From Minisyncoccota bacterium (GTDB lineage Bacteria; Patescibacteriota; Minisyncoccia; Moranbacterales; UBA1568): a stretch of DNA of 64,000 nt. The DNA lies in the NCBI GenBank assembly GCA_051306005.1, contig JBPPMJ010000003.1, positions 161,764-225,763 of the forward strand. The letters are read 5' to 3'. The notes under the pieces were generated by a model. The model searched no databases. It was not told the origin of the DNA and saw only the letters and a program-made list of their open reading frames with translations. Positions 1-64,000 of the stretch are shown piece after piece. Position numbers and translations under genes: made by a program. Each line of letters opens with the position of its first letter. Positions within the stretch are counted from its first letter, which is position 1.

Positions 1-71
1 GTTACTCATATGTACTAATTATATTTTAAACAATCATCCGTCCTTTTCTCTTTAGGGATAGGTATCGGCCT

Positions 72-833
72 CTAGCGACGATTGGTTATATTCTCTATAA
101 TCTTCTGACCTATTTTCTTCTTATCTTCATTAGGGATTGTCGCAAAGGGTTGGTGGCCAGCTAGACCAAAAATTAACATAACTTTTTTCCCATTTGGAAG
201 ATTCATCTCATTTGTCTTAACCCTATATGGGCGCATCCTGTCTACAACATAGATAGTCTCCCACGATCCCGTAATGTTTAATTTTTCAATATATTTTCTT
301 GCTACGGAGACAAGTACGATATCAGGCTGTAGTACAGAAATGAGCTGTTGCCACAAAGCGTATCCTGGACTTTCCAATGTAGATTTTTCTTGTTCGCTCA
401 GGTGACTCCATGTTGGATCCGTAGCAAGGGGTGTACAAATATCAGTATGTAATACTACATTTTTTTCTGTGCCATAATAACTTGCCTCTAAACCGTTAAG
501 TATCGGCTCATAACAATTAAACCATAGTCTGTAAGGATTTATTTTATAATAATCAGACAAGGATTGGATGTAATCACTGTGAATAATCTTATTATTAGGA
601 GAAGTGCTCACTTTTGAAAACCTCGAGAAAGGACTGTCTGATGGAAATTCTGCATGAGAAGGATTAAGACCGACTGTAATGATGCGAAGAGATGAAGCAA
701 GGTATTGAGCATAATTACCAAAGAACAGAATAGGAACGGATGGTTTCACAACAAAGGGCAAAGATTCAAATTTGAGATATTGATCCCACGCTTCATTTAC
801 AACTCCAATAAGATCATCATCTACTTGAGCCAT
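72..833 (-). CDS. hypothetical protein (253 aa); weak resemblance to uracil-DNA glycosylase superfamily motifs
   Basis: Long ORF with no internal stops. N-proximal 'IITVGLNPS' resembles the GxNPG motif of MUG/SMUG-type UDGs, and C-proximal 'GLAGHQPF' resembles the HPS-type motif. No confident family recognition. Confidence 0.5.
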   Translation of the reverse strand: MAQVDDDLIGVVNEAWDQYLKFESLPFVVKPSVPILFFGNYAQYLASSLRIITVGLNPSHAEFPSDSPFSRFSKVSTSPNNKIIHSDYIQSLSDYYKINPYRLWFNCYEPILNGLEASYYGTEKNVVLHTDICTPLATDPTWSHLSEQEKSTLESPGYALWQQLISVLQPDIVLVSVARKYIEKLNITGSWETIYVVDRMRPYRVKTNEMNLPNGKKVMLIFGLAGHQPFATIPNEDKKKIGQKIIENITNRR

Positions 834-898
834 ATTTCTTGGAACTATTAATTCTATTTTCTATTAACTCTTTCAAAATCATTACTTCTTTATTCACT

Positions 899-986
899 GC
901 GGAGAGGGAGAGATTCGAACTCTCGAGGGTTTTTACACCCCGCCACGTTAGCAGTGTGGTGCCTTCAGCCACTCGGCCACCTCTCC
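899..986 (-). tRNA. tRNA-Ser (anticodon GCU), type II with long variable arm
   Basis: The reverse complement reads GGAGAGGTGGCCGAGTGGCTGAAGGCACCACACTGCTAACGTGG...GAGAGTTCGAATCTCTCCCTCTCCGC. Acceptor stem GGAGAGG/CCTCTCC is 7 bp. Anticodon loop is CTGCTAA with GCT at positions 34-36. T-loop is GTTCGAATC. The long variable arm is typical of Ser tRNAs. Confidence 0.85.
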
Positions 987-1100
987 AAAGGTTATATTGA
1001 TAACACTTCCGACATTGTAACAATTTTTTGAGACAAAATCAAGACGCATTGATCTCCGCAAAGAGTAACATAGTCGGTCACGTACCGTGAAAGAGTTTTT

Positions 1101-1835
1101 TTAACGTGCTAAAACAATAGCAAAAACAGAATTTGCTCCAGCCTTTTTGAGGGCTTGCGCACATTGCTCAAGAGTGGCGCCAGTTGTTGCAACATCGTCT
1201 ATGAGCCAAATACGTTTTCCTTGTACAGAGAGTCGATATTCTGACGGGATAGCAAAAGCATCCTGGAGATTGGCAAGACGTTCTGTTCGTGAATGCGTTT
1301 TCATCTGTGGTTTGGTATAACGGATACGTTGCAGAGCGTGAGTGATGACTGGCAGGGCATGATTGGGTGTAATGGTATCAGCGAGCACGTGTGTTAAGAG
1401 TGCGGATTGGTTGAAACCACGAAAGCGTAAGCGACGCACGTGTAGCGGAACAGGGATATAACAATCTGGTAATGCGAGGTCAGTCCTCAACACTTGTTCT
1501 GCCAACCAAATACCCAATGGTTCAGCTAACGTCGGGATACAGCGGTATTTGTAAGTATGAATAGCCCGTGACAGAATGGCATCGTGATAAAAAGAGCAAG
1601 CAAATAAACCATCTAATGCTTTGGATTTTGCGCAAGCGAAGCAGGTTTCACCGTGTGGCGTGATAGCACGTAGACAACTCGGGCAACGTTGTTTGAGGCG
1701 CAGAGCAACACGATTGAGACAGACGACACAACAATATGTTCCACGCTGATGACACGAAAGACAGCGTTGTGGGAAGAAGGTATCCAAGACAAGAATACCG
1801 ATTTTTGAGATGAATACAGGAGGTGTTAGGCGCAC
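1101..1835 (-). CDS. comFC: ComF family competence protein / phosphoribosyltransferase (ComFC-like)
   Basis: N-terminal four-Cys zinc-finger-like region (CLSCHQ...CVVCL...CPSCL...CFAC). C-terminal PRTase motif 'LIDDVATTGATL'. Confidence 0.85.
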   Translation of the reverse strand: MRLTPPVFISKIGILVLDTFFPQRCLSCHQRGTYCCVVCLNRVALRLKQRCPSCLRAITPHGETCFACAKSKALDGLFACSFYHDAILSRAIHTYKYRCIPTLAEPLGIWLAEQVLRTDLALPDCYIPVPLHVRRLRFRGFNQSALLTHVLADTITPNHALPVITHALQRIRYTKPQMKTHSRTERLANLQDAFAIPSEYRLSVQGKRIWLIDDVATTGATLEQCAQALKKAGANSVFAIVLAR

Positions 1836-4363
1836 AAAACAGTGTTATGTTTGAGAGACAAACGAAGTGATTTTTTCTTCGGCGCATCAATAAGTATTTC
1901 TGCAATACTCTTTTCGACAACGTCCTGGATAGTTTTACGGACGAGACGTGCACCTTGTTCTGGCGAGAAGCTCTGTTTGGCTAGATGACGAACGAGTGTC
2001 GTTGGATAGGTGAGCGTGATGGCTTGTTGTTTTAGGCGTTGGACAAGTATATCCAATTCTCGTTTTACGATAGCTTGAATAGTATCTTGATTGAGAGCGT
2101 TAAAGACGATAATATGATCTAATCTTGCCAGAAGTTCTGGACGCATATCTTTTTTGAGGTCGGTCAATACTTCTTGCTTGATAGTTTCAAAACGTGCCTG
2201 GACATCATTGGCACTCTGTTTATCAAAACCAATTTTGGTACTTTGCGTGAATGCGGTTGTTCCCACATTGGAAGTGAGAATGATAAGCGTGTTGCGAAAA
2301 TTGATTTTCCGACCTTCAGCATCCGTCAACATGCCTTCATCGAGAATTTGAAGCAGGATATTGAAGACATCGGGATGTGCTTTTTCTATCTCATCGAAAA
2401 GAATGACTGAATATGGTTGTCGTCGGACGCGTTCGGTCAATTTGCCACCGTCGCCATAGCCGATATAGCCCGCTGGTGCACCCAATATCTGAGCGACACT
2501 GTGACGTTCCATGAATTCGCTCATGTCCAAACGAATGAGCGCTTGAGAGTTACCAAAGAATTCCTCCGCGATAATTTTGGCAGTCAGTGTTTTGCCAACC
2601 CCCGTCGGACCCAAAAAAAGAAAGGATCCCAAAGGTCGGTCTGGATTTGTAACGTTACCCAGAGAACGCGCCAGTGTTTGCTCAATAGCGGTGGTCGCCT
2701 CCGCTTGCCCGACCAGATATTGCTCCAGTGCGTTTCGTAAGTGGAGCAGTTTTTGGCGGGGAGTGGTATCGGATAATGTGAGAGAAGGTATGCGAGCGAT
2801 ATGAGCCACTGTCTTGAGAATGTGTTCTTTGGTAACGACGATGCGTTCGTTTTCTGGTTGGGCATGATATTTCGCCTTGATGCCAGATATTTTTTTCCGA
2901 AGATTTTTTTCTTGTTCATGCCAAATGGCGGCATCATCATATTGTTCCTCCCGAATAAGAGTATCTTTGTATGTTTGAGTGGTTGCATGTTCTCTCTCAA
3001 GCTCCATGAGTGTCTTGAGACTCTCGGGCATCGGACGTTGTTGTTTTGCCAATGCGGAAGCTTCATCGATAATATCCAGTGCCTTATCGGGTAGAAAGCG
3101 ATCAGGAATGTAACGTACAGATAAATTACAGGCTAAATCGATAATATCGGAAGAAAGTGAGATATGATGAAAATCTTCGTAACTTTTCTTACTTTTGTAA
3201 AGGATTTCTTTCGCTTCTTCTAATGTGGGCTCGGCGATGTGTACGGATTGAAACCGTCGATCGAGTGCCGGATCTTTTTCAATATGTCGTTTATATTCCG
3301 CAAATGTGGTCGCACCGATGCACCGGATTTCTCCACGTGAAAGTGCGGGTTTGAGAATATTGGCAGCATCAAGTCCTCCACTCGTATTGCCCGCGCCAAC
3401 CATTGTATGAATTTCATCAATGAAAAGAATGATATCAGGATTACGCATGGTTTCAGTCAAGATTTCTTTGAGGCGTGCTTCAAATTCGCCACGAAAATTG
3501 GTGCCAGCCACAACGAGTGTCAGATCAAGTGAGAGAATACGTTTATGAAGCAGGGTATGCGGAACATCTCCTGTAACAATTTTTTTTGCCAGTGCTGCGA
3601 CGAGGGCTGTTTTACCGACGCCGGGTTCCCCTATGAGGAGGGGATTATTCTTTTGTTTGCGAGTGAGGATCTGAATGATGCGGTTGATTTCCGTTTGTCG
3701 TCCAATTAATGTGTCTTGTGTGAAAGCGGGGGATGTTGCCATATCCAAAGCATATTGATCCAGGAATGGTGTGGCAGTATGTTTGTGGGGTACAGTGTGA
3801 GTGAGTGGGCTTTCTGGCAAATCAAGCATTTTGGAGAGATGAGGAAATTGATCCAAGTTTAGATGTGATTTGAGTGTTGCGGTGGCCTTTTGGCGATTGA
3901 TACGCATAGTGGTGAAAAGAGTATCGAGGTGAGAACTTTGGGTGGCAAAAAGAGCGTAGACCAAATGCTCGGTGCCGACATATGGATATTGGAAACGATG
4001 AGCGATTAGATATGCATGACGCAGGACTTCTTTGAGATCAGTTGATAAGGGGAGGGAGGGTGAAGTAGTCTGTTTTTTCGTGCGTGATCGTCCTGATCGT
4101 TTGGTCATGGAAAAGAGTGTCGTCAAAGATTCGGCTTGAAAACCGATATTTTCAAGCAAAAGGCTTCCTAAACTTGTTTCTTCAAGTAAGACACCCAAAA
4201 GTAAGTGCTCGGGTCGGACAGCATCACTGTGCGCGGAATGCGCGATGGTATCCGCTTCTTTGAGACTGTGGCGCGCGTGTTGCGTTAGTTTTTGGCTGAA
4301 ATTTGTTGACATAGAGACAAAATAACGTATACTCATTGTATTTTCTTTTGCCACCTCTGTCAA
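1826..4363 (-). CDS. AAA+ chaperone ATPase of the ClpB/ClpC (Hsp100) family
   Basis: Clp_N-like N-terminus, two Walker A boxes ([11 protein letters not shown] and [11 protein letters not shown]), a sensor/arginine-finger region and ~845 aa length. The true start is probably an internal Met, around 4312. Confidence 0.9.
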
Positions 4364-4496
4364 TGTAAAGTTTTGATTCTCTTCTCCTGTGCAATCAATC
4401 GTATTTGCGCTTATAGGATGTACTGTAAATTGTCAGAAGCTCGAAATATTTTTTTGGATGGTGGTTGTGAATAGATGTCATAATTCGTATGTCTTT

Positions 4497-4525
4497 TTGG
4501 CAAAGAGGAAAAAATATGTTATACT
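4497..4525 (+). promoter_or_regulatory. sigma70-like promoter for pilM operon (TTGGCA-17-TATACT, with TGt extended -10)
   Basis: The hexamers are read directly from the sequence, 30-60 nt upstream of the pilM start codon. Confidence 0.5.
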
Positions 4526-4560
4526 GAAAAAGTATAAAAATACAAACATATATTTTGCTT

Positions 4561-5688
4561 ATGGTCTTCGGTTTTCGTAAAACACATTTCTTGGGTATTG
4601 ATTTCGGTACGGCGTCCATCAAGGCGGTAGAGCTTTCTTTGCAAGGTGATCGTCCTGTTTTGGTAAACTATGGTCAGATTGGTTTGGCAGATTTGGAAAA
4701 AAAAGGTGCGTTACCGGGAACATCTTATGATGATGAGGTGAAACGTCATCTCAAAGCGTTGATGAAGGAAATGCATCCTAAAAGCCATACAGCTCATGTG
4801 GCAATGCCTGCTTTTACCGGATTGATTTCTTCGATTGAGTTCCCGGTAATGGGGGCTTCTGAATTACAAGAAGCGGTGCGTTTTGAAGCACACAAATACA
4901 TCCCCTCAGCATTGGATGAAGTGGCATTGAGTTGGGAAGTGATGGATACGCAAGAGGCGCCAGACGGAACAAAAAAAATGGATGTGTTGTTGGTAGCAGC
5001 TTTGAACAAAGAAGTAGTACGATATGAAGAATATATAGCGAGCGTCGGCTTGTCTGTAGAGTTTCTGGAGCTTGAAACATTTTCTATCGCTCGTTCTGTC
5101 ATTGGATCCGAGCAAAATTTATTTTTAGTGATTGATATTGGATCACGAGCGACCAATTTAATTCTGATTCAACATGGCACCGTGCGTATGAGTCGCAATG
5201 TAGATGTAGGCGGGAGAGATATTACGCGTGTTTTGGCAGAAAGTCTCAATATTACTCAAGATAGAGCTAAGATTATTAAAAAGAGTGGCAAAGATTTTCT
5301 ACTTGCCCCCGAATCAGTTTTAATATTTCCTGGTTTGCAAACCATCGCCAGTGAAGCAGGGAGAATGCTCAGTGCGTATCAAGCAAAATATCCTGATATT
5401 CGTTGTCAAGAGGTCATTTTGTCAGGTGGATCAGCACAATTTTATGGTTTGACACAGTATTATGCCAATCTTTTGAATCTACCTGTTACTTTGAGTGACA
5501 CCTGGAAAAATATTGATCACGATCCTCGTTTGACGCCAGTATTAGCTCAAAAAAGCACTTCTTTTTCTGTGGCTCTGGGAGCAGCTTTGCGAGGTATTGA
5601 TATAATGCGACAAAAAAAGACCACTTCTCAGCAGAACAAATCTACAAGAAGTTTTTCATTCAAGGAATTGATGACAAAAAAATTATAA
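4561..5688 (+). CDS. pilM: type IV pilus assembly protein PilM (actin-like ATPase fold)
   Basis: N-terminal 'LGIDFGTASIKAVEL' is PilM/FtsA-like. About 375 aa. It is followed by pilN/pilO-like genes. Start is placed at the ATG 2 codons inside the TTG-initiated ORF. Confidence 0.85.
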   Translation: MVFGFRKTHFLGIDFGTASIKAVELSLQGDRPVLVNYGQIGLADLEKKGALPGTSYDDEVKRHLKALMKEMHPKSHTAHVAMPAFTGLISSIEFPVMGASELQEAVRFEAHKYIPSALDEVALSWEVMDTQEAPDGTKKMDVLLVAALNKEVVRYEEYIASVGLSVEFLELETFSIARSVIGSEQNLFLVIDIGSRATNLILIQHGTVRMSRNVDVGGRDITRVLAESLNITQDRAKIIKKSGKDFLLAPESVLIFPGLQTIASEAGRMLSAYQAKYPDIRCQEVILSGGSAQFYGLTQYYANLLNLPVTLSDTWKNIDHDPRLTPVLAQKSTSFSVALGAALRGIDIMRQKKTTSQQNKSTRSFSFKELMTKKL

Positions 5689-5691
5689 ATG

Positions 5692-5700
5692 TGGTATACT
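5692..5700 (+). promoter_or_regulatory. extended -10 element TGgTATACT upstream of pilN
   Basis: The same TGnTATACT motif recurs upstream of several pilus genes. Confidence 0.35.
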
Positions 5701-5746
5701 AAAAAAAATAATAAAAAGTTAAAATATAAATTTTCTAATACATACG

Positions 5747-6271
5747 GTGATGGCTGGGATTAATCTTTCTTCGGTACCAAAAAATCAAAATCAATCACGC
5801 CGAGTATCTGATACAACTCTCGTGGTCATAGGTGCTATTTTTTTGGTGACTGTTATCGGGTTTGGTGGATTGCGTTGGTACCTCAAAACGCTTGATGACA
5901 AAATCGCTTTAATGGAAGTATCAGTGGGGGAAAATGCTGATATGCTTCAGGGACCGGCTGTTGATCGTGTGGCTCAATTTCAAGATCGTTTGACGCTTTT
6001 GTCAGCGCAACAAGCTAGTGACAACCTGAATGCCGAGATACAATTGCGACAGCTGGAAACTTTGATCCTTCCACAGGTAAAGCTAACGAAGTATCGATAT
6101 GATAAAACGGAAAAGTTTATCACGATGACCGGTGAAACTGACACTTTGAAATCTGTGGCTCAGCAAATTATAAGTTTGAAATCGGATGCTCTGTTTTCGG
6201 GAGTCGTAGTGGAAACATTGGGCAATGCTGAGGGAGGACGAACCGTGTTTTCATTACGTGCTGATTTTTAA
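5747..6271 (+). CDS. pilN: PilN-like pilus assembly protein (single N-terminal TM)
   Basis: Basic N-terminus then one TM helix (LVVIGAIFLVTVIGFGG). Size and position directly after pilM. Confidence 0.7.
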   Translation: MMAGINLSSVPKNQNQSRRVSDTTLVVIGAIFLVTVIGFGGLRWYLKTLDDKIALMEVSVGENADMLQGPAVDRVAQFQDRLTLLSAQQASDNLNAEIQLRQLETLILPQVKLTKYRYDKTEKFITMTGETDTLKSVAQQIISLKSDALFSGVVVETLGNAEGGRTVFSLRADF

Positions 6272-6304
6272 AGAGTTTATAATTTCTTTAGACAATATAT
6301 TTGT

Positions 6305-7084
6305 ATGAGGTTGAAAATACTCATCGCTCCGTTCTGCATTATCATGATTGCTATTTTGGCATTCGGTTATATCAAGCCAGATATAGAATCACTAGCCGTG
6401 AAAAAAGAAACACTGGCTATAAAGACCGCTCAATCTATGAATGTTTCCAATGTCGTTGAACATATCAATACCTTGAATCGTGAACTTGAGACTGCCTCTG
6501 ACGCCGAGTCCTTCATGTATCGCTATTTACCAAAATCAGCGACTCAAGAACAGATGATTGACACATTTAATTTTTTGGCGACACAATCAGGTGTTGCTAT
6601 CGTTGAAATAGCCTTACACCAGCCGATCAAAAATGATGTATCACCCAAGCCACTGCCGGATGCGTCTCCTGATGCCCTTTCAACACATTCGACAAATGTT
6701 ATGCTTACGCCCTCTGTTCAACCTGTTTCGGTGGAAAATGTCGTTTTGACAGGCACTATTGCTGGCTCGTACGACAATATAAAAATATTCCTGGATCGTT
6801 TGACACATATTGAACGTTTCCAGAAAATGAGATTTTTTACTTTAGAATCTCTTTCTGCGAAATCAACTGAGACGCAACAGCCTCTTTCTCAGAGTCTGCG
6901 TACAACGATAGAAGTAGAGTATGGTTATTTGCCATCTGCATCGGTTGCATCTGCGCTTATGCTCCCTGTGTTTGCGCAATCTTCTTTTGATATGTCTCCA
7001 GTACAGACGTTCCGTTCACAAATAACCAATCCTATACCAGTGTTGGAAAAAGGAATAGCAGGAAAACCCAATCCATTTGAATGA
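6305..7084 (+). CDS. pilO: PilO-like pilus assembly protein (single N-terminal TM plus coiled-coil)
   Basis: N-terminal TM helix (ILIAPFCIIMIAILAFGY), coiled-coil-like segment and position in the pilMNO order. Confidence 0.6.
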   Translation: MRLKILIAPFCIIMIAILAFGYIKPDIESLAVKKETLAIKTAQSMNVSNVVEHINTLNRELETASDAESFMYRYLPKSATQEQMIDTFNFLATQSGVAIVEIALHQPIKNDVSPKPLPDASPDALSTHSTNVMLTPSVQPVSVENVVLTGTIAGSYDNIKIFLDRLTHIERFQKMRFFTLESLSAKSTETQQPLSQSLRTTIEVEYGYLPSASVASALMLPVFAQSSFDMSPVQTFRSQITNPIPVLEKGIAGKPNPFE

Positions 7085-7103
7085 AGGTGACAAGCATTTT
7101 TCT

Positions 7104-8777
7104 ATGGAAGAAGCATTGACACAAACAAAGGATACTCAAGGAGCTGATGAATTGTCAGCTCTTTCCGCCCATGCCCAATCGATAGGGGTTTCTTTTTTGG
7201 CAGAACCACCGATAAAAATTGATAAAGAAATATTTTCGATTATATCGGAAGATACAGCGAAACGGTATAAGATGATTCCGTTTGCCAAAGAAAAAGATAC
7301 GCTGTCCGTGGCTATGATTGATCCGCAGGATTTTGACGCCCTCAATATTTTGCGTTTTTTATCTGAAAAAGAGCACATTACTATTGATATTTATCTGACT
7401 TCGCAGAGTGTGTTTGATACGCTTGCCAAACATTACACCGGAACCGATATAGCTCTCAAAGAGGCTATTTATTCTCTCAAAAAAGATGCGGATGAAATCA
7501 TGGAGACAACTGTGGAAAAAAAGAAGGATAAAGATGCGGAAGTGTTTCAGGACGCTCCTATTACCAAATTGGTAGAAGTTATTGTCAATCATGCATTGGA
7601 TGGTCGAGCCAGTGATATCCACATAGAACCCGTTGATGGAAGTTTTCGAGTTCGTTTTCGTATTGATGGTATTTTGCGTTCTCAGCTCGTTTTCCCCTTG
7701 GAAGTGGGACGCGCGGTGATGGCGCGTATCAAAATTCTTGCCAATCTCAAAATTGATGAGAAACGTAAACCACAGGATGGGCGTTTCCGTTTTGAAGGAG
7801 AAAATGGTCACACGGTAGATTTACGTGTTTCCAGTTTGCCGGTGATTGATGGTGAAAAGGTGGTAATGCGTGTTTTGGATAAAAGTTCTAATCTTTCAGA
7901 TTTGGACAAATTGGGTTTATGGGGACACAATCGTTCTGTGCTAGAGAGTCGGATTCGACAACCGTTTGGCATTATTTTGATTACCGGTCCGACGGGTTCA
8001 GGAAAATCAACCACGCTATATGCTTTTTTACAAATTCTCAATCAAGAGGAGAGAAATATCATTACTCTGGAAGATCCGGTAGAATATTATCTCGAAGGGA
8101 TCAATCAAAGTCAGATTATGCCAGAAATTGGCTATACCTTCGCTAGTGGTTTGCGATCTATCTTGCGACAAGATCCAAATGTGATTATGGTTGGAGAGAT
8201 TCGTGATGGTGAAACAGCTGAACTTACCATTCACGCAGCACTGACTGGTCACCTTGTTTTTTCTACCCTCCATACCAACGATGCTATCGGTTCGGTACCA
8301 CGTTTGGTAGATATGGGGGTGGAGTCATTCTTACTCTCCTCATCATTGCAGGCAGTGGCTGCTCAACGATTAGTACGTCGGATTTGTGATAATTGTCGTG
8401 ATGAGATTGTTTTGACTGACACGCAAAAACAAAATATCCGTACACTGTTTGACGCCTTGCCGGAAAAAGAGATTATGGATTATGGTCTTGATGCTAAACA
8501 ACCGTTAATTTTTTTTCATGGTAAGGGTTGCGATCAATGCGGGCAGTCCGGCTATAAGGGACGTATCGCTATTTATGAAGTGATAGCAATTGATGATATG
8601 ATGAGATCTGTTATTGCTGATATGAAAGGAAATGAAGCAGAGGTGCGGAAGGCGGCTTTTCATCAAGGTATGATTACCATGAAACAAGACGGGATTTTGA
8701 AGGCACTCAAGGGGATGACAACCTTGACGGAAGTGGAACGCGTGACAGAGGGAAAGCTCTTGGTGGACGCTGAATGA
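7104..8777 (+). CDS. pilB: type IV pilus assembly / type II secretion ATPase PilB (GspE family)
   Basis: Walker A 'GPTGSGKSTT', Asp box, His box, and the tetracysteine motif CDNC...CDQC of GspE/PilB. The start codon is uncertain (TTG at 7077 or ATG at 7104). Confidence 0.9.
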   Translation: MEEALTQTKDTQGADELSALSAHAQSIGVSFLAEPPIKIDKEIFSIISEDTAKRYKMIPFAKEKDTLSVAMIDPQDFDALNILRFLSEKEHITIDIYLTSQSVFDTLAKHYTGTDIALKEAIYSLKKDADEIMETTVEKKKDKDAEVFQDAPITKLVEVIVNHALDGRASDIHIEPVDGSFRVRFRIDGILRSQLVFPLEVGRAVMARIKILANLKIDEKRKPQDGRFRFEGENGHTVDLRVSSLPVIDGEKVVMRVLDKSSNLSDLDKLGLWGHNRSVLESRIRQPFGIILITGPTGSGKSTTLYAFLQILNQEERNIITLEDPVEYYLEGINQSQIMPEIGYTFASGLRSILRQDPNVIMVGEIRDGETAELTIHAALTGHLVFSTLHTNDAIGSVPRLVDMGVESFLLSSSLQAVAAQRLVRRICDNCRDEIVLTDTQKQNIRTLFDALPEKEIMDYGLDAKQPLIFFHGKGCDQCGQSGYKGRIAIYEVIAIDDMMRSVIADMKGNEAEVRKAAFHQGMITMKQDGILKALKGMTTLTEVERVTEGKLLVDAE

Positions 8778-8826
8778 GAATGAACAGAGATACTGAGAGA
8801 TTGTCATGAGTAGTGCGTAAAAAGTA

Positions 8827-8835
8827 TGGTATACT
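8827..8835 (+). promoter_or_regulatory. extended -10 element TGgTATACT upstream of pilT
   Basis: Read from the sequence, 45 nt upstream of the pilT ATG. Confidence 0.4.
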
Positions 8836-8879
8836 GTGTTTGACAGAACAATTTATTTTTTGATGTTTGGTACTATTCT

Positions 8880-9962
8880 ATGGAAGATGTCTTGCACGCC
8901 GAACAGCGTTTGAAAAATCTCTTACTGCTTGTCGGGCAACAAGGAGCATCAGATTTGCATTTGGTAGTTGGTCGCTATCCGACACTGCGGATTGACGGCA
9001 AATTGCGTCCTGTGACACAGGAAAAAGTGCTCACGCCTGCCGATACGAAAACCCTTTCGGATATCTTGTTAAGCGAAGACAAAAAACAGGAGTTGATTGC
9101 GGTCGGACAGACAGATTTTTCGTATAACTTTGAGGATCGTGTTCGATTTCGTACCAATATTTTTTTTCAGAAAGGATACGTCAGTGTCACGATGCGGTTC
9201 ATTATGGATCGTTTGCGGAATTTGGAAGAATTAAATGTTCCGACTTCACTCTATGGTTTTGCACAATATTCGCAGGGATTGGTACTGATCACTGGACCTG
9301 TGGGGCATGGCAAATCCACTACGTTGGCGGCGATTATCGATTATATCAATCACAATTTGGAAAAACACATCATTACCATTGAAGATCCGATTGAATTCGT
9401 CTACAATCAGGATCGCTGTATCGTCAATCAGCGTGAAATCGGACGTGATGCCAAGAATTTTCCTGACGCCTTGCGAGGCGTATTCCGTGAAGATGCGAAC
9501 GTGGTATTGTTGGGAGAATTGCGTGATTTGGAAACGATCAGTACTGCCATGACAGCTGCAGAGACAGGACACTTGATTTTTGCTACACTCCATACCAATG
9601 ATAGCGTACAGACGATTGATCGTATTATTGACGTATTCCCTGCTCATCAACAAAATCAGATTCGTTCTCAGTTGGCAAGTGTTTTGTTGGGTGTGGTATC
9701 ACAACGTTTGCTTCCCCGGTCGGGAGGTGGACGTATACCTGCCATCGAGATCATGCTCAAAAATCAGGCAGTAGAAAATCTGATTCGTGAAAATAAGATT
9801 CATCAATTAGATGCTGTGATTGAAACAGGCTTGAAAGAGGGAATGATGTCTCTGGATAGGTCGCTCGTAGATTTGGTGCGTCGAGGACTGGTATCTATCA
9901 ATGATGCCTTTGTTTATGCCAAGAACCGGGATTATTTGCAAATGTTAATGAGTAAGGAATGA
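8880..9962 (+). CDS. pilT: twitching motility / pilus retraction ATPase PilT
   Basis: Walker A 'GPVGHGKSTTLAA', 360 aa, and the PilT-specific 'AIRNLIRE'-like motif (AVENLIRENKIHQ). Confidence 0.9.
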   Translation: MEDVLHAEQRLKNLLLLVGQQGASDLHLVVGRYPTLRIDGKLRPVTQEKVLTPADTKTLSDILLSEDKKQELIAVGQTDFSYNFEDRVRFRTNIFFQKGYVSVTMRFIMDRLRNLEELNVPTSLYGFAQYSQGLVLITGPVGHGKSTTLAAIIDYINHNLEKHIITIEDPIEFVYNQDRCIVNQREIGRDAKNFPDALRGVFREDANVVLLGELRDLETISTAMTAAETGHLIFATLHTNDSVQTIDRIIDVFPAHQQNQIRSQLASVLLGVVSQRLLPRSGGGRIPAIEIMLKNQAVENLIRENKIHQLDAVIETGLKEGMMSLDRSLVDLVRRGLVSINDAFVYAKNRDYLQMLMSKE

Positions 9963-10012
9963 TGTTTTTTGTATAAAAAATAAATAATGATTGATGTTAA
10001 ATAAAGAAGAGT

Positions 10013-11221
10013 ATGAAGTTTCTTTTCAAAGCAAAAGATAATGCGGGAAAAATTCGTGAAGGCACCGTAGAAGCGATTAGTTGGGAAGCAGCTGGACAGA
10101 CGTTGCAAAAAAATTTACTGACCCCCCTGACTATTACCGAACAAAAAGAAACAAATGTTTGGATACGAAGTTTTCAAAAAATATTTGAAGGAGCGAGCCA
10201 GAAAGAGTTAATGATATTTTTCCGTCAGCTTTCAACTTTGGTGGAGGCTCGCGTCCCTATTGTTTCCGCATTACGTACTATTGGAGACCAATCTGAAAAT
10301 CGTTTTTTGCAGATCGTTATCAAAGAAATGAGTGATGACATTGAAGACGGCATGCCTTTTTCCGAGGCATTGGAGAAACAATCGGAAGTTTTTTCCACTC
10401 TGACTATCAATATGATTCGTGCGGGCGAGGTGTCAGGTAATCTCCAGACATCCATTGAATTTGTAACGTTGAGTATTGAGAAAAATTACGCTTTGACTTC
10501 TCGGATCAAAGGAGCGCTGTATTATCCAGCTTTTGTTTTGAGTGTGGCATTTATCGTCGGTTTTGTCGTGGTTACTTTTATTTTGCCTCGCATCACCGTA
10601 TTGATCAAAGATATGCACGTACCTGTACCATGGTACACGGCGATGTTGATTTGGATTGGAGACTTTATGAGTGCTTATTGGTGGGGGGTGGCGGGCGTCA
10701 TTATTGCTGCTGTCAGTGCGAGCGTGTATTACCTTCGAACTGAATCAGGGAAACTTGAATGGGAAATTGTGTTGTTGAAAATCCCAATCGTTGGCAAATT
10801 GATGCGTAATATTTATATCACGCGTTTTGCCGACAATCTTGGGGCGCTTCTTGAGAGCGGGATACCAGTTGTGCATTCCTTGAATATCGTGAGTGATGTC
10901 GTCGGTAATTCTGTTTTTCGAGAAATTATTTTGAAAGCCGCCGGAGAGGTGAAGGCTGGAGGCACTATGAGTGTATCTTTTTTGCGTACTACGGAAATGC
11001 CAGCCATCGTGGCGCAGATGATTCGTATCGGTGAAGAAACAGGCACATTATCCAAAGTCTTGAAAAGTGTTGGGCAATTTTATAATCAGGAAGTGGAGAT
11101 GATGACCAAGAACATGACGAGCTTGATTGAACCAATCTTGATCGTGGCGCTCGGTATTGGTGTGGGAATTTTGGTGGTGGGAGTTTTGATGCCTATTTAC
11201 AATATTGCTGGACAGTTGTAA
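10013..11221 (+). CDS. pilC: type IV pilus platform protein PilC (GspF family)
   Basis: Two GspF repeats, 402 aa, three TM segments, and conserved 'PIVA/PAIVAQMIRIGEETG'-type motifs. Confidence 0.9.
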   Translation: MKFLFKAKDNAGKIREGTVEAISWEAAGQTLQKNLLTPLTITEQKETNVWIRSFQKIFEGASQKELMIFFRQLSTLVEARVPIVSALRTIGDQSENRFLQIVIKEMSDDIEDGMPFSEALEKQSEVFSTLTINMIRAGEVSGNLQTSIEFVTLSIEKNYALTSRIKGALYYPAFVLSVAFIVGFVVVTFILPRITVLIKDMHVPVPWYTAMLIWIGDFMSAYWWGVAGVIIAAVSASVYYLRTESGKLEWEIVLLKIPIVGKLMRNIYITRFADNLGALLESGIPVVHSLNIVSDVVGNSVFREIILKAAGEVKAGGTMSVSFLRTTEMPAIVAQMIRIGEETGTLSKVLKSVGQFYNQEVEMMTKNMTSLIEPILIVALGIGVGILVVGVLMPIYNIAGQL

Positions 11222-11434
11222 AATAAAGGAAGGATTGCAACGAAGAGTTTCGGTTGCATTGAAAATATAAAAAATAAAAAAGAAAGAATATGAAGGAGGT
11301 GAGCGTGTGAAAGAAAAAAAGAGAACCCTAAGCTCATTCAGGTTTGTTGCGGATGAGTTGCTCGTTGCGTTGTGAAATGGAATGCCGTAAAGATAGCAGA
11401 TCATTTATATAATCAATATTTAAAGTTATCAACT

Positions 11435-11794
11435 ATGAAGCAAGTACTCAAGGGATTTACCCTTATTGAACTTTTGATCGTTATCGCGATCATCGGTATT
11501 CTCTCTTCTGTCGTGTTAGTCAGTTTGAGTAGTGCCCGTTCCAAGGCACAGGTGGCATCATTCAAAGCTGAAACAGCGGGTGCAGTTGCTGGTATGTTGC
11601 TCATGTGTGATGCCGGCAACATTACCTTGCCAGCAGACACCAACACGACTAACTGGCCGGCAGCGATTACTCAGTCTTGCGGTATGAGTGGCAGTGGTAC
11701 TTTCAATTTAACGGCTGTGCCGACGAATGCTGGTATTACTTGCAGTGCCAATGTAACGAACACTGGTGTTACGTTCACTGGTGCAGGTTGTTAG
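11435..11794 (+). CDS. major type IV pilin (prepilin with class III signal peptide)
   Basis: Leader MKQVLKG followed by FTLIELLIVIAIIGIL, which is the prepilin cleavage/methylation motif with Glu at +5. The mature part is Ser/Thr/Gly/Ala-rich with four Cys, including a C-terminal pair. Start is placed at the ATG that gives a 7-aa leader rather than the upstream GTG. Confidence 0.85.
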   Translation: MKQVLKGFTLIELLIVIAIIGILSSVVLVSLSSARSKAQVASFKAETAGAVAGMLLMCDAGNITLPADTNTTNWPAAITQSCGMSGSGTFNLTAVPTNAGITCSANVTNTGVTFTGAGC

Positions 11795-11829
11795 CACCTG
11801 ATTTTGTTTTTGGTGCGGACTATATTGGC

Positions 11830-11861
11830 AAAAAATCCCTTTTTGGGATTTTTTGCTTTTT
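11830..11861 (+). terminator. intrinsic terminator after the pilin gene
   Basis: Hairpin AAAAAATCCC-TTTTT-GGGATTTTTT followed by a T-rich tract, 36 nt after the pilin stop codon. Confidence 0.55.
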
Positions 11862-11984
11862 ATGATCAATGACTCTGATGTATTAGGATCAGTGGGGTGT
11901 GATGGAGAGCATTGTTTTCAGCAGTATGTTGATTTGAAACAATGTTGATTTCAAGGTAGACTGGATAAAAGAGTGAGAAACTAG

Positions 11985-13730
11985 TTGAATATGCATAATA
12001 AAAAGAGTGTTTTACCTCATAGACTCGGTAAGTCCATGCATGGTATGCGCAGTATTGTGGTTCTGCATGCTTGGTTGTGGAAGACGGCATCTTGTGTACG
12101 TGACTTTGTAGCGCGACATCTCTGGTGCAGACTTTTGTTGGTGTATCTTTTTTTCGTATTGATGTTTTCTTTTTATTTTTTTATTCCAAAATTTACTTCT
12201 CTTGATGATCAGTTTTTCAATATTCGTTTGGCACAACAGGTATCACAACGGGGGATAACGGCACTGTCTGCATTTGATGATCTCGCCTTTTCTGATACTG
12301 GCGCCTTTTTTTACAGCGTTTTGTTTTATTATCTGCTTATTCCTTTTACGTGGTTTCATCCATTAGAGCTTGGTATCAAGGTATTCGCTGTCATGGGTTT
12401 TTCTTTTACCATATCCACGCTCTATCTCTTTTTATCAAAAAATGGTTTTCGCTTGGCTTTTCTCTGGTTATTAACATTACTGAGTCTCAGTTTTTCAGTC
12501 GGCGATTATCACCATTTTCTTATGGCCCGTGCTTTTATCCTGGCACCAGGCGTGTTGGTGTTACTTCTTTTCTCTTTATCACGTCGTCGGTTCTTTTGGG
12601 TTGGTCTTTTATCATTTCTGTATTTTTTTCTCCATACGGCAACGGCTTTTTTACCGCTTATTTTGAGTATTGTGTATTCTGCTTTGAGCGCTCGTCATGA
12701 TACACGTTCGGCTCGTAAAATCATGATGGCGAGTATTCTTGGATTGGGAAGCGCTGGCATTTTTGGATTTATCTTTTTGCCGGGATTTTTGCCTATGCTA
12801 GTCAATCTTTTTACGACACTTTTCGGCCTTATCATATCTTTTCAGTCAGGGCTAGATGTAGTAAAAATTGATGAAGGAATGGAAACATATCCCACTACGC
12901 TTTTTGATATTTTTTTGGCGAGACCATTTTTTACCAGTATGACCGTTATTTTTCTGACAGTTGAGTGTGCTCGATTGGTGCGCGCGCTGAAACGCACTAT
13001 CGATTTTGAGGATACGCTGAAATTGACGTTATTCACCATGACCGCCTTGCTTCTTTTAGCTTCCTTTTTTACCAAGCGCGCCGTTGATTTTTTTCTGATA
13101 TTCGGGCTTTTGTTTATCGCCTTTTCTCTCAAAGAAGTTTTTACGGTATACACGTTGAGAGACGCAAAAATGTATCTCTCTGGTCTTATCATAGCTCTGG
13201 TGGTTGCACTAAGCGCGCAGATATTGTTTTTGGCGGATACCATCGCTTCTGCTTCTCCTTATGCTGAGATACAGGGTGCTACCCGATGGATTCGTGATAA
13301 TACGAAAGAAAATAGTATTGTGTTTAATCCGACCATCAATTTCTTTCCAACATTTTATTTTTATAACGCGGGATATAATCGCGTGATTATCGGATTAGAA
13401 CCAAGAAATATGTATAAAGCAGATGCGCGTAAGTACTGGCTGTGGTATAATCTGTCAAATTATGGCATCGTGTGCGCAGAACAGGTGTGCGGTAAGCAAC
13501 GGGCCTTACAAGATGCGATGCTTAAAGACCATTTTGCTGACTGGTATCAGGAAACAGGCGATGGGGTAGCTGACATCATTATTCATGAGTTTGGCACGGA
13601 TATCATAATAACAAGCACCGCCTTCCCCGCTTTTACTGAGCTTTTGAAAAACAATCATCGGTTTGAAAAGGTCTATGAAACTCCAGTGACCAGCAGATAT
13701 AGTGTTTATCGAATCATGGAAACAAAGTGA
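11985..13730 (+). CDS. polytopic membrane protein with GT-C glycosyltransferase-like architecture (about 11 TM segments plus a C-terminal soluble domain)
   Basis: Many hydrophobic helices across the first ~430 aa. Acidic 'LDDQFF' sits in the first extracytoplasmic loop. The C-terminal ~150-aa soluble domain contains 'YWLWYNLSNYG'. The gene lies immediately downstream of the pilin gene on the same strand. The function is inferred. Confidence 0.6.
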   Translation: MNMHNKKSVLPHRLGKSMHGMRSIVVLHAWLWKTASCVRDFVARHLWCRLLLVYLFFVLMFSFYFFIPKFTSLDDQFFNIRLAQQVSQRGITALSAFDDLAFSDTGAFFYSVLFYYLLIPFTWFHPLELGIKVFAVMGFSFTISTLYLFLSKNGFRLAFLWLLTLLSLSFSVGDYHHFLMARAFILAPGVLVLLLFSLSRRRFFWVGLLSFLYFFLHTATAFLPLILSIVYSALSARHDTRSARKIMMASILGLGSAGIFGFIFLPGFLPMLVNLFTTLFGLIISFQSGLDVVKIDEGMETYPTTLFDIFLARPFFTSMTVIFLTVECARLVRALKRTIDFEDTLKLTLFTMTALLLLASFFTKRAVDFFLIFGLLFIAFSLKEVFTVYTLRDAKMYLSGLIIALVVALSAQILFLADTIASASPYAEIQGATRWIRDNTKENSIVFNPTINFFPTFYFYNAGYNRVIIGLEPRNMYKADARKYWLWYNLSNYGIVCAEQVCGKQRALQDAMLKDHFADWYQETGDGVADIIIHEFGTDIIITSTAFPAFTELLKNNHRFEKVYETPVTSRYSVYRIMETK

Positions 13731-13757
13731 TGTCTCTGTGAGGATTACTTGATAATT

Positions 13758-14135
13758 TCATATCTTGGTCACAAAGAATATCCCAATAAAAATCAGTAAA
13801 GATCCGAAAAGTTGTGTACTGCTTAATTGTTCTTTGAAGAAATAATGATTGGCAATAACGACCAAGATGATGGCGCTAGAATTGATAAATGTCGTGATGG
13901 TAGTGGAGCTGGAAGCAAGCTCTGGGATTTTGTAAAGAGCATTGTTGGTCATGATAAAAAGAAGTCTTGATCCAAAAGCGAGAATGGCGCCGAGGATGAA
14001 ACGCCAATCAAAAATAATGTGTATAAGACGATAAAAACTGATGTCACCGGCAACGAAATCCCGATGACCGAGCAGTAAAATTGACGTGGTTGTGGTGAGG
14101 GAAAAAAGTATGGCCCAGAATATGACAATATGCAT
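13758..14135 (-). CDS. small 4-TM membrane protein (EamA/GtrA/ArnE-like), candidate lipid-linked sugar flippase
   Basis: 125 aa with four predicted TM helices. It is the last gene of the glycosyltransferase operon. Confidence 0.55.
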   Translation of the reverse strand: MHIVIFWAILFSLTTTTSILLLGHRDFVAGDISFYRLIHIIFDWRFILGAILAFGSRLLFIMTNNALYKIPELASSSTTITTFINSSAIILVVIANHYFFKEQLSSTQLFGSLLIFIGIFFVTKI

Positions 14136-14143
14136 AAGAGTAT

Positions 14144-15187
14144 TTAAAGAAATTTTTTGATGCAGGTATAATAGAATGTAAAGAAGCGGTTGGCGTATTT
14201 TAGGATGGGAGAACGTACTTCTGCGAAATCAATGGTTGGACTGAGAAATAAGAATAGTTCTTTGTCAGAAAGAATACGGCTTTTTTGTATACCCTTTCTT
14301 TGTTTGAGCAAACGAGGTAATGCTAGTATGTAGTCCATATCCGCCTTAAGTTTTTTGAAGAAATAGCCTTTGGATATCGCCTCACACAAGACACCGCACT
14401 CCATAATCAGAAAAGCGGGAAGAACAAGGCATTGAAGTCTGAATGAATAAAATTTCGTGAGAAAAAAAAGGCGATTGCGTTCCAAAAGATAAAATTTGGC
14501 GTTGTGCAATGATTTTTTTTGAAAATCATATTTGTGCCAAACTTTGGATTTTGCTGATACGATAATTTTGTATCCGAGCATTCGTGCGTGCCATCCGATA
14601 TCTTGATCTTCAAGGTAGGCAAAATACGTAGTATCAAGCCTGATGACATCGGGATAATATTCTCTCTTGATAAAGAGACTTGACCCACTCGCGTAGGTTA
14701 TTTCAACGTCTTCCGTAAACACATCTTTTTCCTGATAATGTCCGCAATAGCCAAAACCGAGAAAATGGATCTGATTGCCAAAAGAATTAATATAATTTGT
14801 TGGTCCATCGCTCCAGAGCAAGACTTTGGATTGAGCGAGCGCAATATCAGGAGAAGCATAAGCGGAACGGACAAGTTCCGTGAGCCAGTCTGGATCTGTT
14901 ACGGTATCCGGATTCAAGAGTACTACCGCCTCAAAATCTTGGGAAAAAGCGTTGTTGATGGCAATATCGTATGCGCCAGCATAGCCGAGATTTTCTGGAT
15001 TCCGTATGACTTCTATGGTCGGATAATTTTTTTGAATAAAATCAGCGGAGGTGTCTGTAGAAGCGTTATCAATGTAGGTTACTGTATAGTGAGGGTATGT
15101 CTGGAGACATACCGTATTGAGAGTATCACGCAATGTATCCTTGTGGTTGTAGCCCAATATGAGTACGGCAATACGTGGTTGATTCAT
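14144..15187 (-). CDS. family 2 glycosyltransferase (GT-A fold)
   Basis: N-terminal 'RIAVLILGYNHKDTL...DNASTD' and an ED(Q)D motif 'YLEDQDIGWHARM'. Confidence 0.8.
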   Translation of the reverse strand: MNQPRIAVLILGYNHKDTLRDTLNTVCLQTYPHYTVTYIDNASTDTSADFIQKNYPTIEVIRNPENLGYAGAYDIAINNAFSQDFEAVVLLNPDTVTDPDWLTELVRSAYASPDIALAQSKVLLWSDGPTNYINSFGNQIHFLGFGYCGHYQEKDVFTEDVEITYASGSSLFIKREYYPDVIRLDTTYFAYLEDQDIGWHARMLGYKIIVSAKSKVWHKYDFQKKSLHNAKFYLLERNRLFFLTKFYSFRLQCLVLPAFLIMECGVLCEAISKGYFFKKLKADMDYILALPRLLKQRKGIQKSRILSDKELFLFLSPTIDFAEVRSPILKYANRFFTFYYTCIKKFL

Positions 15188-15891
15188 AGTTTGGTTCCAA
15201 TAAACAATAGATCGGGTTTGAGTATTTTTGTCAGAATATGGTTCATTGGATAATAATTAAACATACTGCTACTTTTTTCTATCAGTATTGTTTGAAAGTA
15301 TGGTTGCATCATACTGGTGAATTGACGCAACGTCCATTCGTGGACATGTGTTTTGTCATAGAAGTATCTGTGTAGTATAAAATCAAGATTCGCTGTGGTG
15401 AGAGCAATGCGCCCACCTTTTTTGAGTAGACGTATACATTCATTGAGAAACTTTTGTTCATCACGCAGATGCTCAATGAGATTGATGGAAATCAAAATGT
15501 CAAATGATGCATCTTTGAAAGGGAGTGGTGTATTGAGATCATGTGCATGAAACGTACTTTCTGGATATTTCTGCTGTGCTGAAACGACCGACAAATCCAA
15601 TCCGATGACATTTTTTGTGTTATTACTCAATGCATACGTATAATCACCGACACCGCAACCAAGATCAAGTATCGCATCGTCCGCTTGAGGAGCGATGATA
15701 CGCATAATCTTTTTCATTTGCGGGTCAGTCAATGGATTGCGTCTATAAGGTTTGGCATAGAGCCTTTTGTGGTAAGTGTCGTAACTGGGTTGTGTGAATG
15801 GTTCGACATAGGAACAGGAAAGACACAAAGAATGATCTCGGCGTTCTGGGTTGATAAAGAAATATGGTTGATGACAGAGAGGGCAGAGCAT
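15184..15891 (-). CDS. class I SAM-dependent methyltransferase with N-terminal Cys4 zinc ribbon
   Basis: CPLCH...CLSC ribbon. Motif I 'ILDLGCGVGDYT' and motif II 'DILISINLIEHL'. Confidence 0.8.
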   Translation of the reverse strand: MLCPLCHQPYFFINPERRDHSLCLSCSYVEPFTQPSYDTYHKRLYAKPYRRNPLTDPQMKKIMRIIAPQADDAILDLGCGVGDYTYALSNNTKNVIGLDLSVVSAQQKYPESTFHAHDLNTPLPFKDASFDILISINLIEHLRDEQKFLNECIRLLKKGGRIALTTANLDFILHRYFYDKTHVHEWTLRQFTSMMQPYFQTILIEKSSSMFNYYPMNHILTKILKPDLLFIGTKL

Positions 15892-15894
15892 AGG

Positions 15895-16233
15895 TCATTT
15901 TTTTTTGATTTTTGTTAATGCCTCTTTGCGGATTATTTCAGAAATATCGTGTTCAAGTCGCTCAAGGATGCTTAAAAATTTGAAAAGAATGATAAATGTA
16001 ATCACGAAACCAATAAAAATCAGAGTATTGAGGTTTTCCCCGAGACCGAGGGCAAGAGATATTTCCCGAGCTGTTCCGGGGAAAACCGCAAAGAAAGCAA
16101 CGAATCCCCAGATAATGAGTGTCATGCAAAATTTGAAGAAAGTCTGACCTCTTTCTCGTTGGATAAATTTTAGGATGCCGTTGCCGAGAAAGATCAGGGC
16201 GATGCAAATAAGAATGAGTTGAGAGAAAGTCAT
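15895..16233 (-). CDS. small membrane protein (DUF2304/GacJ-like partner of polyprenyl-phosphate GT2 enzymes)
   Basis: 112 aa, three TM helices and a charged C-terminal tail. It sits directly downstream of the DPM1-like GT2. The family assignment is from memory of the architecture and is not a search result. Confidence 0.5.
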   Translation of the reverse strand: MTFSQLILICIALIFLGNGILKFIQRERGQTFFKFCMTLIIWGFVAFFAVFPGTAREISLALGLGENLNTLIFIGFVITFIILFKFLSILERLEHDISEIIRKEALTKIKKK

Positions 16234-16242
16234 AGTGAAGCG

Positions 16243-16905
16243 TTAACTTGAGAGTATCATTTTTATCAGTGTTTTGAAGCCGTTCCAGGAATTCATTTTT
16301 TGTTTTTTCCCCAATGAATAGGCCGTGTAGCGTACTTGGATAGGGACTTCCGCGAATGTGAGTTTGTGATAGCGTATCTCTCGAATAATTTCACTGTCAT
16401 ATTCGTAGCGATCTGTTTTTGTATCAATCATGCGGAGTGCTTTGGTCGAATAGGCACGGAAGCCTGACTGGCTATCGGTTACCCAAAGACCATAGAGCAT
16501 CCAGACAAAAATGTTACCGATATGATTATGGAGTATTTTATATCGAGGCATACCGTATGTATTTTTGAGACGGCTTCCCAAAACAACGTCATAGCCAGTG
16601 TGAATGAGTGTCAGCATGGCTGAAATATCGCTTGGGTCGTGTTGTCCATCACCATCCAACGTAATAACAGTACTAGCACCTAATTTCTTGGCAGCTTCGA
16701 TGCCAGTCTTGACTGCGGCACCTTTTCCTCGGTTGATAAGATGTTTCAACACAACAACACCGGAAATTTGTTTGGCGATTTCTTCCGTATCATCAGTGCT
16801 CCCGTCATCGACTACGATAATATTTTGATAACCAAACAAACGTATTTCATCAATCACCGTGCGGATAACGCGACCCTCATTGTAGGCGGGAATAATAATC
16901 CACAT
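16243..16905 (-). CDS. GT2 polyprenyl-phosphate sugar synthase (DPM1/GtrB/ArnC/GacI-like)
   Basis: 'IIIPAYNEGRVI...IIVVDDGSTDDT...LDGDGQHDP' is the characteristic dolichyl/undecaprenyl-phosphate glycosyltransferase signature. 220 aa. Confidence 0.85.
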   Translation of the reverse strand: MWIIIPAYNEGRVIRTVIDEIRLFGYQNIIVVDDGSTDDTEEIAKQISGVVVLKHLINRGKGAAVKTGIEAAKKLGASTVITLDGDGQHDPSDISAMLTLIHTGYDVVLGSRLKNTYGMPRYKILHNHIGNIFVWMLYGLWVTDSQSGFRAYSTKALRMIDTKTDRYEYDSEIIREIRYHKLTFAEVPIQVRYTAYSLGKKQKMNSWNGFKTLIKMILSS

Positions 16906-17157
16906 AAATAAGTTTTGTATTCAAGATGTTCATCAATACCCGTGTGATACGTTACCCAGGATATATTTTCTCGTTGCAAAAGTATTGATGAATGACGCAT
17001 CCTTACTCCTTTTAATATACTAGAAAAGGGGAAAAAGGTAAATTGATATGAGGTAAGGATTTATTGCTAAGAAAGTCAAACACACTTTTTCAGCCTTGAC
17101 GCATGTGTTGTCACCGTGTGTCTTGATACGTAAACGTCTTTACTCTGCTTGCCATTA

Positions 17158-17166
17158 TGTTACAAT
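17158..17166 (+). promoter_or_regulatory. extended -10 element TGtTACAAT in the divergent intergenic region upstream of pilD
   Basis: Read from the sequence. It lies in the 378-bp divergent region between the glycosyltransferase operon (minus strand) and the pilD operon (plus strand). Confidence 0.35.
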
Positions 17167-17283
17167 GTTTATGCGTAGTCATGGATACAAAAAACTGGTT
17201 AGTAAAGGTCTCTGGATATATTTTTTGTATAAACCTGTTTGATATTAATCACATGACGTTGTTTTAGAATTTAAAAAAAATAT

Positions 17284-18090
17284 ATGCCGTTTACACTTCT
17301 GTTGGCTTTTTTGGTGTTTGGTCTTATTATTGGAAGTTTTTTGAATGTCGTAGTGTGCCGTTTACACGATGCGGAGACACTCTTGGGGCGTTCATTGTGT
17401 AGGCACTGTCAGCATCAGATTCGTTGGTATGACAATATTCCGCTTATCAGTTTCATCTTATTGTGTGGAAAGTGTCGAGATTGTGCGAAACGGATTTCTT
17501 GGCAATATCCCGTCTTGGAATTATTAACTGGCATTTTGTTTGTTTTTTTTGGTTGGACATTTCTAGATAATGGTACTTTGATGGACTGGATACGGATAGG
17601 ATGGTTGTTTGCTCTTATCAGTTGCTTTATAGTGATCGCCACGTATGATTTTCAATATATGGAAGTACCTATTAATGGTATCTTTTTGAGCGCTTTGTTG
17701 ATTTATGGGTTTCTGGCATTTTCATTTTTGGTATATCAGCCTCTTTTTATTGCTTCTGACCTTTGGCTGGGTATTTTGGGAGGTATTGTTATAGGAAGTT
17801 TCTTTTTTCTTTTGGTATGGATGTCTCGTGAAACTTGGATGGGATGGGGAGATGTGTGGCTTGGTATAGTGGTTGGCTCTTTGGTCGGTTTACCTCTTAT
17901 TCTGCCAATGCTGACCATAGCCTGTGGATTGGGTGCGATGACTGGCATATTCTCTGTTTTCTTTTATTCCAAAAGTCTCAAAAGTCAAATCCCCTTTGCC
18001 CCTTTTTTAATCATTGGAGCATTGGTAGTGTTATTGTTGGCTGAATTATTTCCGGATTTTTTTACATTGTACAATGGAGGGTTTTTTTGA
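17284..18090 (+). CDS. pilD: prepilin peptidase PilD (A24 aspartic peptidase / N-methyltransferase)
   Basis: N-terminal 'GLIIGSFLNVVVCRL', the tetracysteine CRHC...CGKCRDC motif and a polytopic membrane C-terminus. 268 aa. Confidence 0.9.
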   Translation: MPFTLLLAFLVFGLIIGSFLNVVVCRLHDAETLLGRSLCRHCQHQIRWYDNIPLISFILLCGKCRDCAKRISWQYPVLELLTGILFVFFGWTFLDNGTLMDWIRIGWLFALISCFIVIATYDFQYMEVPINGIFLSALLIYGFLAFSFLVYQPLFIASDLWLGILGGIVIGSFFFLLVWMSRETWMGWGDVWLGIVVGSLVGLPLILPMLTIACGLGAMTGIFSVFFYSKSLKSQIPFAPFLIIGALVVLLLAELFPDFFTLYNGGFF

Positions 18091-18131
18091 TAGAATAGAA
18101 GTAAATAAAAAAGACACATTATATTTATCGT

Positions 18132-18677
18132 ATGTTCATGCTGACTCGATTTTTTATTTTTTTTAATAAACGAAAACAGCATTCTGGTTTTACATTGATA
18201 GAGCTTCTGATAGTGTTGGCTATCGTAAGTATTATGAGTGGAATTACTCTTGTGTTTTTGGGCAGTGGAAGACCAGAAAGAGCGGTGGAAACGAATGCTC
18301 AAGAAATAACGGCCGTCATCCATGAAGCACAAAACGCAGCACTGACTGGAAAAAAAATGACTGGTAACGGTATCCCACTTGATAATACCCCATGTTCTTT
18401 CGGAGTGGATTGGAACACCCCAAATACGTATCGGTTGCTCTATGCCTATAAGACGGGAGGAGGATCATGTGTCACCCCAATTGCTATCACTTCTTATGTG
18501 ATTAAAAACGGAGTGACATTGAGTGGTAATAATGTTGTCATATTTGCTCTGCCTCATGCCACGTCTTCATTGTCTGCACCGACAACCATAAAATTGACAA
18601 AAGACTCTGTTTCAGCGGTTGTTTGTTTGTATCCTGATGGGCGTATCATGCAACAAGCTGGTTCGACATGCCCATAA
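18132..18677 (+). CDS. minor pilin / pseudopilin with prepilin-type N-terminus
   Basis: '...KQHSG|FTLIELLIVLAIVSIM' class III signal motif. Confidence 0.8.
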   Translation: MFMLTRFFIFFNKRKQHSGFTLIELLIVLAIVSIMSGITLVFLGSGRPERAVETNAQEITAVIHEAQNAALTGKKMTGNGIPLDNTPCSFGVDWNTPNTYRLLYAYKTGGGSCVTPIAITSYVIKNGVTLSGNNVVIFALPHATSSLSAPTTIKLTKDSVSAVVCLYPDGRIMQQAGSTCP

Positions 18678-19282
18678 TTTTTAGCACAGATGAGTCTGAT
18701 ATGCTGTTTCAACAAGCGCGATATTTGAAAACAAGGGGATTACCTGGTTTTTCTATTGGTGAAGTTGTTTTATCGATGTTTATCCTGACAGCCGGATTAC
18801 TTTCCATTTCCGCTTTGATGGCGAGTAGCATTCGAAACACCTTTGATATCAATGATACGGTGATTGCAACTGGATTGGCACAGGAAGGAATTGAGCTCGT
18901 AAAAAATAATCGGGATAATGATTTCATCATGGGAAGCAATGGATTCGCACACTTCAGTGCTGGAAAAAAACACTGCCGTATTGATATTGACAATGTTGTG
19001 ACGGACGACCTTGATTGTACGGGAAACATATCTTCAGCTTCAAGCTATACTCTGACATACCAGAATGGTTTTTATAGGCATAATAATAGTGCATCCGAAC
19101 GTTTTTCCCGCTATGTATATATCGATTATGATGCCAGTTCTCAGGACACCATTGTTCGCAGTTTTGTTTACTGGGGTGGTGGTACGAATGATACTTTTAC
19201 GCCGTCGTCACCGATTGCGGATTGTGATGTTGTCAAAAAATGTGTCATGACAGAAACAACATTGACTGATTGGAAACAATAG
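18668..19282 (+). CDS. minor pilin / pseudopilin with prepilin-type N-terminus
   Basis: '...RGLPG|FSIGEVVLSMFILTAGLL' class III signal motif with Glu at +5. Confidence 0.75.
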   Translation: MPIIFSTDESDMLFQQARYLKTRGLPGFSIGEVVLSMFILTAGLLSISALMASSIRNTFDINDTVIATGLAQEGIELVKNNRDNDFIMGSNGFAHFSAGKKHCRIDIDNVVTDDLDCTGNISSASSYTLTYQNGFYRHNNSASERFSRYVYIDYDASSQDTIVRSFVYWGGGTNDTFTPSSPIADCDVVKKCVMTETTLTDWKQ

Positions 19283-19293
19283 AAAGTATTTTT

Positions 19294-19866
19294 ATGCATT
19301 ATATCAAAAGGAAACATCATTTTGGGTTCACGTTGATTGAAGTTGTTGTAGCGTTGTTTATTTTTTCTATTCTCATGATAGCGGTTTCCAGCATCTTTAC
19401 GCAGTTTTTTGGTTCTTACAAAGAGGTGCAGGCAATGGCGAAAAATGTGGAAAATTCCCAATTTGTTCTGAATCGTATCGCCAAAGAGTTGCGAACAAGC
19501 ACTGTGACTATTGCAGAGAGTTCACGGGTACGTTTTTATGACTATTCACAAGACATGTGTTTGGAATATCGCATCAATTCCGTTGCCAAAACTTTCACGG
19601 TAGCGCAGAAAGTTATTGCTCTTCCGGTTGATCCGTTCACGGATTGTGATAATTCCGGAGTGTGGGTTGGCCCGCAACCATTGATAAAAATTGACACACC
19701 ATCCGGCGTGTTGCAGGGTTCTTTTTTGACGACTCAGTCTAGTAAAACTCCTCAAAGAATTGGTAAAGTGACCGCTTCACTATCTGTTCAAGAGAACGCT
19801 CAACATGTTTCTAATTTTCAAGTAACGGTGTCTTTGCGGGATTATGTCTATGTCGGTTTGCAATAA
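19294..19866 (+). CDS. minor pilin / pseudopilin with prepilin-type N-terminus
   Basis: 'MHYIKRKHHFG|FTLIEVVVALFIFSIL' class III signal motif. Start is placed at the ATG inside the TTG-initiated ORF. Confidence 0.8.
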   Translation: MHYIKRKHHFGFTLIEVVVALFIFSILMIAVSSIFTQFFGSYKEVQAMAKNVENSQFVLNRIAKELRTSTVTIAESSRVRFYDYSQDMCLEYRINSVAKTFTVAQKVIALPVDPFTDCDNSGVWVGPQPLIKIDTPSGVLQGSFLTTQSSKTPQRIGKVTASLSVQENAQHVSNFQVTVSLRDYVYVGLQ

Positions 19867-21993
<2,127 letters not shown>

Positions 21994-22054
21994 AGTTTAA
22001 CAAAGTAGTATGTTTTTGCGAGAGGATAATGTTTTTCTGATGTAATACACGAGT

Positions 22055-22342
22055 ATGTTGAATATTGAAGAAGTACGACACATCGCTCTTTTGGCCCGTA
22101 TTGGTCTCAAAGAAAACGAGCAGGAGCAATATCAAAAAGATTTGTCCATAGTGCTGGATTTCTTTCGTCAACTGGAACAAGTATCGACTGATGAAATCAT
22201 TCTTTCTGATGAGGTAGTCGGTTTCAGAGACGTGGCTCGTCATGATGATGTGGTGGATTGTGGTCCTGAACAAAGACGCATGTTACTTGCCAATGTGCCC
22301 GAGACTAAAAATGGATTCGTAAAAGTAAAATCAGTCTTTTGA
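22055..22342 (+). CDS. gatC: Asp/Glu-tRNA amidotransferase subunit C
   Basis: 95 aa. 'VRHIALLARIGLKENEQEQY...DFFRQLEQV' is typical of GatC. It is followed directly by gatA. Confidence 0.85.
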   Translation: MLNIEEVRHIALLARIGLKENEQEQYQKDLSIVLDFFRQLEQVSTDEIILSDEVVGFRDVARHDDVVDCGPEQRRMLLANVPETKNGFVKVKSVF

Positions 22343-22345
22343 TAT

Positions 22346-23827
22346 TTGTATCTTATGATTCGTGATTTGCATAATCGTTTACGGAATGGTGATGTTTCAG
22401 CAGTCACACTTACTGAACAATATTTGGAAACTATCGCTCAACAGGATAAGGAAATCGGGGCATATTTGACGGTGATGCGTGACCAAGCTCTGGAAATGGC
22501 TACCATTGTGGATGCGTCTTTGAAACGTGGTGATCCTATTGATTTGTTGGCGGGTATTCCCGGTGCTATCAAGGATAATCTGTGTATAATGGGTGTACGT
22601 ACGACGGCCGGATCAAAAATTTTAGATAATTACATCGCTCCATATGATGCCACAGTCATTACACGTCTCAAAGCAAAAAGCGCTGTGATACTGGGAAAAA
22701 CAAATATGGATGAATTTGCCATGGGATCATCCACAGAATCGAGCGCATATCAAAAAACCAAAAATCCCGTTGATACAACACGGGTACCAGGAGGATCCTC
22801 TGGGGGATCGGCAGCGGCAGTAGCCTCCGGAGAAGCGGTATGGTCACTGGGTTCGGATACGGGAGGATCTATTCGTCAACCAGCCTCTTTCTGCGGTATT
22901 GTGGGACTCAAACCTACATATGGACGCGTATCACGTTCGGGATTGATTGCAATGGCGTCCAGCTTGGATCAAATCGGCCCGTTTGGCAAAACGGTCGAAG
23001 ATACGGCGATAGTATTCTCCCGTATCGCAGGAGCAGACATTTTGGATGCGACTACGGCCCCGATTCAAGCAGATAAACCATTTGAGGATTATCTGAATGG
23101 TGATATCACTGGTTTGCGCATTGGTATCCCTAAAGAATATTTTAATGAACATTTGAGTGCGGACATACGCACTGTTACAGACTCTGCTTTGATGCGTTTT
23201 CAAAAAATGGGCGCAACGCTTCATGAAATTTCTCTCCCTTATAGCGAATACGCTCTACCAGTATATTATATCTTAATGCCTTCAGAGGTGAGTTCCAATT
23301 TGGCACGTTTTGATGGCATTAAGTACGGACTACGTATCAATGATGAACATGATTCTTCGGTTGGGACAAGCGAGTTACTGGAAACGTATTTGGATACGCG
23401 TCGCCATGGTTTTGGTCGTGAGGTGAAGCGACGTATCATGTTGGGAACATATACACTGTCTGCAGGATATTATGATGCCTATTACAAGAAAGCACAGAAG
23501 GTGAGGGGATGTATCCGTCAGGATTTTCAAACAGCATTCCGTGATGTAGATGTTATTTTTTCTCCGACGACACCAGAGCCAGCCTTTCGTTTTGGCGAAA
23601 AAACAGAAGATCCACTAAAAATGTATTTATCAGATATTTATACGGTGACAGCTAATTTGGCTGGTGTTCCAGCGATTTCATTTCCTATTGGTTTCAAGAA
23701 AGATGGGGAGATTCATTTGCCTCTTGGTGGACAATTGATTGGCAAGTGGTTTGACGAAGAAACATTGTTGCGTACTGCTGATGCTTTTGAGCGTGATGTT
23801 GCGTCACCCGATAACCGAAAGATATAA
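22346..23827 (+). CDS. gatA: Asp/Glu-tRNA amidotransferase subunit A (amidase signature family)
   Basis: Amidase signature 'GGSSGGSAAAVASG', Ser-cisSer-Lys triad context and 493 aa length. Confidence 0.95.
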   Translation: MYLMIRDLHNRLRNGDVSAVTLTEQYLETIAQQDKEIGAYLTVMRDQALEMATIVDASLKRGDPIDLLAGIPGAIKDNLCIMGVRTTAGSKILDNYIAPYDATVITRLKAKSAVILGKTNMDEFAMGSSTESSAYQKTKNPVDTTRVPGGSSGGSAAAVASGEAVWSLGSDTGGSIRQPASFCGIVGLKPTYGRVSRSGLIAMASSLDQIGPFGKTVEDTAIVFSRIAGADILDATTAPIQADKPFEDYLNGDITGLRIGIPKEYFNEHLSADIRTVTDSALMRFQKMGATLHEISLPYSEYALPVYYILMPSEVSSNLARFDGIKYGLRINDEHDSSVGTSELLETYLDTRRHGFGREVKRRIMLGTYTLSAGYYDAYYKKAQKVRGCIRQDFQTAFRDVDVIFSPTTPEPAFRFGEKTEDPLKMYLSDIYTVTANLAGVPAISFPIGFKKDGEIHLPLGGQLIGKWFDEETLLRTADAFERDVASPDNRKI

Positions 23828-23838
23828 AGAACAAAAAT

Positions 23839-24369
23839 ATGGATGTTGATGGAAGTGTTCTTATAATGACAATCTGGAACGATGTCGCTCAATTTTTTGA
23901 ACACTCTTTTTTTATCAGTGCGTTGAAATTCTTTTTGTTTGTCTACGTTTCTGTGCTGGTGGTAGATATCATTCTTTTGCTTTTTTTTCGTGGAGTTTCT
24001 GGAGATTTGAAACAAACACTTTTTGGTACGGATCGTCCATTTGCTTCTCGCTCTTCATTGATTCGGCGTTGGGAAAAAATAGCAGATCGGCTGGATCAAG
24101 AAAATGTGTCTCAGTACAAGGTGGCTGTTTTGGAAGCAGATGCTTTTGCTGATGAAATGTTGGCGAGTATCGGTTACGTTGGCGGGACCATGGCTGAAAA
24201 ATTATCTGGCATTCAGGAAGGGCATTTGGAATCCAAGCAAGCACTCTTGGATGCACATCACATACGCAATCGTGTTATTCGTGATAGGGATTTTATGCTT
24301 TCTCATGAGATGGCCAAGACGTGTCTGGATGCTTACCGCGCCTTTTTTGATGAGGTTGAATTATTATAA
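23839..24369 (+). CDS. hypothetical membrane-anchored protein
   Basis: ORF with an N-terminal TM helix (FLFVYVSVLVVDIILLLFF). No recognisable family. It has its own terminator. Confidence 0.5.
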   Translation: MDVDGSVLIMTIWNDVAQFFEHSFFISALKFFLFVYVSVLVVDIILLLFFRGVSGDLKQTLFGTDRPFASRSSLIRRWEKIADRLDQENVSQYKVAVLEADAFADEMLASIGYVGGTMAEKLSGIQEGHLESKQALLDAHHIRNRVIRDRDFMLSHEMAKTCLDAYRAFFDEVELL

Positions 24370-24413
24370 ATACGAATTTCTTTTGGAACATGACAGATGT
24401 AGTGGTCGTAAAG

Positions 24414-24442
24414 TTGACAACCTGGCGTTTTCTTGGTACACT
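24414..24442 (+). promoter_or_regulatory. near-consensus promoter TTGACA-17-TACACT (TGg extended -10) upstream of secE
   Basis: The hexamers and spacing are read directly from the sequence. Confidence 0.5.
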
Positions 24443-24458
24443 ACAAAAGACATACAAA

Positions 24459-24477
24459 GCCCTCGGGGCTTTTTTTA
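24459..24477 (+). terminator. short GC hairpin plus T7 tract (terminator or leader attenuator) between the hypothetical gene and secE
   Basis: GCCC-TC-GGGC followed by TTTTTTT. It lies downstream of the promoter-like hexamers, so it may act as an attenuator rather than a simple terminator. Confidence 0.4.
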
Positions 24478-24493
24478 AGAGGCGCCATTCGGT

Positions 24494-24679
24494 ATGAGAA
24501 AAATGGTAAAATTTTTACGTGAAGCCCGTACTGAATTACTTTTGGTGAATTGGCCAACGCGCAAACAGATTCTTCACTACACGACTCTGGTGGTAGTTAT
24601 CAGCTTGTCTGTTGCTTTTTTTCTCGGGAGTTTGGATTATCTTTTTAGTTCTGCTGTGGAAAGACTGCTTATAAAATAA
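24494..24679 (+). CDS. secE: preprotein translocase subunit SecE
   Basis: 61 aa with a single TM helix. Conserved N-terminal 'FLREARTEL' and position immediately upstream of nusG. Confidence 0.85.
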   Translation: MRKMVKFLREARTELLLVNWPTRKQILHYTTLVVVISLSVAFFLGSLDYLFSSAVERLLIK

Positions 24680-24684
24680 TTTTT

Positions 24685-25236
24685 TTGTTTATGGCCAAAC
24701 AGAACCAACATCACGGACGATCATGGTATGTACTTCATACATATTCTGGTTATGAAGACAATGTGTCTCGTAACTTGAAACAGAGAATCGACTCCATGGA
24801 TATGCAGGAACTTATTTTTGATGTCCTGGTACCTAAAGAAAAGAAAATAAAGATTAAAGCAGGGAAGCGCGTGGTTGTAGAGGAGCGAATCTATCCGGGA
24901 TATGTCTTGGTGGATATGATGGTCACAGATGCGTCTTGGTATGTAGTACGCAACACCCCCAATGTGACTGGGTTTATTGGACTTGGTACGACGCCGACAC
25001 CTGTTGATTCCAAAGAAATTGATGCGCTTAAGAAACGGATGGGTGTTGCGGAACCAAAATATAAGATTGACGTTCGTGTGGGTGATGCTGTAAAGATTGT
25101 GGATGGACCATTCAAGAATTTTGACGGAAAGATTCAGGAAATAGATGAAGAAAAAGGTAAGGTGAAGGCGCTGGTATCTATGTTTGGACGTGAAACACCA
25201 GTAGAGTTGGACTTTTTGCAAGTAAAAAAGGCATAA
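24685..25236 (+). CDS. nusG: transcription termination/antitermination factor NusG
   Basis: NGN domain 'WYVLHTYSGYE' and a C-terminal KOW motif 'GDAVKIVDGPFKNFDGKI'. Confidence 0.95.
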   Translation: MFMAKQNQHHGRSWYVLHTYSGYEDNVSRNLKQRIDSMDMQELIFDVLVPKEKKIKIKAGKRVVVEERIYPGYVLVDMMVTDASWYVVRNTPNVTGFIGLGTTPTPVDSKEIDALKKRMGVAEPKYKIDVRVGDAVKIVDGPFKNFDGKIQEIDEEKGKVKALVSMFGRETPVELDFLQVKKA

Positions 25237-25350
25237 CAGGATATGAATGAGTCGTGTGAGAGGAGAATGGAGTAAGTATTTTATTAATCCCGCGGTGTGA
25301 GACCATACAATAAAGTGTGTTTCATACCAGATGGAATCTACAAAAGTCTT

Positions 25351-25776
25351 ATGGCAAAAGCAATTAAAACAGTTATTAAATTACAAATTCCTGCCACCAA
25401 GGCCAACCCAGCCCCACCAGTTGGTCCGGCACTTGGACAACATGGTTTGAATATCCAGGACTTTTGTAGTAAGTTTAATGAGGCTTCTAAAGATCGTGCA
25501 GGAGATATCGTACCAGTGGACATCACTGTCTATGAGGATCGAACTTTTGATTTTATTTTGAAAACATCGCCAGCTTCAGATTTATTGAAAAAAGCGGCTA
25601 ATGTTGAGAAGGGTTCATCCAATCCATTGAAAGAAAAGAAGGGTACCGTCACGATGGCGCAAGTGCGTGATATCGCGGAAAAGAAAATGGTTGATTTGAA
25701 CGCAAACGATGTTGAGTCAGCGATAAAGATTATTTTGGGTAGTGCGAGGTCAATGGGTATTCACGTGACACAATAA
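25351..25776 (+). CDS. rplK: 50S ribosomal protein L11
   Basis: '[35 protein letters not shown]' is the canonical L11 N-terminus. Start is placed at the internal ATG. Confidence 0.95.
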
Positions 25777-25833
25777 CAAGATTATTCTAATGAGTGGGAG
25801 CTGTGAAGCGTTTGCACCACCACAATATACGTT

Positions 25834-26523
25834 ATGAACAAAGGAAAGAATTACCGCAATGTCGCTGAACAATTGGAAGCTGACAAGGAGTACACTGTGG
25901 AGGAAGCAGTTGCTTTTTTACGTGGACATAAAACAGCGAAGTTTGATGAATCTGTCGAAGTACATATGCGTTTGGGCATTAATGCCAAAAAATCAGATGA
26001 GGGAGTGCGCGCCACAGTCATTTTACCGCAGGGTACTGGTCGTTCACAACGTGTTGCTGTTATTACGAGCGTCAAAGAAAAAGAGGCTAAAGATGCTGGA
26101 GCTGAGATTGTGGGCGGTGAGGATCTGATTGGAGAGATAAAAAATGGCATAATCGTACCTGGTCAGGTCTTTGATGTGTTGTTAGCGACACCGGAAATGA
26201 TGCCAAAATTGGCCTTAGTGGCTAAAGTCTTGGGACCCAAAGGAATGATGCCTTCACCAAAGACCGAAACTGTTACCACTAAAATAAAAGAGGCGATTGA
26301 AATGTTGAAAAAAGGTAAAAAAGTGAGCTTTAAAAATGATGATAGTGGAAACATTCATCAGATGATTGGCAAGGTTTCTTTTACCACGGAAGCTTTGGTG
26401 GAAAATTATCGTACATTGCGCGAGGCGGTAGATCGTGCCAAACCAGAAACGATGAAAGGAAGATTAATCAAATCCATCACCATGTGTTCTACCATGGGTC
26501 CAAGCTTGAAGGTGAAACTTTAA
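25834..26523 (+). CDS. rplA: 50S ribosomal protein L1
   Basis: 229 aa. 'KFDESVEVHMRLGIN...ILPQGTG' is typical of L1. Confidence 0.95.
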   Translation: MNKGKNYRNVAEQLEADKEYTVEEAVAFLRGHKTAKFDESVEVHMRLGINAKKSDEGVRATVILPQGTGRSQRVAVITSVKEKEAKDAGAEIVGGEDLIGEIKNGIIVPGQVFDVLLATPEMMPKLALVAKVLGPKGMMPSPKTETVTTKIKEAIEMLKKGKKVSFKNDDSGNIHQMIGKVSFTTEALVENYRTLREAVDRAKPETMKGRLIKSITMCSTMGPSLKVKL

Positions 26524-26527
26524 TTCT

Positions 26528-27112
26528 ATGGTTCTCTCTGATCGTGACATTATCAAAGAAATCAAAGCGAAGGAGATTATATTGAAACCTTTTCATGTCG
26601 ATTATGTGCAACCGGCGAGTGTAGATTTGCATTTAGATCGGCATTTTTTGGTGTTTGATACGACAAAAAACTTTGTTATTGATCCAAAGGTGATGTCCAA
26701 AAATCTCATGAAGCCTATTGTCATTAAAGATAATGAGGCTTTTATCTTGCATCCGCAAGAATTTGCGTTAGGCCTTATTTATGAGGAAACAGGTGTTTCA
26801 GATAAGCTGGTTGGTCGTCTGGAAGGCAAGAGCTCACTCGGACGCCTTGGCTTGATTATTCATACGACTGCCGGTTATTTGGACCCAGGAAATTCTTTGA
26901 AAATGACTCTGGAGCTTTTTAATGCTGGACGTCTTCCGATTAAGTTGTATCACAAGATGCCAATTGGACAAATGGCTTTTGAATATCTTTCTTCTCCTTG
27001 TATAAAACCATACGGTTCTCAGGGATTGAATAGTAAGTATTTTGGGGACAAAAAACCGGAAGCATCAAAAATGCATCTTAATTTTCTAGCAAAAAATCGA
27101 GCAGTGAAATGA
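26528..27112 (+). CDS. dcd: dCTP deaminase (dUTPase-fold)
   Basis: 'MVLSDRDIIKEI...PASVDLHL' N-terminus and 194 aa length, typical of Dcd. It starts 4 nt after the rplA stop. Confidence 0.85.
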   Translation: MVLSDRDIIKEIKAKEIILKPFHVDYVQPASVDLHLDRHFLVFDTTKNFVIDPKVMSKNLMKPIVIKDNEAFILHPQEFALGLIYEETGVSDKLVGRLEGKSSLGRLGLIIHTTAGYLDPGNSLKMTLELFNAGRLPIKLYHKMPIGQMAFEYLSSPCIKPYGSQGLNSKYFGDKKPEASKMHLNFLAKNRAVK

Positions 27113-27221
27113 AATGTTGTAACTGACAACGTTTTCATACATTGATATAATAAAGAAGGTCTTTATTGAATTATCTGCTAGAATATTTCTTTTTAGTAAT
27201 GTTTCAGGGGAGGAATAGATT

Positions 27222-28139
27222 ATGAAACAATACCTTGAACTCTTGCGCCATATTACTGACCATGGAACGATAAAGACCGATCGGACTGGAACCGGTACCA
27301 AGAGCGTCTTTGGGTATCAAATGCGTTTTGATTTAGCGGAAGGATTTCCTCTTTTAACAACAAAAAAAATGTTCGTCCGAGGAATTATCGAAGAATTAAT
27401 CTGGTTCTTGCGAGGTGATTCCAATCTCCGATACTTAGCAGAGCATGATGTGCATATCTGGGATTCTTGGCCCTTCAAGGCTTATTTGGAACGCACTGGA
27501 CAAGCAATACCATCCAGTGATTCTCTGGAATGGAGAAACGGTATGCGCATTTTCTTGGAACAGATAAAAACGAATGATGCCTTTGCTAAAAAATATGGTA
27601 ATTTGGGACCGATTTATGGGTATCAGTGGCGTAGTTGGCCGACGCCTGATGGTCGGTATATCGATCAGATTAGCGATGTTATGAGGCAGATCAAAAGCAC
27701 TCCTGATTCACGGCGGATGATTGTTTCGGCGTGGAATGTTGCGGATATTGATGAGATGGCCAAGGCGGGGTTGCCACCATGCCATTGTCTGTTTCAGTTT
27801 TATGTTGCCGATGACAAACTATCGTGCCAATTGTATCAGCGCAGTTGTGATACGTTTCTCGGTGTTCCATTCAATATTGCTTCGTATGCGTTGTTGACCA
27901 TGATGATGGCACAGGTCTGTGATTTGAAAGTGGGGGAATTCGTGTGGACGGGTGGGGATGTTCATATCTACACTAATCATTTTGAACAAGTAACGCAACA
28001 ACTATCTCGTGCTCCATTTCCATTGCCTACCATGAAGCTTAATCCTACTATTAAAGATATTTTTGCCTTTGAGGTGGGGGATTTTGTGTTGGAAAATTAT
28101 CAGTTTCACGATGCTATCAGAGCCGAAGTAGCCGTTTAA
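27222..28139 (+). CDS. thyA: thymidylate synthase ThyA (long form, 305 aa)
   Basis: '[26 protein letters not shown]' plus the catalytic '[12 protein letters not shown]' cysteine motif. Confidence 0.95.
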
Positions 28140-28158
28140 AAAATAAAGAGATGTGTGT

Positions 28159-28186
28159 CCCGCTTGAGAGAAGCGGGATTTTTTTT
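28159..28186 (+). terminator. intrinsic terminator after thyA
   Basis: Hairpin CCCGCTT-GAGAG-AAGCGGG followed by ATTTTTTTT. Confidence 0.65.
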
Positions 28187-28219
28187 GGAAAAAAAAGAGA
28201 AATAAGGTAAGATAACATT

Positions 28220-28714
28220 ATGAGTACACTACGTATTAGTATGATTGTTGCCATGGCCAGGACTACGCGTGCTCTCGGCCAAGACAATCGATTGTTGTGG
28301 CATATTCCTGAAGATATGCAGTATTTCAAGAAATTGACAACAGGACATGTGGTTATTATGGGTGCCAAAACGTTTGTTTCTCTTGGAAAACCATTACCAA
28401 ATCGTACTAATATTATATTGTCTCACAATTTATTATTCGAAGCGCCTGGGTGCATTGTGGTACATTCGGTAGAAGAAGCATTACATGAGGCGCGACAATA
28501 TGAACAAGATGAGATATTTATTATCGGCGGAGCAAGTGTTTATGCGCAAATACTACCTTTTACTGACCGATTGTATTTGACGCTTGTGGAAGGTGAATAT
28601 GTGGCGGATACTTTTTTTCCCGAATATGAACAAATATTCAACCATACACTGAGTGAGATACGGCAAGAGAATGAAAAGTATGTTTTCACATTTCTCGTTT
28701 TGGAAAGGATATAA
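28220..28714 (+). CDS. folA: dihydrofolate reductase
   Basis: 'ISMIVAMARTTRALGQDNRLLWHIPEDMQYFKKLTTGHVVIMGAKTF' is the canonical DHFR N-terminus. 164 aa. Confidence 0.9.
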   Translation: MSTLRISMIVAMARTTRALGQDNRLLWHIPEDMQYFKKLTTGHVVIMGAKTFVSLGKPLPNRTNIILSHNLLFEAPGCIVVHSVEEALHEARQYEQDEIFIIGGASVYAQILPFTDRLYLTLVEGEYVADTFFPEYEQIFNHTLSEIRQENEKYVFTFLVLERI

Positions 28715-28728
28715 TTTTTTTAGTAAGC

Positions 28729-29307
28729 ATGTTTGAATATATGCAAAAAATCATTGTTGGCTTAACTGGTGAAATCGCTTCTGGAAAGGATACGGCATCA
28801 CGCTATATCGTAGAAAAACATAAGGCGCATTTGGTGCGTTTTTCACAGTCTTTGCGTGATATGCTGGACCGTATGTTTTTGGAACAAAATAGGGAAAATA
28901 TGTCGGCACTATCTCTTCATATACGCCAGGCATTTGGGGAAGATATTTTGTCAAAAGTAGTACTAAAAGAATCAGAGATTAGCGATCGGTCTATGATAAT
29001 CGTGGATGGTATTCGACGTGTATCAGATATCGTGCATTTGAAAGTGCAACATCATTTTTATTTCATCTATGTCGATGCTTCTCAGGAAACCAGATATCAG
29101 CGTTTGATTGGGCGGCGGCAAAACACGGATGATGCTACCAAGACATTGGCTCAATTTAAGCAGGATGCGCTTTTAGAGACAGAGCTGGAAATTGCCACAC
29201 TCAGAGAGCGTGCCGATTTTATTATTAACAATAATGGAACACACGAGGAATTAAAGGTACAAATAGACGAAGTCATTGCACGGATATTGACACAAAATAT
29301 TGATTGA
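28729..29307 (+). CDS. P-loop nucleotide kinase of the dephospho-CoA kinase (CoaE) fold; substrate unknown
   Basis: Walker A 'GLTGEIASGKDT' and C-terminal 'ADFIINNNGTHEELKVQIDEV' mirror the CoaE 'GLTGGIGSGKST ... ADDVIDNSGSLEEL' layout. The gene is embedded between folA and tmk. Confidence 0.6.
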   Translation: MFEYMQKIIVGLTGEIASGKDTASRYIVEKHKAHLVRFSQSLRDMLDRMFLEQNRENMSALSLHIRQAFGEDILSKVVLKESEISDRSMIIVDGIRRVSDIVHLKVQHHFYFIYVDASQETRYQRLIGRRQNTDDATKTLAQFKQDALLETELEIATLRERADFIINNNGTHEELKVQIDEVIARILTQNID

Positions 29308-29326
29308 CTTTTGAGAGATATATAGT

Positions 29327-30013
29327 ATGGCAGGAACACTCATTGTGGTGGATGGTACAGACGGATCAGGCAAAGCGACACAGGTACAGCTCTTGGTCGC
29401 GCGCTTACGGCAAGAGGGATATCGGGTGAAAACGCTTGATTTTCCACAGTATGAAAAAAACTTTTTTGGCACTTTTATCGGACAATGTTTGACTGGCGAT
29501 TATGGTAATTTTGCTTCTCTTGATCCACGCATTGCCTCAATACTCTATGCTGTTGACCGTTTTGAATCCAAATCTGTGCTTGAACGATGGTTGCGTTTGG
29601 GGTATGTTGTTATTTTAGATCGTTACGTGAGTTCTAATCAGATTCATCAGGGAGGAAAGCTGAGCAATTCTCAGGAGCGCAAAAAATTTCTTTCTTGGCT
29701 TGATGCGATGGAGTTCGGTGTTTTCGGACTGCCGAGACCAAATATTATCCTGTATCTTGATGTGCCCCTTGCAATGACGAAAAAAATGTTACAAGACAAG
29801 ACGCAAATCAAGAAGAGTGTGTATCTGAAAGGTGACAAAAAGGACGTGGTAGAAAGTGATGACCAGTATCTCGCCAATAGCCGTGCTAGTGCTTTACGTT
29901 TAGTGAAAAAACAAAACAAGTGGCTTCGTATAGATTGTACGAGAAGAGGAGTATTGCTTTCCCGTGAGGTCATTGCGGAAATAATTTGGCAGAAAGTAAA
30001 AAGTATCCTATGA
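29327..30013 (+). CDS. tmk: thymidylate kinase
   Basis: 'LIVVDGTDGSGKATQ' P-loop, the 'DRY' motif and the lid region. 228 aa. Confidence 0.9.
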   Translation: MAGTLIVVDGTDGSGKATQVQLLVARLRQEGYRVKTLDFPQYEKNFFGTFIGQCLTGDYGNFASLDPRIASILYAVDRFESKSVLERWLRLGYVVILDRYVSSNQIHQGGKLSNSQERKKFLSWLDAMEFGVFGLPRPNIILYLDVPLAMTKKMLQDKTQIKKSVYLKGDKKDVVESDDQYLANSRASALRLVKKQNKWLRIDCTRRGVLLSREVIAEIIWQKVKSIL

Positions 30014-30435
30014 ACCTACTAGTGAAGAAAGTGTATCCCGATGCAAAGTTGCCGACGCGCGCGCATGCTGATGATGCCGGTTTGGATGTTTATACGTTGG
30101 AAGAATGTGTGCTGGCACCGATGGAACGTAGGGCTGTGAGTACAGGAATTGCACTTGCTATTCCGAGTGGCTTTGTCGGCCTACTTTGGGATAAATCTGG
30201 TGTCACTCTGAAGGCAGGAGTGAAAACAATGGGGGGTGTGATTGATGCGGGTTATCGTGGTGAAGTAAAGGTTATCATGATAAATTTGTCTAATGAACCG
30301 TACAATATAGAAAAAGGCGCCAAGATAGCGCAACTATTGATTCAAGAAGTTGCCTTATCGAAAATTTGCGAAGTAACCGATTTGGATGATACCATACGAG
30401 GAGAGCAGGGTTTTGGTAGTACTGGTTTATACTGA
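30010..30435 (+). CDS. dut: dUTP diphosphatase (dUTPase)
   Basis: Motifs 'AGLDVY', 'GVIDAGYRGEV' and 'RGEQGFGSTG'. Its ATG overlaps the tmk stop codon as ATGA. Confidence 0.9.
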   Translation: MNLLVKKVYPDAKLPTRAHADDAGLDVYTLEECVLAPMERRAVSTGIALAIPSGFVGLLWDKSGVTLKAGVKTMGGVIDAGYRGEVKVIMINLSNEPYNIEKGAKIAQLLIQEVALSKICEVTDLDDTIRGEQGFGSTGLY

Positions 30436-30441
30436 AATATT

Positions 30442-31926
30442 ATGCAATATCAGGTCACGATCGGCATGGAAGTGCACGCAGAGTTAAAAACTCGATCCAA
30501 AATGTTTTGTGCGTGCAAGAATGGTTTGGGCATGGAAACAGAGCCAAACATGCATATTTGTCCAGTGTGTACGGCGCAACCCGGATCGTTACCGGTACCT
30601 AATCGTCAAGCAATTGAGATGGTTCAACGTGTCGGTTTGGCACTCGGTTGTACACTTCGTCTTTCGTCAAAATTTGATCGCAAGAACTATTTTTATCCAG
30701 ATATTCCCAAGGGGTATCAAATTTCTCAGTATGATGAACCATTTTGCGAGCATGGCGTTTTGAATATAGGGGGACAAAATTTCCGTGTGACACGCATCCA
30801 TTTGGAAGAAGACACCGGTAAATCAATACACCCGACAGGACAAGCCTATACGTTGGTGGATTTTAATCGTGCCGGTGTGCCACTTATGGAGCTGGTAACG
30901 GAACCAGATTTTTCAACCGGTAAGGACGCGCGTTTATTCTGTCAGAAATTACGTCAGATATTACGTTATCTGGATGTTTCCAATGCGGATATGGAAAAAG
31001 GTCAGATGCGTTGCGAAGTGAATATTTCTCTGTATCCCGAAGGGGCTGATCGTTTGTCTGGTACTAAAGTAGAAGTCAAGAATATCAATTCTTTCCGTTC
31101 AGTAGAACGAGCAATTGAATATGAAATTATTCGTCAAACTGGCGTATTGGAGGCAGGCGAACGGGTAGTGCAGGAAACGAGAGGATGGGATGAAGTCAAG
31201 AATATCACTGTTTCCCAACGCAAGAAAGAATCCGCACATGACTACCGTTATTTCCCAGAACCGGATATCCCACCATTTTTGTTTACATCCGAATATGAAG
31301 AGCGTTTGCGAGCTTCTTTACCAGAATTGCCCGATGCCAAATCTACGCGCTTTTTGAGAGAATATGCCTTGTCATCATCTGATGTAGCAATATTGACCGA
31401 GGACCATCTCCTGTCCGCGTATTTTGAGGCAGTAGCGAGTGAGTTAGCGGAAAAATCCGTTGCTCAAGAAATGCGGGCGCCACTTTCTCGGGCCATAAAA
31501 CTGGCAGTAAATTATCTCTTGACCGAACTTCGAAAATATTTGGCAGACAATGGACAACGCATCGGAGATCTTACCATTACACCGGAAAATTATGCAGAAT
31601 TCATCGGCATTGTAGCAGATGAGAAAATTAATTCCAGCGCCGCGCAAACGGTATTGGCTGAAATGTATCAAGGAGGTGACAATGACCCATCTCACATTAT
31701 CGAGCGATTGAACCTATCCCAAGTCAATGATAGTGTGGAACTTGAAAATGTGATTGAAAAAGTCCTTTCTGCTAACGTAAAATCAGTGAGTGATTATCAG
31801 GCTGGTAAGAGTAACGCATTGCAATTTTTGATGGGACAGGTGATGGTAATGACGAAAGGCAAAGCAAATCCGAAAATTGTAATAGAGATACTACACCGGA
31901 AATTGATGCTGAAAAATAAGGATTGA
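30442..31926 (+). CDS. gatB: Asp/Glu-tRNA amidotransferase subunit B
   Basis: 'YQVTIGMEVHAELKTRSKMFCAC' N-terminus, 494 aa, and a C-terminal GatB/YqeY domain. Confidence 0.95.
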   Translation: MQYQVTIGMEVHAELKTRSKMFCACKNGLGMETEPNMHICPVCTAQPGSLPVPNRQAIEMVQRVGLALGCTLRLSSKFDRKNYFYPDIPKGYQISQYDEPFCEHGVLNIGGQNFRVTRIHLEEDTGKSIHPTGQAYTLVDFNRAGVPLMELVTEPDFSTGKDARLFCQKLRQILRYLDVSNADMEKGQMRCEVNISLYPEGADRLSGTKVEVKNINSFRSVERAIEYEIIRQTGVLEAGERVVQETRGWDEVKNITVSQRKKESAHDYRYFPEPDIPPFLFTSEYEERLRASLPELPDAKSTRFLREYALSSSDVAILTEDHLLSAYFEAVASELAEKSVAQEMRAPLSRAIKLAVNYLLTELRKYLADNGQRIGDLTITPENYAEFIGIVADEKINSSAAQTVLAEMYQGGDNDPSHIIERLNLSQVNDSVELENVIEKVLSANVKSVSDYQAGKSNALQFLMGQVMVMTKGKANPKIVIEILHRKLMLKNKD

Positions 31927-31971
31927 TTTGTTTTTTGTCATATGGAGGTGTGTTTTTGAGAATAATTTTTT

Positions 31972-32886
31972 TTAGAAATTTTGTTTGACAATTTCTAACG
32001 CTTGATTGGTATCGGTTATCCAATGAATATTGACACCCATTTTTTCCCAGCGTTTGATCCATGTAATTTGACGTTTGGCATAGTGTTTGATAGCACGGAG
32101 TAGCTCTGTTTCTAGGGTATCGCGTGAGATTTTTTGTTGCAGGTATTGTGCGCCAAAACGATACTCAAGACCCAACTCCTCCAATCGTTCCCAAGTGACG
32201 CCAATTGTTTGTAGTTGTGCCACCTCTGCAAGCATGCCATCATCGAGTCTTTTAGTGAGACGTTTGGCGATGCGATCCGCGAGAATTGGTTGAGGGGGAT
32301 TGAGTGCTAAAATGAGAACAGATTGATTGATATTTGATGTGTTGTTATGCGCCAATGGTGGTGGAATATGCCCCAAAGCATCTTGTATTTCAAGCGCACG
32401 AATGAGTCGTACTTTGTTGTGTGCATCAATTGTTTGGGCGCGTTTTGCATTGAGAAGGGATAGCCTTTGAAAGAGCTCTGATGTTGAAAGTTGATTGAGT
32501 GTTTCTCGCAGTTTTGGATTAGGTGGTACAGATGGAAAAGCATGTTTTTCGAGGAGTGCCTGTATCCAAAACCCGGTTCCCCCACAGAGGATAGGGACTT
32601 TGTCCCGTGAACGAATGTCTTGTAGGATACGTTGCGCGTCTTGAATAAAGTGAGTGACATTATAGGAGTCATAAGGTTCTATGATACTCAAAAGATGATG
32701 AGGGACAATGGATTGTTCTTCAGGGGTGACCTTTCCTGTGCCGATATCCATGCCACGATAGATTTGTCGACTATCAGCAGAAATGATTTCACCATCGTAA
32801 CGTTGTGCGATGACAAGAGCAAGAGCAGATTTTCCTGATGCCGTCGGCCCGATAATGACGAGTACTTTTCGGTTTTTTGTTAACAT
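31972..32886 (-). CDS. miaA: tRNA dimethylallyltransferase MiaA
   Basis: P-loop 'VIIGPTASGKSALA' and 'DSRQIYRGMDIGTGK'. Start is placed at the internal ATG that gives a canonical N-terminus. Confidence 0.9.
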   Translation of the reverse strand: MLTKNRKVLVIIGPTASGKSALALVIAQRYDGEIISADSRQIYRGMDIGTGKVTPEEQSIVPHHLLSIIEPYDSYNVTHFIQDAQRILQDIRSRDKVPILCGGTGFWIQALLEKHAFPSVPPNPKLRETLNQLSTSELFQRLSLLNAKRAQTIDAHNKVRLIRALEIQDALGHIPPPLAHNNTSNINQSVLILALNPPQPILADRIAKRLTKRLDDGMLAEVAQLQTIGVTWERLEELGLEYRFGAQYLQQKISRDTLETELLRAIKHYAKRQITWIKRWEKMGVNIHWITDTNQALEIVKQNF

Positions 32887-32917
32887 AATGTAGAAACGTG
32901 AAAGAAGCATTATAAAA

Positions 32918-35900
32918 TCAGACAACAGAATCTATGCCTTCGATACTTTTGATTTGCGCGATCTGTTTTTCGGTTGGTGCCAGTGAGAAGGGTGTTTCTA
33001 GTGTGGTGTTTTGAATGCGTACGGAAACTTTGCGTGATCCTTGTGGTAGTGTTTTCAGGAATTGCGAAAGATGTTCAATGGTGCGTGTAGGCGCATCATG
33101 ACGAATGGTCACGACAAGATGTGACGCCGTATAAATGTTTGGTGTTGATGTGTTATGAGAAGTGTGTGCGGTATATTGTTGACGAGTCACTTCCGCCCGT
33201 GCAAATTGATGTAATGTTTGGGGTGATATTTTTTCTAATCCTTCGGCAAGACACTTGAGTACGCCATCTTTGTGTGAGACACGCGCATTGACCAAGACTA
33301 TTTCATCCTCAATCCATAACTCACCAGTGCGTTCTGCTGTTTTACCAAAGACCAATAATTCAATACGACCTGTCATATCTTCTAAATTAACAAAGTACAT
33401 GATGCTTTGATTTTTGGTAATGACTTTGCGTACGCTCGCAATAATACCACCAAGCCGAACAGTTGCATTTTCTGGTTGTTTGTCGAGAGTATGAATGGGC
33501 GTCGTTATTTTTTGAAAATATTCTTGATACTCTGCCACAGGATGACCACTGACATAGAGCCCGAGTAATTCTTTTTCCCATCCAAGAGTTATCTTTTTTG
33601 TAGCTGGAATAGCTGGAACAAGCGTAATTTTTCCCGTCACGATAGTCAAATCACCAAAGAGACTATTTTGATGAGTTTCTGCAATTGATTTCAGGTTTTT
33701 GGAAAATTGGAGAATAGCATCTATACTGGCAAGGAGTTGGTTGCGTTCACCGAAGCCATCCAAAGCGCCGACCTTGATTAGGGCCTCCAGAGATTTTTTG
33801 TTCAAATCTTTGGTGTGCACGCGTTCGATGAATTGTTCCAAATTTGCATAGGGGCCACCACGTTTTCGTTCTGTGACAATATTCTTAGCAACAAGGTACC
33901 CCACATTTTTGATGGCATTAAGGCCAAAGCGGATATGAGTGTCGGTAGGTCCTTGGATGACTGAAAATTCCTCGAAACTGGTATTGATTGATGGAGGGAG
34001 CACTTCAGTCCCCATTTCTCTGGCCTCGCGGACTTCGATAGCAATTCTGTCGATATTGTCCTGATCAGATGTTAAGAGAGCTGCCATAAATGCGACAGGA
34101 TAATGTGCTTTGAGATAGGCGGTCTGATATCCGACCAAAGCATAGCAGGCCGCATGTGAACGATTGAAGCCATACCCGGCGAATGGTTCGATAAATGCGA
34201 ACACTTTTTTTCCAACCGCTTTCCCGACACCGGTTTTTTCACATCCATCAATGAATTTTTCCCGTTGCTCAGCGACGAGTTCTTTAATTTTTTTCCCCAC
34301 TGCTTTACGTAATACGTCGGCTTCTCCGAGACTAAAACCAGCCAAATCTCGTGCAATCTGCATCAATTGTTCCTGATAGACGGCAACACCATATGTGTTT
34401 TCGAGAATTGGCTCAAGAATCGGATGTAGATACTTGATTTTTTTGGTACCACGTTTGCCAGCGATGAAATCGGGAATATATTCCATCGGTCCTGGACGAT
34501 AGAGGGCGACCATTGCGATGATATCTTCAAAGACGGTCGGTTTCAATTGTTTGAGATAACGTTTCATACCAGAACTTTCCAATTGAAATACACCTGTGGT
34601 ATGGGCATCTTGGAGCAGTTGAAACGTCAGCGCATCATCGAGAGGTATCTTTTCAATATCAATGATGACATCGTGTGTTTTCCGAACAATTCGTAGAGTA
34701 TTTTGGATAATGGTCAGGTTTTTCAGACCAAGAAAATCCATTTTTAAGAGGCCGATTTTTTCGATAGCATTCATTTTAGTGGACGCCGGATATTGCGTGA
34801 CTACGCCTTGGCGACTTCCAGAGATATTTTGTAATGGAGTGTATTCTGTGACTGGCTCCTTGGTAATCACAACACCACAGGCGTGCATAGAAGCATGACG
34901 CGCAAGCCCTTCGACTTTGAGCGCCACATCAATCAGTTTCTTAGCATCCGCATCGTCTGCGTACCATTGTTTGAATTCCTGAACTTCGTTCAAAGCCTTT
35001 TGAATCGATGTGAACATGGGGATCATTTTTGAAGTTTTGTCGCACAGGCTATACGGATATCCGAGCGCACGGCCAACATCTCGAATCGCTGCACGGGCTG
35101 CCATGGTGCCAAAAGTGATGATTTGCGCCACATGATCATTGCCATATTTTTCTCGGACATAATTGAGTACGTCATCACGTCGATTGTCCGCGAAGTCCAT
35201 ATCCACATCGGGCATCGAGATACGTTCAGGATTGAGAAAACGTTCGAAGAGGAGTTTGTATTTTATGGGATCCAAATCGGTGATGCCGGTAAGATAAGAG
35301 ACGAAACTTCCGGCTGCCGATCCTCGTCCCGGACCAACCACCACGCCATTATTTTTTGCCCAATTAACGAAATCTTGCACAATGAGAAAATATGACGCAA
35401 AACCGGTTTTTTCAATAACACCCAATTCATAGTCCATGCGCGCTTGTTGTTCGGAGGTGATGCTTGTTTGTGGAAAACGTTTGGTAAGCCCCACTTTACA
35501 GAGATCACGCAAGAGTGTGTCCGCCGTTTTTCCCACAGGTAGAGGGAATTCTGGCAGGTGATTCTCTCCCATGTGAATGGTCAGTTGTATTCGTTCAGCA
35601 ATTTTTTGAGTATTCGTGATAGCTTCAGGCACGTTTTTGAAAATTTCACTCATTTCTTCTTCCGAACGAAGAGACAGATCCAGGGTCATCATACTGAAAC
35701 GTTCATGATCCGAGACTTTTTTGTTGTCACGGATACAGAGGAGGATGTCTTGAATGGGAGCATGTTCTTTTTTGATATAATGTACATCGGAAGTAGCTAC
35801 CAACGGGATACCTGTTTCGCGGCTGATTTGGATAAGCCCTTGATTGGCGATCATCTGATTTTCATAAGCGATATTTGGCCCGAGCTCAAGATAGAAATTA

Positions 35901-36400
35901 TTTTTCCCAAAAATGGTTTGATATTCTCGAGCTACCGCCTTGGCACGCTCATAGTTTCCGTAGATAATTTCAGAGGGTATTTCTCCTTGCAGGGATCCAG
36001 AGAGAGCAATCAATCCTTCACTGTATTTTTGAAGGAGTTCTTTGTCGGTACGCGCCTTATAATAAAAGCCGTCCAATTGCGCGACGGAAATAATTTTCAT
36101 GAGATTTTTGTACCCTACTTCATTTTGTGCGAGTAGTACAATCTGATGCCGGCGTCTGTCTTCGGCAGTATTGTTTTTGCTGGTCAGATCTTTACAGACA
36201 AGCATTTCCGCGCCGAGAATAGGCTTGATGCCAAATTCTTTGGCTTTACTATAAAACTCAATTGCGCCATAGAGTGCGCTTGTGTCAGTGAGTGCGAGAG
36301 AAGTCATGCCAAATTCTTTGGCCTGCACCAAAAGCTCCTCAATTTTTGGGAGAGCAGTTAAGAGGCTGTAGTGAGAGTGGACGTGAAGGTGGGTGAACAT
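32918..36400 (-). CDS. dnaE: DNA polymerase III alpha subunit DnaE
   Basis: PHP domain 'FTHLHVHSHYSLL', polymerase core, an OB fold and 1160 aa length. Confidence 0.95.
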   Translation of the reverse strand: MFTHLHVHSHYSLLTALPKIEELLVQAKEFGMTSLALTDTSALYGAIEFYSKAKEFGIKPILGAEMLVCKDLTSKNNTAEDRRRHQIVLLAQNEVGYKNLMKIISVAQLDGFYYKARTDKELLQKYSEGLIALSGSLQGEIPSEIIYGNYERAKAVAREYQTIFGKNNFYLELGPNIAYENQMIANQGLIQISRETGIPLVATSDVHYIKKEHAPIQDILLCIRDNKKVSDHERFSMMTLDLSLRSEEEMSEIFKNVPEAITNTQKIAERIQLTIHMGENHLPEFPLPVGKTADTLLRDLCKVGLTKRFPQTSITSEQQARMDYELGVIEKTGFASYFLIVQDFVNWAKNNGVVVGPGRGSAAGSFVSYLTGITDLDPIKYKLLFERFLNPERISMPDVDMDFADNRRDDVLNYVREKYGNDHVAQIITFGTMAARAAIRDVGRALGYPYSLCDKTSKMIPMFTSIQKALNEVQEFKQWYADDADAKKLIDVALKVEGLARHASMHACGVVITKEPVTEYTPLQNISGSRQGVVTQYPASTKMNAIEKIGLLKMDFLGLKNLTIIQNTLRIVRKTHDVIIDIEKIPLDDALTFQLLQDAHTTGVFQLESSGMKRYLKQLKPTVFEDIIAMVALYRPGPMEYIPDFIAGKRGTKKIKYLHPILEPILENTYGVAVYQEQLMQIARDLAGFSLGEADVLRKAVGKKIKELVAEQREKFIDGCEKTGVGKAVGKKVFAFIEPFAGYGFNRSHAACYALVGYQTAYLKAHYPVAFMAALLTSDQDNIDRIAIEVREAREMGTEVLPPSINTSFEEFSVIQGPTDTHIRFGLNAIKNVGYLVAKNIVTERKRGGPYANLEQFIERVHTKDLNKKSLEALIKVGALDGFGERNQLLASIDAILQFSKNLKSIAETHQNSLFGDLTIVTGKITLVPAIPATKKITLGWEKELLGLYVSGHPVAEYQEYFQKITTPIHTLDKQPENATVRLGGIIASVRKVITKNQSIMYFVNLEDMTGRIELLVFGKTAERTGELWIEDEIVLVNARVSHKDGVLKCLAEGLEKISPQTLHQFARAEVTRQQYTAHTSHNTSTPNIYTASHLVVTIRHDAPTRTIEHLSQFLKTLPQGSRKVSVRIQNTTLETPFSLAPTEKQIAQIKSIEGIDSVV

Positions 36401-36446
36401 GATTTGTGAGTGTTACAACCTAAATTGCAAATGCCATATTCATCTC

Positions 36447-36479
36447 AAAAATCTAAAAGAAAAACCGCATGAGAAGCGG
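36447..36479 (-). terminator. orphan intrinsic terminator (minus strand) downstream of the decayed gene
   Basis: On the minus strand, the CCGCTTCTCATGCGG hairpin is followed by TTTTTCTTTTAGATTTTT. Confidence 0.5.
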
Positions 36480-36637
36480 AGTTGATGACGTGAGATTTGA
36501 CATAATTATGTGTTCCTTCATAGTTCAGGATATACCGTCGGATTTTGCAGGGAAATTTATGATCTTATTGCTAGTATAGCAGAAAAAAAAGATCCATTCC
36601 ATAACAGTGTCATGGAAGAGAATATGACTGGATCATC

Positions 36638-37140
36638 TTACTGCATGTGTTGACTGACTTTGCGTCGCAATTGGCTGAGGACATTTGCTTGTCCAGTCCA
36701 ACCATATTCTCGCGATATCGCCAGAATATGTTCCGGTAAGAGTTCCAGAGAAACGGATACTTCCGCTGGTGTTTTACTGAGTATCTGCAGTTGTTCCCCT
36801 AAACGAGTAGGCCTCCCATCAAAAAACTGCAGGAACTCTTCGTAATCTCTGGCCCGAATATCGATCGTTTTGACACGTCCACTATCAACGGGTTTTTCCA
36901 GGGGTTGATCGCTATCAGGACATCCACGTATCTACACAGAGTAGATCGGAAACAACATGAAACCGCCATCAGGATAGTAACAATCCACGCCAATGACATT
37001 TGGTAGGAATCCGTAGCTACGCGAACGTTTACGGGCATCTATGCCAAAAAGAAATAGATCCACCATAAAGCCTCGTCTCGCCAGCCTCATTCCACGAGTA
37101 TTTTTATTGATGCTCTCAATGAAGAACGTCAGGATCCTTC
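36638..37140 (-). pseudogene. frameshifted, decayed gene remnants of unknown function
   Basis: Three partially overlapping reading-frame fragments on the minus strand are separated by frameshifts or stops. The most N-terminal frame contains '...GFMVDLFLFGIDARKRSRSYGF...', which loosely resembles a GIY-YIG motif. The next frame contains 'VDVLIAINPWKNPLIVDVSKRS'. The last frame reads 'IDIRARDYEEFLQFFDGRPTRLGEQLQILSKTPAEVSVSLELLPEHILAISREYGWTGQANVLSQLRRKVSQHMQ*'. There is no intact ORF. Confidence 0.5.
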
Positions 37141-37709
37141 AAAAACCGTTACTGGTATTTGGGCATCAGTAATTTTTTTCAATGACCATCCGCGGATGGG
37201 ACTGATTTTAATAATGCATCAAATTTTGCCTTGCGAGCGATCTCCCGCGCTCTTTTTGGCCCAAAAATGGATTTTGTGGTAGTAAGGAGAGATTTGATAT
37301 GACTATTGCGCGCGTCGGGATATCATCTGATTTGTTGAAAGAACACATATCGAGACAATATCTCGACATTTCATAATACACTCTTTTTACAGAAATTTCA
37401 ATGCATTATAATGTTGGTGAATCCTGAACCCATTGTCTCATCGTCTCTTTTTGGAGTAGGATGGTATCATACGCTTTCTTGCTTCTATGATGTGTATGCG
37501 TCCTGACAGAAAGGAGAAGTTATGAACAAGCACATTCTGGAATACTTGCAAGGAGTCATTTTGATGTTATCCCGGGTGCAGAAGTATACGTCGTAATATG
37601 AAAAATTCAGTAACCGGCTGAAAAAAGCATTTCACTACTTAACGCAGAATGAAGTCTTCGTTACTGTATTAAATAAAGGACATTAAATTTTAGAATTTTT
37701 GCCTGCGTT

Positions 37710-38429
37710 ATGCAAGAAACAACGTTTAAGAAAGAGTTGAGTCTGCTGAATGGAACACCTGTTTTTATTGTGGGCGTGGATGAGGTGGGGCGGGGGCCAT
37801 TGGCAGGACCAGTCGTGGCTACTGCGGCCTGCTATAAAGATGCGGGTTTCCATATTCCAGAAGGACTGGAGAAAGAATTTTCGCTTATCCGTGATTCCAA
37901 GAAACTTTCAGAGAAACAGCGTGAGAGAATATTTGGAATAATTTTGAAATATTTTTACACGGGTATCGGTATTGTTAATGCCGAAACAATTGATCGAGTA
38001 AATATTTTACAGGCGACATTCTTGGCGATGAAAAGCGCTGTCACGACATTGAAAAAACAGATGAAGCAAAACCAAGAGGCATTGACGAATGAGGAATTGT
38101 TACTTCTTGTGGATGGTAATCAAGAAATACCACATTGTTCGTATAGACAGGAATCCGTTGTTGGCGGAGATAGTATTGTGAAGTCTATCGCGGCGGCATC
38201 TATCGTTGCGAAAGTGACTCGAGATCAAATGATGGATGCGTACGACAAGCAATACCCTGGATATGGTTTTGTCCAGCATAAAGGGTATGGAACAGTGATG
38301 CATATGAATGCGTTACGTCGTTTGGGACCATCACCCATTCACCGTCTTTCATTTCGTCCTGTGTTACTTGCTTTACCCGAAAATGTTAATAAACGGTTTG
38401 CGAATGTGCTCCATCCAAAAAAACGTTGA
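37710..38429 (+). CDS. rnhB: ribonuclease HII
   Basis: 'VGVDEVGRGPLAGPVVAAA' with the catalytic DEDD context. 239 aa. Confidence 0.9.
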   Translation: MQETTFKKELSLLNGTPVFIVGVDEVGRGPLAGPVVATAACYKDAGFHIPEGLEKEFSLIRDSKKLSEKQRERIFGIILKYFYTGIGIVNAETIDRVNILQATFLAMKSAVTTLKKQMKQNQEALTNEELLLLVDGNQEIPHCSYRQESVVGGDSIVKSIAAASIVAKVTRDQMMDAYDKQYPGYGFVQHKGYGTVMHMNALRRLGPSPIHRLSFRPVLLALPENVNKRFANVLHPKKR

Positions 38430-38604
38430 TCTAGGTGGTTTCAAACTTCTAACATAACGAGTTGATGAATCACTTCACCCGGTTTTATATAATTTGGCAC
38501 AGCTCTTGGTCTATCATTCAATTGTCGTTGTACTCGTTTTAATTCACGTGACGGAACCTTGTCAGATTCCGTGTCTTAATGAAACGAGTATTTTGTGGCA
38601 TATC

Positions 38605-38633
38605 TTGTCAAAAATGAGATAGGGTGTTAAAGT
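38605..38633 (+). promoter_or_regulatory. sigma70-like promoter TTGTCA-17-TAAAGT upstream of rpmF
   Basis: The hexamers and spacing are read from the sequence, 27 nt upstream of the rpmF ATG. Confidence 0.45.
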
Positions 38634-38659
38634 ATCAATGTTAATAATTTTGTACTGAT

Positions 38660-38869
38660 ATGGCAAATCCAAAGCAAAGACATACGAGGCATCGTCGCGA
38701 TCGGGCGCGCAAACAGTATGATGTAGCCCTGGTTAATACGACTGAATGTCCGCAATGCAAGGCTCAAAAATTAGCACATCGTGTGTGCCCAACGTGTGGT
38801 ATCTACAAGGGTATGCAAATGGTTGATACTGCCCCCAAGCTCAAAAATTCCCAAAAAACCGTCAAATAG
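38660..38869 (+). CDS. rpmF: 50S ribosomal protein L32 (zinc-ribbon form)
   Basis: '[19 protein letters not shown]' N-terminus and a CPQC...CPTCG zinc ribbon. Confidence 0.9.
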
Positions 38870-38922
38870 AAAGGTTGTTCTTATCTATTTCGTCCAAACT
38901 TTTCTTTGCTGAAAAAAACAAA

Positions 38923-39489
38923 ATGGCAAATAGGCATCTTCAAAGATCAATAGCGATGCAATCTCTCTTCGAGTGGGATTTTCATGGTCAGCATGATGAG
39001 CATTCTCGCGCCATGTTGAAGCGCAATATTCGAGAATTTGCACCTGGTCTTGATGATATGGTTTTTGCGAGTCATTTGTTGGAAGGGACTTTACGAGAAC
39101 GTAAGACCATCGATCGCTTGATTGAAAAATGTGCACCAGAATGGCCGTTGGATCAGGTGACGTTGGTGGATCGCAATATTTTGCGTCTTGGTATCTATGA
39201 GTTGATGTTTGGTAGTTATGATGAAGTACCGCCGAAAGTCGCTATTAATGAGGCCATTGAACTTGCGAAAACGTTTGGAAGTGACAGTAGTCCGCGTTTC
39301 GTAAATGGAGTCTTGGGGACGATTTATCGTGAAATGGGGGAACCGATGAAGAACGATATTTCCCAAAATCACCAGCATAATCTTGCGATAACCGCACAAC
39401 ACACAAAAGAGGCTCATGCAATCGTACAACAACGCACGCAACAAAAAATGACGAAAAAAACCGCTGTTTTAAACGAAAAAAATATCTAA
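38923..39489 (+). CDS. nusB: transcription antitermination factor NusB, with an extended basic C-terminal tail
   Basis: '[19 protein letters not shown]' is the NusB N-terminus. About 188 aa, versus about 140 for typical NusB. Confidence 0.8.
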
Positions 39490-39518
39490 ATTACGCATTG
39501 TATCGATATTAAATTTCT

Positions 39519-40208
39519 ATGATTGATATAGATCAACTGCAAATCAAACTTGGGATTACTATTCAAAATCCAGATTTATTTCACGAAGCCCTGACGCACC
39601 GATCATATTTGAATGAACACAAGGGTTATCCCTATTCTCATAACGAACGTCTGGAATTTTTGGGGGATGCGGTATTGGAGTTGATTGTAACTCGTTACCT
39701 TTTTGATCATTTTGATAATCCAGAAGGGGAGTTGACGAATTTTCGTGCTGCTTTGGTTAATGGCGAGATGCTTGGTATTATCGGACGCGAAATCGGGTTA
39801 CAGGATTTCTTATTAATGAGCCGTGGAGAAGCCAAGGATACGGGTCGCGCGCGTGGATACTTGATTGCCAATGCGATGGAATCAGTCATTGGTGCCATTT
39901 ATTTGGATCAAGAATATGATATGGCCCGGGATTTCGTCGAACGCTTTGTGCTGGTACGTCTGGATAGTGTCTTGACACAGGGACTTCATACTGATCCCAA
40001 AAGCCGTTTTCAGGAATTGGCACAGGAAAAAACCGGCATAACTCCAAGTTATCGAGTTTTGAAGGAATGGGGGCCCGACCATGATCGTCACTTTATCGCT
40101 GGCGTTTTTTTGGATGCAGAATTGATTGCCGAAGGTGAAGGGGCAGCGAAACAAGAGGCGCAGCGTGAAGCAGCCAAGCAGGCGCTTCTTAAAAAAGAGT
40201 GGGAATAA
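39519..40208 (+). CDS. rnc: ribonuclease III
   Basis: RNase III signature 'ERLEFLGDAVLEL' plus a C-terminal dsRBD. Confidence 0.95.
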   Translation: MIDIDQLQIKLGITIQNPDLFHEALTHRSYLNEHKGYPYSHNERLEFLGDAVLELIVTRYLFDHFDNPEGELTNFRAALVNGEMLGIIGREIGLQDFLLMSRGEAKDTGRARGYLIANAMESVIGAIYLDQEYDMARDFVERFVLVRLDSVLTQGLHTDPKSRFQELAQEKTGITPSYRVLKEWGPDHDRHFIAGVFLDAELIAEGEGAAKQEAQREAAKQALLKKEWE

Positions 40209-40218
40209 AGGTTTTTCT

Positions 40219-42543
40219 ATGTATCTCAAAAAATTAGAAATCAACGGCTTCAAATCTTTTGCCAATAAAACCACACTGCATTTTTTGCCGGACTGTGACG
40301 TACCTATTCAAGATGATGCTTCAAATGTAGAGGTACCGATTGTGAAATGTGGCATTACAGCGATTGTCGGTCCTAATGGGTCTGGTAAGTCCAATGTGGC
40401 GGATGCTATACGTTGGGCTATCGGCGAACAATCTTTCAAGAATTTGCGAGGTAAAAAATCCGAAGATGTTATTTTTGCTGGCACTGACAAGAGATCGCGT
40501 CTGGGTATGGCCTCTGTAACATTATTTTTTGATAATTCTGATAAACGTATTCCCATCGAATTTGCCGAAGTGTCTGTGACTAGAAAAATTTATCGGAGCG
40601 GAGAAAGTGAATATCTGATTAATGGGGCTCGAGTTCGTTTATTGGATATTGTCGATTTGCTTGCCAGTGCCGGTATTGGTAAAGATAGCTATTGTGTTAT
40701 TACGCAGGGTATGTCTGATGCCGTGCTGAATGCCACTTTGACCGAACGACGGGCTATTTTTGAGGATGCGGCTGGCGTCAAACAATACCAAATTGAGAAA
40801 GAACGCTCACTACGCAAACTGGAAAGCACGCGTACCAATCTCGTACGTGTAGACAGTTTGATAGTCGAGATTGAGCCACATTTGAAAAATTTACGTCGTC
40901 AAGCGGACAAAGCATCGCAGGGCAAGGAGATTGCTGAGAAATTACGTGCCAAACAACTGCTCCTGTATGGTTTTTTGTGGAATACTTTTCAGCGAGAACG
41001 AGGGACGTTGATGGGTGAGTGCGATCGTATCCAGCAAGAAGTATTTGACTTGGAAGTGACAGTCAATACATTGGAGCAAAAGGTAGCGGAATCATCAGCT
41101 GTGATGGAAGATCAGACGAAAGAAGAGGTTTTGCATAAAACACTGATGACAGCGCGTGATACGGCCAATCAATTGTTTCGTAATAGGAGTATTTTGGACG
41201 GAAAAATTGAAATTGAAAAAGCACGTCAAGAGAAGCGTGAAGTGGTGCGTATCATTCCAGTGGATTTGAAATATGTGCGTACGGCATTAGATGAAATTCG
41301 CCAACAACAAAGCTTACTAATTGAACGTCTCAAGAATGTTGAAAATCTTGAAGACATCCAGGATATCAGGGAGTTTTCTCAAGTGATTCAGCAAAAGTTG
41401 TACGATATCTACCAAAAAGCCGGTGAAGGAAGTGTTAAAGAGACACAAATATTGACATTACCTAATGATGAATTGCATCTGAGTAATGAACGCTTGAGGA
41501 GTTTTGTACAAGAAAAAGAAGCATATCAGAAGCAACTGGAAGAAATTCAAACGACGATAATTGAACATGAAAAAGCATTGACAACATTGCGTGAATTGAC
41601 TCGTACTAGCCGTGAAACATTTTTCGCGACGGAAAGGAAATGGCGAGAAACTGGTGCTCGTTTAACGCACCTCAAAGATGTGCTCAATGAATCTAAAGTA
41701 CGTTTGGCGCGCGTGGAAGTACGTGAAGAAGATTTGGTGGCCATAGTACGGGAAGAGCTTGTTTTGGATGTAAAGGATCTTTCGTATGATGGTATTACCC
41801 CAGTAGATAAAGAACAATTAGAACGTGAAATTGCGCGATTGAAGGTGGAAGTAGAGCATATTGGTACGATTGATCCCATGGTGATTGACGAATACCAAGA
41901 AACAGAACAACGCTTTAAATTTTTGACTCGTGAGTCGTTGGATCTCAAACAGGCGATGGAGTCTTTGTCTGTGGTTATAAAAGAAATGGATCAAAAAATA
42001 AATGGTGTTTTTACGGAAGCTTTTCATAAAATCAATGCCCAGTTTTCTGAATATTTCAAGATTATTTTTGGTGGCGGTAAGGCGCAACTTTCTTTGGTGA
42101 AAGTGCGCACGCATCAACAGATAACAGAAGACTTATCCGACCATGAACTATTGAAAATGGAAAAGGAAGAAAAAAACGATATCGGTATCGAGATTATTGC
42201 TTGCCCACCTGGTAAAAAAATAACTAATCTTTCGATGTTATCTGGCGGAGAGCGTTCTCTGACCTCTTTGGCACTTTTATTTGCTATTATTGCACATAAC
42301 CCACCTCCTTTTGCGGTACTGGATGAAGTGGAGGCAGCTCTGGATGAAGCCAACTCTAAACGTTTTAGTGTGATGTTGCGTGAACTTTCATTACACACGC
42401 AATTCGTAGCAATCACGCATAACCGTGAAACAATGGCTCAGGCTGGTTTGTTGTACGGTGTGACGATGGCATCAGATGGAATATCTCAACTTTTGTCCAT
42501 TCGTTTGGATCAGATAGGCAACAACGAAACATTGCTTCATTGA
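40219..42543 (+). CDS. smc: SMC-family chromosome segregation ATPase; unusually short (774 aa) and apparently hinge-poor
   Basis: N-terminal Walker A 'GPNGSGKSNVADAI'. C-terminal ABC signature 'LSGGERSLTSLALLFAI' and D-loop 'FAVLDEVEAALDEAN'. Long coiled-coil middle. Start is taken at the ATG just after the rnc stop. Confidence 0.85.
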   Translation: MYLKKLEINGFKSFANKTTLHFLPDCDVPIQDDASNVEVPIVKCGITAIVGPNGSGKSNVADAIRWAIGEQSFKNLRGKKSEDVIFAGTDKRSRLGMASVTLFFDNSDKRIPIEFAEVSVTRKIYRSGESEYLINGARVRLLDIVDLLASAGIGKDSYCVITQGMSDAVLNATLTERRAIFEDAAGVKQYQIEKERSLRKLESTRTNLVRVDSLIVEIEPHLKNLRRQADKASQGKEIAEKLRAKQLLLYGFLWNTFQRERGTLMGECDRIQQEVFDLEVTVNTLEQKVAESSAVMEDQTKEEVLHKTLMTARDTANQLFRNRSILDGKIEIEKARQEKREVVRIIPVDLKYVRTALDEIRQQQSLLIERLKNVENLEDIQDIREFSQVIQQKLYDIYQKAGEGSVKETQILTLPNDELHLSNERLRSFVQEKEAYQKQLEEIQTTIIEHEKALTTLRELTRTSRETFFATERKWRETGARLTHLKDVLNESKVRLARVEVREEDLVAIVREELVLDVKDLSYDGITPVDKEQLEREIARLKVEVEHIGTIDPMVIDEYQETEQRFKFLTRESLDLKQAMESLSVVIKEMDQKINGVFTEAFHKINAQFSEYFKIIFGGGKAQLSLVKVRTHQQITEDLSDHELLKMEKEEKNDIGIEIIACPPGKKITNLSMLSGGERSLTSLALLFAIIAHNPPPFAVLDEVEAALDEANSKRFSVMLRELSLHTQFVAITHNRETMAQAGLLYGVTMASDGISQLLSIRLDQIGNNETLLH

Positions 42544-42565
42544 TTGATTTAGCATGTTGGGCAGT

Positions 42566-42594
42566 TTGACAGGGTTTCGGGAATAAGGTAGAAT
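42566..42594 (+). promoter_or_regulatory. consensus sigma70 promoter TTGACA-17-TAGAAT upstream of rpsP
   Basis: The hexamers and spacing are read directly from the sequence. Confidence 0.6.
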
Positions 42595-42653
42595 AAAAAA
42601 AGTACTCTTTGAGAGAGGAGTGTTATTATCAGTATTACTGTTTATTTCCGTTT

Positions 42654-42986
42654 ATGTTAGTTATTCGTTTCAATCGTACAGGCAAAAAGAACCATGCGTC
42701 TTTTCGAGTGGTATTGCAGGAGCATACCAAAGCACCCGGTAAACGTCACGTGGAAATTTTGGGAAGCTATGATCCGCACAAAAAAACCACCGTTTTGAAA
42801 AAAGAGCGTATTTTGCACTGGATTTCTCAGGGTGCCCAGTTATCACCAGTAGTGAATAATCTTTTGGTGCGCGAGGGCGTTATTGAGAAAAAGAAAATTA
42901 TCAAAAAAATGCCAAGACCAGTCATCAAAGAAGTGACCGCCGATACGGAGATTGCCGTATCAGATTCTACCGCTGTCTCAGGGTAA
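42654..42986 (+). CDS. rpsP: 30S ribosomal protein S16, with a C-terminal extension
   Basis: 'MLVIRFNRTGKKNHASFRVVL...ILGSYDP' is the S16 core. A Lys-rich tail of about 30 aa is added. Confidence 0.9.
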   Translation: MLVIRFNRTGKKNHASFRVVLQEHTKAPGKRHVEILGSYDPHKKTTVLKKERILHWISQGAQLSPVVNNLLVREGVIEKKKIIKKMPRPVIKEVTADTEIAVSDSTAVSG

Positions 42987-42989
42987 ACA

Positions 42990-43190
42990 CATGTTTGACA
43001 GAAGAGTCCCTTTTTGATACAATGGAAAAAAGTACAATAGAATATCCGTAGATGTGAGGCATTTCCGTACCATTGGGTCGAACGTAGGTCCTCATGAGGA
43101 GAAAAGATAGACGATTATTGTAGAATAATCATCGTTCTATCGTTTGTTTGTCTACGGTATTCTCCGTAGATTTTTTATATCATCATAGCT
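42990..43190 (+). promoter_or_regulatory. rplJ (L10) leader with a terminator/antiterminator-like attenuator
   Basis: At 43151-43176 there is a hairpin TCTACGG-TATTCT-CCGTAGA followed by TTTTTT, just upstream of rplJ. An upstream copy of CCGTAGAT (43046-43053) could pair alternatively. The position matches the autoregulatory L10 leader known in other bacteria. Confidence 0.5.
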
Positions 43191-43715
43191 ATGCAGAATA
43201 GAGAACAAAAAACAGTACTTGTCACGGATGTAACACAAAAAATTCAGAATTCCAAGGCATTGGTATTTGCAAATTTCAAAGGTGTTTCCGTGAAGAGTAT
43301 CACGAGTATTCGTAAGAGTTTGGCAGAGAGTGGTTCAACTTGGCAAGTGTTGAAAAAAACACTGCTCAATATTGCTCTCAAAGAAGCTGGCGTTACTGCT
43401 AATGTCCGTATATTGGACGGACAGATTGGGGTCGCCTTTTCTCAGGATGAAGTCATCGCTGCCAAAGTGTTGTCAGACTTTATCAAGGCTAACAAAGATA
43501 TCCCATTGACAATAGAAGGAGGCACATTGGGCAAAGTTTCTCTTTCTATGCATGAGGTACAGGCTTTGGCGAAATTGCCAAGTCAGGATCAGTTACGGGC
43601 ACAGTTGATTGGCACATTGCAAGCACCAATGAGTAGTTTTGTTCGTGTATTGCAAGGAAATTTGAGCGGATTAGTTCGTGTATTGAAAGCAGTCGAGGAG
43701 AAAAAAGCCATGTAA
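43191..43715 (+). CDS. rplJ: 50S ribosomal protein L10
   Basis: 174 aa, L10-like N-terminus, and position immediately upstream of rplL. Confidence 0.9.
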   Translation: MQNREQKTVLVTDVTQKIQNSKALVFANFKGVSVKSITSIRKSLAESGSTWQVLKKTLLNIALKEAGVTANVRILDGQIGVAFSQDEVIAAKVLSDFIKANKDIPLTIEGGTLGKVSLSMHEVQALAKLPSQDQLRAQLIGTLQAPMSSFVRVLQGNLSGLVRVLKAVEEKKAM

Positions 43716-43755
43716 GAGTGTATTCAAGAAAATAATTTATTGTTGATATAATATT

Positions 43756-44160
43756 ATGTCAGAAGAAAAAAAGGAAGTAATCGTGCCAGAGAAGTTTGAG
43801 AAAATCGTTAGTGATGTTGAGAAAATGAGTGTGTTGGATTTGTCCGAGCTTGTGAAGGTTTTAGAAGAAAAATTCGGTGTTTCTGCTGCTGCTCCCATGA
43901 TGATGGGTGCAATGGCCACAACTCCTATCATAGAAGCTGTTGAGGAAAAGACAGATTTTGATGTAGAGTTGGTTGCTGCCGGAGATCAGAAGATTAATGT
44001 TATTAAAGCGGTACGTGAAATTACCGGTTTGGGCTTGAAGGAGGCAAAAGATTTGGTAGATGCTGCTCCAAAGGTCATCAAAGAAAAGATTGCCAAAGCT
44101 GACGCTGAGGGTTTCAAGAAAAAATTGGAAGAAGCGGGTGCCACTGTGACTTTGAAATAA
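43756..44160 (+). CDS. rplL: 50S ribosomal protein L7/L12
   Basis: '...[24 protein letters not shown]...' with an Ala/Met-rich hinge and the C-terminal '[12 protein letters not shown]' motif. Confidence 0.95.
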
Positions 44161-44224
44161 TTTTTTCATGGCACGTGAGGACACATCTTTTCTACAAAGG
44201 GTAGGTTTTTGACAAAAATTTTTG

Positions 44225-44263
44225 GAAGAGTACAATACGTTTGTTTTGTACTCTTCTTTTTTT
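44225..44263 (+). terminator. intrinsic terminator after rplL
   Basis: 11-bp stem GAAGAGTACAA/TTGTACTCTTC followed by TTTTTTT. Confidence 0.7.
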
Positions 44264-44361
44264 GATGTTGATGACTTCTGTTTCATTGGTATATTTCGCA
44301 TAAATGGGGCGTTACTTGTATTTGATTTCAGAGGAAAATAATTTTTTAAATACCTATATTT

Positions 44362-46446
44362 ATGGGATTGGAAATGTTCTTGTCGATATTCATTTTGATG
44401 CTGATTTCCATCGGTACGTATTTTTTGGCACAGCGTTTACATGTGCCATATACAGTGTTATTAGTCTTTGTCGGTTCCTTGTTAGTACCTTTGACTCATG
44501 TGCCAGGTTTTGAATTTTTACGAGCCTTTTATCTGACACCCGAACTTTTGTTCTATATTTTCTTGCCGATTTTGATTTTCGAATCAGCATACAATATGCG
44601 AGTGCGAGAATTGATGCACAATATTTACGCCGTTTCATGGTTTTCAATTGGTAGCTTGATTATCTCTGCCATTTTTATTGCTGGAGCTCTCTTTTTTATT
44701 TTTCGTGCCTTGGGAATGGAAATTCCTTTTCTTGTCACCCTGCTTTTTGGTGCCTTGATTTCCGCGACGGATCCGGTAGCTGTTCTGGCACTATTCAAGG
44801 AATTTGGGGTGCCGCGTCGTCTCTCTTTTCTTTTTGAGGGAGAGAGTTTATTTAATGACGGTACTGCGTTGGCGCTCTTTTTGGTGATATTAGAAATTGC
44901 CTTGAAAGGATTTTCTGGTTTGGATACGCTCGCGGAAGGACTGTTTATGTTTACCACTATGGTCGTGGGGGGGATTATTTTTGGTATTGGTATGGGATTT
45001 TTATTTGCTAAGCTGATTGAAAAAGCTGGTAATAATGAACATATTGAAATTACACTGACACTCTTGGTTGCTCACCTGACATTTATTTTGTCAGAGGTGA
45101 TTTCTAGTCATCTAGTAATTAGTGGGCAAAAAATTCACCTTTCTGCTATTATTGCGACCGTAATGGCTTCGATGGTGATAGGCAATTATGGTCGCTCCAA
45201 ACTTTCCTCAAGTGTTGAACATTTTATGGAACGTTTTTGGAGTTACTTTGCTTTTTTAGCGAATTCTTTAGTTTTTATAACTATGGGATTGTTGTTTGCT
45301 GATTTACCTATTGATTTCCGACGTTTTATTATCCCAATATTGATTACGGTGCTGGTAGTGATGGCTGGACGTGCTTTATCAATTTATCCTGTGGCTGGCT
45401 GGCTCAATTTCAGGAAAAAAGAAAAAGAGATTCCACTTTCGTGGCAACATTTGTTAGCATGGGGGAGTTTACGGGGTGCTTTGGCAATTATTATGGTGCT
45501 TTTGATTCCTGATACGTTGTCTTTTCCTGAATGGCATTTTGAATTTACAATCAAGGAATTCATCACTGCCTTGACTATCGGGTGTATTTATTTCACACTT
45601 TTTGTCAAAGCTTTGACCATCGGATTGGCAATTCGTCATTTTCATTTGAACGATTTAACGGCAACGGAGAAAGCTGGGTATCATCAGAGTCGCGCGTTCA
45701 TTTTTTCATACGGGCTGGAAAAATTGACTAGTTTTTTTGAAAAAGGTTACCTGAATGATGGTACTTATGCAAAAATCAAAAGTATTTCTCTAGAAAAGCG
45801 TGATAAAGAAACGCATGAATGTGAGGAGATTGTGGATCGACATGCCATCGATATGGATCAGGCACTTCGCGTATATGCATTAGGTATCGAAAAGCATTCT
45901 CTTGAGCTTTTATTGAGATACGGAGAAATTAATGAAGCAGTGTATAAAAGAATTTTGACTAAATTAGATATTCAATTGGATCGTGTGGAAGAAGGATTGG
46001 ATCAGGTACACGCTTTGGATGAGGTATTTGCGCCTGATTGGTTTGAACAAATAGCGTATAGAATGCGTCAGATTTTTTGGTCGAAACCAACCGCCCATGA
46101 CCTATTGAAAAATGAATATATGTACTATAGAGCACAAGAAATTATTGCTAGAAAAGTGATGAAAGCATTGAGTCAATTAGAACAACGTTTCCAAATTGCA
46201 TCATCTCAATATCAAAGTGTCATCAAACACGTTATTGTTTCATATAAGCAGTTTTATGATGATGCACACGAACGTATGCTCGTGGTAATGGGACGTGACA
46301 GTGCATATCTGGCATCAGTCAACGAAATTTTTGGTAATCAGAGTATCGTCAAAGCGCATGCAGATGGATTGGCAGAGTTGAAACACAAGAATATGTTGTC
46401 CTCAAAATTAGCTATTTTATTGGAGGAAGAATTCTCTCAACAGTAA
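44362..46446 (+). CDS. Na+/H+ antiporter (CPA1/NhaP-type) with a C-terminal cytoplasmic regulatory domain
   Basis: Polytopic N-terminal half containing 'ATDPVAVLALF' and 'FNDGTALALF', which are hallmarks of the Na_H exchanger family. About 280-aa soluble C-terminal domain. Confidence 0.85.
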   Translation: MGLEMFLSIFILMLISIGTYFLAQRLHVPYTVLLVFVGSLLVPLTHVPGFEFLRAFYLTPELLFYIFLPILIFESAYNMRVRELMHNIYAVSWFSIGSLIISAIFIAGALFFIFRALGMEIPFLVTLLFGALISATDPVAVLALFKEFGVPRRLSFLFEGESLFNDGTALALFLVILEIALKGFSGLDTLAEGLFMFTTMVVGGIIFGIGMGFLFAKLIEKAGNNEHIEITLTLLVAHLTFILSEVISSHLVISGQKIHLSAIIATVMASMVIGNYGRSKLSSSVEHFMERFWSYFAFLANSLVFITMGLLFADLPIDFRRFIIPILITVLVVMAGRALSIYPVAGWLNFRKKEKEIPLSWQHLLAWGSLRGALAIIMVLLIPDTLSFPEWHFEFTIKEFITALTIGCIYFTLFVKALTIGLAIRHFHLNDLTATEKAGYHQSRAFIFSYGLEKLTSFFEKGYLNDGTYAKIKSISLEKRDKETHECEEIVDRHAIDMDQALRVYALGIEKHSLELLLRYGEINEAVYKRILTKLDIQLDRVEEGLDQVHALDEVFAPDWFEQIAYRMRQIFWSKPTAHDLLKNEYMYYRAQEIIARKVMKALSQLEQRFQIASSQYQSVIKHVIVSYKQFYDDAHERMLVVMGRDSAYLASVNEIFGNQSIVKAHADGLAELKHKNMLSSKLAILLEEEFSQQ

Positions 46447-46561
46447 TATAAAAGGCAATAACAGGCACATTATCAGACTTTACAGGGAATGGAAAGAAGC
46501 GTACAATAGAAAATAACTCGTAGCCTTGTTGAGAGGATATTTCCAAGCCATGTGATGCTTT

Positions 46562-49360
46562 ATGCGAGGGAAACCAGCAGTGATTCAGATTCGCGGAGCG
46601 CGGGTCAATAATTTGAAAAACGTGAACGTGGATATTCCACGTGATGCACTGGTCGTGATTACCGGACTTTCCGGTTCCGGCAAGTCTTCTTTGGCGTTTG
46701 ATGTATTGTTTGCTGAAGCAAATCGACGCTATGTCGAGTCGCTTTCTTCTTATGCACGCAATTTTTTGGATGGCTTTGACAAGCCGGATGTCGATGCGAT
46801 ACACAATTTGTCACCAGCTATTTCCATTGATCAAAAAAGTGTTTCACGAAGTCCGCGTTCGACGGTCGGTACGATGATTGAGGTTTATGATTATTTACGT
46901 ATTTTGTTTGCCAAAGTGGGCGTACCGCATTGTCCGATGTGCGGAGAACGCTTGTGGCGTAAAAGTGCACATCAGATTTTGACAGAAATCCTCGCATTGC
47001 CAGATGAGACGCCATTAATTTTTGTTGCAGAAAGTCGCCTCTTAATGGAAGAGAAAAGTGAGCGGGACGTGCTTGCGCTTATCAATACCTGGGGTTATCC
47101 GCGTGTATTATTTCGTGGAGAATTATTGCCTATTGCTGATGCTATCTCACTTGCCTCTGTCACTGAAGTATCACCTATCGCGGTTGTGATAGATCGTATA
47201 TCACTCAATTTGACCCGTCCAGATAAGGAGCGTCTTTTGGATTCTATACAGACTGCTTTTCGCGTTGGACAGGGTACTTTTACATTATGTATCGGAGAAA
47301 AAGATACACAATACCTCTATCATGAAGAATATCGATGTGAACCTTGTCAGATTCATTTACCGGAATTAACACCAAGTCACTTTTCTTTTAATAGTCCAGA
47401 AGGGGCGTGTGAGAAATGTTCCGGACTGGGCGTGACGTTGGAATTTGATTCTGATCTAGTTATACCCAATAAAAACCTCTCCTTGGTAGAGGGAGCCATT
47501 CGTCCGTGGAACAAGATGAACGGGGAACGTCATAATGGGCAGGGACCGATGCAGTTTTTACGAGAATTAGCTCGCCAGCATAAGTTTTCTCTTGATGTAC
47601 CAATCAAAAAACTCTCTGCGAAACAGTATAATATTTTATTATACGGCACATCGGAACAAACAGAGACATTCCCTGGAGTACTGGCATTGTTGGAAAAAAA
47701 ATATCGCGAGACAAAATCTGATCATACTCGTTCTGATATTGAGTCTTATATGTTGAAAAAAAAATGTCCTCAATGTCATGGGCGACGTCTGAAGCGCTTT
47801 GCGCTTGCGGTCACAGTGGATACATGGTCTCTGGATGCATTGGTACAGATGAATGTTCGACTTTTTCTTGAGACGATGGTTGGTCTTCAGAAGAAACTTT
47901 TACAGACGTGTGAACGTGATATGATCAATCCGTTGTTTCGGGAAATGATTATGAGAATGCAAGCAGTGGAAAAAGTTGGTTTGGGCTATCTTCAGCTTGC
48001 ACGTAGCGCGGATACTCTTTCTGGCGGAGAAGCGCAACGTATTCGATTGTCCGTACAAATGAAATCAGGTCTTTCAGGGATTATTTATGTTTTGGATGAA
48101 CCATCGGTAGGTTTACACAGTCGCGATACTGAAAAACTCATTCAGGCCCTTGAAGAGTTACGTTCTGCCAATAATTCATTAATTATTGTTGAACATGATA
48201 TTTCTATTATGCGACGTGCTGACTACATCATCGATATGGGACCGGGCGCAGGGAGTGAGGGTGGAGAAGTGATGTTTGCTGGCACACCACGTGACTTGAT
48301 GCGATCAAAATTTCTTACCGGCCAATATTTAGCCGAAAAACGTGTTGTTTTTGAACATAAAAAAACTCGTAGACCAAGCAAAAATACCCTTACCATTCAT
48401 GGTGCCACGGAACATAATTTACGAAATATTGATGTCAAGATTCCGCTCGGTATGTTGGTTGCGGTTGCTGGGGTTTCAGGATCCGGGAAATCAAGTTTGG
48501 TGCGTGATATTTTATCGCGTTCATTATCTCGTCATTTTTATCGTTCCAAAGCTGAGCCGGGAGCACATACAAAAATCACAGGAATGGATTTGATTGATAA
48601 AGTCATTACCGTTAATCAGGATCCGATTGGTCGTACGCCACGTTCCAATGCAGCAACCTATACTGGTGTTTTTAGTTTGATTCGTGATTTGTTTGCTGGC
48701 ACACCAGAAGCTGAACGTGAAAAGTATTTCGCAAGTCATTTTAGTTTCAATATGCGTGGAGGACGTTGTGAATCCTGTCAAGGTGGTGGTTTGCGCAAGA
48801 TAGAAATGTATCTTTTGCCAGATGTCTATGTACCATGCGAAGTCTGCCAGGGAACCCGTTACAATATCAAGACGCTGGCTATTGAGTATCGGGGAATGAA
48901 TATCGCTGATGTTTTACGTATGACTGTAAGCGAAGCACACCATTTCTTTCTGGATCAACCGATGATTGAGGAAAAATTACGCGTTTTGGAGGAAGTAGGC
49001 TTGGGCTATTTGGTGCTGGGACAGAGTGCTACCAATTTGTCGGGCGGAGAAGCACAGCGTATTAAGTTGGCGACGGAATTGGCACGTAAATCGACGGGAA
49101 AAACACTCTATATACTTGATGAACCGACTATTGGTTTGCATTTTGAGGATGTGCGATGCTTATTGGAAGTTTTAGAAGCATTGGTTGATAAAGGAAACAG
49201 TGTGTTGGTTGTAGAACACAATCTTGATGTTATACGTGCTTCAGATTGGGTACTGGAATTGGGTCCAGATGGAGGTGATGCTGGTGGAGAATTGATCTTT
49301 GCTGGACCACCAGAAAAATTGAAAAAATGCAAGAAAAGTTTCACGGCAAAATATTTATAA
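46562..49360 (+). CDS. uvrA: excinuclease ABC subunit A
   Basis: '[38 protein letters not shown]', two ABC modules, zinc-finger cysteines and 932 aa length. Confidence 0.95.
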
Positions 49361-49375
49361 TGACGGACACGTTCT

Positions 49376-50302
49376 ATGGCTGGATACCGTTTAGGAAAAA
49401 ATATTATTGCGACAGTTGCATATTATGATGTGATGGATATGCCACTGACCGCTTTTGAGATATGGAAACATTTGATGTACCACCAAACGCCCTCTCATAC
49501 GGACATTCAAGCCAATACTTTAGCGGAAGTAATGACATTTCTTTGGTCAGAACAGGTATCAGATAAGATTCACCAACAGTACGGTTTTTATTTTCTTGTT
49601 GGGCGGGAGCATTTAGTCGAAAAACGTATTTTCCTGGAAAAGATTTCAGTGTCCAAACTTAAACGGATGCGTCGTCTGGCCCGTCTTCTGGTCTACGTGC
49701 CTTATGTGCGTATGTTGGGAGCAACAGGTAGTTTGGCCATGAAACATGGTACTCGTCGGAGTGATTGGGACATGTTTGTCGTACTTTGTTCTGGGAAGAT
49801 TTGGACCGGGCGAACAATTCTCACTGGTTTTTTGCAGAGTATTGGTAAACGGCGTCATGGTAAAAAAATTCAGGATCGCGCTTGTTTGAATTATTTTGTG
49901 ACAGACGATAACCTGGAAATTGGTACCAAAGATCTCTTTTCTTCTCATGAATACCGTTTCTTTATTCCTTTGATTGGGTTTGATGTTTTTCAGGTATTTG
50001 AGCTTAAGAATATATGGATGCGTCAATACCGTCCAAATTTTTCTTTGACGGTTCTTCCGAGTCTGTGGACATTACAGAAGGGGAAAGTCGCCATTATTGT
50101 CAGAAATGTTCTAGAACATGTTTTGAATAGAGTACATCTAGAGCACTGGCTCGCTACTTGGCAAGAGGATAAGATTCGACGCAACCCCAAAACACTCTTG
50201 CACGGGAGTTTGATTGAGACAAGTGAGAGAGCACTGATTTTTTTGCCTCGTCCACGCGGGCCACGTGTTTTTGCACAATTTAAAGAACGTTTACCACTTT
50301 GA
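49376..50302 (+). CDS. hypothetical protein with a Pol-beta-superfamily nucleotidyltransferase-like motif
   Basis: 'MLGATGSLAMKHGTRRSDWDMFVV' fits the hG[GS]x9-13DhDh nucleotidyltransferase signature. 308 aa. No further family recognised. Confidence 0.55.
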   Translation: MAGYRLGKNIIATVAYYDVMDMPLTAFEIWKHLMYHQTPSHTDIQANTLAEVMTFLWSEQVSDKIHQQYGFYFLVGREHLVEKRIFLEKISVSKLKRMRRLARLLVYVPYVRMLGATGSLAMKHGTRRSDWDMFVVLCSGKIWTGRTILTGFLQSIGKRRHGKKIQDRACLNYFVTDDNLEIGTKDLFSSHEYRFFIPLIGFDVFQVFELKNIWMRQYRPNFSLTVLPSLWTLQKGKVAIIVRNVLEHVLNRVHLEHWLATWQEDKIRRNPKTLLHGSLIETSERALIFLPRPRGPRVFAQFKERLPL

Positions 50303-50321
50303 CGTTGTTAAAGGTAGAATG

Positions 50322-50330
50322 TGGTATAAT
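50322..50330 (+). promoter_or_regulatory. extended -10 promoter TGgTATAAT upstream of the second pilC
   Basis: Read from the sequence, 46 nt upstream of the ATG. Confidence 0.45.
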
Positions 50331-50376
50331 ACAAAAAAAGATACAAAATATGGATGAAAAAATAAACATTTGAATT

Positions 50377-51597
50377 ATGCCAAAGTTTTTGTATACAGCG
50401 AAGAATATCGTGACAGGTGAAACATCGAGTGGCGAGATCAATGCGAAAGATGAACGTGATCTGGCACAAGATTTACGCGCACAAGGGTTTTTGTTAACAT
50501 CGCATAAAGAACAGGCGGAACAAACGTCTCAATCACTACCGTTTTTAAATCGGTTTCTTTCTGTACCCCTCAAAGAAAAGATGGTCTTTACACGTAACCT
50601 GGCAGTCATGACATCGTCCGGATTGACGATGTCTCGTTCTATTCATAACTTAAGTGACCAAACGACCAATAAGCGTTTCAAAAAAATCTTATTAAGTGTT
50701 TATGATGATTTACAGGCTGGTGAGGAACTGGCTGGAGCATTGGCAAAATTTCCCGGTGTTTTCAATGAATTATTTGTGAATATGGTGGCAGTGGGTGAAA
50801 TAAGTGGGAGCTTAGAAGAAATTTTAGAAATCTTGGCTCTCCAATTGGAAAAAGAGCATGATTTAGCGAGTAAAGTACGCGGGGCATTGATCTATCCCGC
50901 CGTGATTGTCGTCGCTATGATTGGAATCGCAGTTTTGATGTTGACGTATATTCTTCCAAAGCTTACGGGTGTTTTTCAAGATATGGATGTCAAATTACCC
51001 GCTTCTACTTTGTTTATTATGGCCATGAGTGATTTTTTGCGTAACCATGCTTTCTTGAGTGCTGGATTTGTGATTGTCCTGGTGGTTGGAGTGCGTGTAT
51101 TTTCCAATACTGCCACAGGGAAGCGTTTTTTCAGTAATTTATATTTACGTTTACCTATAGTAGGAAAAATTGTTGTCAAAGTAAATTGTGCTCGTTTTGC
51201 CCGTATTTATAGTTCATTGCTCAAGAGCGGTGTCTCGGTCATCAAAGGATTGGATATCGTGTCTCGTACACTGACTAATGTTTGTTATAAGGACGCTTTG
51301 GCAGAAGCGATTGCCGAAGTTGAAAAGGGAGTGGATTTAAGTCACGTGACAAAAAAATATCCGCTTATCTTTCCTATTTTGGTGACTCAAATTATTGAAG
51401 TAGGAGAGGAGACGGGCAAGACGGATATGGTGTTGCAACGTTTGGCGGAGTTTTATGAGGAAGAAGTATCGCAGGTGACAAAAAATATGTCATCCATTAT
51501 TGAACCAGTCCTGATGTTATTTATTGGTGGTGGCGTCGGTTTTTTCGCGGTGGCCATGTTGCAACCAATGTACAGTGTGATGAATAGTATTAAATAA
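50377..51597 (+). CDS. GspF/PilC-family platform protein (second copy)
   Basis: 406 aa with two GspF repeats and a conserved 'IIEVGEETGK' motif. It is a paralog of the gene at 10013-11221. Confidence 0.85.
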   Translation: MPKFLYTAKNIVTGETSSGEINAKDERDLAQDLRAQGFLLTSHKEQAEQTSQSLPFLNRFLSVPLKEKMVFTRNLAVMTSSGLTMSRSIHNLSDQTTNKRFKKILLSVYDDLQAGEELAGALAKFPGVFNELFVNMVAVGEISGSLEEILEILALQLEKEHDLASKVRGALIYPAVIVVAMIGIAVLMLTYILPKLTGVFQDMDVKLPASTLFIMAMSDFLRNHAFLSAGFVIVLVVGVRVFSNTATGKRFFSNLYLRLPIVGKIVVKVNCARFARIYSSLLKSGVSVIKGLDIVSRTLTNVCYKDALAEAIAEVEKGVDLSHVTKKYPLIFPILVTQIIEVGEETGKTDMVLQRLAEFYEEEVSQVTKNMSSIIEPVLMLFIGGGVGFFAVAMLQPMYSVMNSIK

Positions 51598-51604
51598 ACA
51601 TTTT

Positions 51605-52984
51605 TTGCATACCATGCCTGCTTACTTGAAAAATCCTCAAGGCTTTACGCTGATTGAATCATTGGTACTTTTGTTTATTTTTGCCATTGTTTCTGTTACG
51701 TTTATGGAAACGTATACGAATGGTACGCGATTGATTCTGGAATCCAAAAATCGTTTTGGTGCCACCGCTTTGGCCAACCAGAAAATGGAAATCATCCATA
51801 GCATGGAATATGACAAGATAGCTACAACAGCAGGTATTCCGGCTGGTGATATTCCGGCGCTGGAAACATTGAGTATCAATGGAATTAAATATCAGATACG
51901 AACAACGGTTCAGTATGTGGATGATAGTTTTGATGGTACGGCTGGACAGGCGAGTGACCCGTCCGCTGATAAGATACCAAATGATTACAAGCGCGTTAAT
52001 ATTGCAGTGTCTTGGGGTACGGAAGGGGTCAATCAAGTAGTTACTTTGTCTACTGATTTGGTGCCTAAGGGTATAGAAACAGGTGGCACTGGTGGTGTAC
52101 TATCTATCAATGTTGTTGATTCGGCTGGCGTCGGAGTAGAGGGTGCGGATGTGCATATTCAGAATAGCGTTGCTGGAATAGATACACAGGCGCAATCCGA
52201 TGTTTTCGGTAATGTGATGTGGCCTGATTCACCAGTTGGTATGCAGAATTATATCGTGACTGTTTCGAAAAATGGGTATTATGCGACTCAGACGTACCCA
52301 CCCTATCCGACGTCACCATACAACCCGATTGATGAACATGTTTCGGTTATAGCGTCAACCGTGAATCAAAAAACATTGACGATGGACCGATATGCAGATA
52401 TGGAGTTCCACACCAAAGATTTCTTTGGCACAGCAATACCAAATATCAGTTTCACCTTGAAAGGTGGTAAGATGTTGGGTACCGATGTGGATCCGGATGC
52501 TCCTGATCCTACCATATATGAATTTTCGCAAAATTTGACTACTGATACGTCAGGACTCTACACACTTGAAAACCAGAGTTATGGGACCTATATCCTCACC
52601 TTTGTTGATCCTCAATACGTATTTTACAAAATGACACCTGAAGATGTTGTAGCGAATAGTTTCAGTGCCAAAGCAGGAGAGACGAACACACGAGATATCG
52701 TGTTGCTGGACTCACAGCAGGGATCACTTTGGGTGACGGTGCAGGATGTGGTAGATGACAACCCTATAGCCAATGCGCAGGTGACTCTGTCAGGACCTTC
52801 ATTGGTAGATCCTCTGGTGGTGCAAACAGACCAATACGGTTTCGCGTATTTTCCTGAAACAGCTTTGCCATTGCCTGCCGACGCGTATACTTTAGAGGTG
52901 AGCTCCTCAGGTATGACGACTGACACTTCAACTGTAAATATTGATACGACTCTTGTAACTAAAACAGTCAAATTGTCTGTATAA
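51605..52984 (+). CDS. large pseudopilin (prepilin N-terminus plus a ~420-aa beta-rich C-terminal region)
   Basis: 'NPQG|FTLIESLVLLFIFAIVSV' class III signal. The long Thr/Val/Gly-rich extracellular part has repeated beta-sandwich-like segments. Confidence 0.75.
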   Translation: MHTMPAYLKNPQGFTLIESLVLLFIFAIVSVTFMETYTNGTRLILESKNRFGATALANQKMEIIHSMEYDKIATTAGIPAGDIPALETLSINGIKYQIRTTVQYVDDSFDGTAGQASDPSADKIPNDYKRVNIAVSWGTEGVNQVVTLSTDLVPKGIETGGTGGVLSINVVDSAGVGVEGADVHIQNSVAGIDTQAQSDVFGNVMWPDSPVGMQNYIVTVSKNGYYATQTYPPYPTSPYNPIDEHVSVIASTVNQKTLTMDRYADMEFHTKDFFGTAIPNISFTLKGGKMLGTDVDPDAPDPTIYEFSQNLTTDTSGLYTLENQSYGTYILTFVDPQYVFYKMTPEDVVANSFSAKAGETNTRDIVLLDSQQGSLWVTVQDVVDDNPIANAQVTLSGPSLVDPLVVQTDQYGFAYFPETALPLPADAYTLEVSSSGMTTDTSTVNIDTTLVTKTVKLSV

Positions 52985-52989
52985 AATCT

Positions 52990-53610
52990 ATGAAGACGAC
53001 TTTGAGGGCCATGACGTTAGTTGAAGTAGTGGTAGCTATTGCGATTATGTTGATTGCTATGGAAGGTTTCACACTTCTTTTTTTGAGAAGTTGGGATACG
53101 AACAAATATATCTTGGAGTCTGGCATGGCAGTAACGACCGCATCACGTGTGAATAACAAAATTATTAGTGAATTGCGTCGTGTTAGACAAGCTGACAACG
53201 GAGATTATGCTATAGAATCAGGATCAGATTTTGATTTGATAGTGTATCTAGATATTGATCATGACGGAGTGACGGAACGTGTCCATTATTTTTTGGATCA
53301 AGCGACTGACCAATTGAAGAAAGGAGTCACTGAACCATCAAATACTGTGCCCATCAGTTATTCACCGACCGATGATACAGTGACTGTACTGACGAATTAT
53401 GTAGTGAATGATGATACGATGCCTCTGTTTACGTATTATAATAAGGATTATCCAGGTGACATAATCAACAATCCTCTTCCCTTCCCTTTGAGTGTTGACC
53501 AAGTATATCTGATTCGTGTCCATCTGTATGTGAATATCAATCCGGTACATGCTCCCGATAATATTAACATTGAATCTTTTGTCAATTTACGTAATCTCAA
53601 TAATACGTAA
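52990..53610 (+). CDS. pseudopilin-like protein (PilW/PilV-like; Ala at -1)
   Basis: 'LRA|MTLVEVVVAIAIMLIA' with Glu at +5 and a hydrophobic helix. Confidence 0.6.
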   Translation: MKTTLRAMTLVEVVVAIAIMLIAMEGFTLLFLRSWDTNKYILESGMAVTTASRVNNKIISELRRVRQADNGDYAIESGSDFDLIVYLDIDHDGVTERVHYFLDQATDQLKKGVTEPSNTVPISYSPTDDTVTVLTNYVVNDDTMPLFTYYNKDYPGDIINNPLPFPLSVDQVYLIRVHLYVNINPVHAPDNINIESFVNLRNLNNT

Positions 53611-53612
53611 TT

Positions 53613-55061
53613 ATGCGTCGTCTTTTCCCTCAATCTCTGAATGTAAAAGGATCTGCTTTGGCATACGGTCTTGTTATTATGACCATGATTACTATTGTCT
53701 TGACATCTATTGTCGGTTTTGTCGCTAGTCAGACAAAATTGTCTTTGAACAATCAATCTCGTGAACAAGCTCTACACATTGCTGAAACAGGCATTAATTT
53801 TTATCAATGGTATTTGGCACATGAAACAAGCGGTTTTACTGTTACTCAAATTGATGCTTTTTGGTCTACTCCTGGGGTGTATGGATTATCAGTTCCTTAT
53901 ACTAGTGTCTACAATGATAGTCTTGGTCATCCTATTGGTGAATATACTATTACTATTGAAGCACCAAAAAAGGGTTCGACAGTAGTGAAGGTACGTTCTG
54001 TTGGTTTTACCTATAAGAATCCTGATGCAAAACGTACTATCGATGTGCGTTTCCGTCGTCCATCTTGGAGTGAATATGCTTTTTTATCTAATGAGTTCAA
54101 CCGTTTTTGGGATGATACGGATGTGTTTGGTAAAGTCCATGCAAATTTGGGAGTACGTTTTGATGGCGTGGCACATAATCTCGTGACGAGTAGCGTAGCC
54201 AGTGTAAATGATCCAAATCATAATGGTGGAAATGAATTTGGCGTACACACTCATGCCAATCAACCTCCTGCTAGTGGGGTCAGCGCTGGTTTTCAATCGG
54301 GAGAAGCGCCGCCAGCCAGTATAGCAAGCCGTCCAGATGTTTTTGCGGGAGGACGACAATTCCCTGTGGCTTCTGTTGATTTTAGTGGTATTTTGGGAGA
54401 TTTAAATCATATGAAAATCGTTGCTCAAGCAGGTGAGAATGGAAGTCTTTATTTTGATAATGCGAAAGTAGGAAGGCATATTGTGTTAAAAAATAATGGT
54501 ACCTTTGATATCCGTACTGTAGATAATCGCAATAACGTGACTAATGATATCCTTTCATATTATCAGGGCTGGTCAACATATACTATTCCGCAGGACGGTG
54601 TTATTTTTGTGGAAAACAATGCATGGGTGGATGGCACTATCAATAATAAGCATGTAACGATTGTGGCAGCGGATCTCTCTCTTGGTTCACTAAAAAATGT
54701 CTATATTCGAAATGATATCCGTTACACCAACTATAATTGTGACGATGTTTTGGGTATCATAGGACAAAATGATATAGAAATTACCGGTGGCAGCGAGCAA
54801 GATCTGCGGATTGATGGTGCTTTGTTGGCACAAAACGGCAGGGTGGGACGAGAGCATTATTTATTACCCTTCACCCAAAAAAGAGATGTGATTACAGTGT
54901 ATGGCGCTATTGCAAGCAAACAACGTTATCGGTTTGCGTGGGGGCTAAACTTTGGTTACCAAGTAGAACACCTGTATTATGACAATAACCTCTTGTATTG
55001 TCCGCCACCATATTTTCCCGTTGGGACTGAATATAAGATGGATTCATGGGAGGAGAGTTGA
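53613..55061 (+). CDS. membrane-anchored pilus-associated protein (PilX/PilY-like candidate)
   Basis: N-terminal TM helix and a 450-aa extracytoplasmic domain. Positioned between the pseudopilin genes and pilMNO. Function is inferred from context only. Confidence 0.5.
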   Translation: MRRLFPQSLNVKGSALAYGLVIMTMITIVLTSIVGFVASQTKLSLNNQSREQALHIAETGINFYQWYLAHETSGFTVTQIDAFWSTPGVYGLSVPYTSVYNDSLGHPIGEYTITIEAPKKGSTVVKVRSVGFTYKNPDAKRTIDVRFRRPSWSEYAFLSNEFNRFWDDTDVFGKVHANLGVRFDGVAHNLVTSSVASVNDPNHNGGNEFGVHTHANQPPASGVSAGFQSGEAPPASIASRPDVFAGGRQFPVASVDFSGILGDLNHMKIVAQAGENGSLYFDNAKVGRHIVLKNNGTFDIRTVDNRNNVTNDILSYYQGWSTYTIPQDGVIFVENNAWVDGTINNKHVTIVAADLSLGSLKNVYIRNDIRYTNYNCDDVLGIIGQNDIEITGGSEQDLRIDGALLAQNGRVGREHYLLPFTQKRDVITVYGAIASKQRYRFAWGLNFGYQVEHLYYDNNLLYCPPPYFPVGTEYKMDSWEES

Positions 55062-55090
55062 ATATGCTGTTTTCAAAAAAGTATAAATTA

Positions 55091-55099
55091 TGGTACAAT
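55091..55099 (+). promoter_or_regulatory. extended -10 element TGgTACAAT upstream of the second pilM
   Basis: Read from the sequence, 22 nt upstream of the ATG. Confidence 0.35.
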
Positions 55100-55120
55100 T
55101 GAAAAAAGATAAAAAAAACA

Positions 55121-56215
55121 ATGAGTTTTCTTCAGAAAAAAATATTTGATCTTTTCCCCAGTGCTTTTGGGTTGGATTTGAGCGACCTTTCTATGAAGGC
55201 CGTTTGGTTGGATCGTTCTGGTCATCAGGATTCCATTATGAGTTTTGGATCTGTGTCTTTACCATTGGGCAGTGTTGTCGATGGTGAAATTATGGATGTC
55301 AAGGTGGTGACGGAGGCTATGATGAAGCTTCTTGAAACAGCGGGACCAAAAAAATTAAAGACACGACGTGTCGTGTGTTCTCTTCCTGAAACCAAGGCTT
55401 TCTTGCGAGTTATTTTTTTGCCTATTATGCATGAAAATGAAATGCATGAAGCAATAAAATGGGAAATTGAAGCGAATATCCCTTTGACTCTTGATCAGGT
55501 CTATTATGACTGGCAGATTTTGGATTTGCCGTTGACTCCTGAAAAAGACAAAATGAGCGTCTTGGTGGTGGCGGTGACACGGAGTAGTGTTGATCAATTT
55601 CAAGCCGTATTGGAATCCGCGGGACTGGAGGTATTGGGTCTTGAAACAGAGTCCATCGCTCAAGCACGCAGTTTATTGGCGGAAAAAAATAAGAATCGCA
55701 CCACGTTGATAGTGGATATTGGCGATCGACGGACGAGTTTTTTAATTGCGATTGGCAGTACACCGTGTTTTACTTCCAGCGTTCCTCTTTCTTCGCAAAT
55801 GATTACCGAGGCTATTGCCAAATCATTACATATTTCTTTTGAAGAAGCAGAAGCTATCAAAATCAAACATGGATTGGGGTCATTGGCGATGCAAAGTCCT
55901 GTGCTCAAAGCTATTTTGCCAGTATTGGAAAATATTTCCGTTGAAATTGAACGTTCCATTGATTTTTATCTCAGTAATTTAAAATATTCTGAAAATATTG
56001 AAGCAATTATTTTGTGTGGCGGTGGAGCAAATATGCAGGGACTTCTACCCTATTTTTCGCGTCGTTTGGGCCGTTTGATTGAATTTGGAAATCCATGGGT
56101 CAATGTATATCTCGGAAAACACTTACCTATTATTGATCGTAATCATTCCGTACAGTATTCCACTGCTATCGGTCTCGCTTTGCGAGGTATAGACGAATAT
56201 GAAGACATTGCTTAA
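55121..56215 (+). CDS. PilM-like pilus assembly ATPase-fold protein (second copy)
   Basis: 'LDLSDLSMKAVWL' and 364 aa with the FtsA/PilM fold pattern. Confidence 0.8.
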   Translation: MSFLQKKIFDLFPSAFGLDLSDLSMKAVWLDRSGHQDSIMSFGSVSLPLGSVVDGEIMDVKVVTEAMMKLLETAGPKKLKTRRVVCSLPETKAFLRVIFLPIMHENEMHEAIKWEIEANIPLTLDQVYYDWQILDLPLTPEKDKMSVLVVAVTRSSVDQFQAVLESAGLEVLGLETESIAQARSLLAEKNKNRTTLIVDIGDRRTSFLIAIGSTPCFTSSVPLSSQMITEAIAKSLHISFEEAEAIKIKHGLGSLAMQSPVLKAILPVLENISVEIERSIDFYLSNLKYSENIEAIILCGGGANMQGLLPYFSRRLGRLIEFGNPWVNVYLGKHLPIIDRNHSVQYSTAIGLALRGIDEYEDIA

Positions 56216-56762
56216 TCTCCTGCCGGAGGACAAAAAAAGAGCCGCACAAAGTCGAATTCGCTTTCGTTTTTTCTTGTGGCAATTTTTTCTTTTGTTTGCG
56301 TTGGAAATTTTTTATCTTTCTATTCTCGGTAGTATTGTTTTTATTTTGGATGTACAATTGCGTGGTTTAAAACAGCAAGATATCAGCGCTCACTCGCAGT
56401 ATGTTCCCGAACAGACACTGGGTACGTATCAGCAGAAATTTAAAGAAATCAATGGTATGGTAACTGTGATTAATGCTATTGACACACAGCACCTTTCGTT
56501 CACGGAAATTATTATATTATTAGAGGAGACGCTACCTACAACAGTGTTGATTGAAAACTTGACGACTCAGGATTATACAGTATTGTTATCTGGGAGAGCG
56601 GCAACCCGTGAGGACTTATTGATGTTTGAGACACGCCTGAAAGAATCCGCTTGTGTCGAGAAGGTGAATATTCCATTGTCAAATTTGTTCTCTCAGGAAA
56701 ATATTGATTTTCAAATGGACATTACGCTCAAAAAAACTTGTCTTCAAAAGAAATCGTTATGA
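56199..56762 (+). CDS. PilN-like protein (second copy)
   Basis: N-terminal 'LNLLPEDKK' (the conserved PilN 'NLLP' motif) followed by a TM helix. Confidence 0.75.
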   Translation: MKTLLNLLPEDKKRAAQSRIRFRFFLWQFFLLFALEIFYLSILGSIVFILDVQLRGLKQQDISAHSQYVPEQTLGTYQQKFKEINGMVTVINAIDTQHLSFTEIIILLEETLPTTVLIENLTTQDYTVLLSGRAATREDLLMFETRLKESACVEKVNIPLSNLFSQENIDFQMDITLKKTCLQKKSL

Positions 56763-57547
56763 CATTACCGAATAAAAAACAATCTCTATCTTATGGTATT
56801 TTGCTAGTACTTTTTTTGGCGATGTTTGGCTTGGCTTGGTATGTCATCATGCCATTACATGCGACATTAATGAAAAAAGCACGGGCTATGCAGGAATTTT
56901 ATGCAGAGCGAGAAAATCAAGAACGACAGATCGCGAAATTACCACAATTGCAAGAACAGTATGAATATATTCTACAAAATGAAAAACAATTGGGTATCTT
57001 GATTACGGAGAGTGACGTTGTGCCCTTTATTCGTACAGTCGAAGAGTTGGCACGATCCATGAATGTACGTCTGAATATTACTTCCAAGGATAATGGAAAG
57101 TTGGTTACGGTTAAAAAAGCAATACCTCAGACACCGGCGCAAGACTTAACATCAGGGGATGAATTAGCATCAGACACTCCTTCGGACTTGGCGCCGGTTC
57201 CACGTTCAAAAAATACCGGTATACTTGATGCGCTTCCTTTTGATCAATATATCAATTTGGAGATGCGAGTCGAGGGAGAATATCGTAATGTTACATCTTT
57301 TTTAAAACAATTGGAGACATTGCCTATCGCTTTAGACGTCGTCAAAATAACAATCAACAAAAAATCCCATGAAGAAGAGAGGCTTCGTACACCGACACGA
57401 GTAACATCCAATCCTTTCGGTGTACTGGGTGACGGTGTCTCAAAACCTATTGCCACATCAGAAGTGGTACAAACATCAGATACGTCTGTTGTAGAGCCTA
57501 ATCGTTTGGAAGCTTTGTTCGATGTCGTGGTTTATATCAAACACTAA
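56738..57547 (+). CDS. PilO-like protein (second copy)
   Basis: N-terminal TM helix and coiled-coil. Follows pilN. Confidence 0.6.
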   Translation: MSSKEIVMTLPNKKQSLSYGILLVLFLAMFGLAWYVIMPLHATLMKKARAMQEFYAERENQERQIAKLPQLQEQYEYILQNEKQLGILITESDVVPFIRTVEELARSMNVRLNITSKDNGKLVTVKKAIPQTPAQDLTSGDELASDTPSDLAPVPRSKNTGILDALPFDQYINLEMRVEGEYRNVTSFLKQLETLPIALDVVKITINKKSHEEERLRTPTRVTSNPFGVLGDGVSKPIATSEVVQTSDTSVVEPNRLEALFDVVVYIKH

Positions 57548-57552
57548 AATTT

Positions 57553-57906
57553 ATGCCCCCATTTTCCGTGTCATCATTTCTTAAAAGAAAAAAAACGGCT
57601 TTCGATCCGAGGGTTTTGTTTAAATTATTGTACCGATACTATAGAACGCTTTTTTTCATCTTTTTATGCATGCTTTGTGTGTTGGGAGGGTGGCAGTGGT
57701 ATTATTGGTTGTATCAGTTTCGTTTAAGTGAAGTAGAAAAACAACAATATGTAGAAGAGCATTTTCGGGAAACCATATTTCAGGAGAAGGCCTTTCGAGC
57801 AATACTGGAAACATTGGCAGAGCGTCAGCGCCTTGCTGAAAAACAATTGAACATCCAACGCGATATTTTTGTGAGTGATAGCGTCCCCCCAAGGGTAGGC
57901 GAATAA
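57553..57906 (+). CDS. hypothetical single-TM protein (PilP-position accessory)
   Basis: ORF with one TM helix. Inferred from position only. Confidence 0.4.
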   Translation: MPPFSVSSFLKRKKTAFDPRVLFKLLYRYYRTLFFIFLCMLCVLGGWQWYYWLYQFRLSEVEKQQYVEEHFRETIFQEKAFRAILETLAERQRLAEKQLNIQRDIFVSDSVPPRVGE

Positions 57907-57950
57907 TGTCCGCCAACTCTTGACCAACAGTCTTTTTTTGGGTATGCTGT

Positions 57951-59003
57951 GTGCCTATGGATATGTTGACCCGCAGGGCACAATTTTTGCGTCTTTATCC
58001 TGATGTACCGGAATATCGCGTTCGTCAATTTGAGTTGGCACTTTTTGATGTACGTAAGAAATCTTTTACTGAGATTTCCAATATACCGTTGAAAATGAGG
58101 ACGGTTCTGGATACAGAACTTGCATGGCTGACGCTTTCTCCTGTTCAGGTGTTTGAAAGTGTTAGAAAGGATACCTATAAGGCAGTCGTGGAATTGTCTG
58201 ATAAGAAACGAGTGGAAACAGTATTGATGAAAAACGCGCGTGGCCATTGGACCATTTGTGTTTCTTCACAGGTTGGATGTGCTATGGCTTGCGGATTTTG
58301 TGCCACTGGAACCATGGGATTTACACGAAATTTGACAGCTGATGAAATAGTGGATCAGTATCGGTTTTGGAATATTTTTCTTGCACAACATTCAACACTT
58401 CCTGATCGTATCTCCAATATCGTGTTTATGGGTATGGGAGAACCATTGGCGAATTATGAGAGTGTAAAAGAAACTATACATCAGATATTGACCTATACGG
58501 ATATTGGTCCGACACGTATTACTGTTTCTACAGTTGGACTCCTACCAATGTTACAAAAGATTTTGCAAGATTCTGAATGGCCAGCGGTGCGTTTGGCAGT
58601 TTCTTTACATAGTGCCAAGAGCGATACTCGAAAACAGATGATGCCGACATCTTTTGATGGATTTTTAGATCAATTGATAGAGTGGACACGAGAATATTTT
58701 ATGGCACATGAGAGCCGTCGTCATCATTTGACTTTTGAATATGTTATGTTGTCCAATATCAATGATACAGAGATACATGCTAAGGCACTGATTGACTTTG
58801 CTCGTCGTGTAGGCAATGTACGCATTAATCTCATTCCATACAATTTTACAGGGAGTATATACAGAGATAGTCTGCCGGCAGATTTTGCTCGTTTTCAACA
58901 ACAACTTGTTGGTGCCGGTATTACCGTGACTCGTCGGCGAACGATGGGGGACGATATTTCAGCCGCGTGCGGACAACTCGTGGTTGAGAAAAAAACACTC
59001 TAA
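57951..59003 (+). CDS. rlmN: 23S rRNA/tRNA m2A methyltransferase RlmN (radical SAM)
   Basis: 'ICVSSQVGCAMACGFCATG' radical-SAM CxxxCxxC motif and 350 aa. Confidence 0.9.
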   Translation: MPMDMLTRRAQFLRLYPDVPEYRVRQFELALFDVRKKSFTEISNIPLKMRTVLDTELAWLTLSPVQVFESVRKDTYKAVVELSDKKRVETVLMKNARGHWTICVSSQVGCAMACGFCATGTMGFTRNLTADEIVDQYRFWNIFLAQHSTLPDRISNIVFMGMGEPLANYESVKETIHQILTYTDIGPTRITVSTVGLLPMLQKILQDSEWPAVRLAVSLHSAKSDTRKQMMPTSFDGFLDQLIEWTREYFMAHESRRHHLTFEYVMLSNINDTEIHAKALIDFARRVGNVRINLIPYNFTGSIYRDSLPADFARFQQQLVGAGITVTRRRTMGDDISAACGQLVVEKKTL

Positions 59004-59021
59004 CATATTATATTACAGGGT

Positions 59022-60179
59022 ATGCCAAAACAAACATATTTTATCAAAACATTTGGGTGTCAACAAAACACAGCTGATTCTGAGCGTATTGCTAGTTATT
59101 ATCAATCACGTGGCTTGGCACCTGCGCAAGATATGATATCATCTGATGTGCTCGTCCTCAATACATGCGTCATCCGCGATCGTGCCGAAGAGAAAGTGTA
59201 TGGGATGGTACGAAGCTTGCGTACCCGCCTAGCAGGAAAGGCTCCACGGATTGTGGTGACTGGTTGTCTGATTGGTGCGGCATCACGTGTGCCTGGAGGT
59301 ACATTGATGAAACGCCTTATAACGCGTTTACCAGATGTAGAATTTCTTCCTATTGAAGAAGTGGGATTTGAATATGTGCCAAAACGAGTGAAGGGCAAAA
59401 TGGCCTCCATCATTATTTCCAATGGTTGTAATAATTATTGTGCCTTCTGTATTGTGCCTTTTTCGCGAGGCAAGGAACGTTCTCGTGCTTTTGCTGATAT
59501 TATTACAGAGGTACAACAAGCAGTTGCTAATGGATATGTCGAGGTGACACTATTGGGACAAAACGTTAATTCGTATGGTGCGGATTTTCTTGTGGACAAG
59601 ATCGCAGAAAATGAAGTCTACGTGTTGCCTGATGGCACAACCGTCAAACCAGTTATGGTGAAGCATCTTAACCGTCATCGTATTCCGACACTGTTTCCTT
59701 ATCTTTTAGAGCAAGTCGCAGGGATTTCCAGATTGATCAAAGTGTCTTTCATCTCTTCCAATCCATGGGATTTTTCTGATGAATTGATTGAAGTGATTGC
59801 TCGCCATGAGAATATCGATCGTACGATCCATCTGCCAGTACAGTCGGGGAGTGATGCTGTACTCAAGCGGATGAATCGTTGGTATACCCGCGACGAATAT
59901 CTCGCACTCATTGAAAAAATTCGCTTACGAATTCCATCTGTCCGTTTTACAACTGATGTCATTGTTGGTTTTCCTGGTGAGACTGAGGCGGAGTTTCAGG
60001 AAACAGTTGATTTGGTGAAGCAAGTTGATTTTGTGAAAACATTCATTGCCTGGTATTCGCCCCGCCATGGCACTTCAGCTCTCAAAAATATGACTGATGA
60101 TATTTCTATCGAAGAAAAACAGCGTCGGTATCATATGTTGGACGCAGTATCTTTCAAAGGAAAAAAGAAAAATATGTAG
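59022..60179 (+). CDS. miaB: radical-SAM methylthiotransferase (MiaB/RimO family)
   Basis: N-terminal MTTase domain 'FIKTFGCQQNTADSE'. Radical-SAM 'SNGCNNYCAFC'. C-terminal TRAM-like region is short. Confidence 0.85.
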   Translation: MPKQTYFIKTFGCQQNTADSERIASYYQSRGLAPAQDMISSDVLVLNTCVIRDRAEEKVYGMVRSLRTRLAGKAPRIVVTGCLIGAASRVPGGTLMKRLITRLPDVEFLPIEEVGFEYVPKRVKGKMASIIISNGCNNYCAFCIVPFSRGKERSRAFADIITEVQQAVANGYVEVTLLGQNVNSYGADFLVDKIAENEVYVLPDGTTVKPVMVKHLNRHRIPTLFPYLLEQVAGISRLIKVSFISSNPWDFSDELIEVIARHENIDRTIHLPVQSGSDAVLKRMNRWYTRDEYLALIEKIRLRIPSVRFTTDVIVGFPGETEAEFQETVDLVKQVDFVKTFIAWYSPRHGTSALKNMTDDISIEEKQRRYHMLDAVSFKGKKKNM

Positions 60180-60265
60180 CATGCTCACACGATGTCATTT
60201 GATGGTATAATGATGGTAGTTCGGTGCGTGCATCCTGGATGATGATCAATGCTTTTGAAAACAAT

Positions 60266-61075
60266 ATGCTCAAAAAACCCATAACGCTTATTTCTTGGAA
60301 TGTCAACGGAATCCGTGCCGTACATCGCAAGGGTTTTTTTACGCCGTTTATTGAACAGTATCAGCCCGATATCTTGTGTCTGCAAGAGACCAAAGCACAG
60401 CAGGGGCAGGCAGAAATAGATTTACCAGAATACGAGGAATATTGGAACTCCGCTGTCAAAAAAGGCTATTCTGGCACGGCTATATTTACCAAAACTAAAC
60501 CACTGGCTATTTTTAATGATTTTCCAGAGGATATAGTACGACGCTTTGCATTGATAGCGGACAGCTATGGGGATCCGTGTTCCGAAGGGCGGGTACTGAC
60601 GCTTGAGTACCATGATTTCTTTATCGTCACAGTCTATGTTCCCAATGCCAAAAGTAATCTCGGTCGTTTGGCACTTCGGCACGCACAATGGGACCCGGCT
60701 TTTTTGGCTTATTGCAAACAATTAGAAACGAAAAAACCGGTGATTTTTTGTGGAGATCTGAACGTCGCTCACACACCAGATGACCTCGCTAATCCCAAAC
60801 AAAATGAAGGGCAGGCTGGCTATACGAATGAAGAACGGGCTGGTTTTCAGAATTTCATTGTAGCCGGCTTTGTGGATACCTTTCGGATGTTTCATCAGGG
60901 TAGCGGACAGTATAGTTGGTGGTCACACTTTGCCAATTCTCGCGCGCGCAATGTTGGTTGGCGTATTGATTACTTCCTCGTCAGCCAGATACTCAAGCCG
61001 AATATTCAGGATGCGTTTATTTTGCCGGAGGTACTCGGCTCCGATCATTGTCCCGTTGGTATCGTACTTCGTTAG
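60266..61075 (+). CDS. xth: exodeoxyribonuclease III (AP endonuclease, Xth family)
   Basis: 'ISWNVNGIRA', 'CLQETK' and C-terminal 'GSDHCPV'. Start is taken at the ATG that gives a canonical N-terminus. Confidence 0.9.
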   Translation: MLKKPITLISWNVNGIRAVHRKGFFTPFIEQYQPDILCLQETKAQQGQAEIDLPEYEEYWNSAVKKGYSGTAIFTKTKPLAIFNDFPEDIVRRFALIADSYGDPCSEGRVLTLEYHDFFIVTVYVPNAKSNLGRLALRHAQWDPAFLAYCKQLETKKPVIFCGDLNVAHTPDDLANPKQNEGQAGYTNEERAGFQNFIVAGFVDTFRMFHQGSGQYSWWSHFANSRARNVGWRIDYFLVSQILKPNIQDAFILPEVLGSDHCPVGIVLR

Positions 61076-62326
61076 ATGTTTCGTATGCGTGATAATTACA
61101 TACCACTTGCAGAACGAATGCGTCCAAAAACGCTTGCTGATTTTGTTGGACAAGAAAAGGTTTTCGGTGAGGGTTCATTTTTACGCGGTGCGGTGGTACG
61201 AGGCAGTATATCATCGCTTATTCTGTGGGGGCCGCCGGGTAGCGGAAAAACGACCTTAGCACGGTTGCTCTCCTCTGAATTGTCAGCGGAGAGTCTCCAA
61301 TTGTCCGCCGTGACGAGCGGCAAGAAAGATTTGCAGAATGTGATTGCGCAGGCAAAAGCAAATCACGCGCATCAAAAACAAACGATTTTGTTTTTGGACG
61401 AAATACATCGGTGGAATAAGGCACAACAGGACGCATTGCTACCATTTGTGGAGTCCGGCGTGTTGACGCTTATCGGTACGACGACGGAAAATCCAAGTTT
61501 TGAAGTCAATCCCGCGCTTCTTTCGCGAACACGCGTCATCGTGCTTACAGAGCATAACCAAGAAACACTGCGGAAACTTCTGCGTCAAGCAATTGAGACG
61601 GATGATACTCTTCGTACTCATCAAACGACTGCCAGTGATGATGCGCTGGTATTTATTGCCAGACTTTCAGGCGGTGACGCACGTCAGGCATTGAATATCC
61701 TGGAATCTGTTGCTGCCCAAACGCCAACTATCACTATTGAACAAGTAGAAAAAATCACGACTCGTTCGCATCTTCTCTATGACAAGGATGGGGAACGTCA
61801 TTATACTATCATTTCCGCGCTCCATAAATCCCTTCGTGGTAATGATGCCGATGCCGGACTCTATTGGCTAGGGCGAATGCTTGAAGCTGGGGAGGATCCG
61901 CTTTATATCGCACGCCGATTGGTGCGTTTCGCATCAGAGGATGTCGGACTAGCAAATTCGTTTGCGCTTCCGCAGGCAGTGGCGGTTTTTCAAGCCTGTC
62001 AGGTGCTTGGGATGCCGGAGTGTGAAGTGCACTTGGCACAAGCAGTTGTGTATCTTGCCAAATCCAAGAAATCTAACGCACTGTATATCGCTTACGGAAA
62101 AGTCAAAGAAGATGTGCATGTCACCGCCAATGAATCAGTGCCACTCCATCTGCGCAACGCTTCGACCAAGCTGATGCGGTCTCTCAATTATGGTAAAGGG
62201 TACAAATATACGCCGGAGTATAAGGATCCCGCAGAAGCGAAACAAGAGTATTTGCCAGCATCCCTCAAAGGACGACAATACATTCGTGTTGATGACACGA
62301 CACCGGATATTCAAGAAAAATCATGA
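61076..62326 (+). CDS. rarA: replication-associated recombination protein A (RarA/MgsA AAA+ ATPase)
   Basis: '[14 protein letters not shown]', Walker A '[11 protein letters not shown]' and 416 aa. Confidence 0.9.
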
Positions 62327-62537
62327 AATCAACCTACACAAGCGCATTTTTTTGTGAGAAAACAAGAATATTGAGAATAAAAAATTATGTTGAGCGATGT
62401 TACATAACTGATTATGTAGTTTTGTGAAATTTTTTCCGGTGCGTGAGTGATGATGCGCGGAGTCGGTGATGGACGAGCGGGGAGAGTGTAGCGTGACATC
62501 CGTGTCAAAATATGCTAAAATAGCAGATGATATTTGA

Positions 62538-63968
62538 ATGAATAACCGTATGGCTATGCGTATCAAAATTGAGAAAAGAAGCGCGGAGTGGTGGCAGAAA
62601 AAGGGAACGATGGGGGTGGCGTTGGTGACAGAGGGTCAAGACGGTATCGTGCGTGAGACAGATGGTCGATCGGTTTTAGAAGTAGTTATCGGTGAGCGCG
62701 CAAAAATGACGCGACGGGCATTGATATTGCTTATTCGACGTATCGTGCGTGAAGCGTTAGCCAAGAAGTATGCAAAGATCGCAGTAGATTTTTCTTTGTT
62801 TCGTTTTGAACATCTTCAGATGGAAGATACGGATTTGGCGGAGCTTTTGGCAGTCAATGCGCGAATGGCAGACTATGCGTTTCGTGATTTTGTTACCAAG
62901 CCCAAAGAGGGTTGGCCGAGTATTGCAGAGATAATTTTTGCCAATGTCACCGAAAAAATCATACAGACAAAAGTGACGGAAGGCGTGCGTCGAGGGATCA
63001 TCATCGGTGAAGAGGTTAATCGCGCGCGTCATATTGCGACAATGTCTGGTGGCGCTATGACACCGGTGATTTTGGCACGTCATGCCAAAGATGCTGTCAA
63101 GGGTTTACCAGTGCGATGTACGATACTTGATGAAGCAGAGATGAAACGTCTCAAGATGGGTGGAGTGCTCGGTGTGGGCAAGGGATCGGATGAGCCGTCA
63201 CGTTTTATCGTGTTAGAATATTTCGGAGCGGTCAACAAGAAAGCAAAACCGATTGTATTGATTGGTAAAGGTGTGACGTTTGATACGGGCGGTATCAACC
63301 TCAAGCCGAGCGGATATATTCTCGGGATGAATATGGATATGTCAGGCGGAGCGTCGGTCATTCACGCATTGACGATCGCCGCGCGTCTCAAGTTTAAGAA
63401 AAATATCATTGCGCTCATTCCGGCAGTAGAAAATATGCCTTCTGGATCAAGTTATCGTCCGGGAGATATTTTGCATTCGATGTCTGGTAAAACGATTGAA
63501 GTATTGGATACTGATGCCGAAGGGCGTATCATCTTGGCAGATGCTTTGCACTATGCGAAGAAATACAAGCCAGCGCTTGTCGTGGATGTCGCGACACTTA
63601 CGGGAGCAGCGATGGTGGCATTGGGAGAGCGGGCAACGGCACTCTTTACCGAAGATGAAAATCTGGAATTGCGTATCCGTCATTTAGGAGAAGAAAGTGG
63701 AGACTACGTATGGCCTCTTCCTCTCTGGGAAGAATACGATGCGGAAATCAAGGGAACATTTGGCGATGTAGCAAATATCGGAAATACACGTTATGGTGGA
63801 GCGATTACCGCGGCAATGTTTCTTCGTCAATTTGTGGACAAGGCATATCCGTGGGTGCACCTCGATATCGCACCGCGTATGACGACACTCGCTGATGAAT
63901 TTCTTGCGAAAGGATCCGCTGGCGCGCCAGTACGTTTGCTGGTGAAACTTTTGGAGAAATACTCATAA
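62538..63968 (+). CDS. pepA: leucyl aminopeptidase (M17 family)
   Basis: 'GKGVTFDTGGINLKP' and 'NTDAEGRIILADAL', the M17 signature motifs. Confidence 0.9.
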   Translation: MNNRMAMRIKIEKRSAEWWQKKGTMGVALVTEGQDGIVRETDGRSVLEVVIGERAKMTRRALILLIRRIVREALAKKYAKIAVDFSLFRFEHLQMEDTDLAELLAVNARMADYAFRDFVTKPKEGWPSIAEIIFANVTEKIIQTKVTEGVRRGIIIGEEVNRARHIATMSGGAMTPVILARHAKDAVKGLPVRCTILDEAEMKRLKMGGVLGVGKGSDEPSRFIVLEYFGAVNKKAKPIVLIGKGVTFDTGGINLKPSGYILGMNMDMSGGASVIHALTIAARLKFKKNIIALIPAVENMPSGSSYRPGDILHSMSGKTIEVLDTDAEGRIILADALHYAKKYKPALVVDVATLTGAAMVALGERATALFTEDENLELRIRHLGEESGDYVWPLPLWEEYDAEIKGTFGDVANIGNTRYGGAITAAMFLRQFVDKAYPWVHLDIAPRMTTLADEFLAKGSAGAPVRLLVKLLEKYS

Positions 63969-64000
63969 GAGAAATGAAAAGAATCTTTCGTCGAAAAAGT

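What the first reader, a model, noticed from the sequence alone, without database searches (positions are those of the whole stretch)
11435..16905. Major pilin gene followed by a GT-C-like membrane protein and a convergent lipid-linked-sugar operon: candidate pilin/surface-protein glycosylation system
Seen in the sequence: the major type IV pilin gene (11435-11794, leader MKQVLKG|FTLIELL) has its own terminator. It is followed on the same strand by a ~580-aa polytopic membrane protein with about 11 TM segments, an acidic LDDQFF first loop and a C-terminal soluble domain carrying YWLWYNLSNYG. Immediately convergent is a tightly packed five-gene operon (gaps of -4 to 9 nt). It encodes a DPM1/GtrB/ArnC-like GT2 with the DxD/DGDGQHDP signature, a 112-aa 3-TM protein, a Zn-ribbon SAM methyltransferase, a second GT2 and a 125-aa 4-TM protein. 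That operon is transcribed divergently from the pilD + three-minor-pilin operon across a 378-bp shared intergenic region. The mature pilin (113 aa) carries four N-x-S/T sequons (NIT, DTNTT with Asp at -2, NLT, NVT) and is Ser/Thr-rich. Established knowledge: in Pseudomonas aeruginosa, pilA is followed directly by tfpO/pilO (an O-oligosaccharyltransferase) or by tfpW (a GT-C arabinosyltransferase using polyprenyl-P-arabinose). Three-component GtrA/GtrB/GtrC and ArnC/ArnEF/ArnT systems combine a DPM1-like GT2, a small flippase and a GT-C transferase. STT3-type oligosaccharyltransferases use a WWDYG-like motif and N-x-S/T sequons. Inference: this locus is a lipid-carrier-dependent glycosylation module whose substrate is the pilin, or other surface proteins or cell-wall polymers. 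The methyltransferase suggests a methylated sugar. I do not recall such a pilin-linked arrangement being described for low-GC, CPR-like genomes.
Basis: partly seen in the sequence, partly recalled or inferred. Interest (0 to 1): 0.8.

Follow-up and report, generated by a model that had tools for sequence, protein, structure and literature searches.

The report
Pilin-linked GT-C glycosylation module in CPR
In a CPR (Patescibacteria) genome, the gene after the major type IV pilin encodes an uncharacterised GT-C membrane glycosyltransferase, with genes for its lipid-linked sugar donor alongside, so it most likely glycosylates the pilus subunit, as TfpW does in Pseudomonas, though no glycan has been shown.

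Summary

The convergent operon encodes a DPMS/ArnC/PpgS-type GT2 with its DUF2304 partner (the GacI/GacJ and PpgS/Rv3632 pairing). It also encodes a methyltransferase, a second GT2 and a small 4-TM protein.

In 14 distinct loci (24-100% identity) the GT-C sits directly next to a pilin gene inside the type IV pilus locus. The sugar cassette next to it varies or is absent. Five distant relatives are GT2::GT-C fusions, and one of them sits between pilin genes.

The system most likely works like TfpW and other three-component systems: a polyprenyl-phosphate sugar is made, flipped, and transferred to the pilin.

N-x-S/T sequons are not conserved, and WWDYG is absent. A close relative has the same pilus locus without the GT-C. 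Acceptor and linkage therefore remain inferred. I rate it a new variant of a known kind.

The parts
4555..11221 (+). Type IV pilus machinery upstream: PilM, PilN, PilO, PilB, PilT, PilC (context)
   Evidence: ORFs. The same order is found in relatives, with 27-86% identity.
11435..11794 (+). Major type IV prepilin, 119 aa (112 aa mature). The alpha-beta loop carries P-A-D-T-N-T-T-N-W. Four Cys.
   Evidence: N_methyl and TIGR02532 hits. The AF2 model has a helix at 10-60, a loop at 61-78, then four strands. P66, T72 and W74 are conserved in at least 90% of 63 homologues.
11827..11857 (+). Intrinsic-terminator-like hairpin after the pilin gene
   Evidence: 13-bp stem, 5-nt loop and a T-run. Sequence read.
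12045..13730 (+). GT-C-fold membrane glycosyltransferase of an unnamed family, 561 aa (the ORF opens at TTG 11985). Conserved residues are D54, D55, R162, H197, E280, R345, W465, W467, C477 and C482.
13758..14135 (-). 125-aa 4-TM protein, candidate flippase for the lipid-linked sugar (small EamA/DMT-like half transporter)
   Evidence: The Pfam EamA hit is below the cutoff: E 9e-5, 23.2 bits against 28.2. No BLAST similarity to E. coli ArnE or ArnF. The role is inferred. Relatives carry a GtrA-family protein in their cassettes instead.
14144..15187 (-). Second GT2 glycosyltransferase, 347 aa. Probably extends or makes a second glycan residue.
   Evidence: Glycos_transf_2 at 4.5e-21. Only weak NCBIfam hits: rhamnosyltransferase, GlfT1, AglG. 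No PDB sequence hit. A 47%-identical orthologue occupies the same cassette in L011.
15184..15891 (-). SAM-dependent methyltransferase, 235 aa, with an N-terminal CxxC...CxxC element
   Evidence: Methyltransf_11 at 1.6e-19. The four Cys are read. A methyltransferase sits in the sugar-gene cassette of every relative that has one adjacent.
15895..16233 (-). DUF2304 small 3-TM protein, a GacJ/Rv3632-type partner of the polyprenyl-phosphate sugar synthase
   Evidence: PF10066 at 5.6e-15, 55.9 bits against a cutoff of 25.5. Literature on GacI/GacJ and PpgS/Rv3632.
16243..16905 (-). GT2 polyprenyl-monophosphate sugar synthase, 220 aa, of the DPMS/ArnC/PpgS/AglJ type
   Evidence: NCBIfam PpgS 2.8e-40 and AglJ 1e-34, both below the equivalog cutoffs. 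PDB sequence hits to Pyrococcus DPMS (1e-9) and ArnC.
16906..17283 (.). 378-bp divergent intergenic region between the sugar operon and the pilD operon
   Evidence: Coordinates. It contains only consensus-level promoter-like matches, no more than in shuffled sequence.
17284..19866 (+). Prepilin peptidase PilD and three minor pilins (context; then LigA)
   Evidence: A24_N_bact, Peptidase_A24, N_methyl and PilV hits. Syntenic in relatives.

Best explanation
This is a dedicated pilin glycosylation module built on the three-component plan.

1. On the cytoplasmic face, the 220-aa GT2 charges a polyprenyl monophosphate with a sugar. Its DUF2304 partner stimulates it. The sugar is probably a HexNAc or a hexose.
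2. The second GT2 and the SAM methyltransferase probably elaborate that sugar, or a second residue.
3. A small membrane protein translocates the lipid-linked glycan. Here it is the 125-aa 4-TM protein; in relatives it is a GtrA-family protein.
4. On the outer face, the 561-aa GT-C enzyme encoded directly after the major pilin gene transfers the glycan to the pilin before or during pilus assembly. It would use the invariant Asp pair after TM1 as its catalytic centre.
5. The most likely acceptor is a Thr in the exposed alpha-beta loop (mature T62, T64 or T65). That is the same region that is O-glycosylated in P. aeruginosa group IV pilins.

Shown: the fold, the family assignments of the partner enzymes, the conserved gene linkage and the GT2::GT-C fusions.
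Inferred: the donor identity, the flippase role, the pilin as acceptor, and the O-linkage.
For: **Fold.** The AF2 model is confident: pLDDT 85.6, pTM 0.84.
- Foldseek against PDB ranks STT3A/B, yeast Stt3, AglB, DPY19 and PglB first (E 9e-9 to 1e-5, TMq 0.5-0.6). AftA, ArnT, AftD and ALG9 follow.

**Catalytic-type conservation.** FTSxDDQFFxI lies 7 residues after TM1. R162, H197, E280 and R345 are also conserved; E280 sits in the only low-confidence loop, between helices 9 and 10. D55, R162, E280 and R345 remain at least 90% conserved across 70 members at about 20% identity.

**Donor side.**
- GT2a matches DPMS, ArnC, PpgS and AglJ.
- A DUF2304 protein is adjacent. This is the experimentally characterised GacI/GacJ and PpgS/Rv3632 pairing, which makes HexNAc-P-polyprenol for a GT-C enzyme.
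- Five of 70 distant family members carry an N-terminal GT2 of this same type fused to the GT-C.
- A distant member lies in an MT-GT2-GT-C operon.

**Acceptor side.**
- The GT-C is directly adjacent to a pilin gene inside the pilus locus in 14 distinct loci at 24-100% identity. The sugar cassette next to it differs or is absent.
- In L001 and L016 the gene sits between pilin genes.

**Pilin.** The conserved P-x-D-T-x-x-T-N-W lies in the alpha-beta loop of the model.

**Precedent.** TfpW is a GT-C encoded immediately downstream of pilA. It has an essential DDX motif in periplasmic loop 1, O-links sugar mainly to Thr64 and Thr66, and depends on a GtrA-like or ArnE/F flippase.
Against: - No glycan has been observed. 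The acceptor is inferred from gene order only.
- A close relative (pilin 72% identical, L024/L025) has the same pilus locus with neither GT-C nor sugar genes in 18 kb, yet keeps the Thr-rich loop. The loop motif is therefore not tied to the enzyme's presence, and the enzyme is dispensable for the pilus.
- In the wider superfamily, some members are not next to pilins.
- The pilin has its own strong terminator, and the sugar operon is on the opposite strand, so co-expression is not shown.
- The 4-TM protein has only a sub-threshold EamA hit and no similarity to ArnE or ArnF.
- GT2a scores well below the PpgS and AglJ equivalog cutoffs, so the sugar is unknown.
- One-dimensional charge counts do not settle the membrane topology.
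Confidence: 0.65

Rival explanations
1. An STT3/AglB-like N-oligosaccharyltransferase. The GT-C would transfer a lipid-linked, methylated oligosaccharide to Asn in N-x-S/T sequons of the pilin. The donor would be built on polyprenyl monophosphate, as in the Haloferax AglJ/AglG/AglP/AglB pathway.
For: - STT3, AglB and PglB are the best Foldseek hits.
- The model has 13 helices, with a flexible loop between helices 9 and 10 that holds an invariant Glu.
- The C-terminal domain resembles that of AglB.
- Two distant relatives give weak TIGR04154 archaeo_STT3 hits, 7e-7 and 5e-6.
- GT2a matches AglJ at 1e-34, GT2b weakly matches AglG, and a methyltransferase is present.
- The window's pilin has 4 sequons, one of them with Asp at -2.
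Against: - No sequon column is conserved in more than 17% of 63 pilins, and several pilins in these loci (the first of two tandem copies) have none.
- WWDYG is absent: YWLWY has no Asp.
- No Pfam STT3 hit in the query or in 70 relatives.
- There is no initiating phosphoglycosyltransferase and no Wzx/PglK-type flippase in the locus.
Confidence: 0.12
2. A cell-envelope modifier of the GacL, Rv3779 or YfhO type. The GT-C would decorate a wall polysaccharide, a teichoic-acid-like polymer or a lipid with the sugar from the cassette. Its place in the pilus locus would reflect only shared surface biology or inherited synteny.
For: - The GT2 + DUF2304 + GT-C combination is known experimentally only for polysaccharide modification: group A carbohydrate and arabinogalactan.
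- Some distant members are not pilin-adjacent.
- A close relative's pilus locus lacks the gene.
- All 14 pilin-adjacent loci share a similar backbone, so they are not independent events.
Against: - Adjacency survives rearrangements. The gene is found on the same strand, convergent, between pilin paralogues, and as a GT2 fusion, down to 24% identity, while the sugar cassette is swapped or lost.
- No wall-polymer synthesis genes lie nearby.
- No YfhO, PMT_2 or other named GT-C profile matches.
Confidence: 0.18
3. A non-catalytic pilus accessory or assembly membrane protein that merely retains a GT-C-like fold.
For: Pilin accessory genes with no enzymatic role do exist downstream of pilA in other bacteria (TfpY/TfpZ-type; paper listed).
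Against: - The acidic pair, R162, E280 and R345 are conserved at 90% or more across about 20%-identity relatives.
- Some family members are fused to, or share an operon with, polyprenyl-phosphate sugar synthases.
Confidence: 0.03

Closest known systems
TfpW of Pseudomonas aeruginosa group IV strains (pilin O-arabinofuranosyltransferase)
   Same: - A GT-C membrane enzyme encoded immediately downstream of the major pilin gene.
- An essential DDX-type acidic motif in the first external loop.
- A polyprenyl-monophosphate-linked donor.
- Dependence on a small GtrA-like or ArnE/F-like flippase.
- In some species the sugar-pathway genes are clustered with pilA-tfpW.
- Acceptor Thr residues at positions 64 and 66 of the mature pilin.
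   Different: - TfpW has a C-terminal TPR domain, a proline-rich Emb-like motif and 11 predicted TM helices. Here the C-terminal domain is alpha/beta and AglB-like, no such motif exists, and the model has 13 helices.
- The donor pathway here is GT2 + DUF2304 + MT + GT2, not the DPPR synthase/DprE1/DprE2 route to D-Araf.
- The host is a CPR bacterium whose pilus locus has no secretin gene.
- Direct sequence comparison with TfpW was not possible.
GacI/GacJ/GacL (group A carbohydrate GlcNAc side chain) and PpgS/Rv3632/Rv3779 (arabinogalactan GalN)
   Same: A GT2 polyprenyl-phosphate HexNAc synthase with an adjacent DUF2304 small membrane activator, plus a GT-C transferase that uses the flipped monophosphate-linked sugar.
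   Different: - Those systems decorate polysaccharides. Here the GT-C is embedded among pilin genes.
- Two extra enzymes, a methyltransferase and a second GT2, are present.
- GT2a scores below the PpgS equivalog cutoff, 138 bits against 370.
STT3/AglB/PglB oligosaccharyltransferases (GT66)
   Same: - Best overall structural match.
- 13 TM helices.
- An acidic residue after TM1.
- A flexible loop between helices 9 and 10 with an invariant Glu.
- A C-terminal globular domain resembling that of AglB.
- From general knowledge, not tested here: in archaea AglB glycosylates type IV pilins and archaellins.
   Different: - No STT3 profile hit and no WWDYG.
- Acceptor sequons are not conserved.
- The donor genes point to monophosphate-linked sugars rather than a pyrophosphate-linked oligosaccharide.
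GtrA/GtrB/Gtr* and ArnC/ArnEF/ArnT three-component systems
   Same: The same logic of synthase, small flippase and GT-C transferase. GT2a matches ArnC structures by sequence.
   Different: - Their acceptors are O-antigen or lipid A.
- The family profile shows no similarity to E. coli ArnT (hhalign probability 1%).
- The 4-TM protein shows no similarity to ArnE or ArnF.
TfpO/PilO and PglL O-oligosaccharyltransferases
   Same: They glycosylate pilins. tfpO also lies directly after pilA.
   Different: From general knowledge they are Wzy_C/O-antigen-ligase-type enzymes that use Und-PP-linked glycans. Here there is no Wzy_C profile hit and no WaaL/Wzy-type structure among the listed matches.

Membership tests
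GT-C fold glycosyltransferases | Polytopic membrane domain with the GT-C architecture | tested here: met
GT-C fold glycosyltransferases | Conserved acidic motif in the first extracytoplasmic loop | tested here: met
   D54-D55 is invariant in 19 close members. D55 is conserved in at least 90% of 70 distant ones. The pair lies 7 residues after TM1. The outside location is inferred from fold homology, not measured.
GT-C fold glycosyltransferases | Uses a polyprenyl-phosphate-linked sugar donor | not testable with these tools
   Supported indirectly by the adjacent DPMS/ArnC/PpgS-type GT2 with DUF2304 and by GT2::GT-C fusions in 5 of 70 relatives.
STT3/AglB/PglB (GT66, Pfam STT3) | Sequence match to the STT3 family profile | tested here: not met
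   No Pfam or NCBIfam hit for the query. No STT3 hit in 70 relatives. Only two sub-cutoff TIGR04154 hits, in distant fusion proteins.
STT3/AglB/PglB (GT66, Pfam STT3) | WWDYG motif in the C-terminal domain | tested here: not met
   The only Trp-rich motif is Y-W-L-W-Y, with no Asp. A regex search for WWD[YWF]G and W[WYF]D found nothing.
STT3/AglB/PglB (GT66, Pfam STT3) | 13 TM helices plus a C-terminal globular domain, with a flexible loop between TM9 and TM10 carrying a catalytic Glu | tested here: met
STT3/AglB/PglB (GT66, Pfam STT3) | Conserved N-x-S/T acceptor sequon in the substrate | tested here: not met
   The best sequon column is conserved in 17% of 63 pilins. Several pilins in these loci (the first of two tandem copies) have no sequon.
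TfpW-type pilin glycosyltransferase | Gene immediately downstream of the major pilin gene | tested here: met
   True in the window and in 13 further distinct loci. Definition taken.
TfpW-type pilin glycosylt­ransferase | C-terminal TPR domain and the Emb-like proline motif YX6PFX7P | tested here: not met
   The C-terminal domain is mixed alpha/beta. No match to the motif by regex. No TPR profile hit.
TfpW-type pilin glycosyltransferase | Sequence homology to TfpW | not tested
TfpW-type pilin glycosyltransferase | Associated D-Araf pathway (DPPR synthase, DprE1, DprE2) | tested here: not met
   The cassette genes are GT2, DUF2304, MT, GT2 and a 4-TM protein. Relatives have MocA oxidoreductase, GT4, GtrA, MT and GT2.
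TfpO/PglL O-oligosaccharyltransferases (Wzy_C) | Wzy_C/O-antigen-ligase domain | tested here: not met
   No Wzy_C hit in the query or in 70 relatives. No ligase or polymerase structure among the listed matches. 13 of 70 relatives give weak EpsG hits. From memory, Pfam places EpsG in the GT-C clan.
GacI/GacJ or PpgS/Rv3632 polyprenyl-phosphate HexNAc synthase pair | DUF2304 small membrane protein adjacent to the GT2 | tested here: met
   PF10066 at 55.9 bits against a cutoff of 25.5, 9 nt downstream of GT2a. The same pair is present in L011. Definition.
GacI/GacJ or PpgS/Rv3632 polyprenyl-phosphate HexNAc synthase pair | GT2 reaches the equivalog score for PpgS | tested here: not met
   NF058614 scores 138.1 bits against a cutoff of 370. 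GT2a is of the same type but is not an orthologue, so the sugar is unknown.
ArnE/ArnF or GtrA lipid-sugar flippases | Sequence membership of the 125-aa 4-TM protein | tested here: inconclusive
   EamA scores 23.2 bits, below the 28.2 cutoff. No BLAST similarity to E. coli ArnE or ArnF. There is no GtrA hit here, but a GtrA-family protein holds this position in relatives' cassettes.
YfhO / PMT / PMT_2 / ArnT GT-C families | Profile match | tested here: not met
   None matched in the query or in 70 relatives. The family profile against E. coli ArnT gives hhalign probability 1.1%.

The most novel reading that the evidence does not exclude
This family would be a bacterial, largely CPR-borne sister branch of the STT3/AglB oligosaccharyltransferases. 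It would have lost WWDYG and would work on polyprenyl-monophosphate-linked, methylated mono- or disaccharides assembled by AglJ-like enzymes. That would make it a bacterial counterpart of the archaeal AglB pathway that glycosylates type IV pilins and archaellins. It would imply an old shared link, or an inter-domain transfer, between type IV filament subunits and STT3-like enzymes. The pilin glycan would then be a variable surface coat, with swappable cassettes and presence/absence polymorphism, relevant to host attachment or phage evasion in episymbiotic CPR bacteria.
Probability: 0.15. Interest if true: 0.8.

Novelty: new variant of a known kind. Interest (0 to 1): 0.62.

Why it matters
Type IV pili are thought to mediate attachment of CPR/Patescibacteria to their hosts. 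A recent Saccharibacteria study could only predict pilin glycosylation sites and called for the process to be explored.

This locus names a concrete enzyme family. The profile search finds 1,751 cluster representatives, and none has a curated profile. It also names a donor pathway, so the question becomes testable by reconstitution and mass spectrometry.

The locus adds a third structural solution for pilin glycosylation next to pilA, after Wzy_C-type TfpO/PglL and Emb-like TfpW. It also gives a large orphan membrane-protein family a fold and a probable role.

The swappable sugar cassettes and the presence/absence of the gene among close relatives suggest diversifying selection on the pilus surface. 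The same pattern is seen for phage evasion in Pseudomonas (paper listed).

Tried and rejected
- **Sequence-only identification of the membrane protein.** Pfam, NCBIfam, and PDB searches by phmmer and by family profile gave nothing significant. The best result was AftA at E 1.3. The broader profile A2 gave only spurious hits to a designed repeat protein and a sodium-channel subunit.
- **AFDB fold search.** The library was not available.
- **The search for related loci with the broad alignment A2.** It failed for lack of conserved stretches. The narrower A1 gave 7 loci.
- **Searching for an alignment over WWDYG.** phmmer of two distant fusion proteins against PDB matched only their GT2 domains.
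- **hhalign of the family against E. coli ArnT, and BLAST of the 4-TM protein against ArnE and ArnF.** No similarity.
- **Foldseek of the pilin model against PDB.** Uninformative; the best pilin hit had E 6.9.
- **Positive-inside counting on the model's helices.** It did not give a consistent topology in the middle of the protein, so I did not use it.
- **N-sequon enrichment.** Weak in the window (P 0.04) and not conserved, so I rejected it as evidence for N-glycosylation.
- **Wzy-type polymerase or transporter reading.** Considered and rejected, because no such fold appears among the hits.
- **Recent horizontal insertion judged from composition.** Considered and rejected. GC is 0.39-0.40 in the cassette against about 0.41 in the window, which is not distinctive.

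Full report
**1. Observation**

The ORF map matches the finding.
- The prepilin lies at 11435-11794 (+), with leader MKQVLKG|FTLIELL. It hits the N_methyl and TIGR02532 profiles.
- A strong terminator-like hairpin follows at 11827-11857, with a 13-bp stem and a T-run.
- The membrane-protein ORF opens at TTG 11985. Public gene calls and the N-termini of all homologues fit the ATG at 12045, giving 561 aa.
- On the minus strand, five genes run from 16905 to 13758, with gaps of 9, 3, -4 and 8 nt. A 378-bp divergent region separates them from pilD.
- Upstream lie ClpB (minus strand) and PilM, PilN, PilO, PilB, PilT and PilC. Downstream lie PilD, three minor pilins and LigA.
- Corrections: the mature pilin is 112 aa, the model shows 13 membrane helices, and the 112-aa 3-TM protein is a DUF2304 member.
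- The organism is a CPR bacterium. An identical pilin in the protein collection is labelled Minisyncoccota, close homologues are labelled Candidatus Moranbacteria, and Minisyncoccota is the phylum name that holds Patescibacteriia.
- Some related MAGs carry the title "uncultured Bdellovibrionales". I take that to be a labelling artefact but did not test it.

**2. What the membrane protein is**

By sequence it is an orphan.
- It has no Pfam or NCBIfam family and no PDB chain match. The family profile gives only a non-significant hit to AftA, E 1.3.
- The word-indexed search found only 21 relatives.
- A profile search of 1.84 billion cluster representatives found 1,751 at E <= 1e-3 and 180 at E <= 1e-30. 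This is a large family with no curated profile.

An AlphaFold2 model built from 19 sequences is confident, with pLDDT 85.6 and pTM 0.84.
- Foldseek against the PDB returns only GT-C enzymes at the top. STT3A/B, yeast Stt3, AglB, DPY19 and PglB score E 9e-9 to 1e-5 with TMq 0.5-0.6. AftA, ArnT, AftD and ALG9 follow.
- No O-antigen ligase, Wzy or transporter fold appears among the listed matches.

Conservation has the pattern of an active GT-C.
- F-T-S-x-D-D-Q-F-F-x-I lies seven residues after the first TM helix.
- M-A-R-A-F (R162), H-T-x-T (H197) and T-K-R (R345) are conserved.
- G-x-E-x-Y-P (E280) sits in the only low-confidence loop, between helices 9 and 10.
- The C-terminal domain carries F-N-P-T, E-P-R, Y-W-x-W and two invariant Cys.
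- Across 70 members at about 20% identity, R162 is invariant, and D55, E280, R345, W465, C477 and C482 stay at 90% or more.

The layout parallels the STT3 blueprint: 13 helices, an acidic first loop, a flexible loop 9-10 with a Glu, and an AglB-like C-terminal domain. The sequence hallmarks of STT3 are missing. There is no STT3 profile hit, and WWDYG is replaced by YWLWY, which has no Asp. I therefore file it as a GT-C enzyme of an unnamed family. It is structurally nearest to STT3/AglB but is not a demonstrated member.

**3. The convergent operon**

- **GT2a (16243-16905).** It matches PpgS (2.8e-40), AglJ (1e-34) and a dolichyl-phosphate hexose transferase, all below the equivalog cutoffs. 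By sequence it also matches the solved Pyrococcus dolichol-phosphate mannose synthase and ArnC. It is a polyprenyl-monophosphate sugar synthase whose sugar is unknown.
- **DUF2304 (15895-16233), 9 nt downstream.** GacJ of Streptococcus pyogenes belongs to this family. GacJ forms a complex with the GlcNAc-P-Und synthase GacI and stimulates it. In M. tuberculosis, Rv3632 does the same for PpgS. In the streptococcal system a GT-C enzyme, GacL, then transfers the sugar outside the membrane.
- **The other three genes.** A SAM methyltransferase with an N-terminal four-Cys element, a second soluble GT2, and a 125-aa 4-TM protein with a sub-threshold EamA hit. The 4-TM protein is a plausible flippase, but it has no detectable similarity to E. 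coli ArnE or ArnF.

**4. Evidence from relatives**

I examined loci that encode homologues at 24-100% identity.

The GT-C lies directly next to a pilin gene inside the pilus locus in 14 distinct loci. These are the window, L001/L012, L004, L005/6, L007/8, L009, L010/11, L013, L014, L015, the P0005 contig, L016/17, L022 and L023.

The neighbourhood on its other side varies:
- The window's convergent GT2a-DUF2304-GT2b-MT cassette recurs in L011.
- A same-strand cassette of MocA-type oxidoreductase, GT4, GtrA, MT and a GtrB-like GT2 occurs in L004-L009, L013, L015 and the P0005 contig.
- GtrA plus an FAD oxidase occurs in L022.
- No sugar genes at all occur in L001, L014 and L023, where the gene sits between pilin genes or between the pilin and PilD.

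The pilin partner is constant and the sugar partner is exchangeable. That is the pattern expected if the pilin is the substrate and the glycan diversifies.

Independent support for the donor type:
- Five of 70 diverse family members carry an N-terminal GT2 of the same AglJ/DPMS/ArnC type fused to the GT-C.
- One of these fusions (P0040) sits between two pairs of pilin genes.
- A distant member (P0161) forms an MT-GT2-GT-C operon away from any pilus genes.

Limits:
- P0060 lies 3.6 kb from the pilus operon, beyond ClpB. P0082 is on a short contig next to a TrbC-type pilin.
- A close relative whose pilin is 72% identical has the identical pilus locus with no GT-C or sugar genes in 18 kb.
- The gene is therefore an accessory insertion, like the pilin accessory genes of Pseudomonas.
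- The loci share ancestry, so they are not 14 independent events.

**5. The pilin as substrate**

- The four N-x-S/T sequons in the window's pilin are only marginally more than composition predicts: shuffle mean 1.5, P 0.04.
- In 63 homologous pilins no sequon column exceeds 17%, and several pilins in these loci (the first of two tandem copies) have none.
- What is conserved is P-x-D-T-x-x-T-N-W. In mature numbering, P59 is present in 98% of pilins, position 62 is Ser or Thr in 95%, T65 is Thr in 90% and W67 is present in 94%.
- In the pilin model (pLDDT 86.6) this stretch lies in the loop between the long N-terminal helix and the first strand.
- TfpW O-glycosylates P. aeruginosa group IV pilins predominantly at Thr64 and Thr66. 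An O-linkage in this loop is my preferred reading.
- The same motif persists in the relative that lacks the GT-C. It may therefore be structural, and I give the site assignment no more than about 0.4.

**6. Mechanism and rivals**

- **Best explanation (0.65).** A three-component pilin glycosylation system. The general scheme is, and the pilin precedent, TfpW, is. GT2a with DUF2304 makes a polyprenyl-phosphate sugar. GT2b and the methyltransferase elaborate the glycan. A small membrane protein flips it. The GT-C transfers it to the pilin.
- **Rival 1 (0.12).** An STT3-like N-glycosylation route with an archaeal-style monophosphate-linked donor.
- **Rival 2 (0.18).** Modification of a wall polymer, as by GacL or Rv3779.
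- **Rival 3 (0.03).** A non-catalytic accessory protein.

The evidence for and against each, and the result that would refute each, are given in the structured fields.

**7. Novelty**

- Searches of the paper library found no description of a GT-C enzyme linked to pilins in CPR bacteria. The one relevant study only predicts O-glycosylation sites in Saccharibacteria pilins.
- The principle is known: a GT-C gene after pilA, and three-component lipid-sugar systems.
- The enzyme family, its STT3-like architecture, the GacI/GacJ-type donor module attached to a pilin system, and the lineage are new.
- I rate it a new variant of a known kind, interest 0.62.

Noticed in passing
window 49376-57547, especially 51605-52984 (+) and 53613-55061 (+): A second pilin-like cluster. 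It includes a 459-aa protein with a prepilin motif (QGFTLIES) and a CarboxypepD_reg domain, and a 482-aa protein with a PilX_N domain. These may be large minor pilins or adhesins.
   Followed up: no
L024 1-18360 and L025 (Moranbacteria-like contigs): The PilMNO-PilB-PilT-PilC-pilin-pilin-PilD-minor pilins-LigA locus is the same as in the window, but no GT-C or sugar cassette is present. The pilin is 72% identical and keeps the PADTTTTNY loop. This is a presence/absence polymorphism of the glycosylation gene.
   Followed up: partly
L016 8001-10433 (P0040); also P0082, P0097, P0116, P0137: Natural fusions of a DPMS/AglJ-type GT2 to the GT-C domain, 729-827 aa. P0040 sits between two pairs of pilin genes.
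   Followed up: partly
L011 8048-11071 (-): A 1007-aa protein made of two tandem PilB-like secretion ATPase units, near the pilin/GT-C pair.
   Followed up: no
L018 2915-3256 (-): A TrbC/T4SS_pilin gene lies convergent to the GT2::GT-C fusion P0082 on a short contig. This hints that family members may also associate with conjugative-type pilins.
   Followed up: no
L016 4032-4421, L022 10542-10946, L023 2281-2667: In the more distant pilus loci a response-regulator receiver gene sits between PilB and PilT. It is absent in the window.
   Followed up: no
window 1-64000: GC skew is steadily positive across the whole window, and nearly all genes are on the + strand. The five-gene sugar operon and the ClpB block are among the few minus-strand units. 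GC in the cassette (0.39-0.40) is not distinctive.
   Followed up: no
L009-L015 record titles: Several related MAGs are titled "uncultured Bdellovibrionales bacterium", while identical or near-identical proteins elsewhere are labelled Minisyncoccota or Moranbacteria. This is probably a taxonomic mislabel in the MAG submissions.
   Followed up: no

What the first reader, a model, noticed from the sequence alone, without database searches (positions are those of the whole stretch)
25351..44160. rplKA and rplJL separated by ~17 kb, with a complete dTTP-synthesis block (dcd-thyA-folA-kinase-tmk-dut) inserted right after rplA
Seen: secE-nusG-rplK-rplA is followed 4 nt later by dcd, then thyA (with its own terminator), folA, a CoaE-like kinase, tmk and dut (tmk/dut overlap as ATGA), then gatB. 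The displaced rpsP-rplJ-rplL lie at 42654-44160 behind a consensus promoter and an L10-leader-like attenuator, and are followed by a terminator rather than rpoBC. Established: in most bacteria rplKAJL-rpoBC are contiguous, and the enzymes listed convert dCTP to dUTP to dUMP to dTMP to dTDP with folate recycling. Inference: an unusual co-localisation of the whole thymidylate pathway, apparently co-transcribed with ribosomal protein genes. This suggests growth-rate-coupled control of dTTP supply.
Basis: partly seen in the sequence, partly recalled or inferred. Interest (0 to 1): 0.55.

Follow-up and report, generated by a model that had tools for sequence, protein, structure and literature searches.

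The report
Conserved thymidylate gene island beside rplKA
In this tiny-genome (Moranbacteria, candidate phyla radiation) bacterium the genes that make the DNA building block dTTP sit together right after two ribosomal protein genes; the layout is old and shared by the whole lineage, but it is not good evidence that dTTP supply is tied to ribosome production.

Summary
All the genes are present at the stated coordinates: secE-nusG-rplK-rplA, then dcd 4 nt later, thyA, folA, a kinase, tmk/dut (ATGA overlap) and gatB. rpsP-rplJ-rplL lies 16.7 kb downstream, with its own promoter-like site, a leader and a terminator, and no rpoBC.

The window comes from a Moranbacteria (CPR/Patescibacteria) genome. 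In 64 of 66 related genomes, thymidylate genes follow rplA. rplJL never does. The island keeps its position, but its parts are swapped in place: thyA-folA for thyX, dcd for dCMP deaminase, dut for MazG. In some relatives tmk and dut are fused. The tightly packed core is folA-kinase-tmk-dut-gatB. The "CoaE-like" kinase is UPF0200-like and resembles phage dNMP kinases. It recurs in thymidylate islands of other CPR lineages, some of them not next to rplKA.

Co-transcription with ribosomal genes is plausible only for dcd, and only in this sub-clade. An intrinsic terminator follows rplA in 31 of 54 relatives (about 3 expected by chance). Here thyA also has its own near-consensus promoter and its own terminator. 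The growth-rate-coupling reading is therefore weak.

Overall this is a new variant of known kinds: a pathway gene cluster and a split r-protein cluster. Interest is moderate.

The parts
24414..24442 (+). Promoter-like site (TTGACA-17-TACACT with TG) upstream of secE. It is the only candidate promoter for secE-nusG-rplK-rplA-dcd.
   Evidence: No other + strand site scoring 9/12 or better lies between 24443 and 27122. A perfect TTGACA is conserved at this place in relatives.
24456..24479 (+). Short GC hairpin AAAGCCC-TCG-GGGCTTT plus T-run, just downstream of the promoter-like site, in the secE leader.
   Evidence: The order is promoter then hairpin in 23 of 24 relatives where both were detected.
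24494..24679 (+). secE
   Evidence: PF00584, E 2.5e-16
24691..25236 (+). nusG
   Evidence: PF02357 and KOW. The ATG at 24691 was read.
25351..25776 (+). rplK (L11)
   Evidence: PF03946 and PF00298
25834..26523 (+). rplA (L1)
   Evidence: PF00687, E 1e-49
26528..27112 (+). dcd (dCTP deaminase), 4 nt after the rplA stop codon
   Evidence: TIGR02274, 174.6 bits; sequence
27123..27151 (+). Near-consensus promoter-like site (CTGACA-17-TGnTATAAT, 11/12) in front of thyA
27222..28139 (+). thyA (thymidylate synthase)
   Evidence: TIGR03284, 457 bits
28157..28187 (+). Intrinsic-terminator-like hairpin (9 pairs) plus T8 after thyA
   Evidence: Also present in some close relatives: L002, L003, L011.
28220..28714 (+). 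folA (dihydrofolate reductase)
   Evidence: PF00186, E 2e-52
28741..29307 (+). P-loop kinase, UPF0200-like and phage dNMP-kinase-like. Its substrate is not established.
   Evidence: PDB 3lw7/3h0k, E 4e-13. phrog_139 'deoxynucleoside monophosphate kinase', E 3e-20. The start is taken from the 100%-identical database protein P0001.
29327..30013 (+). tmk (dTMP kinase)
   Evidence: PF02223, 69 bits; NF005923, E 2e-35
30010..30435 (+). dut (dUTPase). Its start overlaps the tmk stop as ATGA.
   Evidence: TIGR00576, 144.6 bits; sequence. The -4 overlap is the median in 25 relatives.
30442..31926 (+). gatB, 6 nt after dut. It is the conserved 3' gene of the packed core.
   Evidence: PF02934 and PF02637. 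The dut-gatB gap has a median of 15 nt in 34 loci.
31972..36400 (-). miaA and dnaE on the opposite strand. They are part of the conserved array between the two r-protein units.
37710..42543 (+). rnhB, rpmF, nusB, rnc and an SMC-like gene, upstream of rpsP
   Evidence: The same order is seen in L084-L087.
42566..42594 (+). Promoter-like site (TTGACA-17-TAGAAT) before rpsP
42654..42986 (+). rpsP (S16)
   Evidence: TIGR00002, 67.6 bits
42995..43023 (+). Promoter-like site (TTGACA-17-TGnTACAAT) before rplJ
   Evidence: A TTGAC site is conserved in relatives.
43024..43190 (+). rplJ leader. A long-range helix (GAAUAU.CCGUAGAU with GUCUACGG.UAUUC) encloses two hairpins. It competes with the terminator hairpin GUCUACGG-UAUUCU-CCGUAGAU plus U-run (43150-43176).
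   Evidence: z = -3.1. It is conserved, with compensatory changes, in L081-L087.
43191..43715 (+). rplJ (L10)
   Evidence: PF00466
43756..44160 (+). rplL (L7/L12)
   Evidence: PF00542 and PF16320
44224..44264 (+). Intrinsic-terminator-like hairpin (12 + 2 pairs) plus U7 after rplL

Best explanation
The window comes from a Moranbacteria genome (CPR/Patescibacteria; NCBI labels it 'Minisyncoccota').

In this lineage the ancestral secE-nusG-rplKAJL cluster was broken at its natural operon boundary, between rplA and rplJ. The rplJL unit kept its own promoter and autoregulatory-type leader, and now sits behind rpsP.

Downstream of rplA lies an old thymidylate ('dTTP') island. It holds a fixed position, but its parts have been replaced in place:
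- a dC-nucleotide deaminase (dcd or dCMP deaminase),
- a thymidylate synthase (thyA plus folA, or thyX),
- one or two UPF0200/gp1-like kinases,
- tmk,
- a dUTPase (dut or MazG),
- and always gatB at the 3' end.

Inferred pathway: dCTP to dUTP (Dcd), to dUMP (Dut), to dTMP (ThyA, with FolA recycling dihydrofolate), to dTDP (Tmk). The extra kinase probably phosphorylates a deoxynucleoside monophosphate that feeds or drains this route.

Inferred transcription units in this genome, from sequence only:
- [P24414 - secE-nusG-rplK-rplA-dcd]
- [P27123 - thyA - T28157]
- [folA-kinase-tmk-dut-gatB], a tightly packed unit probably fed by read-through of the thyA terminator.

The contact between rplA and dcd is a derived compaction in one sub-clade. 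It is not a conserved regulatory design.
For: Organism. The RplA relatives L001-L080 are Moranbacteria MAGs at 58-79% identity. The kinase is 100% identical to an NCBI 'Minisyncoccota' MAG protein.

Synteny. The order ligA-gatCA-orf176-secE-nusG-rplKA-island-gatB-miaA(-)-dnaE(-) recurs across the 80 loci. 64 of 66 loci with at least 3 kb downstream of rplA carry island genes within 5 kb, and none carries rplJ or rplL. The order dnaE(-)-rnhB-rpmF-nusB-rnc-smc-rpsP-rplJL is conserved in L084-L087, and no rpoB follows rplL. More distant genomes (RplA 41-43% identical; L088, L089) keep the canonical rplKAJL order.

Replacement in place:
- thyX (PF02511) takes the place of thyA-folA between dcd and the kinase.
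- L095 has a DNMK-like kinase, dCMP deaminase, the kinase, ThyX, Tmk, MazG and gatB after rplA.
- L090 has dCMP deaminase, DCD, ThyA, DHFR, the kinase and gatB.
- L099 and L102 have a Tmk::Dut fusion.
- Falkowbacteria L104 has ThyX-kinase-Tmk-Dut-gatB.

Transcript punctuation. The gaps folA-kin-tmk-dut-gatB have medians of 13, 10, -4 and 15 nt, with no promoter-like or terminator-like sites. The rplA-dcd gap has a median of 98 nt, and 31 of 54 loci have a terminator there, against 2.65 in shuffles: 3 of 23 in close relatives and 28 of 32 in distant ones.

Window signals. There is no compositional anomaly across the block.
Against: - No expression data exist. All promoters and terminators are consensus matches or folded hairpins.
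- No convincing promoter was found for folA-gatB in the window, so that unit's start is inferred.
- The kinase's substrate is unknown. Its nearest solved relative (Sulfolobus UPF0200) sits in an RNA-processing neighbourhood, not a thymidylate one.
- Functionally unrelated neighbours (ligA, gatCA, miaA, dnaE) are conserved in order just as well. Part of the conservation may therefore simply reflect slow rearrangement.
- ndk, cmk, a ribonucleotide reductase and thyX could not be looked for outside the 64-kb window.
Confidence: 0.7

Rival explanations
1. The whole dTTP block is co-transcribed with rplKA, so dTTP supply tracks ribosome synthesis and growth rate.
For: In this window dcd starts 4 nt after rplA. 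There is no terminator between them, and no + strand promoter-like site between 24443 and 27122. The genes from secE to gatB all lie on one strand.
Against: - thyA has its own 11/12 promoter-like site and a strong terminator.
- 31 of 54 relatives have a terminator right after rplA, including 28 of 32 of the more distant ones. The tight junction is therefore derived, not the conserved state.
- The same island exists away from rplKA in L099 and L102.
Confidence: 0.12
2. Frozen accident. The genes are neighbours only because streamlined CPR genomes rearrange slowly. The island is not a selected functional unit.
For: Unrelated flanking genes (ligA, gatCA, miaA, dnaE, rnhB ... rplL) are conserved in order over about 25 kb just as well. 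gatB, which has no known link to dTTP, is always attached.
Against: - Analogous enzymes replace each other at the same slot: thyA-folA for thyX, dcd for dCMP deaminase, dut for MazG.
- tmk and dut are fused in some lineages.
- The kinase/thymidylate-synthase/tmk/dUTPase set recurs in different chromosomal contexts and in a lineage with a 600-aa DCD (L103).
- The core genes overlap or lie 10-15 nt apart.
Confidence: 0.15
3. A recently inserted mobile or phage-derived nucleotide-metabolism cassette split rplKAJL in this genome.
For: All the island proteins tested have phage counterparts (PHROG hits for the kinase, dcd and tmk). Transfer of thyA into Patescibacteria has been reported (PMC12455944). 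Relatives carry two divergent dcd/thyA types (40% and 48% identity).
Against: - GC content and skew are uniform across the block.
- No integrase, tRNA or flanking repeat is present. The only tRNA is at 899-986.
- The arrangement is shared by relatives down to 48% RplA identity, so it is ancient.
- rplJL lies 16.7 kb away, behind housekeeping genes that are themselves conserved in order.
Confidence: 0.03

Closest known systems
The canonical secE-nusG-rplKAJL-rpoBC cluster of bacteria, and its known exceptions
   Same: secE-nusG-rplK-rplA are contiguous, and rplJ-rplL are contiguous. The break falls at the boundary between the L11 and L10 operons known from E. coli. Genes separating rplKA from rplJL have been reported in Bradyrhizobium diazoefficiens and Actinomyces israelii (bioRxiv 10.1101/2025.04.14.645983).
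   Different: Here 16.7 kb and 16 genes intervene. rplJL sits behind rpsP and is followed by a terminator, with no rpoBC within 20 kb. The split is fixed across a whole candidate phylum-level lineage.
thyA-folA (thymidylate synthase and DHFR) operons, and the complementary distribution of thyA/folA versus thyX
   Same: thyA is immediately followed by folA. In relatives where thyX is present, both thyA and folA are missing from the slot. This matches the established rule that ThyX needs no DHFR (my own knowledge: Myllykallio et al. 2002).
   Different: The replacement happens at one fixed chromosomal slot, inside a larger island that also holds dcd or dCMP deaminase, a kinase, tmk and a dUTPase.
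Nucleotide-metabolism gene clusters of large phages (T4 frd-td, gene 1 dNMP kinase, dCTPase/dUTPase)
   Same: The enzyme repertoire is the same, and the kinase's best profile match is a phage dNMP kinase family (phrog_139, E 3e-20).
   Different: This is a chromosomal housekeeping locus in a cellular genome, conserved across species. It has no phage structural or integration genes and no compositional signature.
L10 leader (Rfam RF00557) and the B. subtilis rplJL transcription attenuator
   Same: It lies between a promoter and rplJ. It carries a terminator hairpin with a competing long-range helix. It is conserved in relatives, with compensatory changes.
   Different: There is no match to the Rfam model even at E<=10. 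Binding of L10(L12)4 is untested.
UPF0200 family (Sulfolobus SSO1041, PDB 3h0k/3lw7) and T4 gp1 dNMP kinase
   Same: A full-length alignment to SSO1041 (E 4e-13). The P-loop motif GxxxxGK is present, and three arginines and the AD..N motif are invariant.
   Different: The archaeal UPF0200 gene sits among RNA-processing genes. The Pfam DNMK score is 23.9, below the 27.1 cutoff. T4 gp1 aligns only over the P-loop region.

Membership tests
Canonical rplKAJL-rpoBC cluster | rplK-rplA adjacent, downstream of secE-nusG | tested here: met
Canonical rplKAJL-rpoBC cluster | rplJ immediately follows rplA | tested here: not met
   rplJ starts 16.7 kb downstream. It is absent within 10 kb of rplA in all 80 relatives.
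Canonical rplKAJL-rpoBC cluster | rpoB-rpoC follow rplL | tested here: not met
   A terminator, then an antiporter and uvrA, follow rplL. In relatives a membrane protein follows.
L10 leader (Rfam RF00557) | Match to the family's covariance model | tested here: not met
   No hit at E<=10 in 42500-44400, and none at the gathering threshold
L10 leader (Rfam RF00557) | Structured 5' leader of rplJ with a terminator and a competing structure | tested here: met
   Conserved in 7 sequences, with 3 compensatory pairs.
L10 leader (Rfam RF00557) | Binds the L10(L12)4 complex | not testable with these tools
   Needs binding assays
dCTP deaminase (Dcd) | Score above the NCBIfam equivalog cutoff | tested here: met
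   TIGR02274, 174.6 against 92.8
Thymidylate synthase ThyA and DHFR | Scores above the curated cutoffs | tested here: met
   TIGR03284, 457 against 108. PF00186, 177 against 25.
dTMP kinase (Tmk) | Score above the curated cutoffs | tested here: inconclusive
   Pfam PF02223, 69.4 against 27, is met. NCBIfam TIGR00041, 73.0 against 83.25, and NF005923, 122 against 193, are below cutoff.
dUTPase (Dut) | Score above the curated cutoff | tested here: met
   TIGR00576, 144.6 against 102.55
   TIGR00152, 40.4 against 65.55. The Pfam CoaE match covers only residues 8-76, the P-loop region.
Phage-type dNMP kinase (Pfam DNMK / phrog_139) | Profile match over the full length | tested here: inconclusive
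   phrog_139, E 3e-20, over residues 1-185. Pfam DNMK scores 23.9, below 27.1. T4 gp1 (PDB 1dek) aligns only over about 40 residues.
Phage-type dNMP kinase (Pfam DNMK / phrog_139) | Phosphorylates dNMPs | not testable with these tools
   Needs an enzyme assay. Gene context in 7 island architectures supports a role in deoxynucleotide metabolism.
UPF0200 | Full-length sequence similarity to SSO1041 | tested here: met
   E 4e-13, residues 10-187 against 3-177

The most novel reading that the evidence does not exclude
The UPF0200/gp1-like kinase is an obligatory and so far unrecognised step of a self-contained module that turns salvaged nucleotides into dTTP in CPR bacteria. It might be a broad dNMP kinase or a dCMP kinase that replaces a missing Cmk or Ndk step and acts on dNMPs from imported DNA. 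The module's parts are exchanged as cassettes among CPR lineages, and possibly with small archaea. In the sub-clade that contains this window, its first gene (dcd) has additionally come under the control of the secE-nusG-rplKA transcript and that transcript's promoter-proximal hairpin.
Probability: 0.3. Interest if true: 0.55.

Novelty: new variant of a known kind. Interest (0 to 1): 0.4.

Why it matters
CPR bacteria lack most nucleotide biosynthesis, so the few steps they keep define what they must take from hosts or from the environment. This locus matters for three reasons:

- A position-fixed island in which analogous enzymes replace each other is a clean natural experiment showing that the pathway, not any particular gene, is under selection.
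- It gives a concrete, testable function for an orphan kinase family that so far has only structural-genomics structures.
- It cautions against reading regulatory coupling from a single genome's gene junctions. The 4-nt rplA-dcd junction is an outlier within its own lineage.

Tried and rejected
- The exact-sequence look-up of the kinase from the upstream ATG (192 aa) found nothing. The database protein starts at the second Met.
- Rfam found only tRNA-Ser at gathering thresholds. A permissive search of 42500-44400 gave no L10_leader hit. The weak PyrR hit (27 bits against 54) is simply the rplL terminator.
- Literature searches for Moranbacteria plus thymidylate, and for UPF0200, returned nothing.
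- I tested whether archaeal UPF0200 genes share the thymidylate context. They do not: Sulfolobus has a CCA-adding enzyme, LigT and an RNA-binding protein nearby. An archaeal contig with a 48%-identical kinase has it alone.
- A profile search of the PDB could not separate CoaE, adenylate kinase and gp1 as the nearest characterised relatives. I therefore did not run a structure prediction, which would not settle the substrate.
- I looked for a ribonucleotide reductase, thyX and ndk in the window and found none.
- The 1.3-kb ORF-poor gap at 36401-37709 has no Rfam match, and apart from one short weak match (118 bp, 72% identity, in L027) it is not conserved in relatives.
- The recent mobile-insertion idea is rejected on composition and conservation.

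Full report
**1. Check of the observation**

- secE 24494-24679
- nusG 24691-25236
- rplK 25351-25776
- rplA 25834-26523
- dcd 26528-27112
- thyA 27222-28139
- folA 28220-28714
- a P-loop kinase, 28741-29307
- tmk 29327-30013
- dut 30010-30435
- gatB 30442-31926
- miaA and dnaE on the minus strand
- rnhB, rpmF, nusB, rnc and an SMC-like gene
- rpsP 42654-42986, rplJ 43191-43715, rplL 43756-44160

The sequence shows the 4-nt gap between rplA and dcd and the ATGA overlap of tmk and dut. The consensus scan finds several signals:
- a 9-pair hairpin plus T8 after thyA (28157-28187);
- near-consensus promoter-like sites before rpsP (42566-42594) and rplJ (42995-43023);
- a terminator-like hairpin just before rplJ (43150-43171).

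A strong hairpin plus U7 follows rplL (44224-44264). The next genes are an NhaP-type antiporter and uvrA, not rpoBC.

An 11/12 promoter-like site with an extended -10 (CTGACA-17-TGnTATAAT, 27123-27151) lies between dcd and thyA. All four 11/12 matches in the 20-kb scan lie in intergenic regions upstream of genes. The scan therefore seems informative in this genome, even though the total number of matches equals the number expected from shuffles.

**2. Organism and conservation**

A scan of one genome per species with RplA returned 80 loci at 58-79% identity. Most are titled Candidatus Moranbacteria or Moraniibacteriota. Many others carry the evidently wrong title 'uncultured Bdellovibrionales'. 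The kinase is 100% identical to a protein of an NCBI 'Minisyncoccota' MAG, on a 494-kb contig.

I ran tblastn of the window's proteins against these loci. The order ligA-gatC-gatA-orf176-secE-nusG-rplK-rplA-dcd-thyA-folA-kinase-tmk-dut-gatB-miaA(-)-dnaE(-) is the rule. Of the 66 loci with at least 3 kb downstream of rplA, 64 carry island genes within 5 kb, and none carries rplJ or rplL.

Metagenome loci found with RplJ show the other half of the array, dnaE(-)-rnhB-rpmF-nusB-rnc-smc-rpsP-rplJ-rplL. A membrane protein follows it, never rpoB. Two distant loci (RplA 41-43% identical) keep the canonical secE-nusG-rplKAJL order.

The split is therefore an old, fixed feature of the lineage. It falls at the boundary between the L11 and L10 operons known from E. 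coli. Genes separating rplKA from rplJL have been noted in a few other bacteria (bioRxiv 10.1101/2025.04.14.645983).

**3. The island keeps its place but changes its parts**

- In several relatives, a roughly 430-aa ThyX (PF02511) occupies the slot of thyA-folA between dcd and the kinase.
- Another group has a CYTH-domain gene after rplA, followed by a divergent dcd (40% identical) and thyA (48%).
- Following more distant kinase homologues to their contigs gave further architectures:
  - rplA-Band7-dCMP deaminase-DCD-ThyA-DHFR-kinase-gatB (L090);
  - rplA-DNMK-like kinase-dCMP deaminase-kinase-ThyX-Tmk-MazG-gatB (L095);
  - dCMP deaminase-ThyX-kinase-Tmk::Dut fusion-gatB-miaA(-), not next to rplKA (L099 and L102);
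  - ThyX-kinase-Tmk-Dut-gatB in a Falkowbacteria MAG (L104);
  - DNMK-like kinase, a 600-aa DCD, ThyX, Tmk and Dut (L103).

Analogous enzymes thus replace each other at the same slot, and two of the genes are fused in some lineages. This argues that the cluster is kept together by selection on the pathway, not only by slow rearrangement. It also shows that the link to gatB is older and wider than the link to rplKA.

**4. Transcription units**

I measured intergenic distances in the relatives. I also scanned them for promoter-like sites scoring at least 10/12, and for hairpins (at most -7 kcal/mol) abutting a T-run.

The core folA-kinase-tmk-dut-gatB is tightly packed. Median gaps are 13, 10, -4 and 15 nt, with no promoter-like or terminator-like sites.

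The rplA-dcd gap has a median of 98 nt, and the window's 4 nt is the minimum. 31 of 54 loci have a terminator-like element there, against a mean of 2.65 (maximum 5) in shuffled sequences. The split is 3 of 23 among the closer relatives and 28 of 32 among the more distant ones. The likely ancestral state is therefore termination after rplA. The sub-clade that contains this window lost the terminator and compacted the junction.

Terminators after dcd (12 of 45 loci) and after thyA (13 of 50) come and go.

In the window, the only candidate promoter for dcd is the one upstream of secE (24414-24442). thyA has its own promoter-like site and its own terminator. No convincing promoter precedes folA; the best candidate scores 8/12 by eye. 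The folA-gatB unit probably depends on read-through of the thyA terminator. All of this is inference from sequence.

**5. The kinase**

- Pfam gives only generic P-loop families, a CoaE match limited to the P-loop region, and a sub-threshold DNMK match.
- The only solved relatives by sequence are Sulfolobus SSO1041 (UPF0200) structures, at E 4e-13.
- The best phage family is phrog_139, 'deoxynucleoside monophosphate kinase', at E 3e-20 over the full length.
- A profile search of the PDB cannot rank CoaE, adenylate kinase and T4 gp1.
- The Sulfolobus gene sits among RNA-processing genes, so the archaeal branch gives no support.
- Within CPR, the kinase is embedded in seven different thymidylate island architectures.

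I conclude, by inference, that it acts on a deoxynucleotide of this pathway, for example as a dCMP kinase or a broad dNMP kinase. It is not a dephospho-CoA kinase.

**6. The rplJ leader**

The roughly 165-nt leader is conserved in seven related sequences. The elements, in order, are:
- a TTGAC promoter-like site;
- UCCGUAGAU;
- a helix UGAGG/CCUCA enclosing a variable hairpin;
- CGAGGAA;
- a second hairpin;
- the terminator UCUACGG...CCGUAGA plus a U-run.

The minimum-free-energy fold pairs the upstream CCGUAGAU with the 5' arm of the terminator (z = -3.1). That pairing competes with the terminator hairpin, as in a classical attenuator. Three pairs show compensatory changes, and by eye L087 changes both partners of the long-range helix. 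The leader does not match Rfam L10_leader. It works like an L10-type attenuator, but it cannot be filed as a member of that family.

**7. Verdict**

The co-localisation is real, conserved and probably selected. The coupling to ribosomal protein transcription applies at most to dcd, in one sub-clade. It is contradicted as a general design by the terminators in relatives and by islands that lie away from rplKA.

I found no description of this island in the searchable literature. The general phenomena are known: pathway clustering, non-orthologous displacement of thyA/folA by thyX, and split r-protein clusters. I rate it a new variant of known kinds, of moderate interest. The most useful lead is the testable function it suggests for the kinase.

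Noticed in passing
window 24414-24479; also the orf176-secE spacers of L005-L074: A perfect TTGACA-17-TAxxxT promoter-like site is followed, about 10-12 nt after the -10 element, by a short hairpin AAAGCCC-TCG-GGGCTTT plus a T-run. The order is promoter then hairpin in 23 of 24 relatives where both were detected. This is a possible promoter-proximal attenuator of the secE-nusG-rplKA unit. B. subtilis NusA is autoregulated by termination in its own leader (PMC12288461).
   Followed up: partly
window 22055-23827 (gatC, gatA) and 30442-31926 (gatB): gatCA and gatB, usually one operon, are separated by orf176, secE-nusG-rplKA and the thymidylate island. gatB is the 3' neighbour of the island in every CPR architecture seen, including those away from rplKA (L099, L102, L104). 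No functional reason is apparent.
   Followed up: partly
L099 10557-11846; L102 10557-11864: A single 429-435-aa protein combines the thymidylate kinase and dUTPase domains, that is, a Tmk::Dut fusion.
   Followed up: no
L013 13239-14165: A reverse transcriptase gene (RVT_1), plus other ORFs, is inserted between dcd and thyA in one relative.
   Followed up: no
L010 10741-11433, L019 10862-11563 and similar loci: A CYTH-domain gene lies between rplA and a divergent dcd/thyA pair (40% and 48% identical to the window's). In several of these loci (for example L010, L019 and L027-L030) no tmk or dut is detected between the kinase and gatB, so their Dcd might form dUMP directly.
   Followed up: partly
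L101 10001-10561: A contig with archaeal markers (MCM, prefoldin, an S-layer domain) carries a kinase 48% identical to the window's, closer than many CPR homologues. This hints at transfer between domains.
   Followed up: no
window 36401-37709: A 1.3-kb stretch between the divergently transcribed dnaE and rnhB has no ORF longer than 79 aa and no Rfam match at E<=1. Apart from one short weak match (118 bp, 72% identity, in L027) it is not conserved in relatives.
   Followed up: yes
window 40126-42543: The SMC-like protein is only about 790-805 aa. Both halves of the SMC_N head are present, but there is no hinge-domain Pfam hit. Its ORF overlaps the end of rnc. Its length is conserved in relatives.
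   Followed up: no
window 1101-1835, 4555-11794, 17284-19866, 50377-57547: There are two separate type IV pilus gene sets (PilM/N/O, PilB/T, PilC, pilins, prepilin peptidase) and a ComF-like gene. These fit DNA uptake as a source of deoxynucleotides.
   Followed up: no
L001, L008-L011 and many other loci: Records titled 'uncultured Bdellovibrionales bacterium' have RplA 60-79% identical to the window and the same gene order as Moranbacteria MAGs. The titles look like misclassifications.
   Followed up: no

What the first reader, a model, noticed from the sequence alone, without database searches (positions are those of the whole stretch)
36401..37709. 1.3-kb gene-free gap beside dnaE holding frameshifted remnants of a dead gene (possible GIY-YIG-like nuclease), an orphan terminator and a 14-bp palindrome
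Seen: in an otherwise tightly packed window, no intact ORF longer than 80 aa lies between dnaE and rnhB. On the minus strand three protein-like fragments are linked only through frameshifts or stops: '...GFMVDLFLFGIDARKRSRSYGF...', '...NPWKNPLIVDVSKRS...' and '...DYEEFLQFFDGRPTRLGEQLQILSKTPAEVSVSLELLPEHILAISREYGWTGQANVLSQLRRKVSQHMQ*'. The last is followed by a good minus-strand terminator (36447-36479). There is also a plus-strand hairpin plus T5 at 37235-37257 and a perfect palindrome CCATCCGCGGATGG at 37186-37199. Inference: a recently inactivated gene, possibly a free-standing homing-endonuclease-like or accessory gene, is decaying in place. The 'G-F-M...L-F-G...ARKRSRSYGF' stretch is only loosely GIY-YIG-like, and I cannot name the family.
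Basis: partly seen in the sequence, partly recalled or inferred. Interest (0 to 1): 0.55.

Follow-up and report, generated by a model that had tools for sequence, protein, structure and literature searches.

The report
Dead enzyme gene beside dnaE leader
The gap holds the badly decayed remains of an uncharacterised sugar-isomerase-like enzyme gene that related bacteria still keep intact at this exact spot, and the "orphan terminator" belongs to a small conserved RNA hairpin-plus-terminator leader in front of the DNA polymerase gene dnaE that matches no Rfam family.

Summary
The 1,309-bp gap (36401-37709) is real and is the largest ORF-free stretch in the window. The organism is a Moraniibacteriota (CPR) MAG. 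The gap has three parts.

(1) 36638-37321, minus strand: a pseudogene. Relatives carry an intact 244-256-aa gene in exactly this slot (rnhB <-|-> gene -> dnaE -> miaA). The window copy aligns over almost its full length at 42% identity. It needs 5 frameshifts and 2 in-frame stops, and it has lost conserved core residues. The decay is old, not recent. The family has no Pfam match and folds as a xylose-isomerase-like TIM barrel. It is not GIY-YIG.

(2) 36455-36581, minus strand: a conserved dnaE leader, made of an extended -10 box, a 42-nt hairpin with covarying pairs, an invariant ATG with a short ORF, and an intrinsic terminator. I found one copy upstream of dnaE in every related locus examined (over 30), none elsewhere, and no Rfam match. 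It is probably a transcription attenuator. The mechanism is inferred, not shown.

(3) 37322-37709: unexplained spacer.

The palindrome is a by-product of the P-I-R-G-W codons and occurs at chance frequency.

The parts
36638..37321 (-). Pseudogene of a Moraniibacteriota xylose-isomerase-like TIM-barrel protein. Stop codon TAA at 36638-36640. The probable former start codon now reads ATC at 37319-37321.
   Evidence: Family HMM against the three minus-strand frames covers HMM positions 2-249 in frame order 1>0>2>1>0>1. A frameshift-aware alignment to intact P0121 (aa 3-244) gives 92/217 identical residues, with 5 frameshifts near 37275, 37210, 37082, 36969/36942 and 36920. Intact orthologues sit in the same slot.
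37129..37131 (-). In-frame stop codon replacing the invariant Trp64 of the family (FEGPWRN reads FEGS*RS).
37087..37089 (-). Second in-frame stop codon in the reconstructed reading path.
36920..36980 (-). Collapsed core of the pseudogene. About 25 residues are missing, including the near-invariant Glu128 (FVRETD) and His150 of the DTWH motif.
36583..36617 (-). The dead gene's own terminator-like hairpin (36597-36617) and its T-run (36583-36591).
   Evidence: Terminator scan and coordinates. Intact relatives have a hairpin with a T-run at the same relative place, before the leader promoter.
36573..36581 (-). Extended -10 promoter box TGCTATACT of the dnaE leader.
   Evidence: A TATACT-like box lies at a fixed distance of about 20 nt upstream of the hairpin in the 27 distinct instances. 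This rests on position conservation only, with no transcript data.
36513..36554 (-). Conserved leader hairpin. P1 is 36549-36554 paired with 36513-36518. The 5' internal loop GCAAAA is 36543-36548. P2a is 36540-36542 paired with 36524-36526. The P2b hairpin is 36528-36536. The 3' internal loop CUAUG is 36519-36523. The window copy has C.A mismatches at A36517 and A36525.
   Evidence: Covariance model R1 scores 66.5 bits, E 4e-20, over 36497-36560, the only copy in the window. Covariation is shown. The window copy is the least stable of 29 instances.
36453..36503 (-). Short leader ORF of 16 codons (MSNLTSSTPLLMRFFF). Its ATG lies 9 nt after P1 and it reads through the terminator.
   Evidence: An ATG lies 8-12 nt after P1 in 29/29 instances. 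The ORF reaches the terminator in 29/29, against 16/29 and 24/29 for the other two frames.
36455..36479 (-). Stem-loop CCGCUUCUCAUGCGG (36465-36479) and T-run (36455-36464).
   Evidence: A hairpin with a T-run lies at a fixed distance, with the T-run 48-67 nt after P1, in 29/29 instances.
37186..37199 (.). A 14-bp perfect palindrome. It is a by-product of the P-I-R-G-W codons of the pseudogene.
37235..37257 (+). Plus-strand hairpin with T5, antisense to the N-terminal remnant of the pseudogene. No transcription unit was identified upstream of it on that strand. Probably chance.
37347..37401 (-). Promoter-like site (37373-37401) and a perfect 10-bp inverted repeat (37347-37369), just upstream of the pseudogene.
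   Evidence: Not conserved in any locus held.
37322..37709 (.). Unexplained spacer of about 390 nt between the pseudogene and rnhB. Relatives with the intact gene have 108-133 nt here. It contains a 24-codon plus-strand ORF (37522-37596) behind an AAGGAG box.
   Evidence: No similarity to any held locus or to the rest of the window. No Pfam hit. Folding z-scores of -0.39 and -0.65. No Rfam hit.

Best explanation
The gap holds two recognisable features and a leftover spacer.

(a) Pseudogene, 36638-37321, minus strand. This is a unitary pseudogene. Its ancestor encoded a protein of about 245 aa from a small Moraniibacteriota family with a xylose-isomerase-like (beta/alpha)8 barrel and a Glu-Asp-His-Glu set of near-invariant residues. 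It is therefore presumably a metal-dependent sugar or sugar-phosphate isomerase/epimerase-type enzyme. The gene is ancestral to this slot (rnhB <-|-> gene -> dnaE -> miaA). Most lineages have lost it completely. Here it is caught in late decay: 5 frameshifts, 2 stops, catalytic residues gone and the start codon probably lost.

(b) dnaE leader, 36455-36581, minus strand. This is the conserved 5' leader of dnaE: promoter, a 42-nt irregular hairpin, a short ORF whose ATG sits 8-12 nt after the hairpin, and an intrinsic terminator 48-67 nt after the hairpin. It most likely acts as a transcription attenuator that sets how much transcription reads into dnaE.

My preferred mechanism is inferred, not shown. 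The hairpin, alone or bound by an unknown ligand or protein, occludes the ribosome landing site of the short ORF. When the ORF is translated, the ribosome covers the 5' arm of the terminator, and RNA polymerase continues into dnaE. This resembles pyrBI-type coupling. When the ORF is not translated, the terminator forms.

(c) 37322-37709 is residual divergent-promoter or spacer DNA with no recognisable function.
For: Pseudogene:
- tblastn of the intact L007 gene against the gap gives E 1.4e-23 in three frames.
- The family HMM covers positions 2-249 across the frames.
- Frameshift-aware alignment gives 92/217 identity.
- Four further syntenic intact orthologues exist.
- Divergence exceeds that of intact orthologue pairs.
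- The gap is identical in two other assemblies.

Family and fold:
- AlphaFold model with pLDDT 86.9 and pTM 0.85.
- The best Foldseek PDB hits are L-ribulose, D-allulose and D-tagatose 3-epimerases, UlaE and PA2260, with E down to 2e-5 and TM 0.55-0.58.
- Near-invariant E128, D147, H150 and E213 in 47 relatives. In the model, E128, D147 and E213 end beta-strands and H150 starts the next helix.
- A weak profile hit to MJ1311 aligns DTWH with DIGH.

Leader:
- A 98-nt block is 82% identical to L005/L006 while the rest of the gaps do not align.
- There are 27 distinct pattern-selected instances, all 78-266 nt upstream of dnaE.
- The motif is also present in all 8 distinct protein-selected loci where dnaE neighbours rnhB: L003, L005, L007, L168, L170, L172, L174, L175.
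- There is one copy per locus, and a single significant copy in the 64-kb window; the next best match scores 13 bits, E 0.16.
- RNAalifold finds the same helices independently.
- Five pairs show compensatory changes, in 20-22 cells, and 0/500 shuffles reach the covariation score. Slid controls score lower.
- The P2b loops include GCAA and UUCG tetraloops.
- The ATG and the terminator sit at fixed distances in 29/29 instances.
- In L064, L112, L168 and L172 only about 18-26 nt separate the T-run from the dnaE ATG. This leaves little room for a separate promoter.
Against: Pseudogene: nothing substantial. The enzymatic function of the family is unknown. Pfam PF01261 does not detect it.

Leader mechanism:
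- There are no expression data.
- The genome shows no Shine-Dalgarno enrichment (14% of 51 long ORFs against 14% background). Reading the P1 3' strand GAGGGAA as a Shine-Dalgarno sequence is therefore doubtful.
- The open frame of the short ORF barely differs from another frame (29/29 against 24/29).
- The peptide sequences are not conserved, and no regulatory codons are evident.
- Pairing between the P1 3' strand and the terminator 5' arm is no better than shuffles overall (mean z -0.12).
- L168 has a GATAAT box 6 nt before the dnaE ATG, which could give an independent leaderless transcript.
- Most instances were collected with a sequence pattern, which biases conservation estimates in the pattern columns.
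- The window's own hairpin is destabilised: -3.2 kcal/mol against -8.1 to -15.4 in the others. In this genome the element may work differently or poorly.
Confidence: 0.8

Rival explanations
1. The leader hairpin is the aptamer of a riboswitch, or the binding site of a regulatory protein, that controls the terminator directly. The short ORF and its ATG would be incidental or secondary.
For: The hairpin is conserved, with covarying stems and nearly invariant internal loops (GCAAAA / CUAUG). It sits right after the promoter and before a terminator. It is associated with a single gene. The genome lacks general Shine-Dalgarno use.
Against: No general antiterminator complementarity was found. The ATG 8-12 nt after the hairpin is kept in 29/29 instances although the spacer sequence varies widely. 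At about 42 nt with only 12-14 pairs the hairpin is small for an aptamer. No ligand can be deduced from one regulated gene.
Confidence: 0.3
2. The element is an independent small gene, either an sRNA of about 115 nt or a small-protein gene of 8-50 aa. It would have its own promoter and terminator and merely neighbour dnaE.
For: It has its own -10 box and its own terminator. In many lineages 60-200 nt of AT-rich spacer follow the terminator, which could hold a dnaE promoter.
Against: It is always on the dnaE strand immediately upstream and never elsewhere. In L064, L112, L168 and L172 the dnaE ATG follows the T-run by about 18-26 nt. The peptide sequences are not conserved.
Confidence: 0.1
3. 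The hairpin sequence acts at the DNA level, as a palindromic operator for a transcription factor overlapping the start of the dnaE transcript.
For: It is an inverted repeat next to a promoter.
Against: What is conserved is complementarity, not sequence: C-G changes to U-A in P1 and A-U to G-C or C-G in P2b. The arms are 30 bp apart and nested. The loops are of RNA tetraloop type, GCAA and UUCG.
Confidence: 0.05
4. The minus-strand fragments are a live gene, read through programmed frameshifts or recoding, or broken only by sequencing errors.
For: Homology extends over the whole length of the family.
Against: There are five frame changes and two stops. About 25 core residues are deleted, and the near-invariant W64, E128 and H150 are lost. 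The sequence is identical in three assemblies. Divergence exceeds that of intact orthologues.
Confidence: 0.02
5. The remnant is a GIY-YIG or homing-endonuclease-like mobile gene.
For: None beyond the loose G-F-M...L-F-G resemblance.
Against: There was no Pfam or NCBIfam hit to the translated remnant at E up to 10. The stretch aligns to MGFVADTIFFG of the TIM-barrel family. The gene is syntenic and vertically inherited, not mobile.
Confidence: 0.01

Closest known systems
Xylose-isomerase-like TIM-barrel enzymes (sugar and sugar-phosphate isomerases/epimerases such as D-allulose, D-tagatose and L-ribulose 3-epimerase, UlaE, PA2260, MJ1311; the superfamily also holds endonuclease IV)
   Same: The predicted (beta/alpha)8 fold matches these structures best. 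Near-invariant Glu, Asp-x-x-His and Glu sit at or just after the C-terminal ends of strands. The D-T-W-H motif aligns to D-I-G-H of MJ1311.
   Different: Sequence identity is only about 10%. The Pfam model does not detect the family. The protein is shorter, at about 245 aa. No substrate is known. The family is tied to the rnhB/dnaE neighbourhood only in Moraniibacteriota; a distant relative (L177) sits elsewhere. The window copy is dead.
Ribosome-mediated transcription attenuators with a leader ORF overlapping the terminator (E. coli pyrBI leader; trp-type leaders). This comparison rests on my own knowledge.
   Same: The order is promoter, short ORF, intrinsic terminator, structural gene. The ORF reaches or crosses the terminator stem in 29/29 instances.
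   Different: There are no regulatory codons and no conserved peptide. An additional conserved hairpin lies directly upstream of the start codon. The regulated gene is the replicative polymerase, for which I know of no such leader and found none in three full-text paper searches. Translation has not been shown.
Transcriptional riboswitches and protein-binding leader RNAs
   Same: A conserved structured element with covariation and invariant internal loops sits at the 5' end of an mRNA and is followed by a terminator.
   Different: No Rfam family matches it. No general antiterminator pairing was found. It is very small. It has a single-gene regulon in one candidate phylum. The ligand is unknown.
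Unitary pseudogenes in reduced genomes (gene loss caught in progress)
   Same: The remnant is syntenic with intact orthologues, and multiple disabling lesions have accumulated.
   Different: Nothing unusual, except that CPR genomes are compact and rarely retain 0.7 kb of dead sequence. Most sister lineages have already deleted it, leaving gaps of 240-480 bp.

Membership tests
Moraniibacteriota TIM-barrel family (alignment A1: P0121-P0130) | Sequence homology over the full length | tested here: met
   HMM positions 2-249 are recovered from the three minus-strand frames. The best piece has E 1.5e-21. Identity is 92/217.
Moraniibacteriota TIM-barrel family (alignment A1: P0121-P0130) | Conserved position between rnhB (divergent) and dnaE (same strand) | tested here: met
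   Same slot in L007/8, L168/9, L170/1 and L172/3.
Moraniibacteriota TIM-barrel family (alignment A1: P0121-P0130) | Uninterrupted ORF that keeps the near-invariant residues W64, E128, D147, H150 and E213 | tested here: not met
   Five frameshifts and 2 stops. W64 is replaced by a stop, E128 is deleted and H150 is lost. D147 and E213 are kept. It is therefore a pseudogene, not a functional member.
Xylose-isomerase-like TIM barrel superfamily (Pfam PF01261 AP_endonuc_2 and relatives) | Match to the Pfam family model | tested here: not met
   No hit at E up to 10 for six intact family members and relatives: the L007 orthologue, P0121, P0126, P0135, P0136 and P0141. P0137 gave only a sub-threshold ORF_12_N hit.
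Xylose-isomerase-like TIM barrel superfamily (Pfam PF01261 AP_endonuc_2 and relatives) | (beta/alpha)8 fold closest to members of the superfamily | tested here: met
Xylose-isomerase-like TIM barrel superfamily (Pfam PF01261 AP_endonuc_2 and relatives) | Glu / Asp(-x-x-His) / Glu metal-ligand set at the C-terminal ends of strands | tested here: inconclusive
   E128, D147, H150 and E213 are at least 90% conserved in 47 relatives. E128, D147 and E213 lie at strand ends and H150 starts the next helix. The equivalence to the known ligands rests on a weak alignment to MJ1311 (E 0.03) and on my knowledge of the superfamily.
GIY-YIG nucleases / homing endonucleases | GIY-YIG domain match; mobile, sporadic distribution | tested here: not met
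   No Pfam or NCBIfam hit. The gene is syntenic and vertically inherited.
Riboswitch | Conserved structured element with covariation in a 5' leader | tested here: met
   Five covarying pairs, 91.7% of cells paired, and 0/500 shuffles reaching the score. RNAalifold agrees.
Riboswitch | Expression platform with mutually exclusive terminator and antiterminator | tested here: inconclusive
   A terminator is present in 29/29 instances. Antiterminator pairing is no better than shuffles overall (mean z -0.12), and is good only in one subclade.
Riboswitch | Specific binding of a small ligand | not testable with these tools
   Needs in-line probing or ITC.
Riboswitch | Membership of a described class (Rfam 15) | tested here: not met
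   No match at E up to 1 over the window element. In four other loci only sub-threshold hits elsewhere, none on the motif where coordinates were checked.
Leader-peptide transcription attenuator (pyrBI/trp type) | Short ORF with a conserved start codon that overlaps the terminator | tested here: met
   The ATG lies 8-12 nt after P1 in 29/29 instances, and the ORF reaches the terminator in 29/29. The control frames reach it in 16/29 and 24/29, so the open frame alone is weak evidence.
Leader-peptide transcription attenuator (pyrBI/trp type) | Regulatory codons or a conserved peptide | tested here: not met
   The peptides are unrelated in sequence and range from 8 to 50 aa.
Leader-peptide transcription attenuator (pyrBI/trp type) | The ORF is translated and translation changes termination | not testable with these tools
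   Needs ribosome profiling or reporter fusions.
Independent sRNA gene | The downstream gene has its own promoter | tested here: inconclusive
   Only about 18-26 nt separate the T-run from the dnaE ATG in L064, L112, L168 and L172. L168 has a possible GATAAT box. The other lineages have long spacers.

The most novel reading that the evidence does not exclude
The 42-nt hairpin with its invariant GCAAAA/CUAUG internal loops is the sensor of a previously undescribed regulatory RNA class, either a riboswitch or a protein-binding leader. Through a short ORF and a terminator, it would tie synthesis of the replicative DNA polymerase III alpha subunit to a cellular signal in Moraniibacteriota. I know of no earlier cis-regulatory RNA dedicated to dnaE, and native regulatory RNAs defined in the Candidate Phyla Radiation appear to be few.
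Probability: 0.3. Interest if true: 0.65.

Novelty: new member of a known kind. Interest (0 to 1): 0.4.

Why it matters
The pseudogene itself is ordinary. It records the loss of an uncharacterised enzyme gene in a streamlined CPR genome, and it marks the rnhB|dnaE slot as variable. That slot is empty in some lineages, holds the TIM-barrel gene in others, and holds a second unknown family in others.

The leader matters more. Regulation in Patescibacteria is almost unexplored, and I know of no dedicated leader RNA for dnaE in any bacterium. Here a compact, strongly conserved and experimentally tractable element sits in front of an essential replication gene. The hairpin is 42 nt, and the whole leader including ORF and terminator is about 115 nt. 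If it is an attenuator, it offers a handle on how these ultra-small cells couple replication capacity to physiology. It could also serve as a native regulatory part for genetic tools in CPR bacteria. In addition, the covariance model flags the dnaE 5' end in Moraniibacteriota MAGs. In L174, for example, the called rnhB start overlaps the motif.

Tried and rejected
- Searching the 5.8-billion-protein collection with the conceptual 166-aa translation of the remnant found nothing. The remnant is too diverged for the word index. Homology only appeared through the syntenic orthologue.
- A protein-based scan of genome contigs with RnhB found no relatives.
- Pfam and NCBIfam on the remnant, and Pfam on intact family members, gave no family.
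- Rfam found nothing over the gap, and nothing on the motif in four other loci. There is no tRNA or tmRNA in the gap.
- The GIY-YIG idea was rejected (see the membership test).
- Reading the TAG at 36932-36934 as the only lesion, that is one frame with one stop, was rejected. The HMM shows the N-terminal two-thirds lie in other frames.
- Reading the P1 3' strand as a Shine-Dalgarno sequence was weakened by the lack of Shine-Dalgarno enrichment in the genome.
- A classical antiterminator between the P1 3' strand and the terminator 5' arm is not supported overall.
- K-turn and type I toxin readings of the leader were considered and dropped. The strand geometry does not fit a k-turn, and many of the peptides are not hydrophobic.
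- The region 37330-37709 was tested as a structured RNA, with z-scores of -0.39 and -0.65. It was also tested as a remnant of the second slot family, with no tblastn signal in the gap.
- Three full-text paper searches found no description of the motif or of a dnaE leader in CPR. A fourth query failed on syntax.
Full report
**Setting.** The window comes from a Moraniibacteriota (Minisyncoccota, Candidate Phyla Radiation) MAG. Its RNase HII is 100% identical to an NCBI protein of that name, and its closest relatives at 64-75% identity are labelled Moranbacteria. dnaE (32918-36400, minus) and rnhB (37710-38429, plus) are divergent. The 1,309 bp between them hold no ORF longer than 79 aa. This is the largest stretch of the window not covered by an ORF of at least 120 aa; the next is 445 bp. 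Two Logan assemblies from other sequencing runs, L001 and L002, are 100% identical across the gap. The lesions described below are therefore not errors of a single assembly.

**The dead gene.**
- Searching with the conceptual product found nothing in Pfam, NCBIfam or the large protein collection.
- The answer came from synteny. Contigs carrying RnhB homologues show the same divergent dnaE|rnhB arrangement.
- In L007/L008 an intact 246-aa gene without a Pfam domain lies between them on the dnaE strand. tblastn of that protein against the gap gives E 1.4e-23, split over three frames.
- The gene has only ten close relatives in the 5.8-billion-protein collection, and they align well.
- Three more of these (P0125, P0126, P0128) sit in exactly the same slot: rnhB <-|-> gene -> dnaE -> miaA.
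- A family HMM run on the three minus-strand frames recovers model positions 2-249 in frame order 1>0>2>1>0>1.
- A frameshift-aware alignment to P0121 gives 92/217 identities over residues 3-244. It needs five frameshifts (near 37275, 37210, 37082, 36969/36942 and 36920) and two in-frame stops. One stop, at 37129-37131, replaces the invariant Trp64; the other is at 37087-37089. About 25 core residues are lost.
- The position of the family's Met now reads ATC, at 37319-37321.
- The remnant is 35-37% identical to orthologues whose DnaE N-terminus is 72-83% identical. Intact pairs keep 44-61% at 71-90% DnaE identity.
- The decay is therefore old, not recent.

**What the gene was.**
- An AlphaFold model of P0121 built from the family alignment is confident (pLDDT 86.9, pTM 0.85) and shows alternating strands and helices.
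- Foldseek against the PDB ranks L-ribulose, D-allulose and D-tagatose 3-epimerases, UlaE and PA2260 first, with E down to 2e-5, TM 0.55-0.58 and about 10% identity.
- An exhaustive profile search finds 82 representative clusters at E<1e-3, but only 6 below 1e-30.
- In an alignment of 47 of these, S9, P41, W64, E128, D147, H150, E213 and P216 are at least 90% conserved. In the model, E128, D147 and E213 end beta-strands, and H150 starts the helix after D147.
- The profile's only PDB sequence hit is MJ1311 (E 0.03), with DTWH aligned to DIGH.
- Pfam detects none of these proteins.
- The family is thus an undescribed branch of the xylose-isomerase-like TIM barrels. This assignment rests on fold and motif, and the activity is unknown. 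Nothing supports a GIY-YIG or homing-endonuclease origin.
- A distant relative (P0135, L177) lies in an unrelated neighbourhood.

**The 'orphan terminator' and the dnaE leader.**

*How it was found.* blastn of the gap against the orthologous gaps gave an unexpected result. A 98-nt block (36491-36587) is 82% identical to L005/L006, while the rest of those gaps do not align.

*Shared layout.* Read on the dnaE strand, all relatives share the following:
- a TATACT-type -10 box, often preceded by TG;
- about 20 nt later, a hairpin UUCCCU-GCAAAA-CCC-NNN-(2-3 bp + loop)-C-GGG-CUAUG-AGGGAA;
- an ATG 8-12 nt further on;
- an intrinsic terminator;
- a variable AT-rich spacer, and then the dnaE ATG.

*Distribution.*
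- Two pattern scans returned 27 distinct instances that are followed by dnaE at 78-266 nt. The other pattern hits were chance or coding matches.
- The motif is also present in every locus that was fetched through a protein, and so without regard to the motif, and where dnaE neighbours rnhB: L003, L005, L007, L168, L170, L172, L174 and L175.
- A covariance model built from 29 sequences finds one significant copy in the 64-kb window (36497-36560, minus, 66.5 bits). The next best match scores 13 bits, E 0.16.
- It finds one copy per related locus, always before dnaE, and none in loci from other CPR groups.
- Rfam 15 has no match at E up to 1 on the motif.
- Three full-text paper searches found no description.

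*Structure.*
- RNAalifold on an unguided MAFFT alignment predicts the same helices.
- Five pairs show compensatory changes. P1 has C-G to U-A at two positions, P2a has C-G to U-A, and P2b has A-U to G-C or C-G. These occur in 20-22 cells. 90.5-91.7% of cells are paired, no shuffle out of 500 reaches the covariation score, and slid registers score much lower.
- The 5' strand of P1 and all of P2b lay outside the search pattern, so this covariation is not produced by the sampling.
- The P2b loops include GCAA and UUCG tetraloops.

*Window coordinates.*
- -10 box: 36573-36581.
- Hairpin: 36513-36554.
- Short ORF: 36453-36503.
- Terminator: 36455-36479.
- The dead gene's own terminator-like hairpin is a different one, at 36597-36617.

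**How the leader probably works.**

*What is shown.*
- The position and order of the parts are fixed.
- The ATG is kept in 29/29 instances although the preceding spacer varies widely.
- The terminator T-run lies 48-67 nt after P1 in 29/29.
- The short ORF ends within or beyond the terminator stem in 29/29.
- In L064, L112, L168 and L172 only about 18-26 nt separate the T-run from the dnaE start. In those lineages at least, dnaE is most simply transcribed by read-through.

*What I infer.* The element is a transcription attenuator in which translation of the short ORF masks the 5' arm of the terminator, and the hairpin gates that translation.

*Caveats.*
- The other frames are also fairly open (16/29 and 24/29).
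- The peptides are not conserved.
- The genome shows no Shine-Dalgarno enrichment.
- Antiterminator pairing is not supported overall.
- No transcript data were available.

A direct riboswitch or protein-binding mechanism is the main rival.

**An oddity of the window copy.** Its hairpin carries two G-to-A changes relative to its nearest relatives, which create C.A mismatches in P1 and P2a. It is the only one of 29 instances whose minimum-energy fold is not the consensus hairpin. Its energy is -3.2 kcal/mol, against -8.1 to -15.4 for the others. Whether this reflects relaxed selection, as for the neighbouring gene, or a constitutively open leader is unknown.

**Remaining items.**
- The palindrome at 37186-37199 spells S-P-I-R-G-W of the invariant NPLRGW motif. 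Intact relatives are not palindromic there. The window has five such 14-bp palindromes, about the number expected by chance.
- The plus-strand hairpin with T5 at 37235-37257 lies antisense inside the N-terminal remnant. No transcription unit was identified upstream of it on that strand.
- The stretch 37322-37709 is about 270 nt longer than in relatives with the intact gene. It matches nothing held. It does not fold better than shuffles. It contains a promoter-like site, a 10-bp inverted repeat and a 24-codon ORF behind AAGGAG without any family hit. It remains unexplained.

**Verdict.** The family guess, the 'recent' timing and the assignment of the terminator are wrong. The pseudogene is ordinary. 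The conserved dnaE leader that the terminator belongs to is the noteworthy element: a candidate new cis-regulatory RNA in a phylum where I know of none described.

Noticed in passing
Loci L005, L052, L066, L080, L104, L116, L127, L139, L142, L170 (spacer between leader terminator and dnaE ATG); window 36401-36454 for comparison: The spacer just upstream of the dnaE start codon carries lineage-specific short tandem repeats, mostly with a period of 7 or 14 nt (16 nt in L104). An example is ATACGAAATACATA repeated about 3 times in L066. In 10 of 27 spacers the repeat is longer than in 95% of shuffles. The window's spacer has none. Function unknown.
   Followed up: partly
L112, L118, L122, L163, L031/L136/L011 (between rnhB and the dnaE leader): A second uncharacterised protein family of 236-248 aa, with no Pfam hit and 42-78% mutual identity, occupies the same rnhB|dnaE slot on the dnaE strand in other lineages. 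The slot is empty in still others. No remnant of this family is in the window.
   Followed up: partly
window 36513-36554 (A36517 and A36525, minus strand): The window's copy of the leader hairpin has two C.A mismatches. It is the only one of 29 instances that does not fold into the consensus hairpin as its minimum-energy structure (-3.2 kcal/mol against -8.1 to -15.4).
   Followed up: partly
whole window (51 ORFs of at least 150 aa): There is no Shine-Dalgarno enrichment upstream of start codons (14% against 14% background). Many genes have a TATAAT-like box a few bases before the ATG, which suggests leaderless or very short-leader mRNAs.
   Followed up: partly
window 37522-37596 (+): A 24-codon ORF (MNKHILEYLQGVILMLSRVQKYTS) lies 6 nt after a perfect AAGGAG. 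It is followed by TAA and 29 more sense codons in frame. It has no Pfam hit and no similarity to any held locus. It could be the remnant of another small gene.
   Followed up: partly
window 37347-37369: A perfect 10-bp inverted repeat (ATATCGAGAC AAT GTCTCGATAT) lies directly downstream of a promoter-like site (37373-37401, minus) and upstream of the pseudogene. It is operator-like and is not conserved in relatives.
   Followed up: no
L004 (same RnhB protein as L003): The gene calls on this contig show dnaE as a C-terminal fragment plus wrong-strand ORFs. However, the N-terminal 400 aa of DnaE still align at 81%. This is probably due to assembly errors or frameshifts in that contig.
   Followed up: no
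L174 5001-5819: The called rnhB start (272 aa) overlaps the dnaE leader motif at 5012-5075. The true start is probably about 100 nt downstream, so the covariance model can correct such annotations.
   Followed up: no
L174 about 10531 onward and L175 9862-10702: A reverse-transcriptase gene (RVT_1) lies a few kb downstream of rnhB in both relatives, and in L175 it sits next to a bAvd-like gene. This looks like a diversity-generating retroelement. It is absent from the corresponding part of the window.
   Followed up: no
window 48825-48870 (+): A weak covariance-model hit (13.2 bits, E 0.16) that matches only the P1 arms and tail. Judged to be chance.
   Followed up: no
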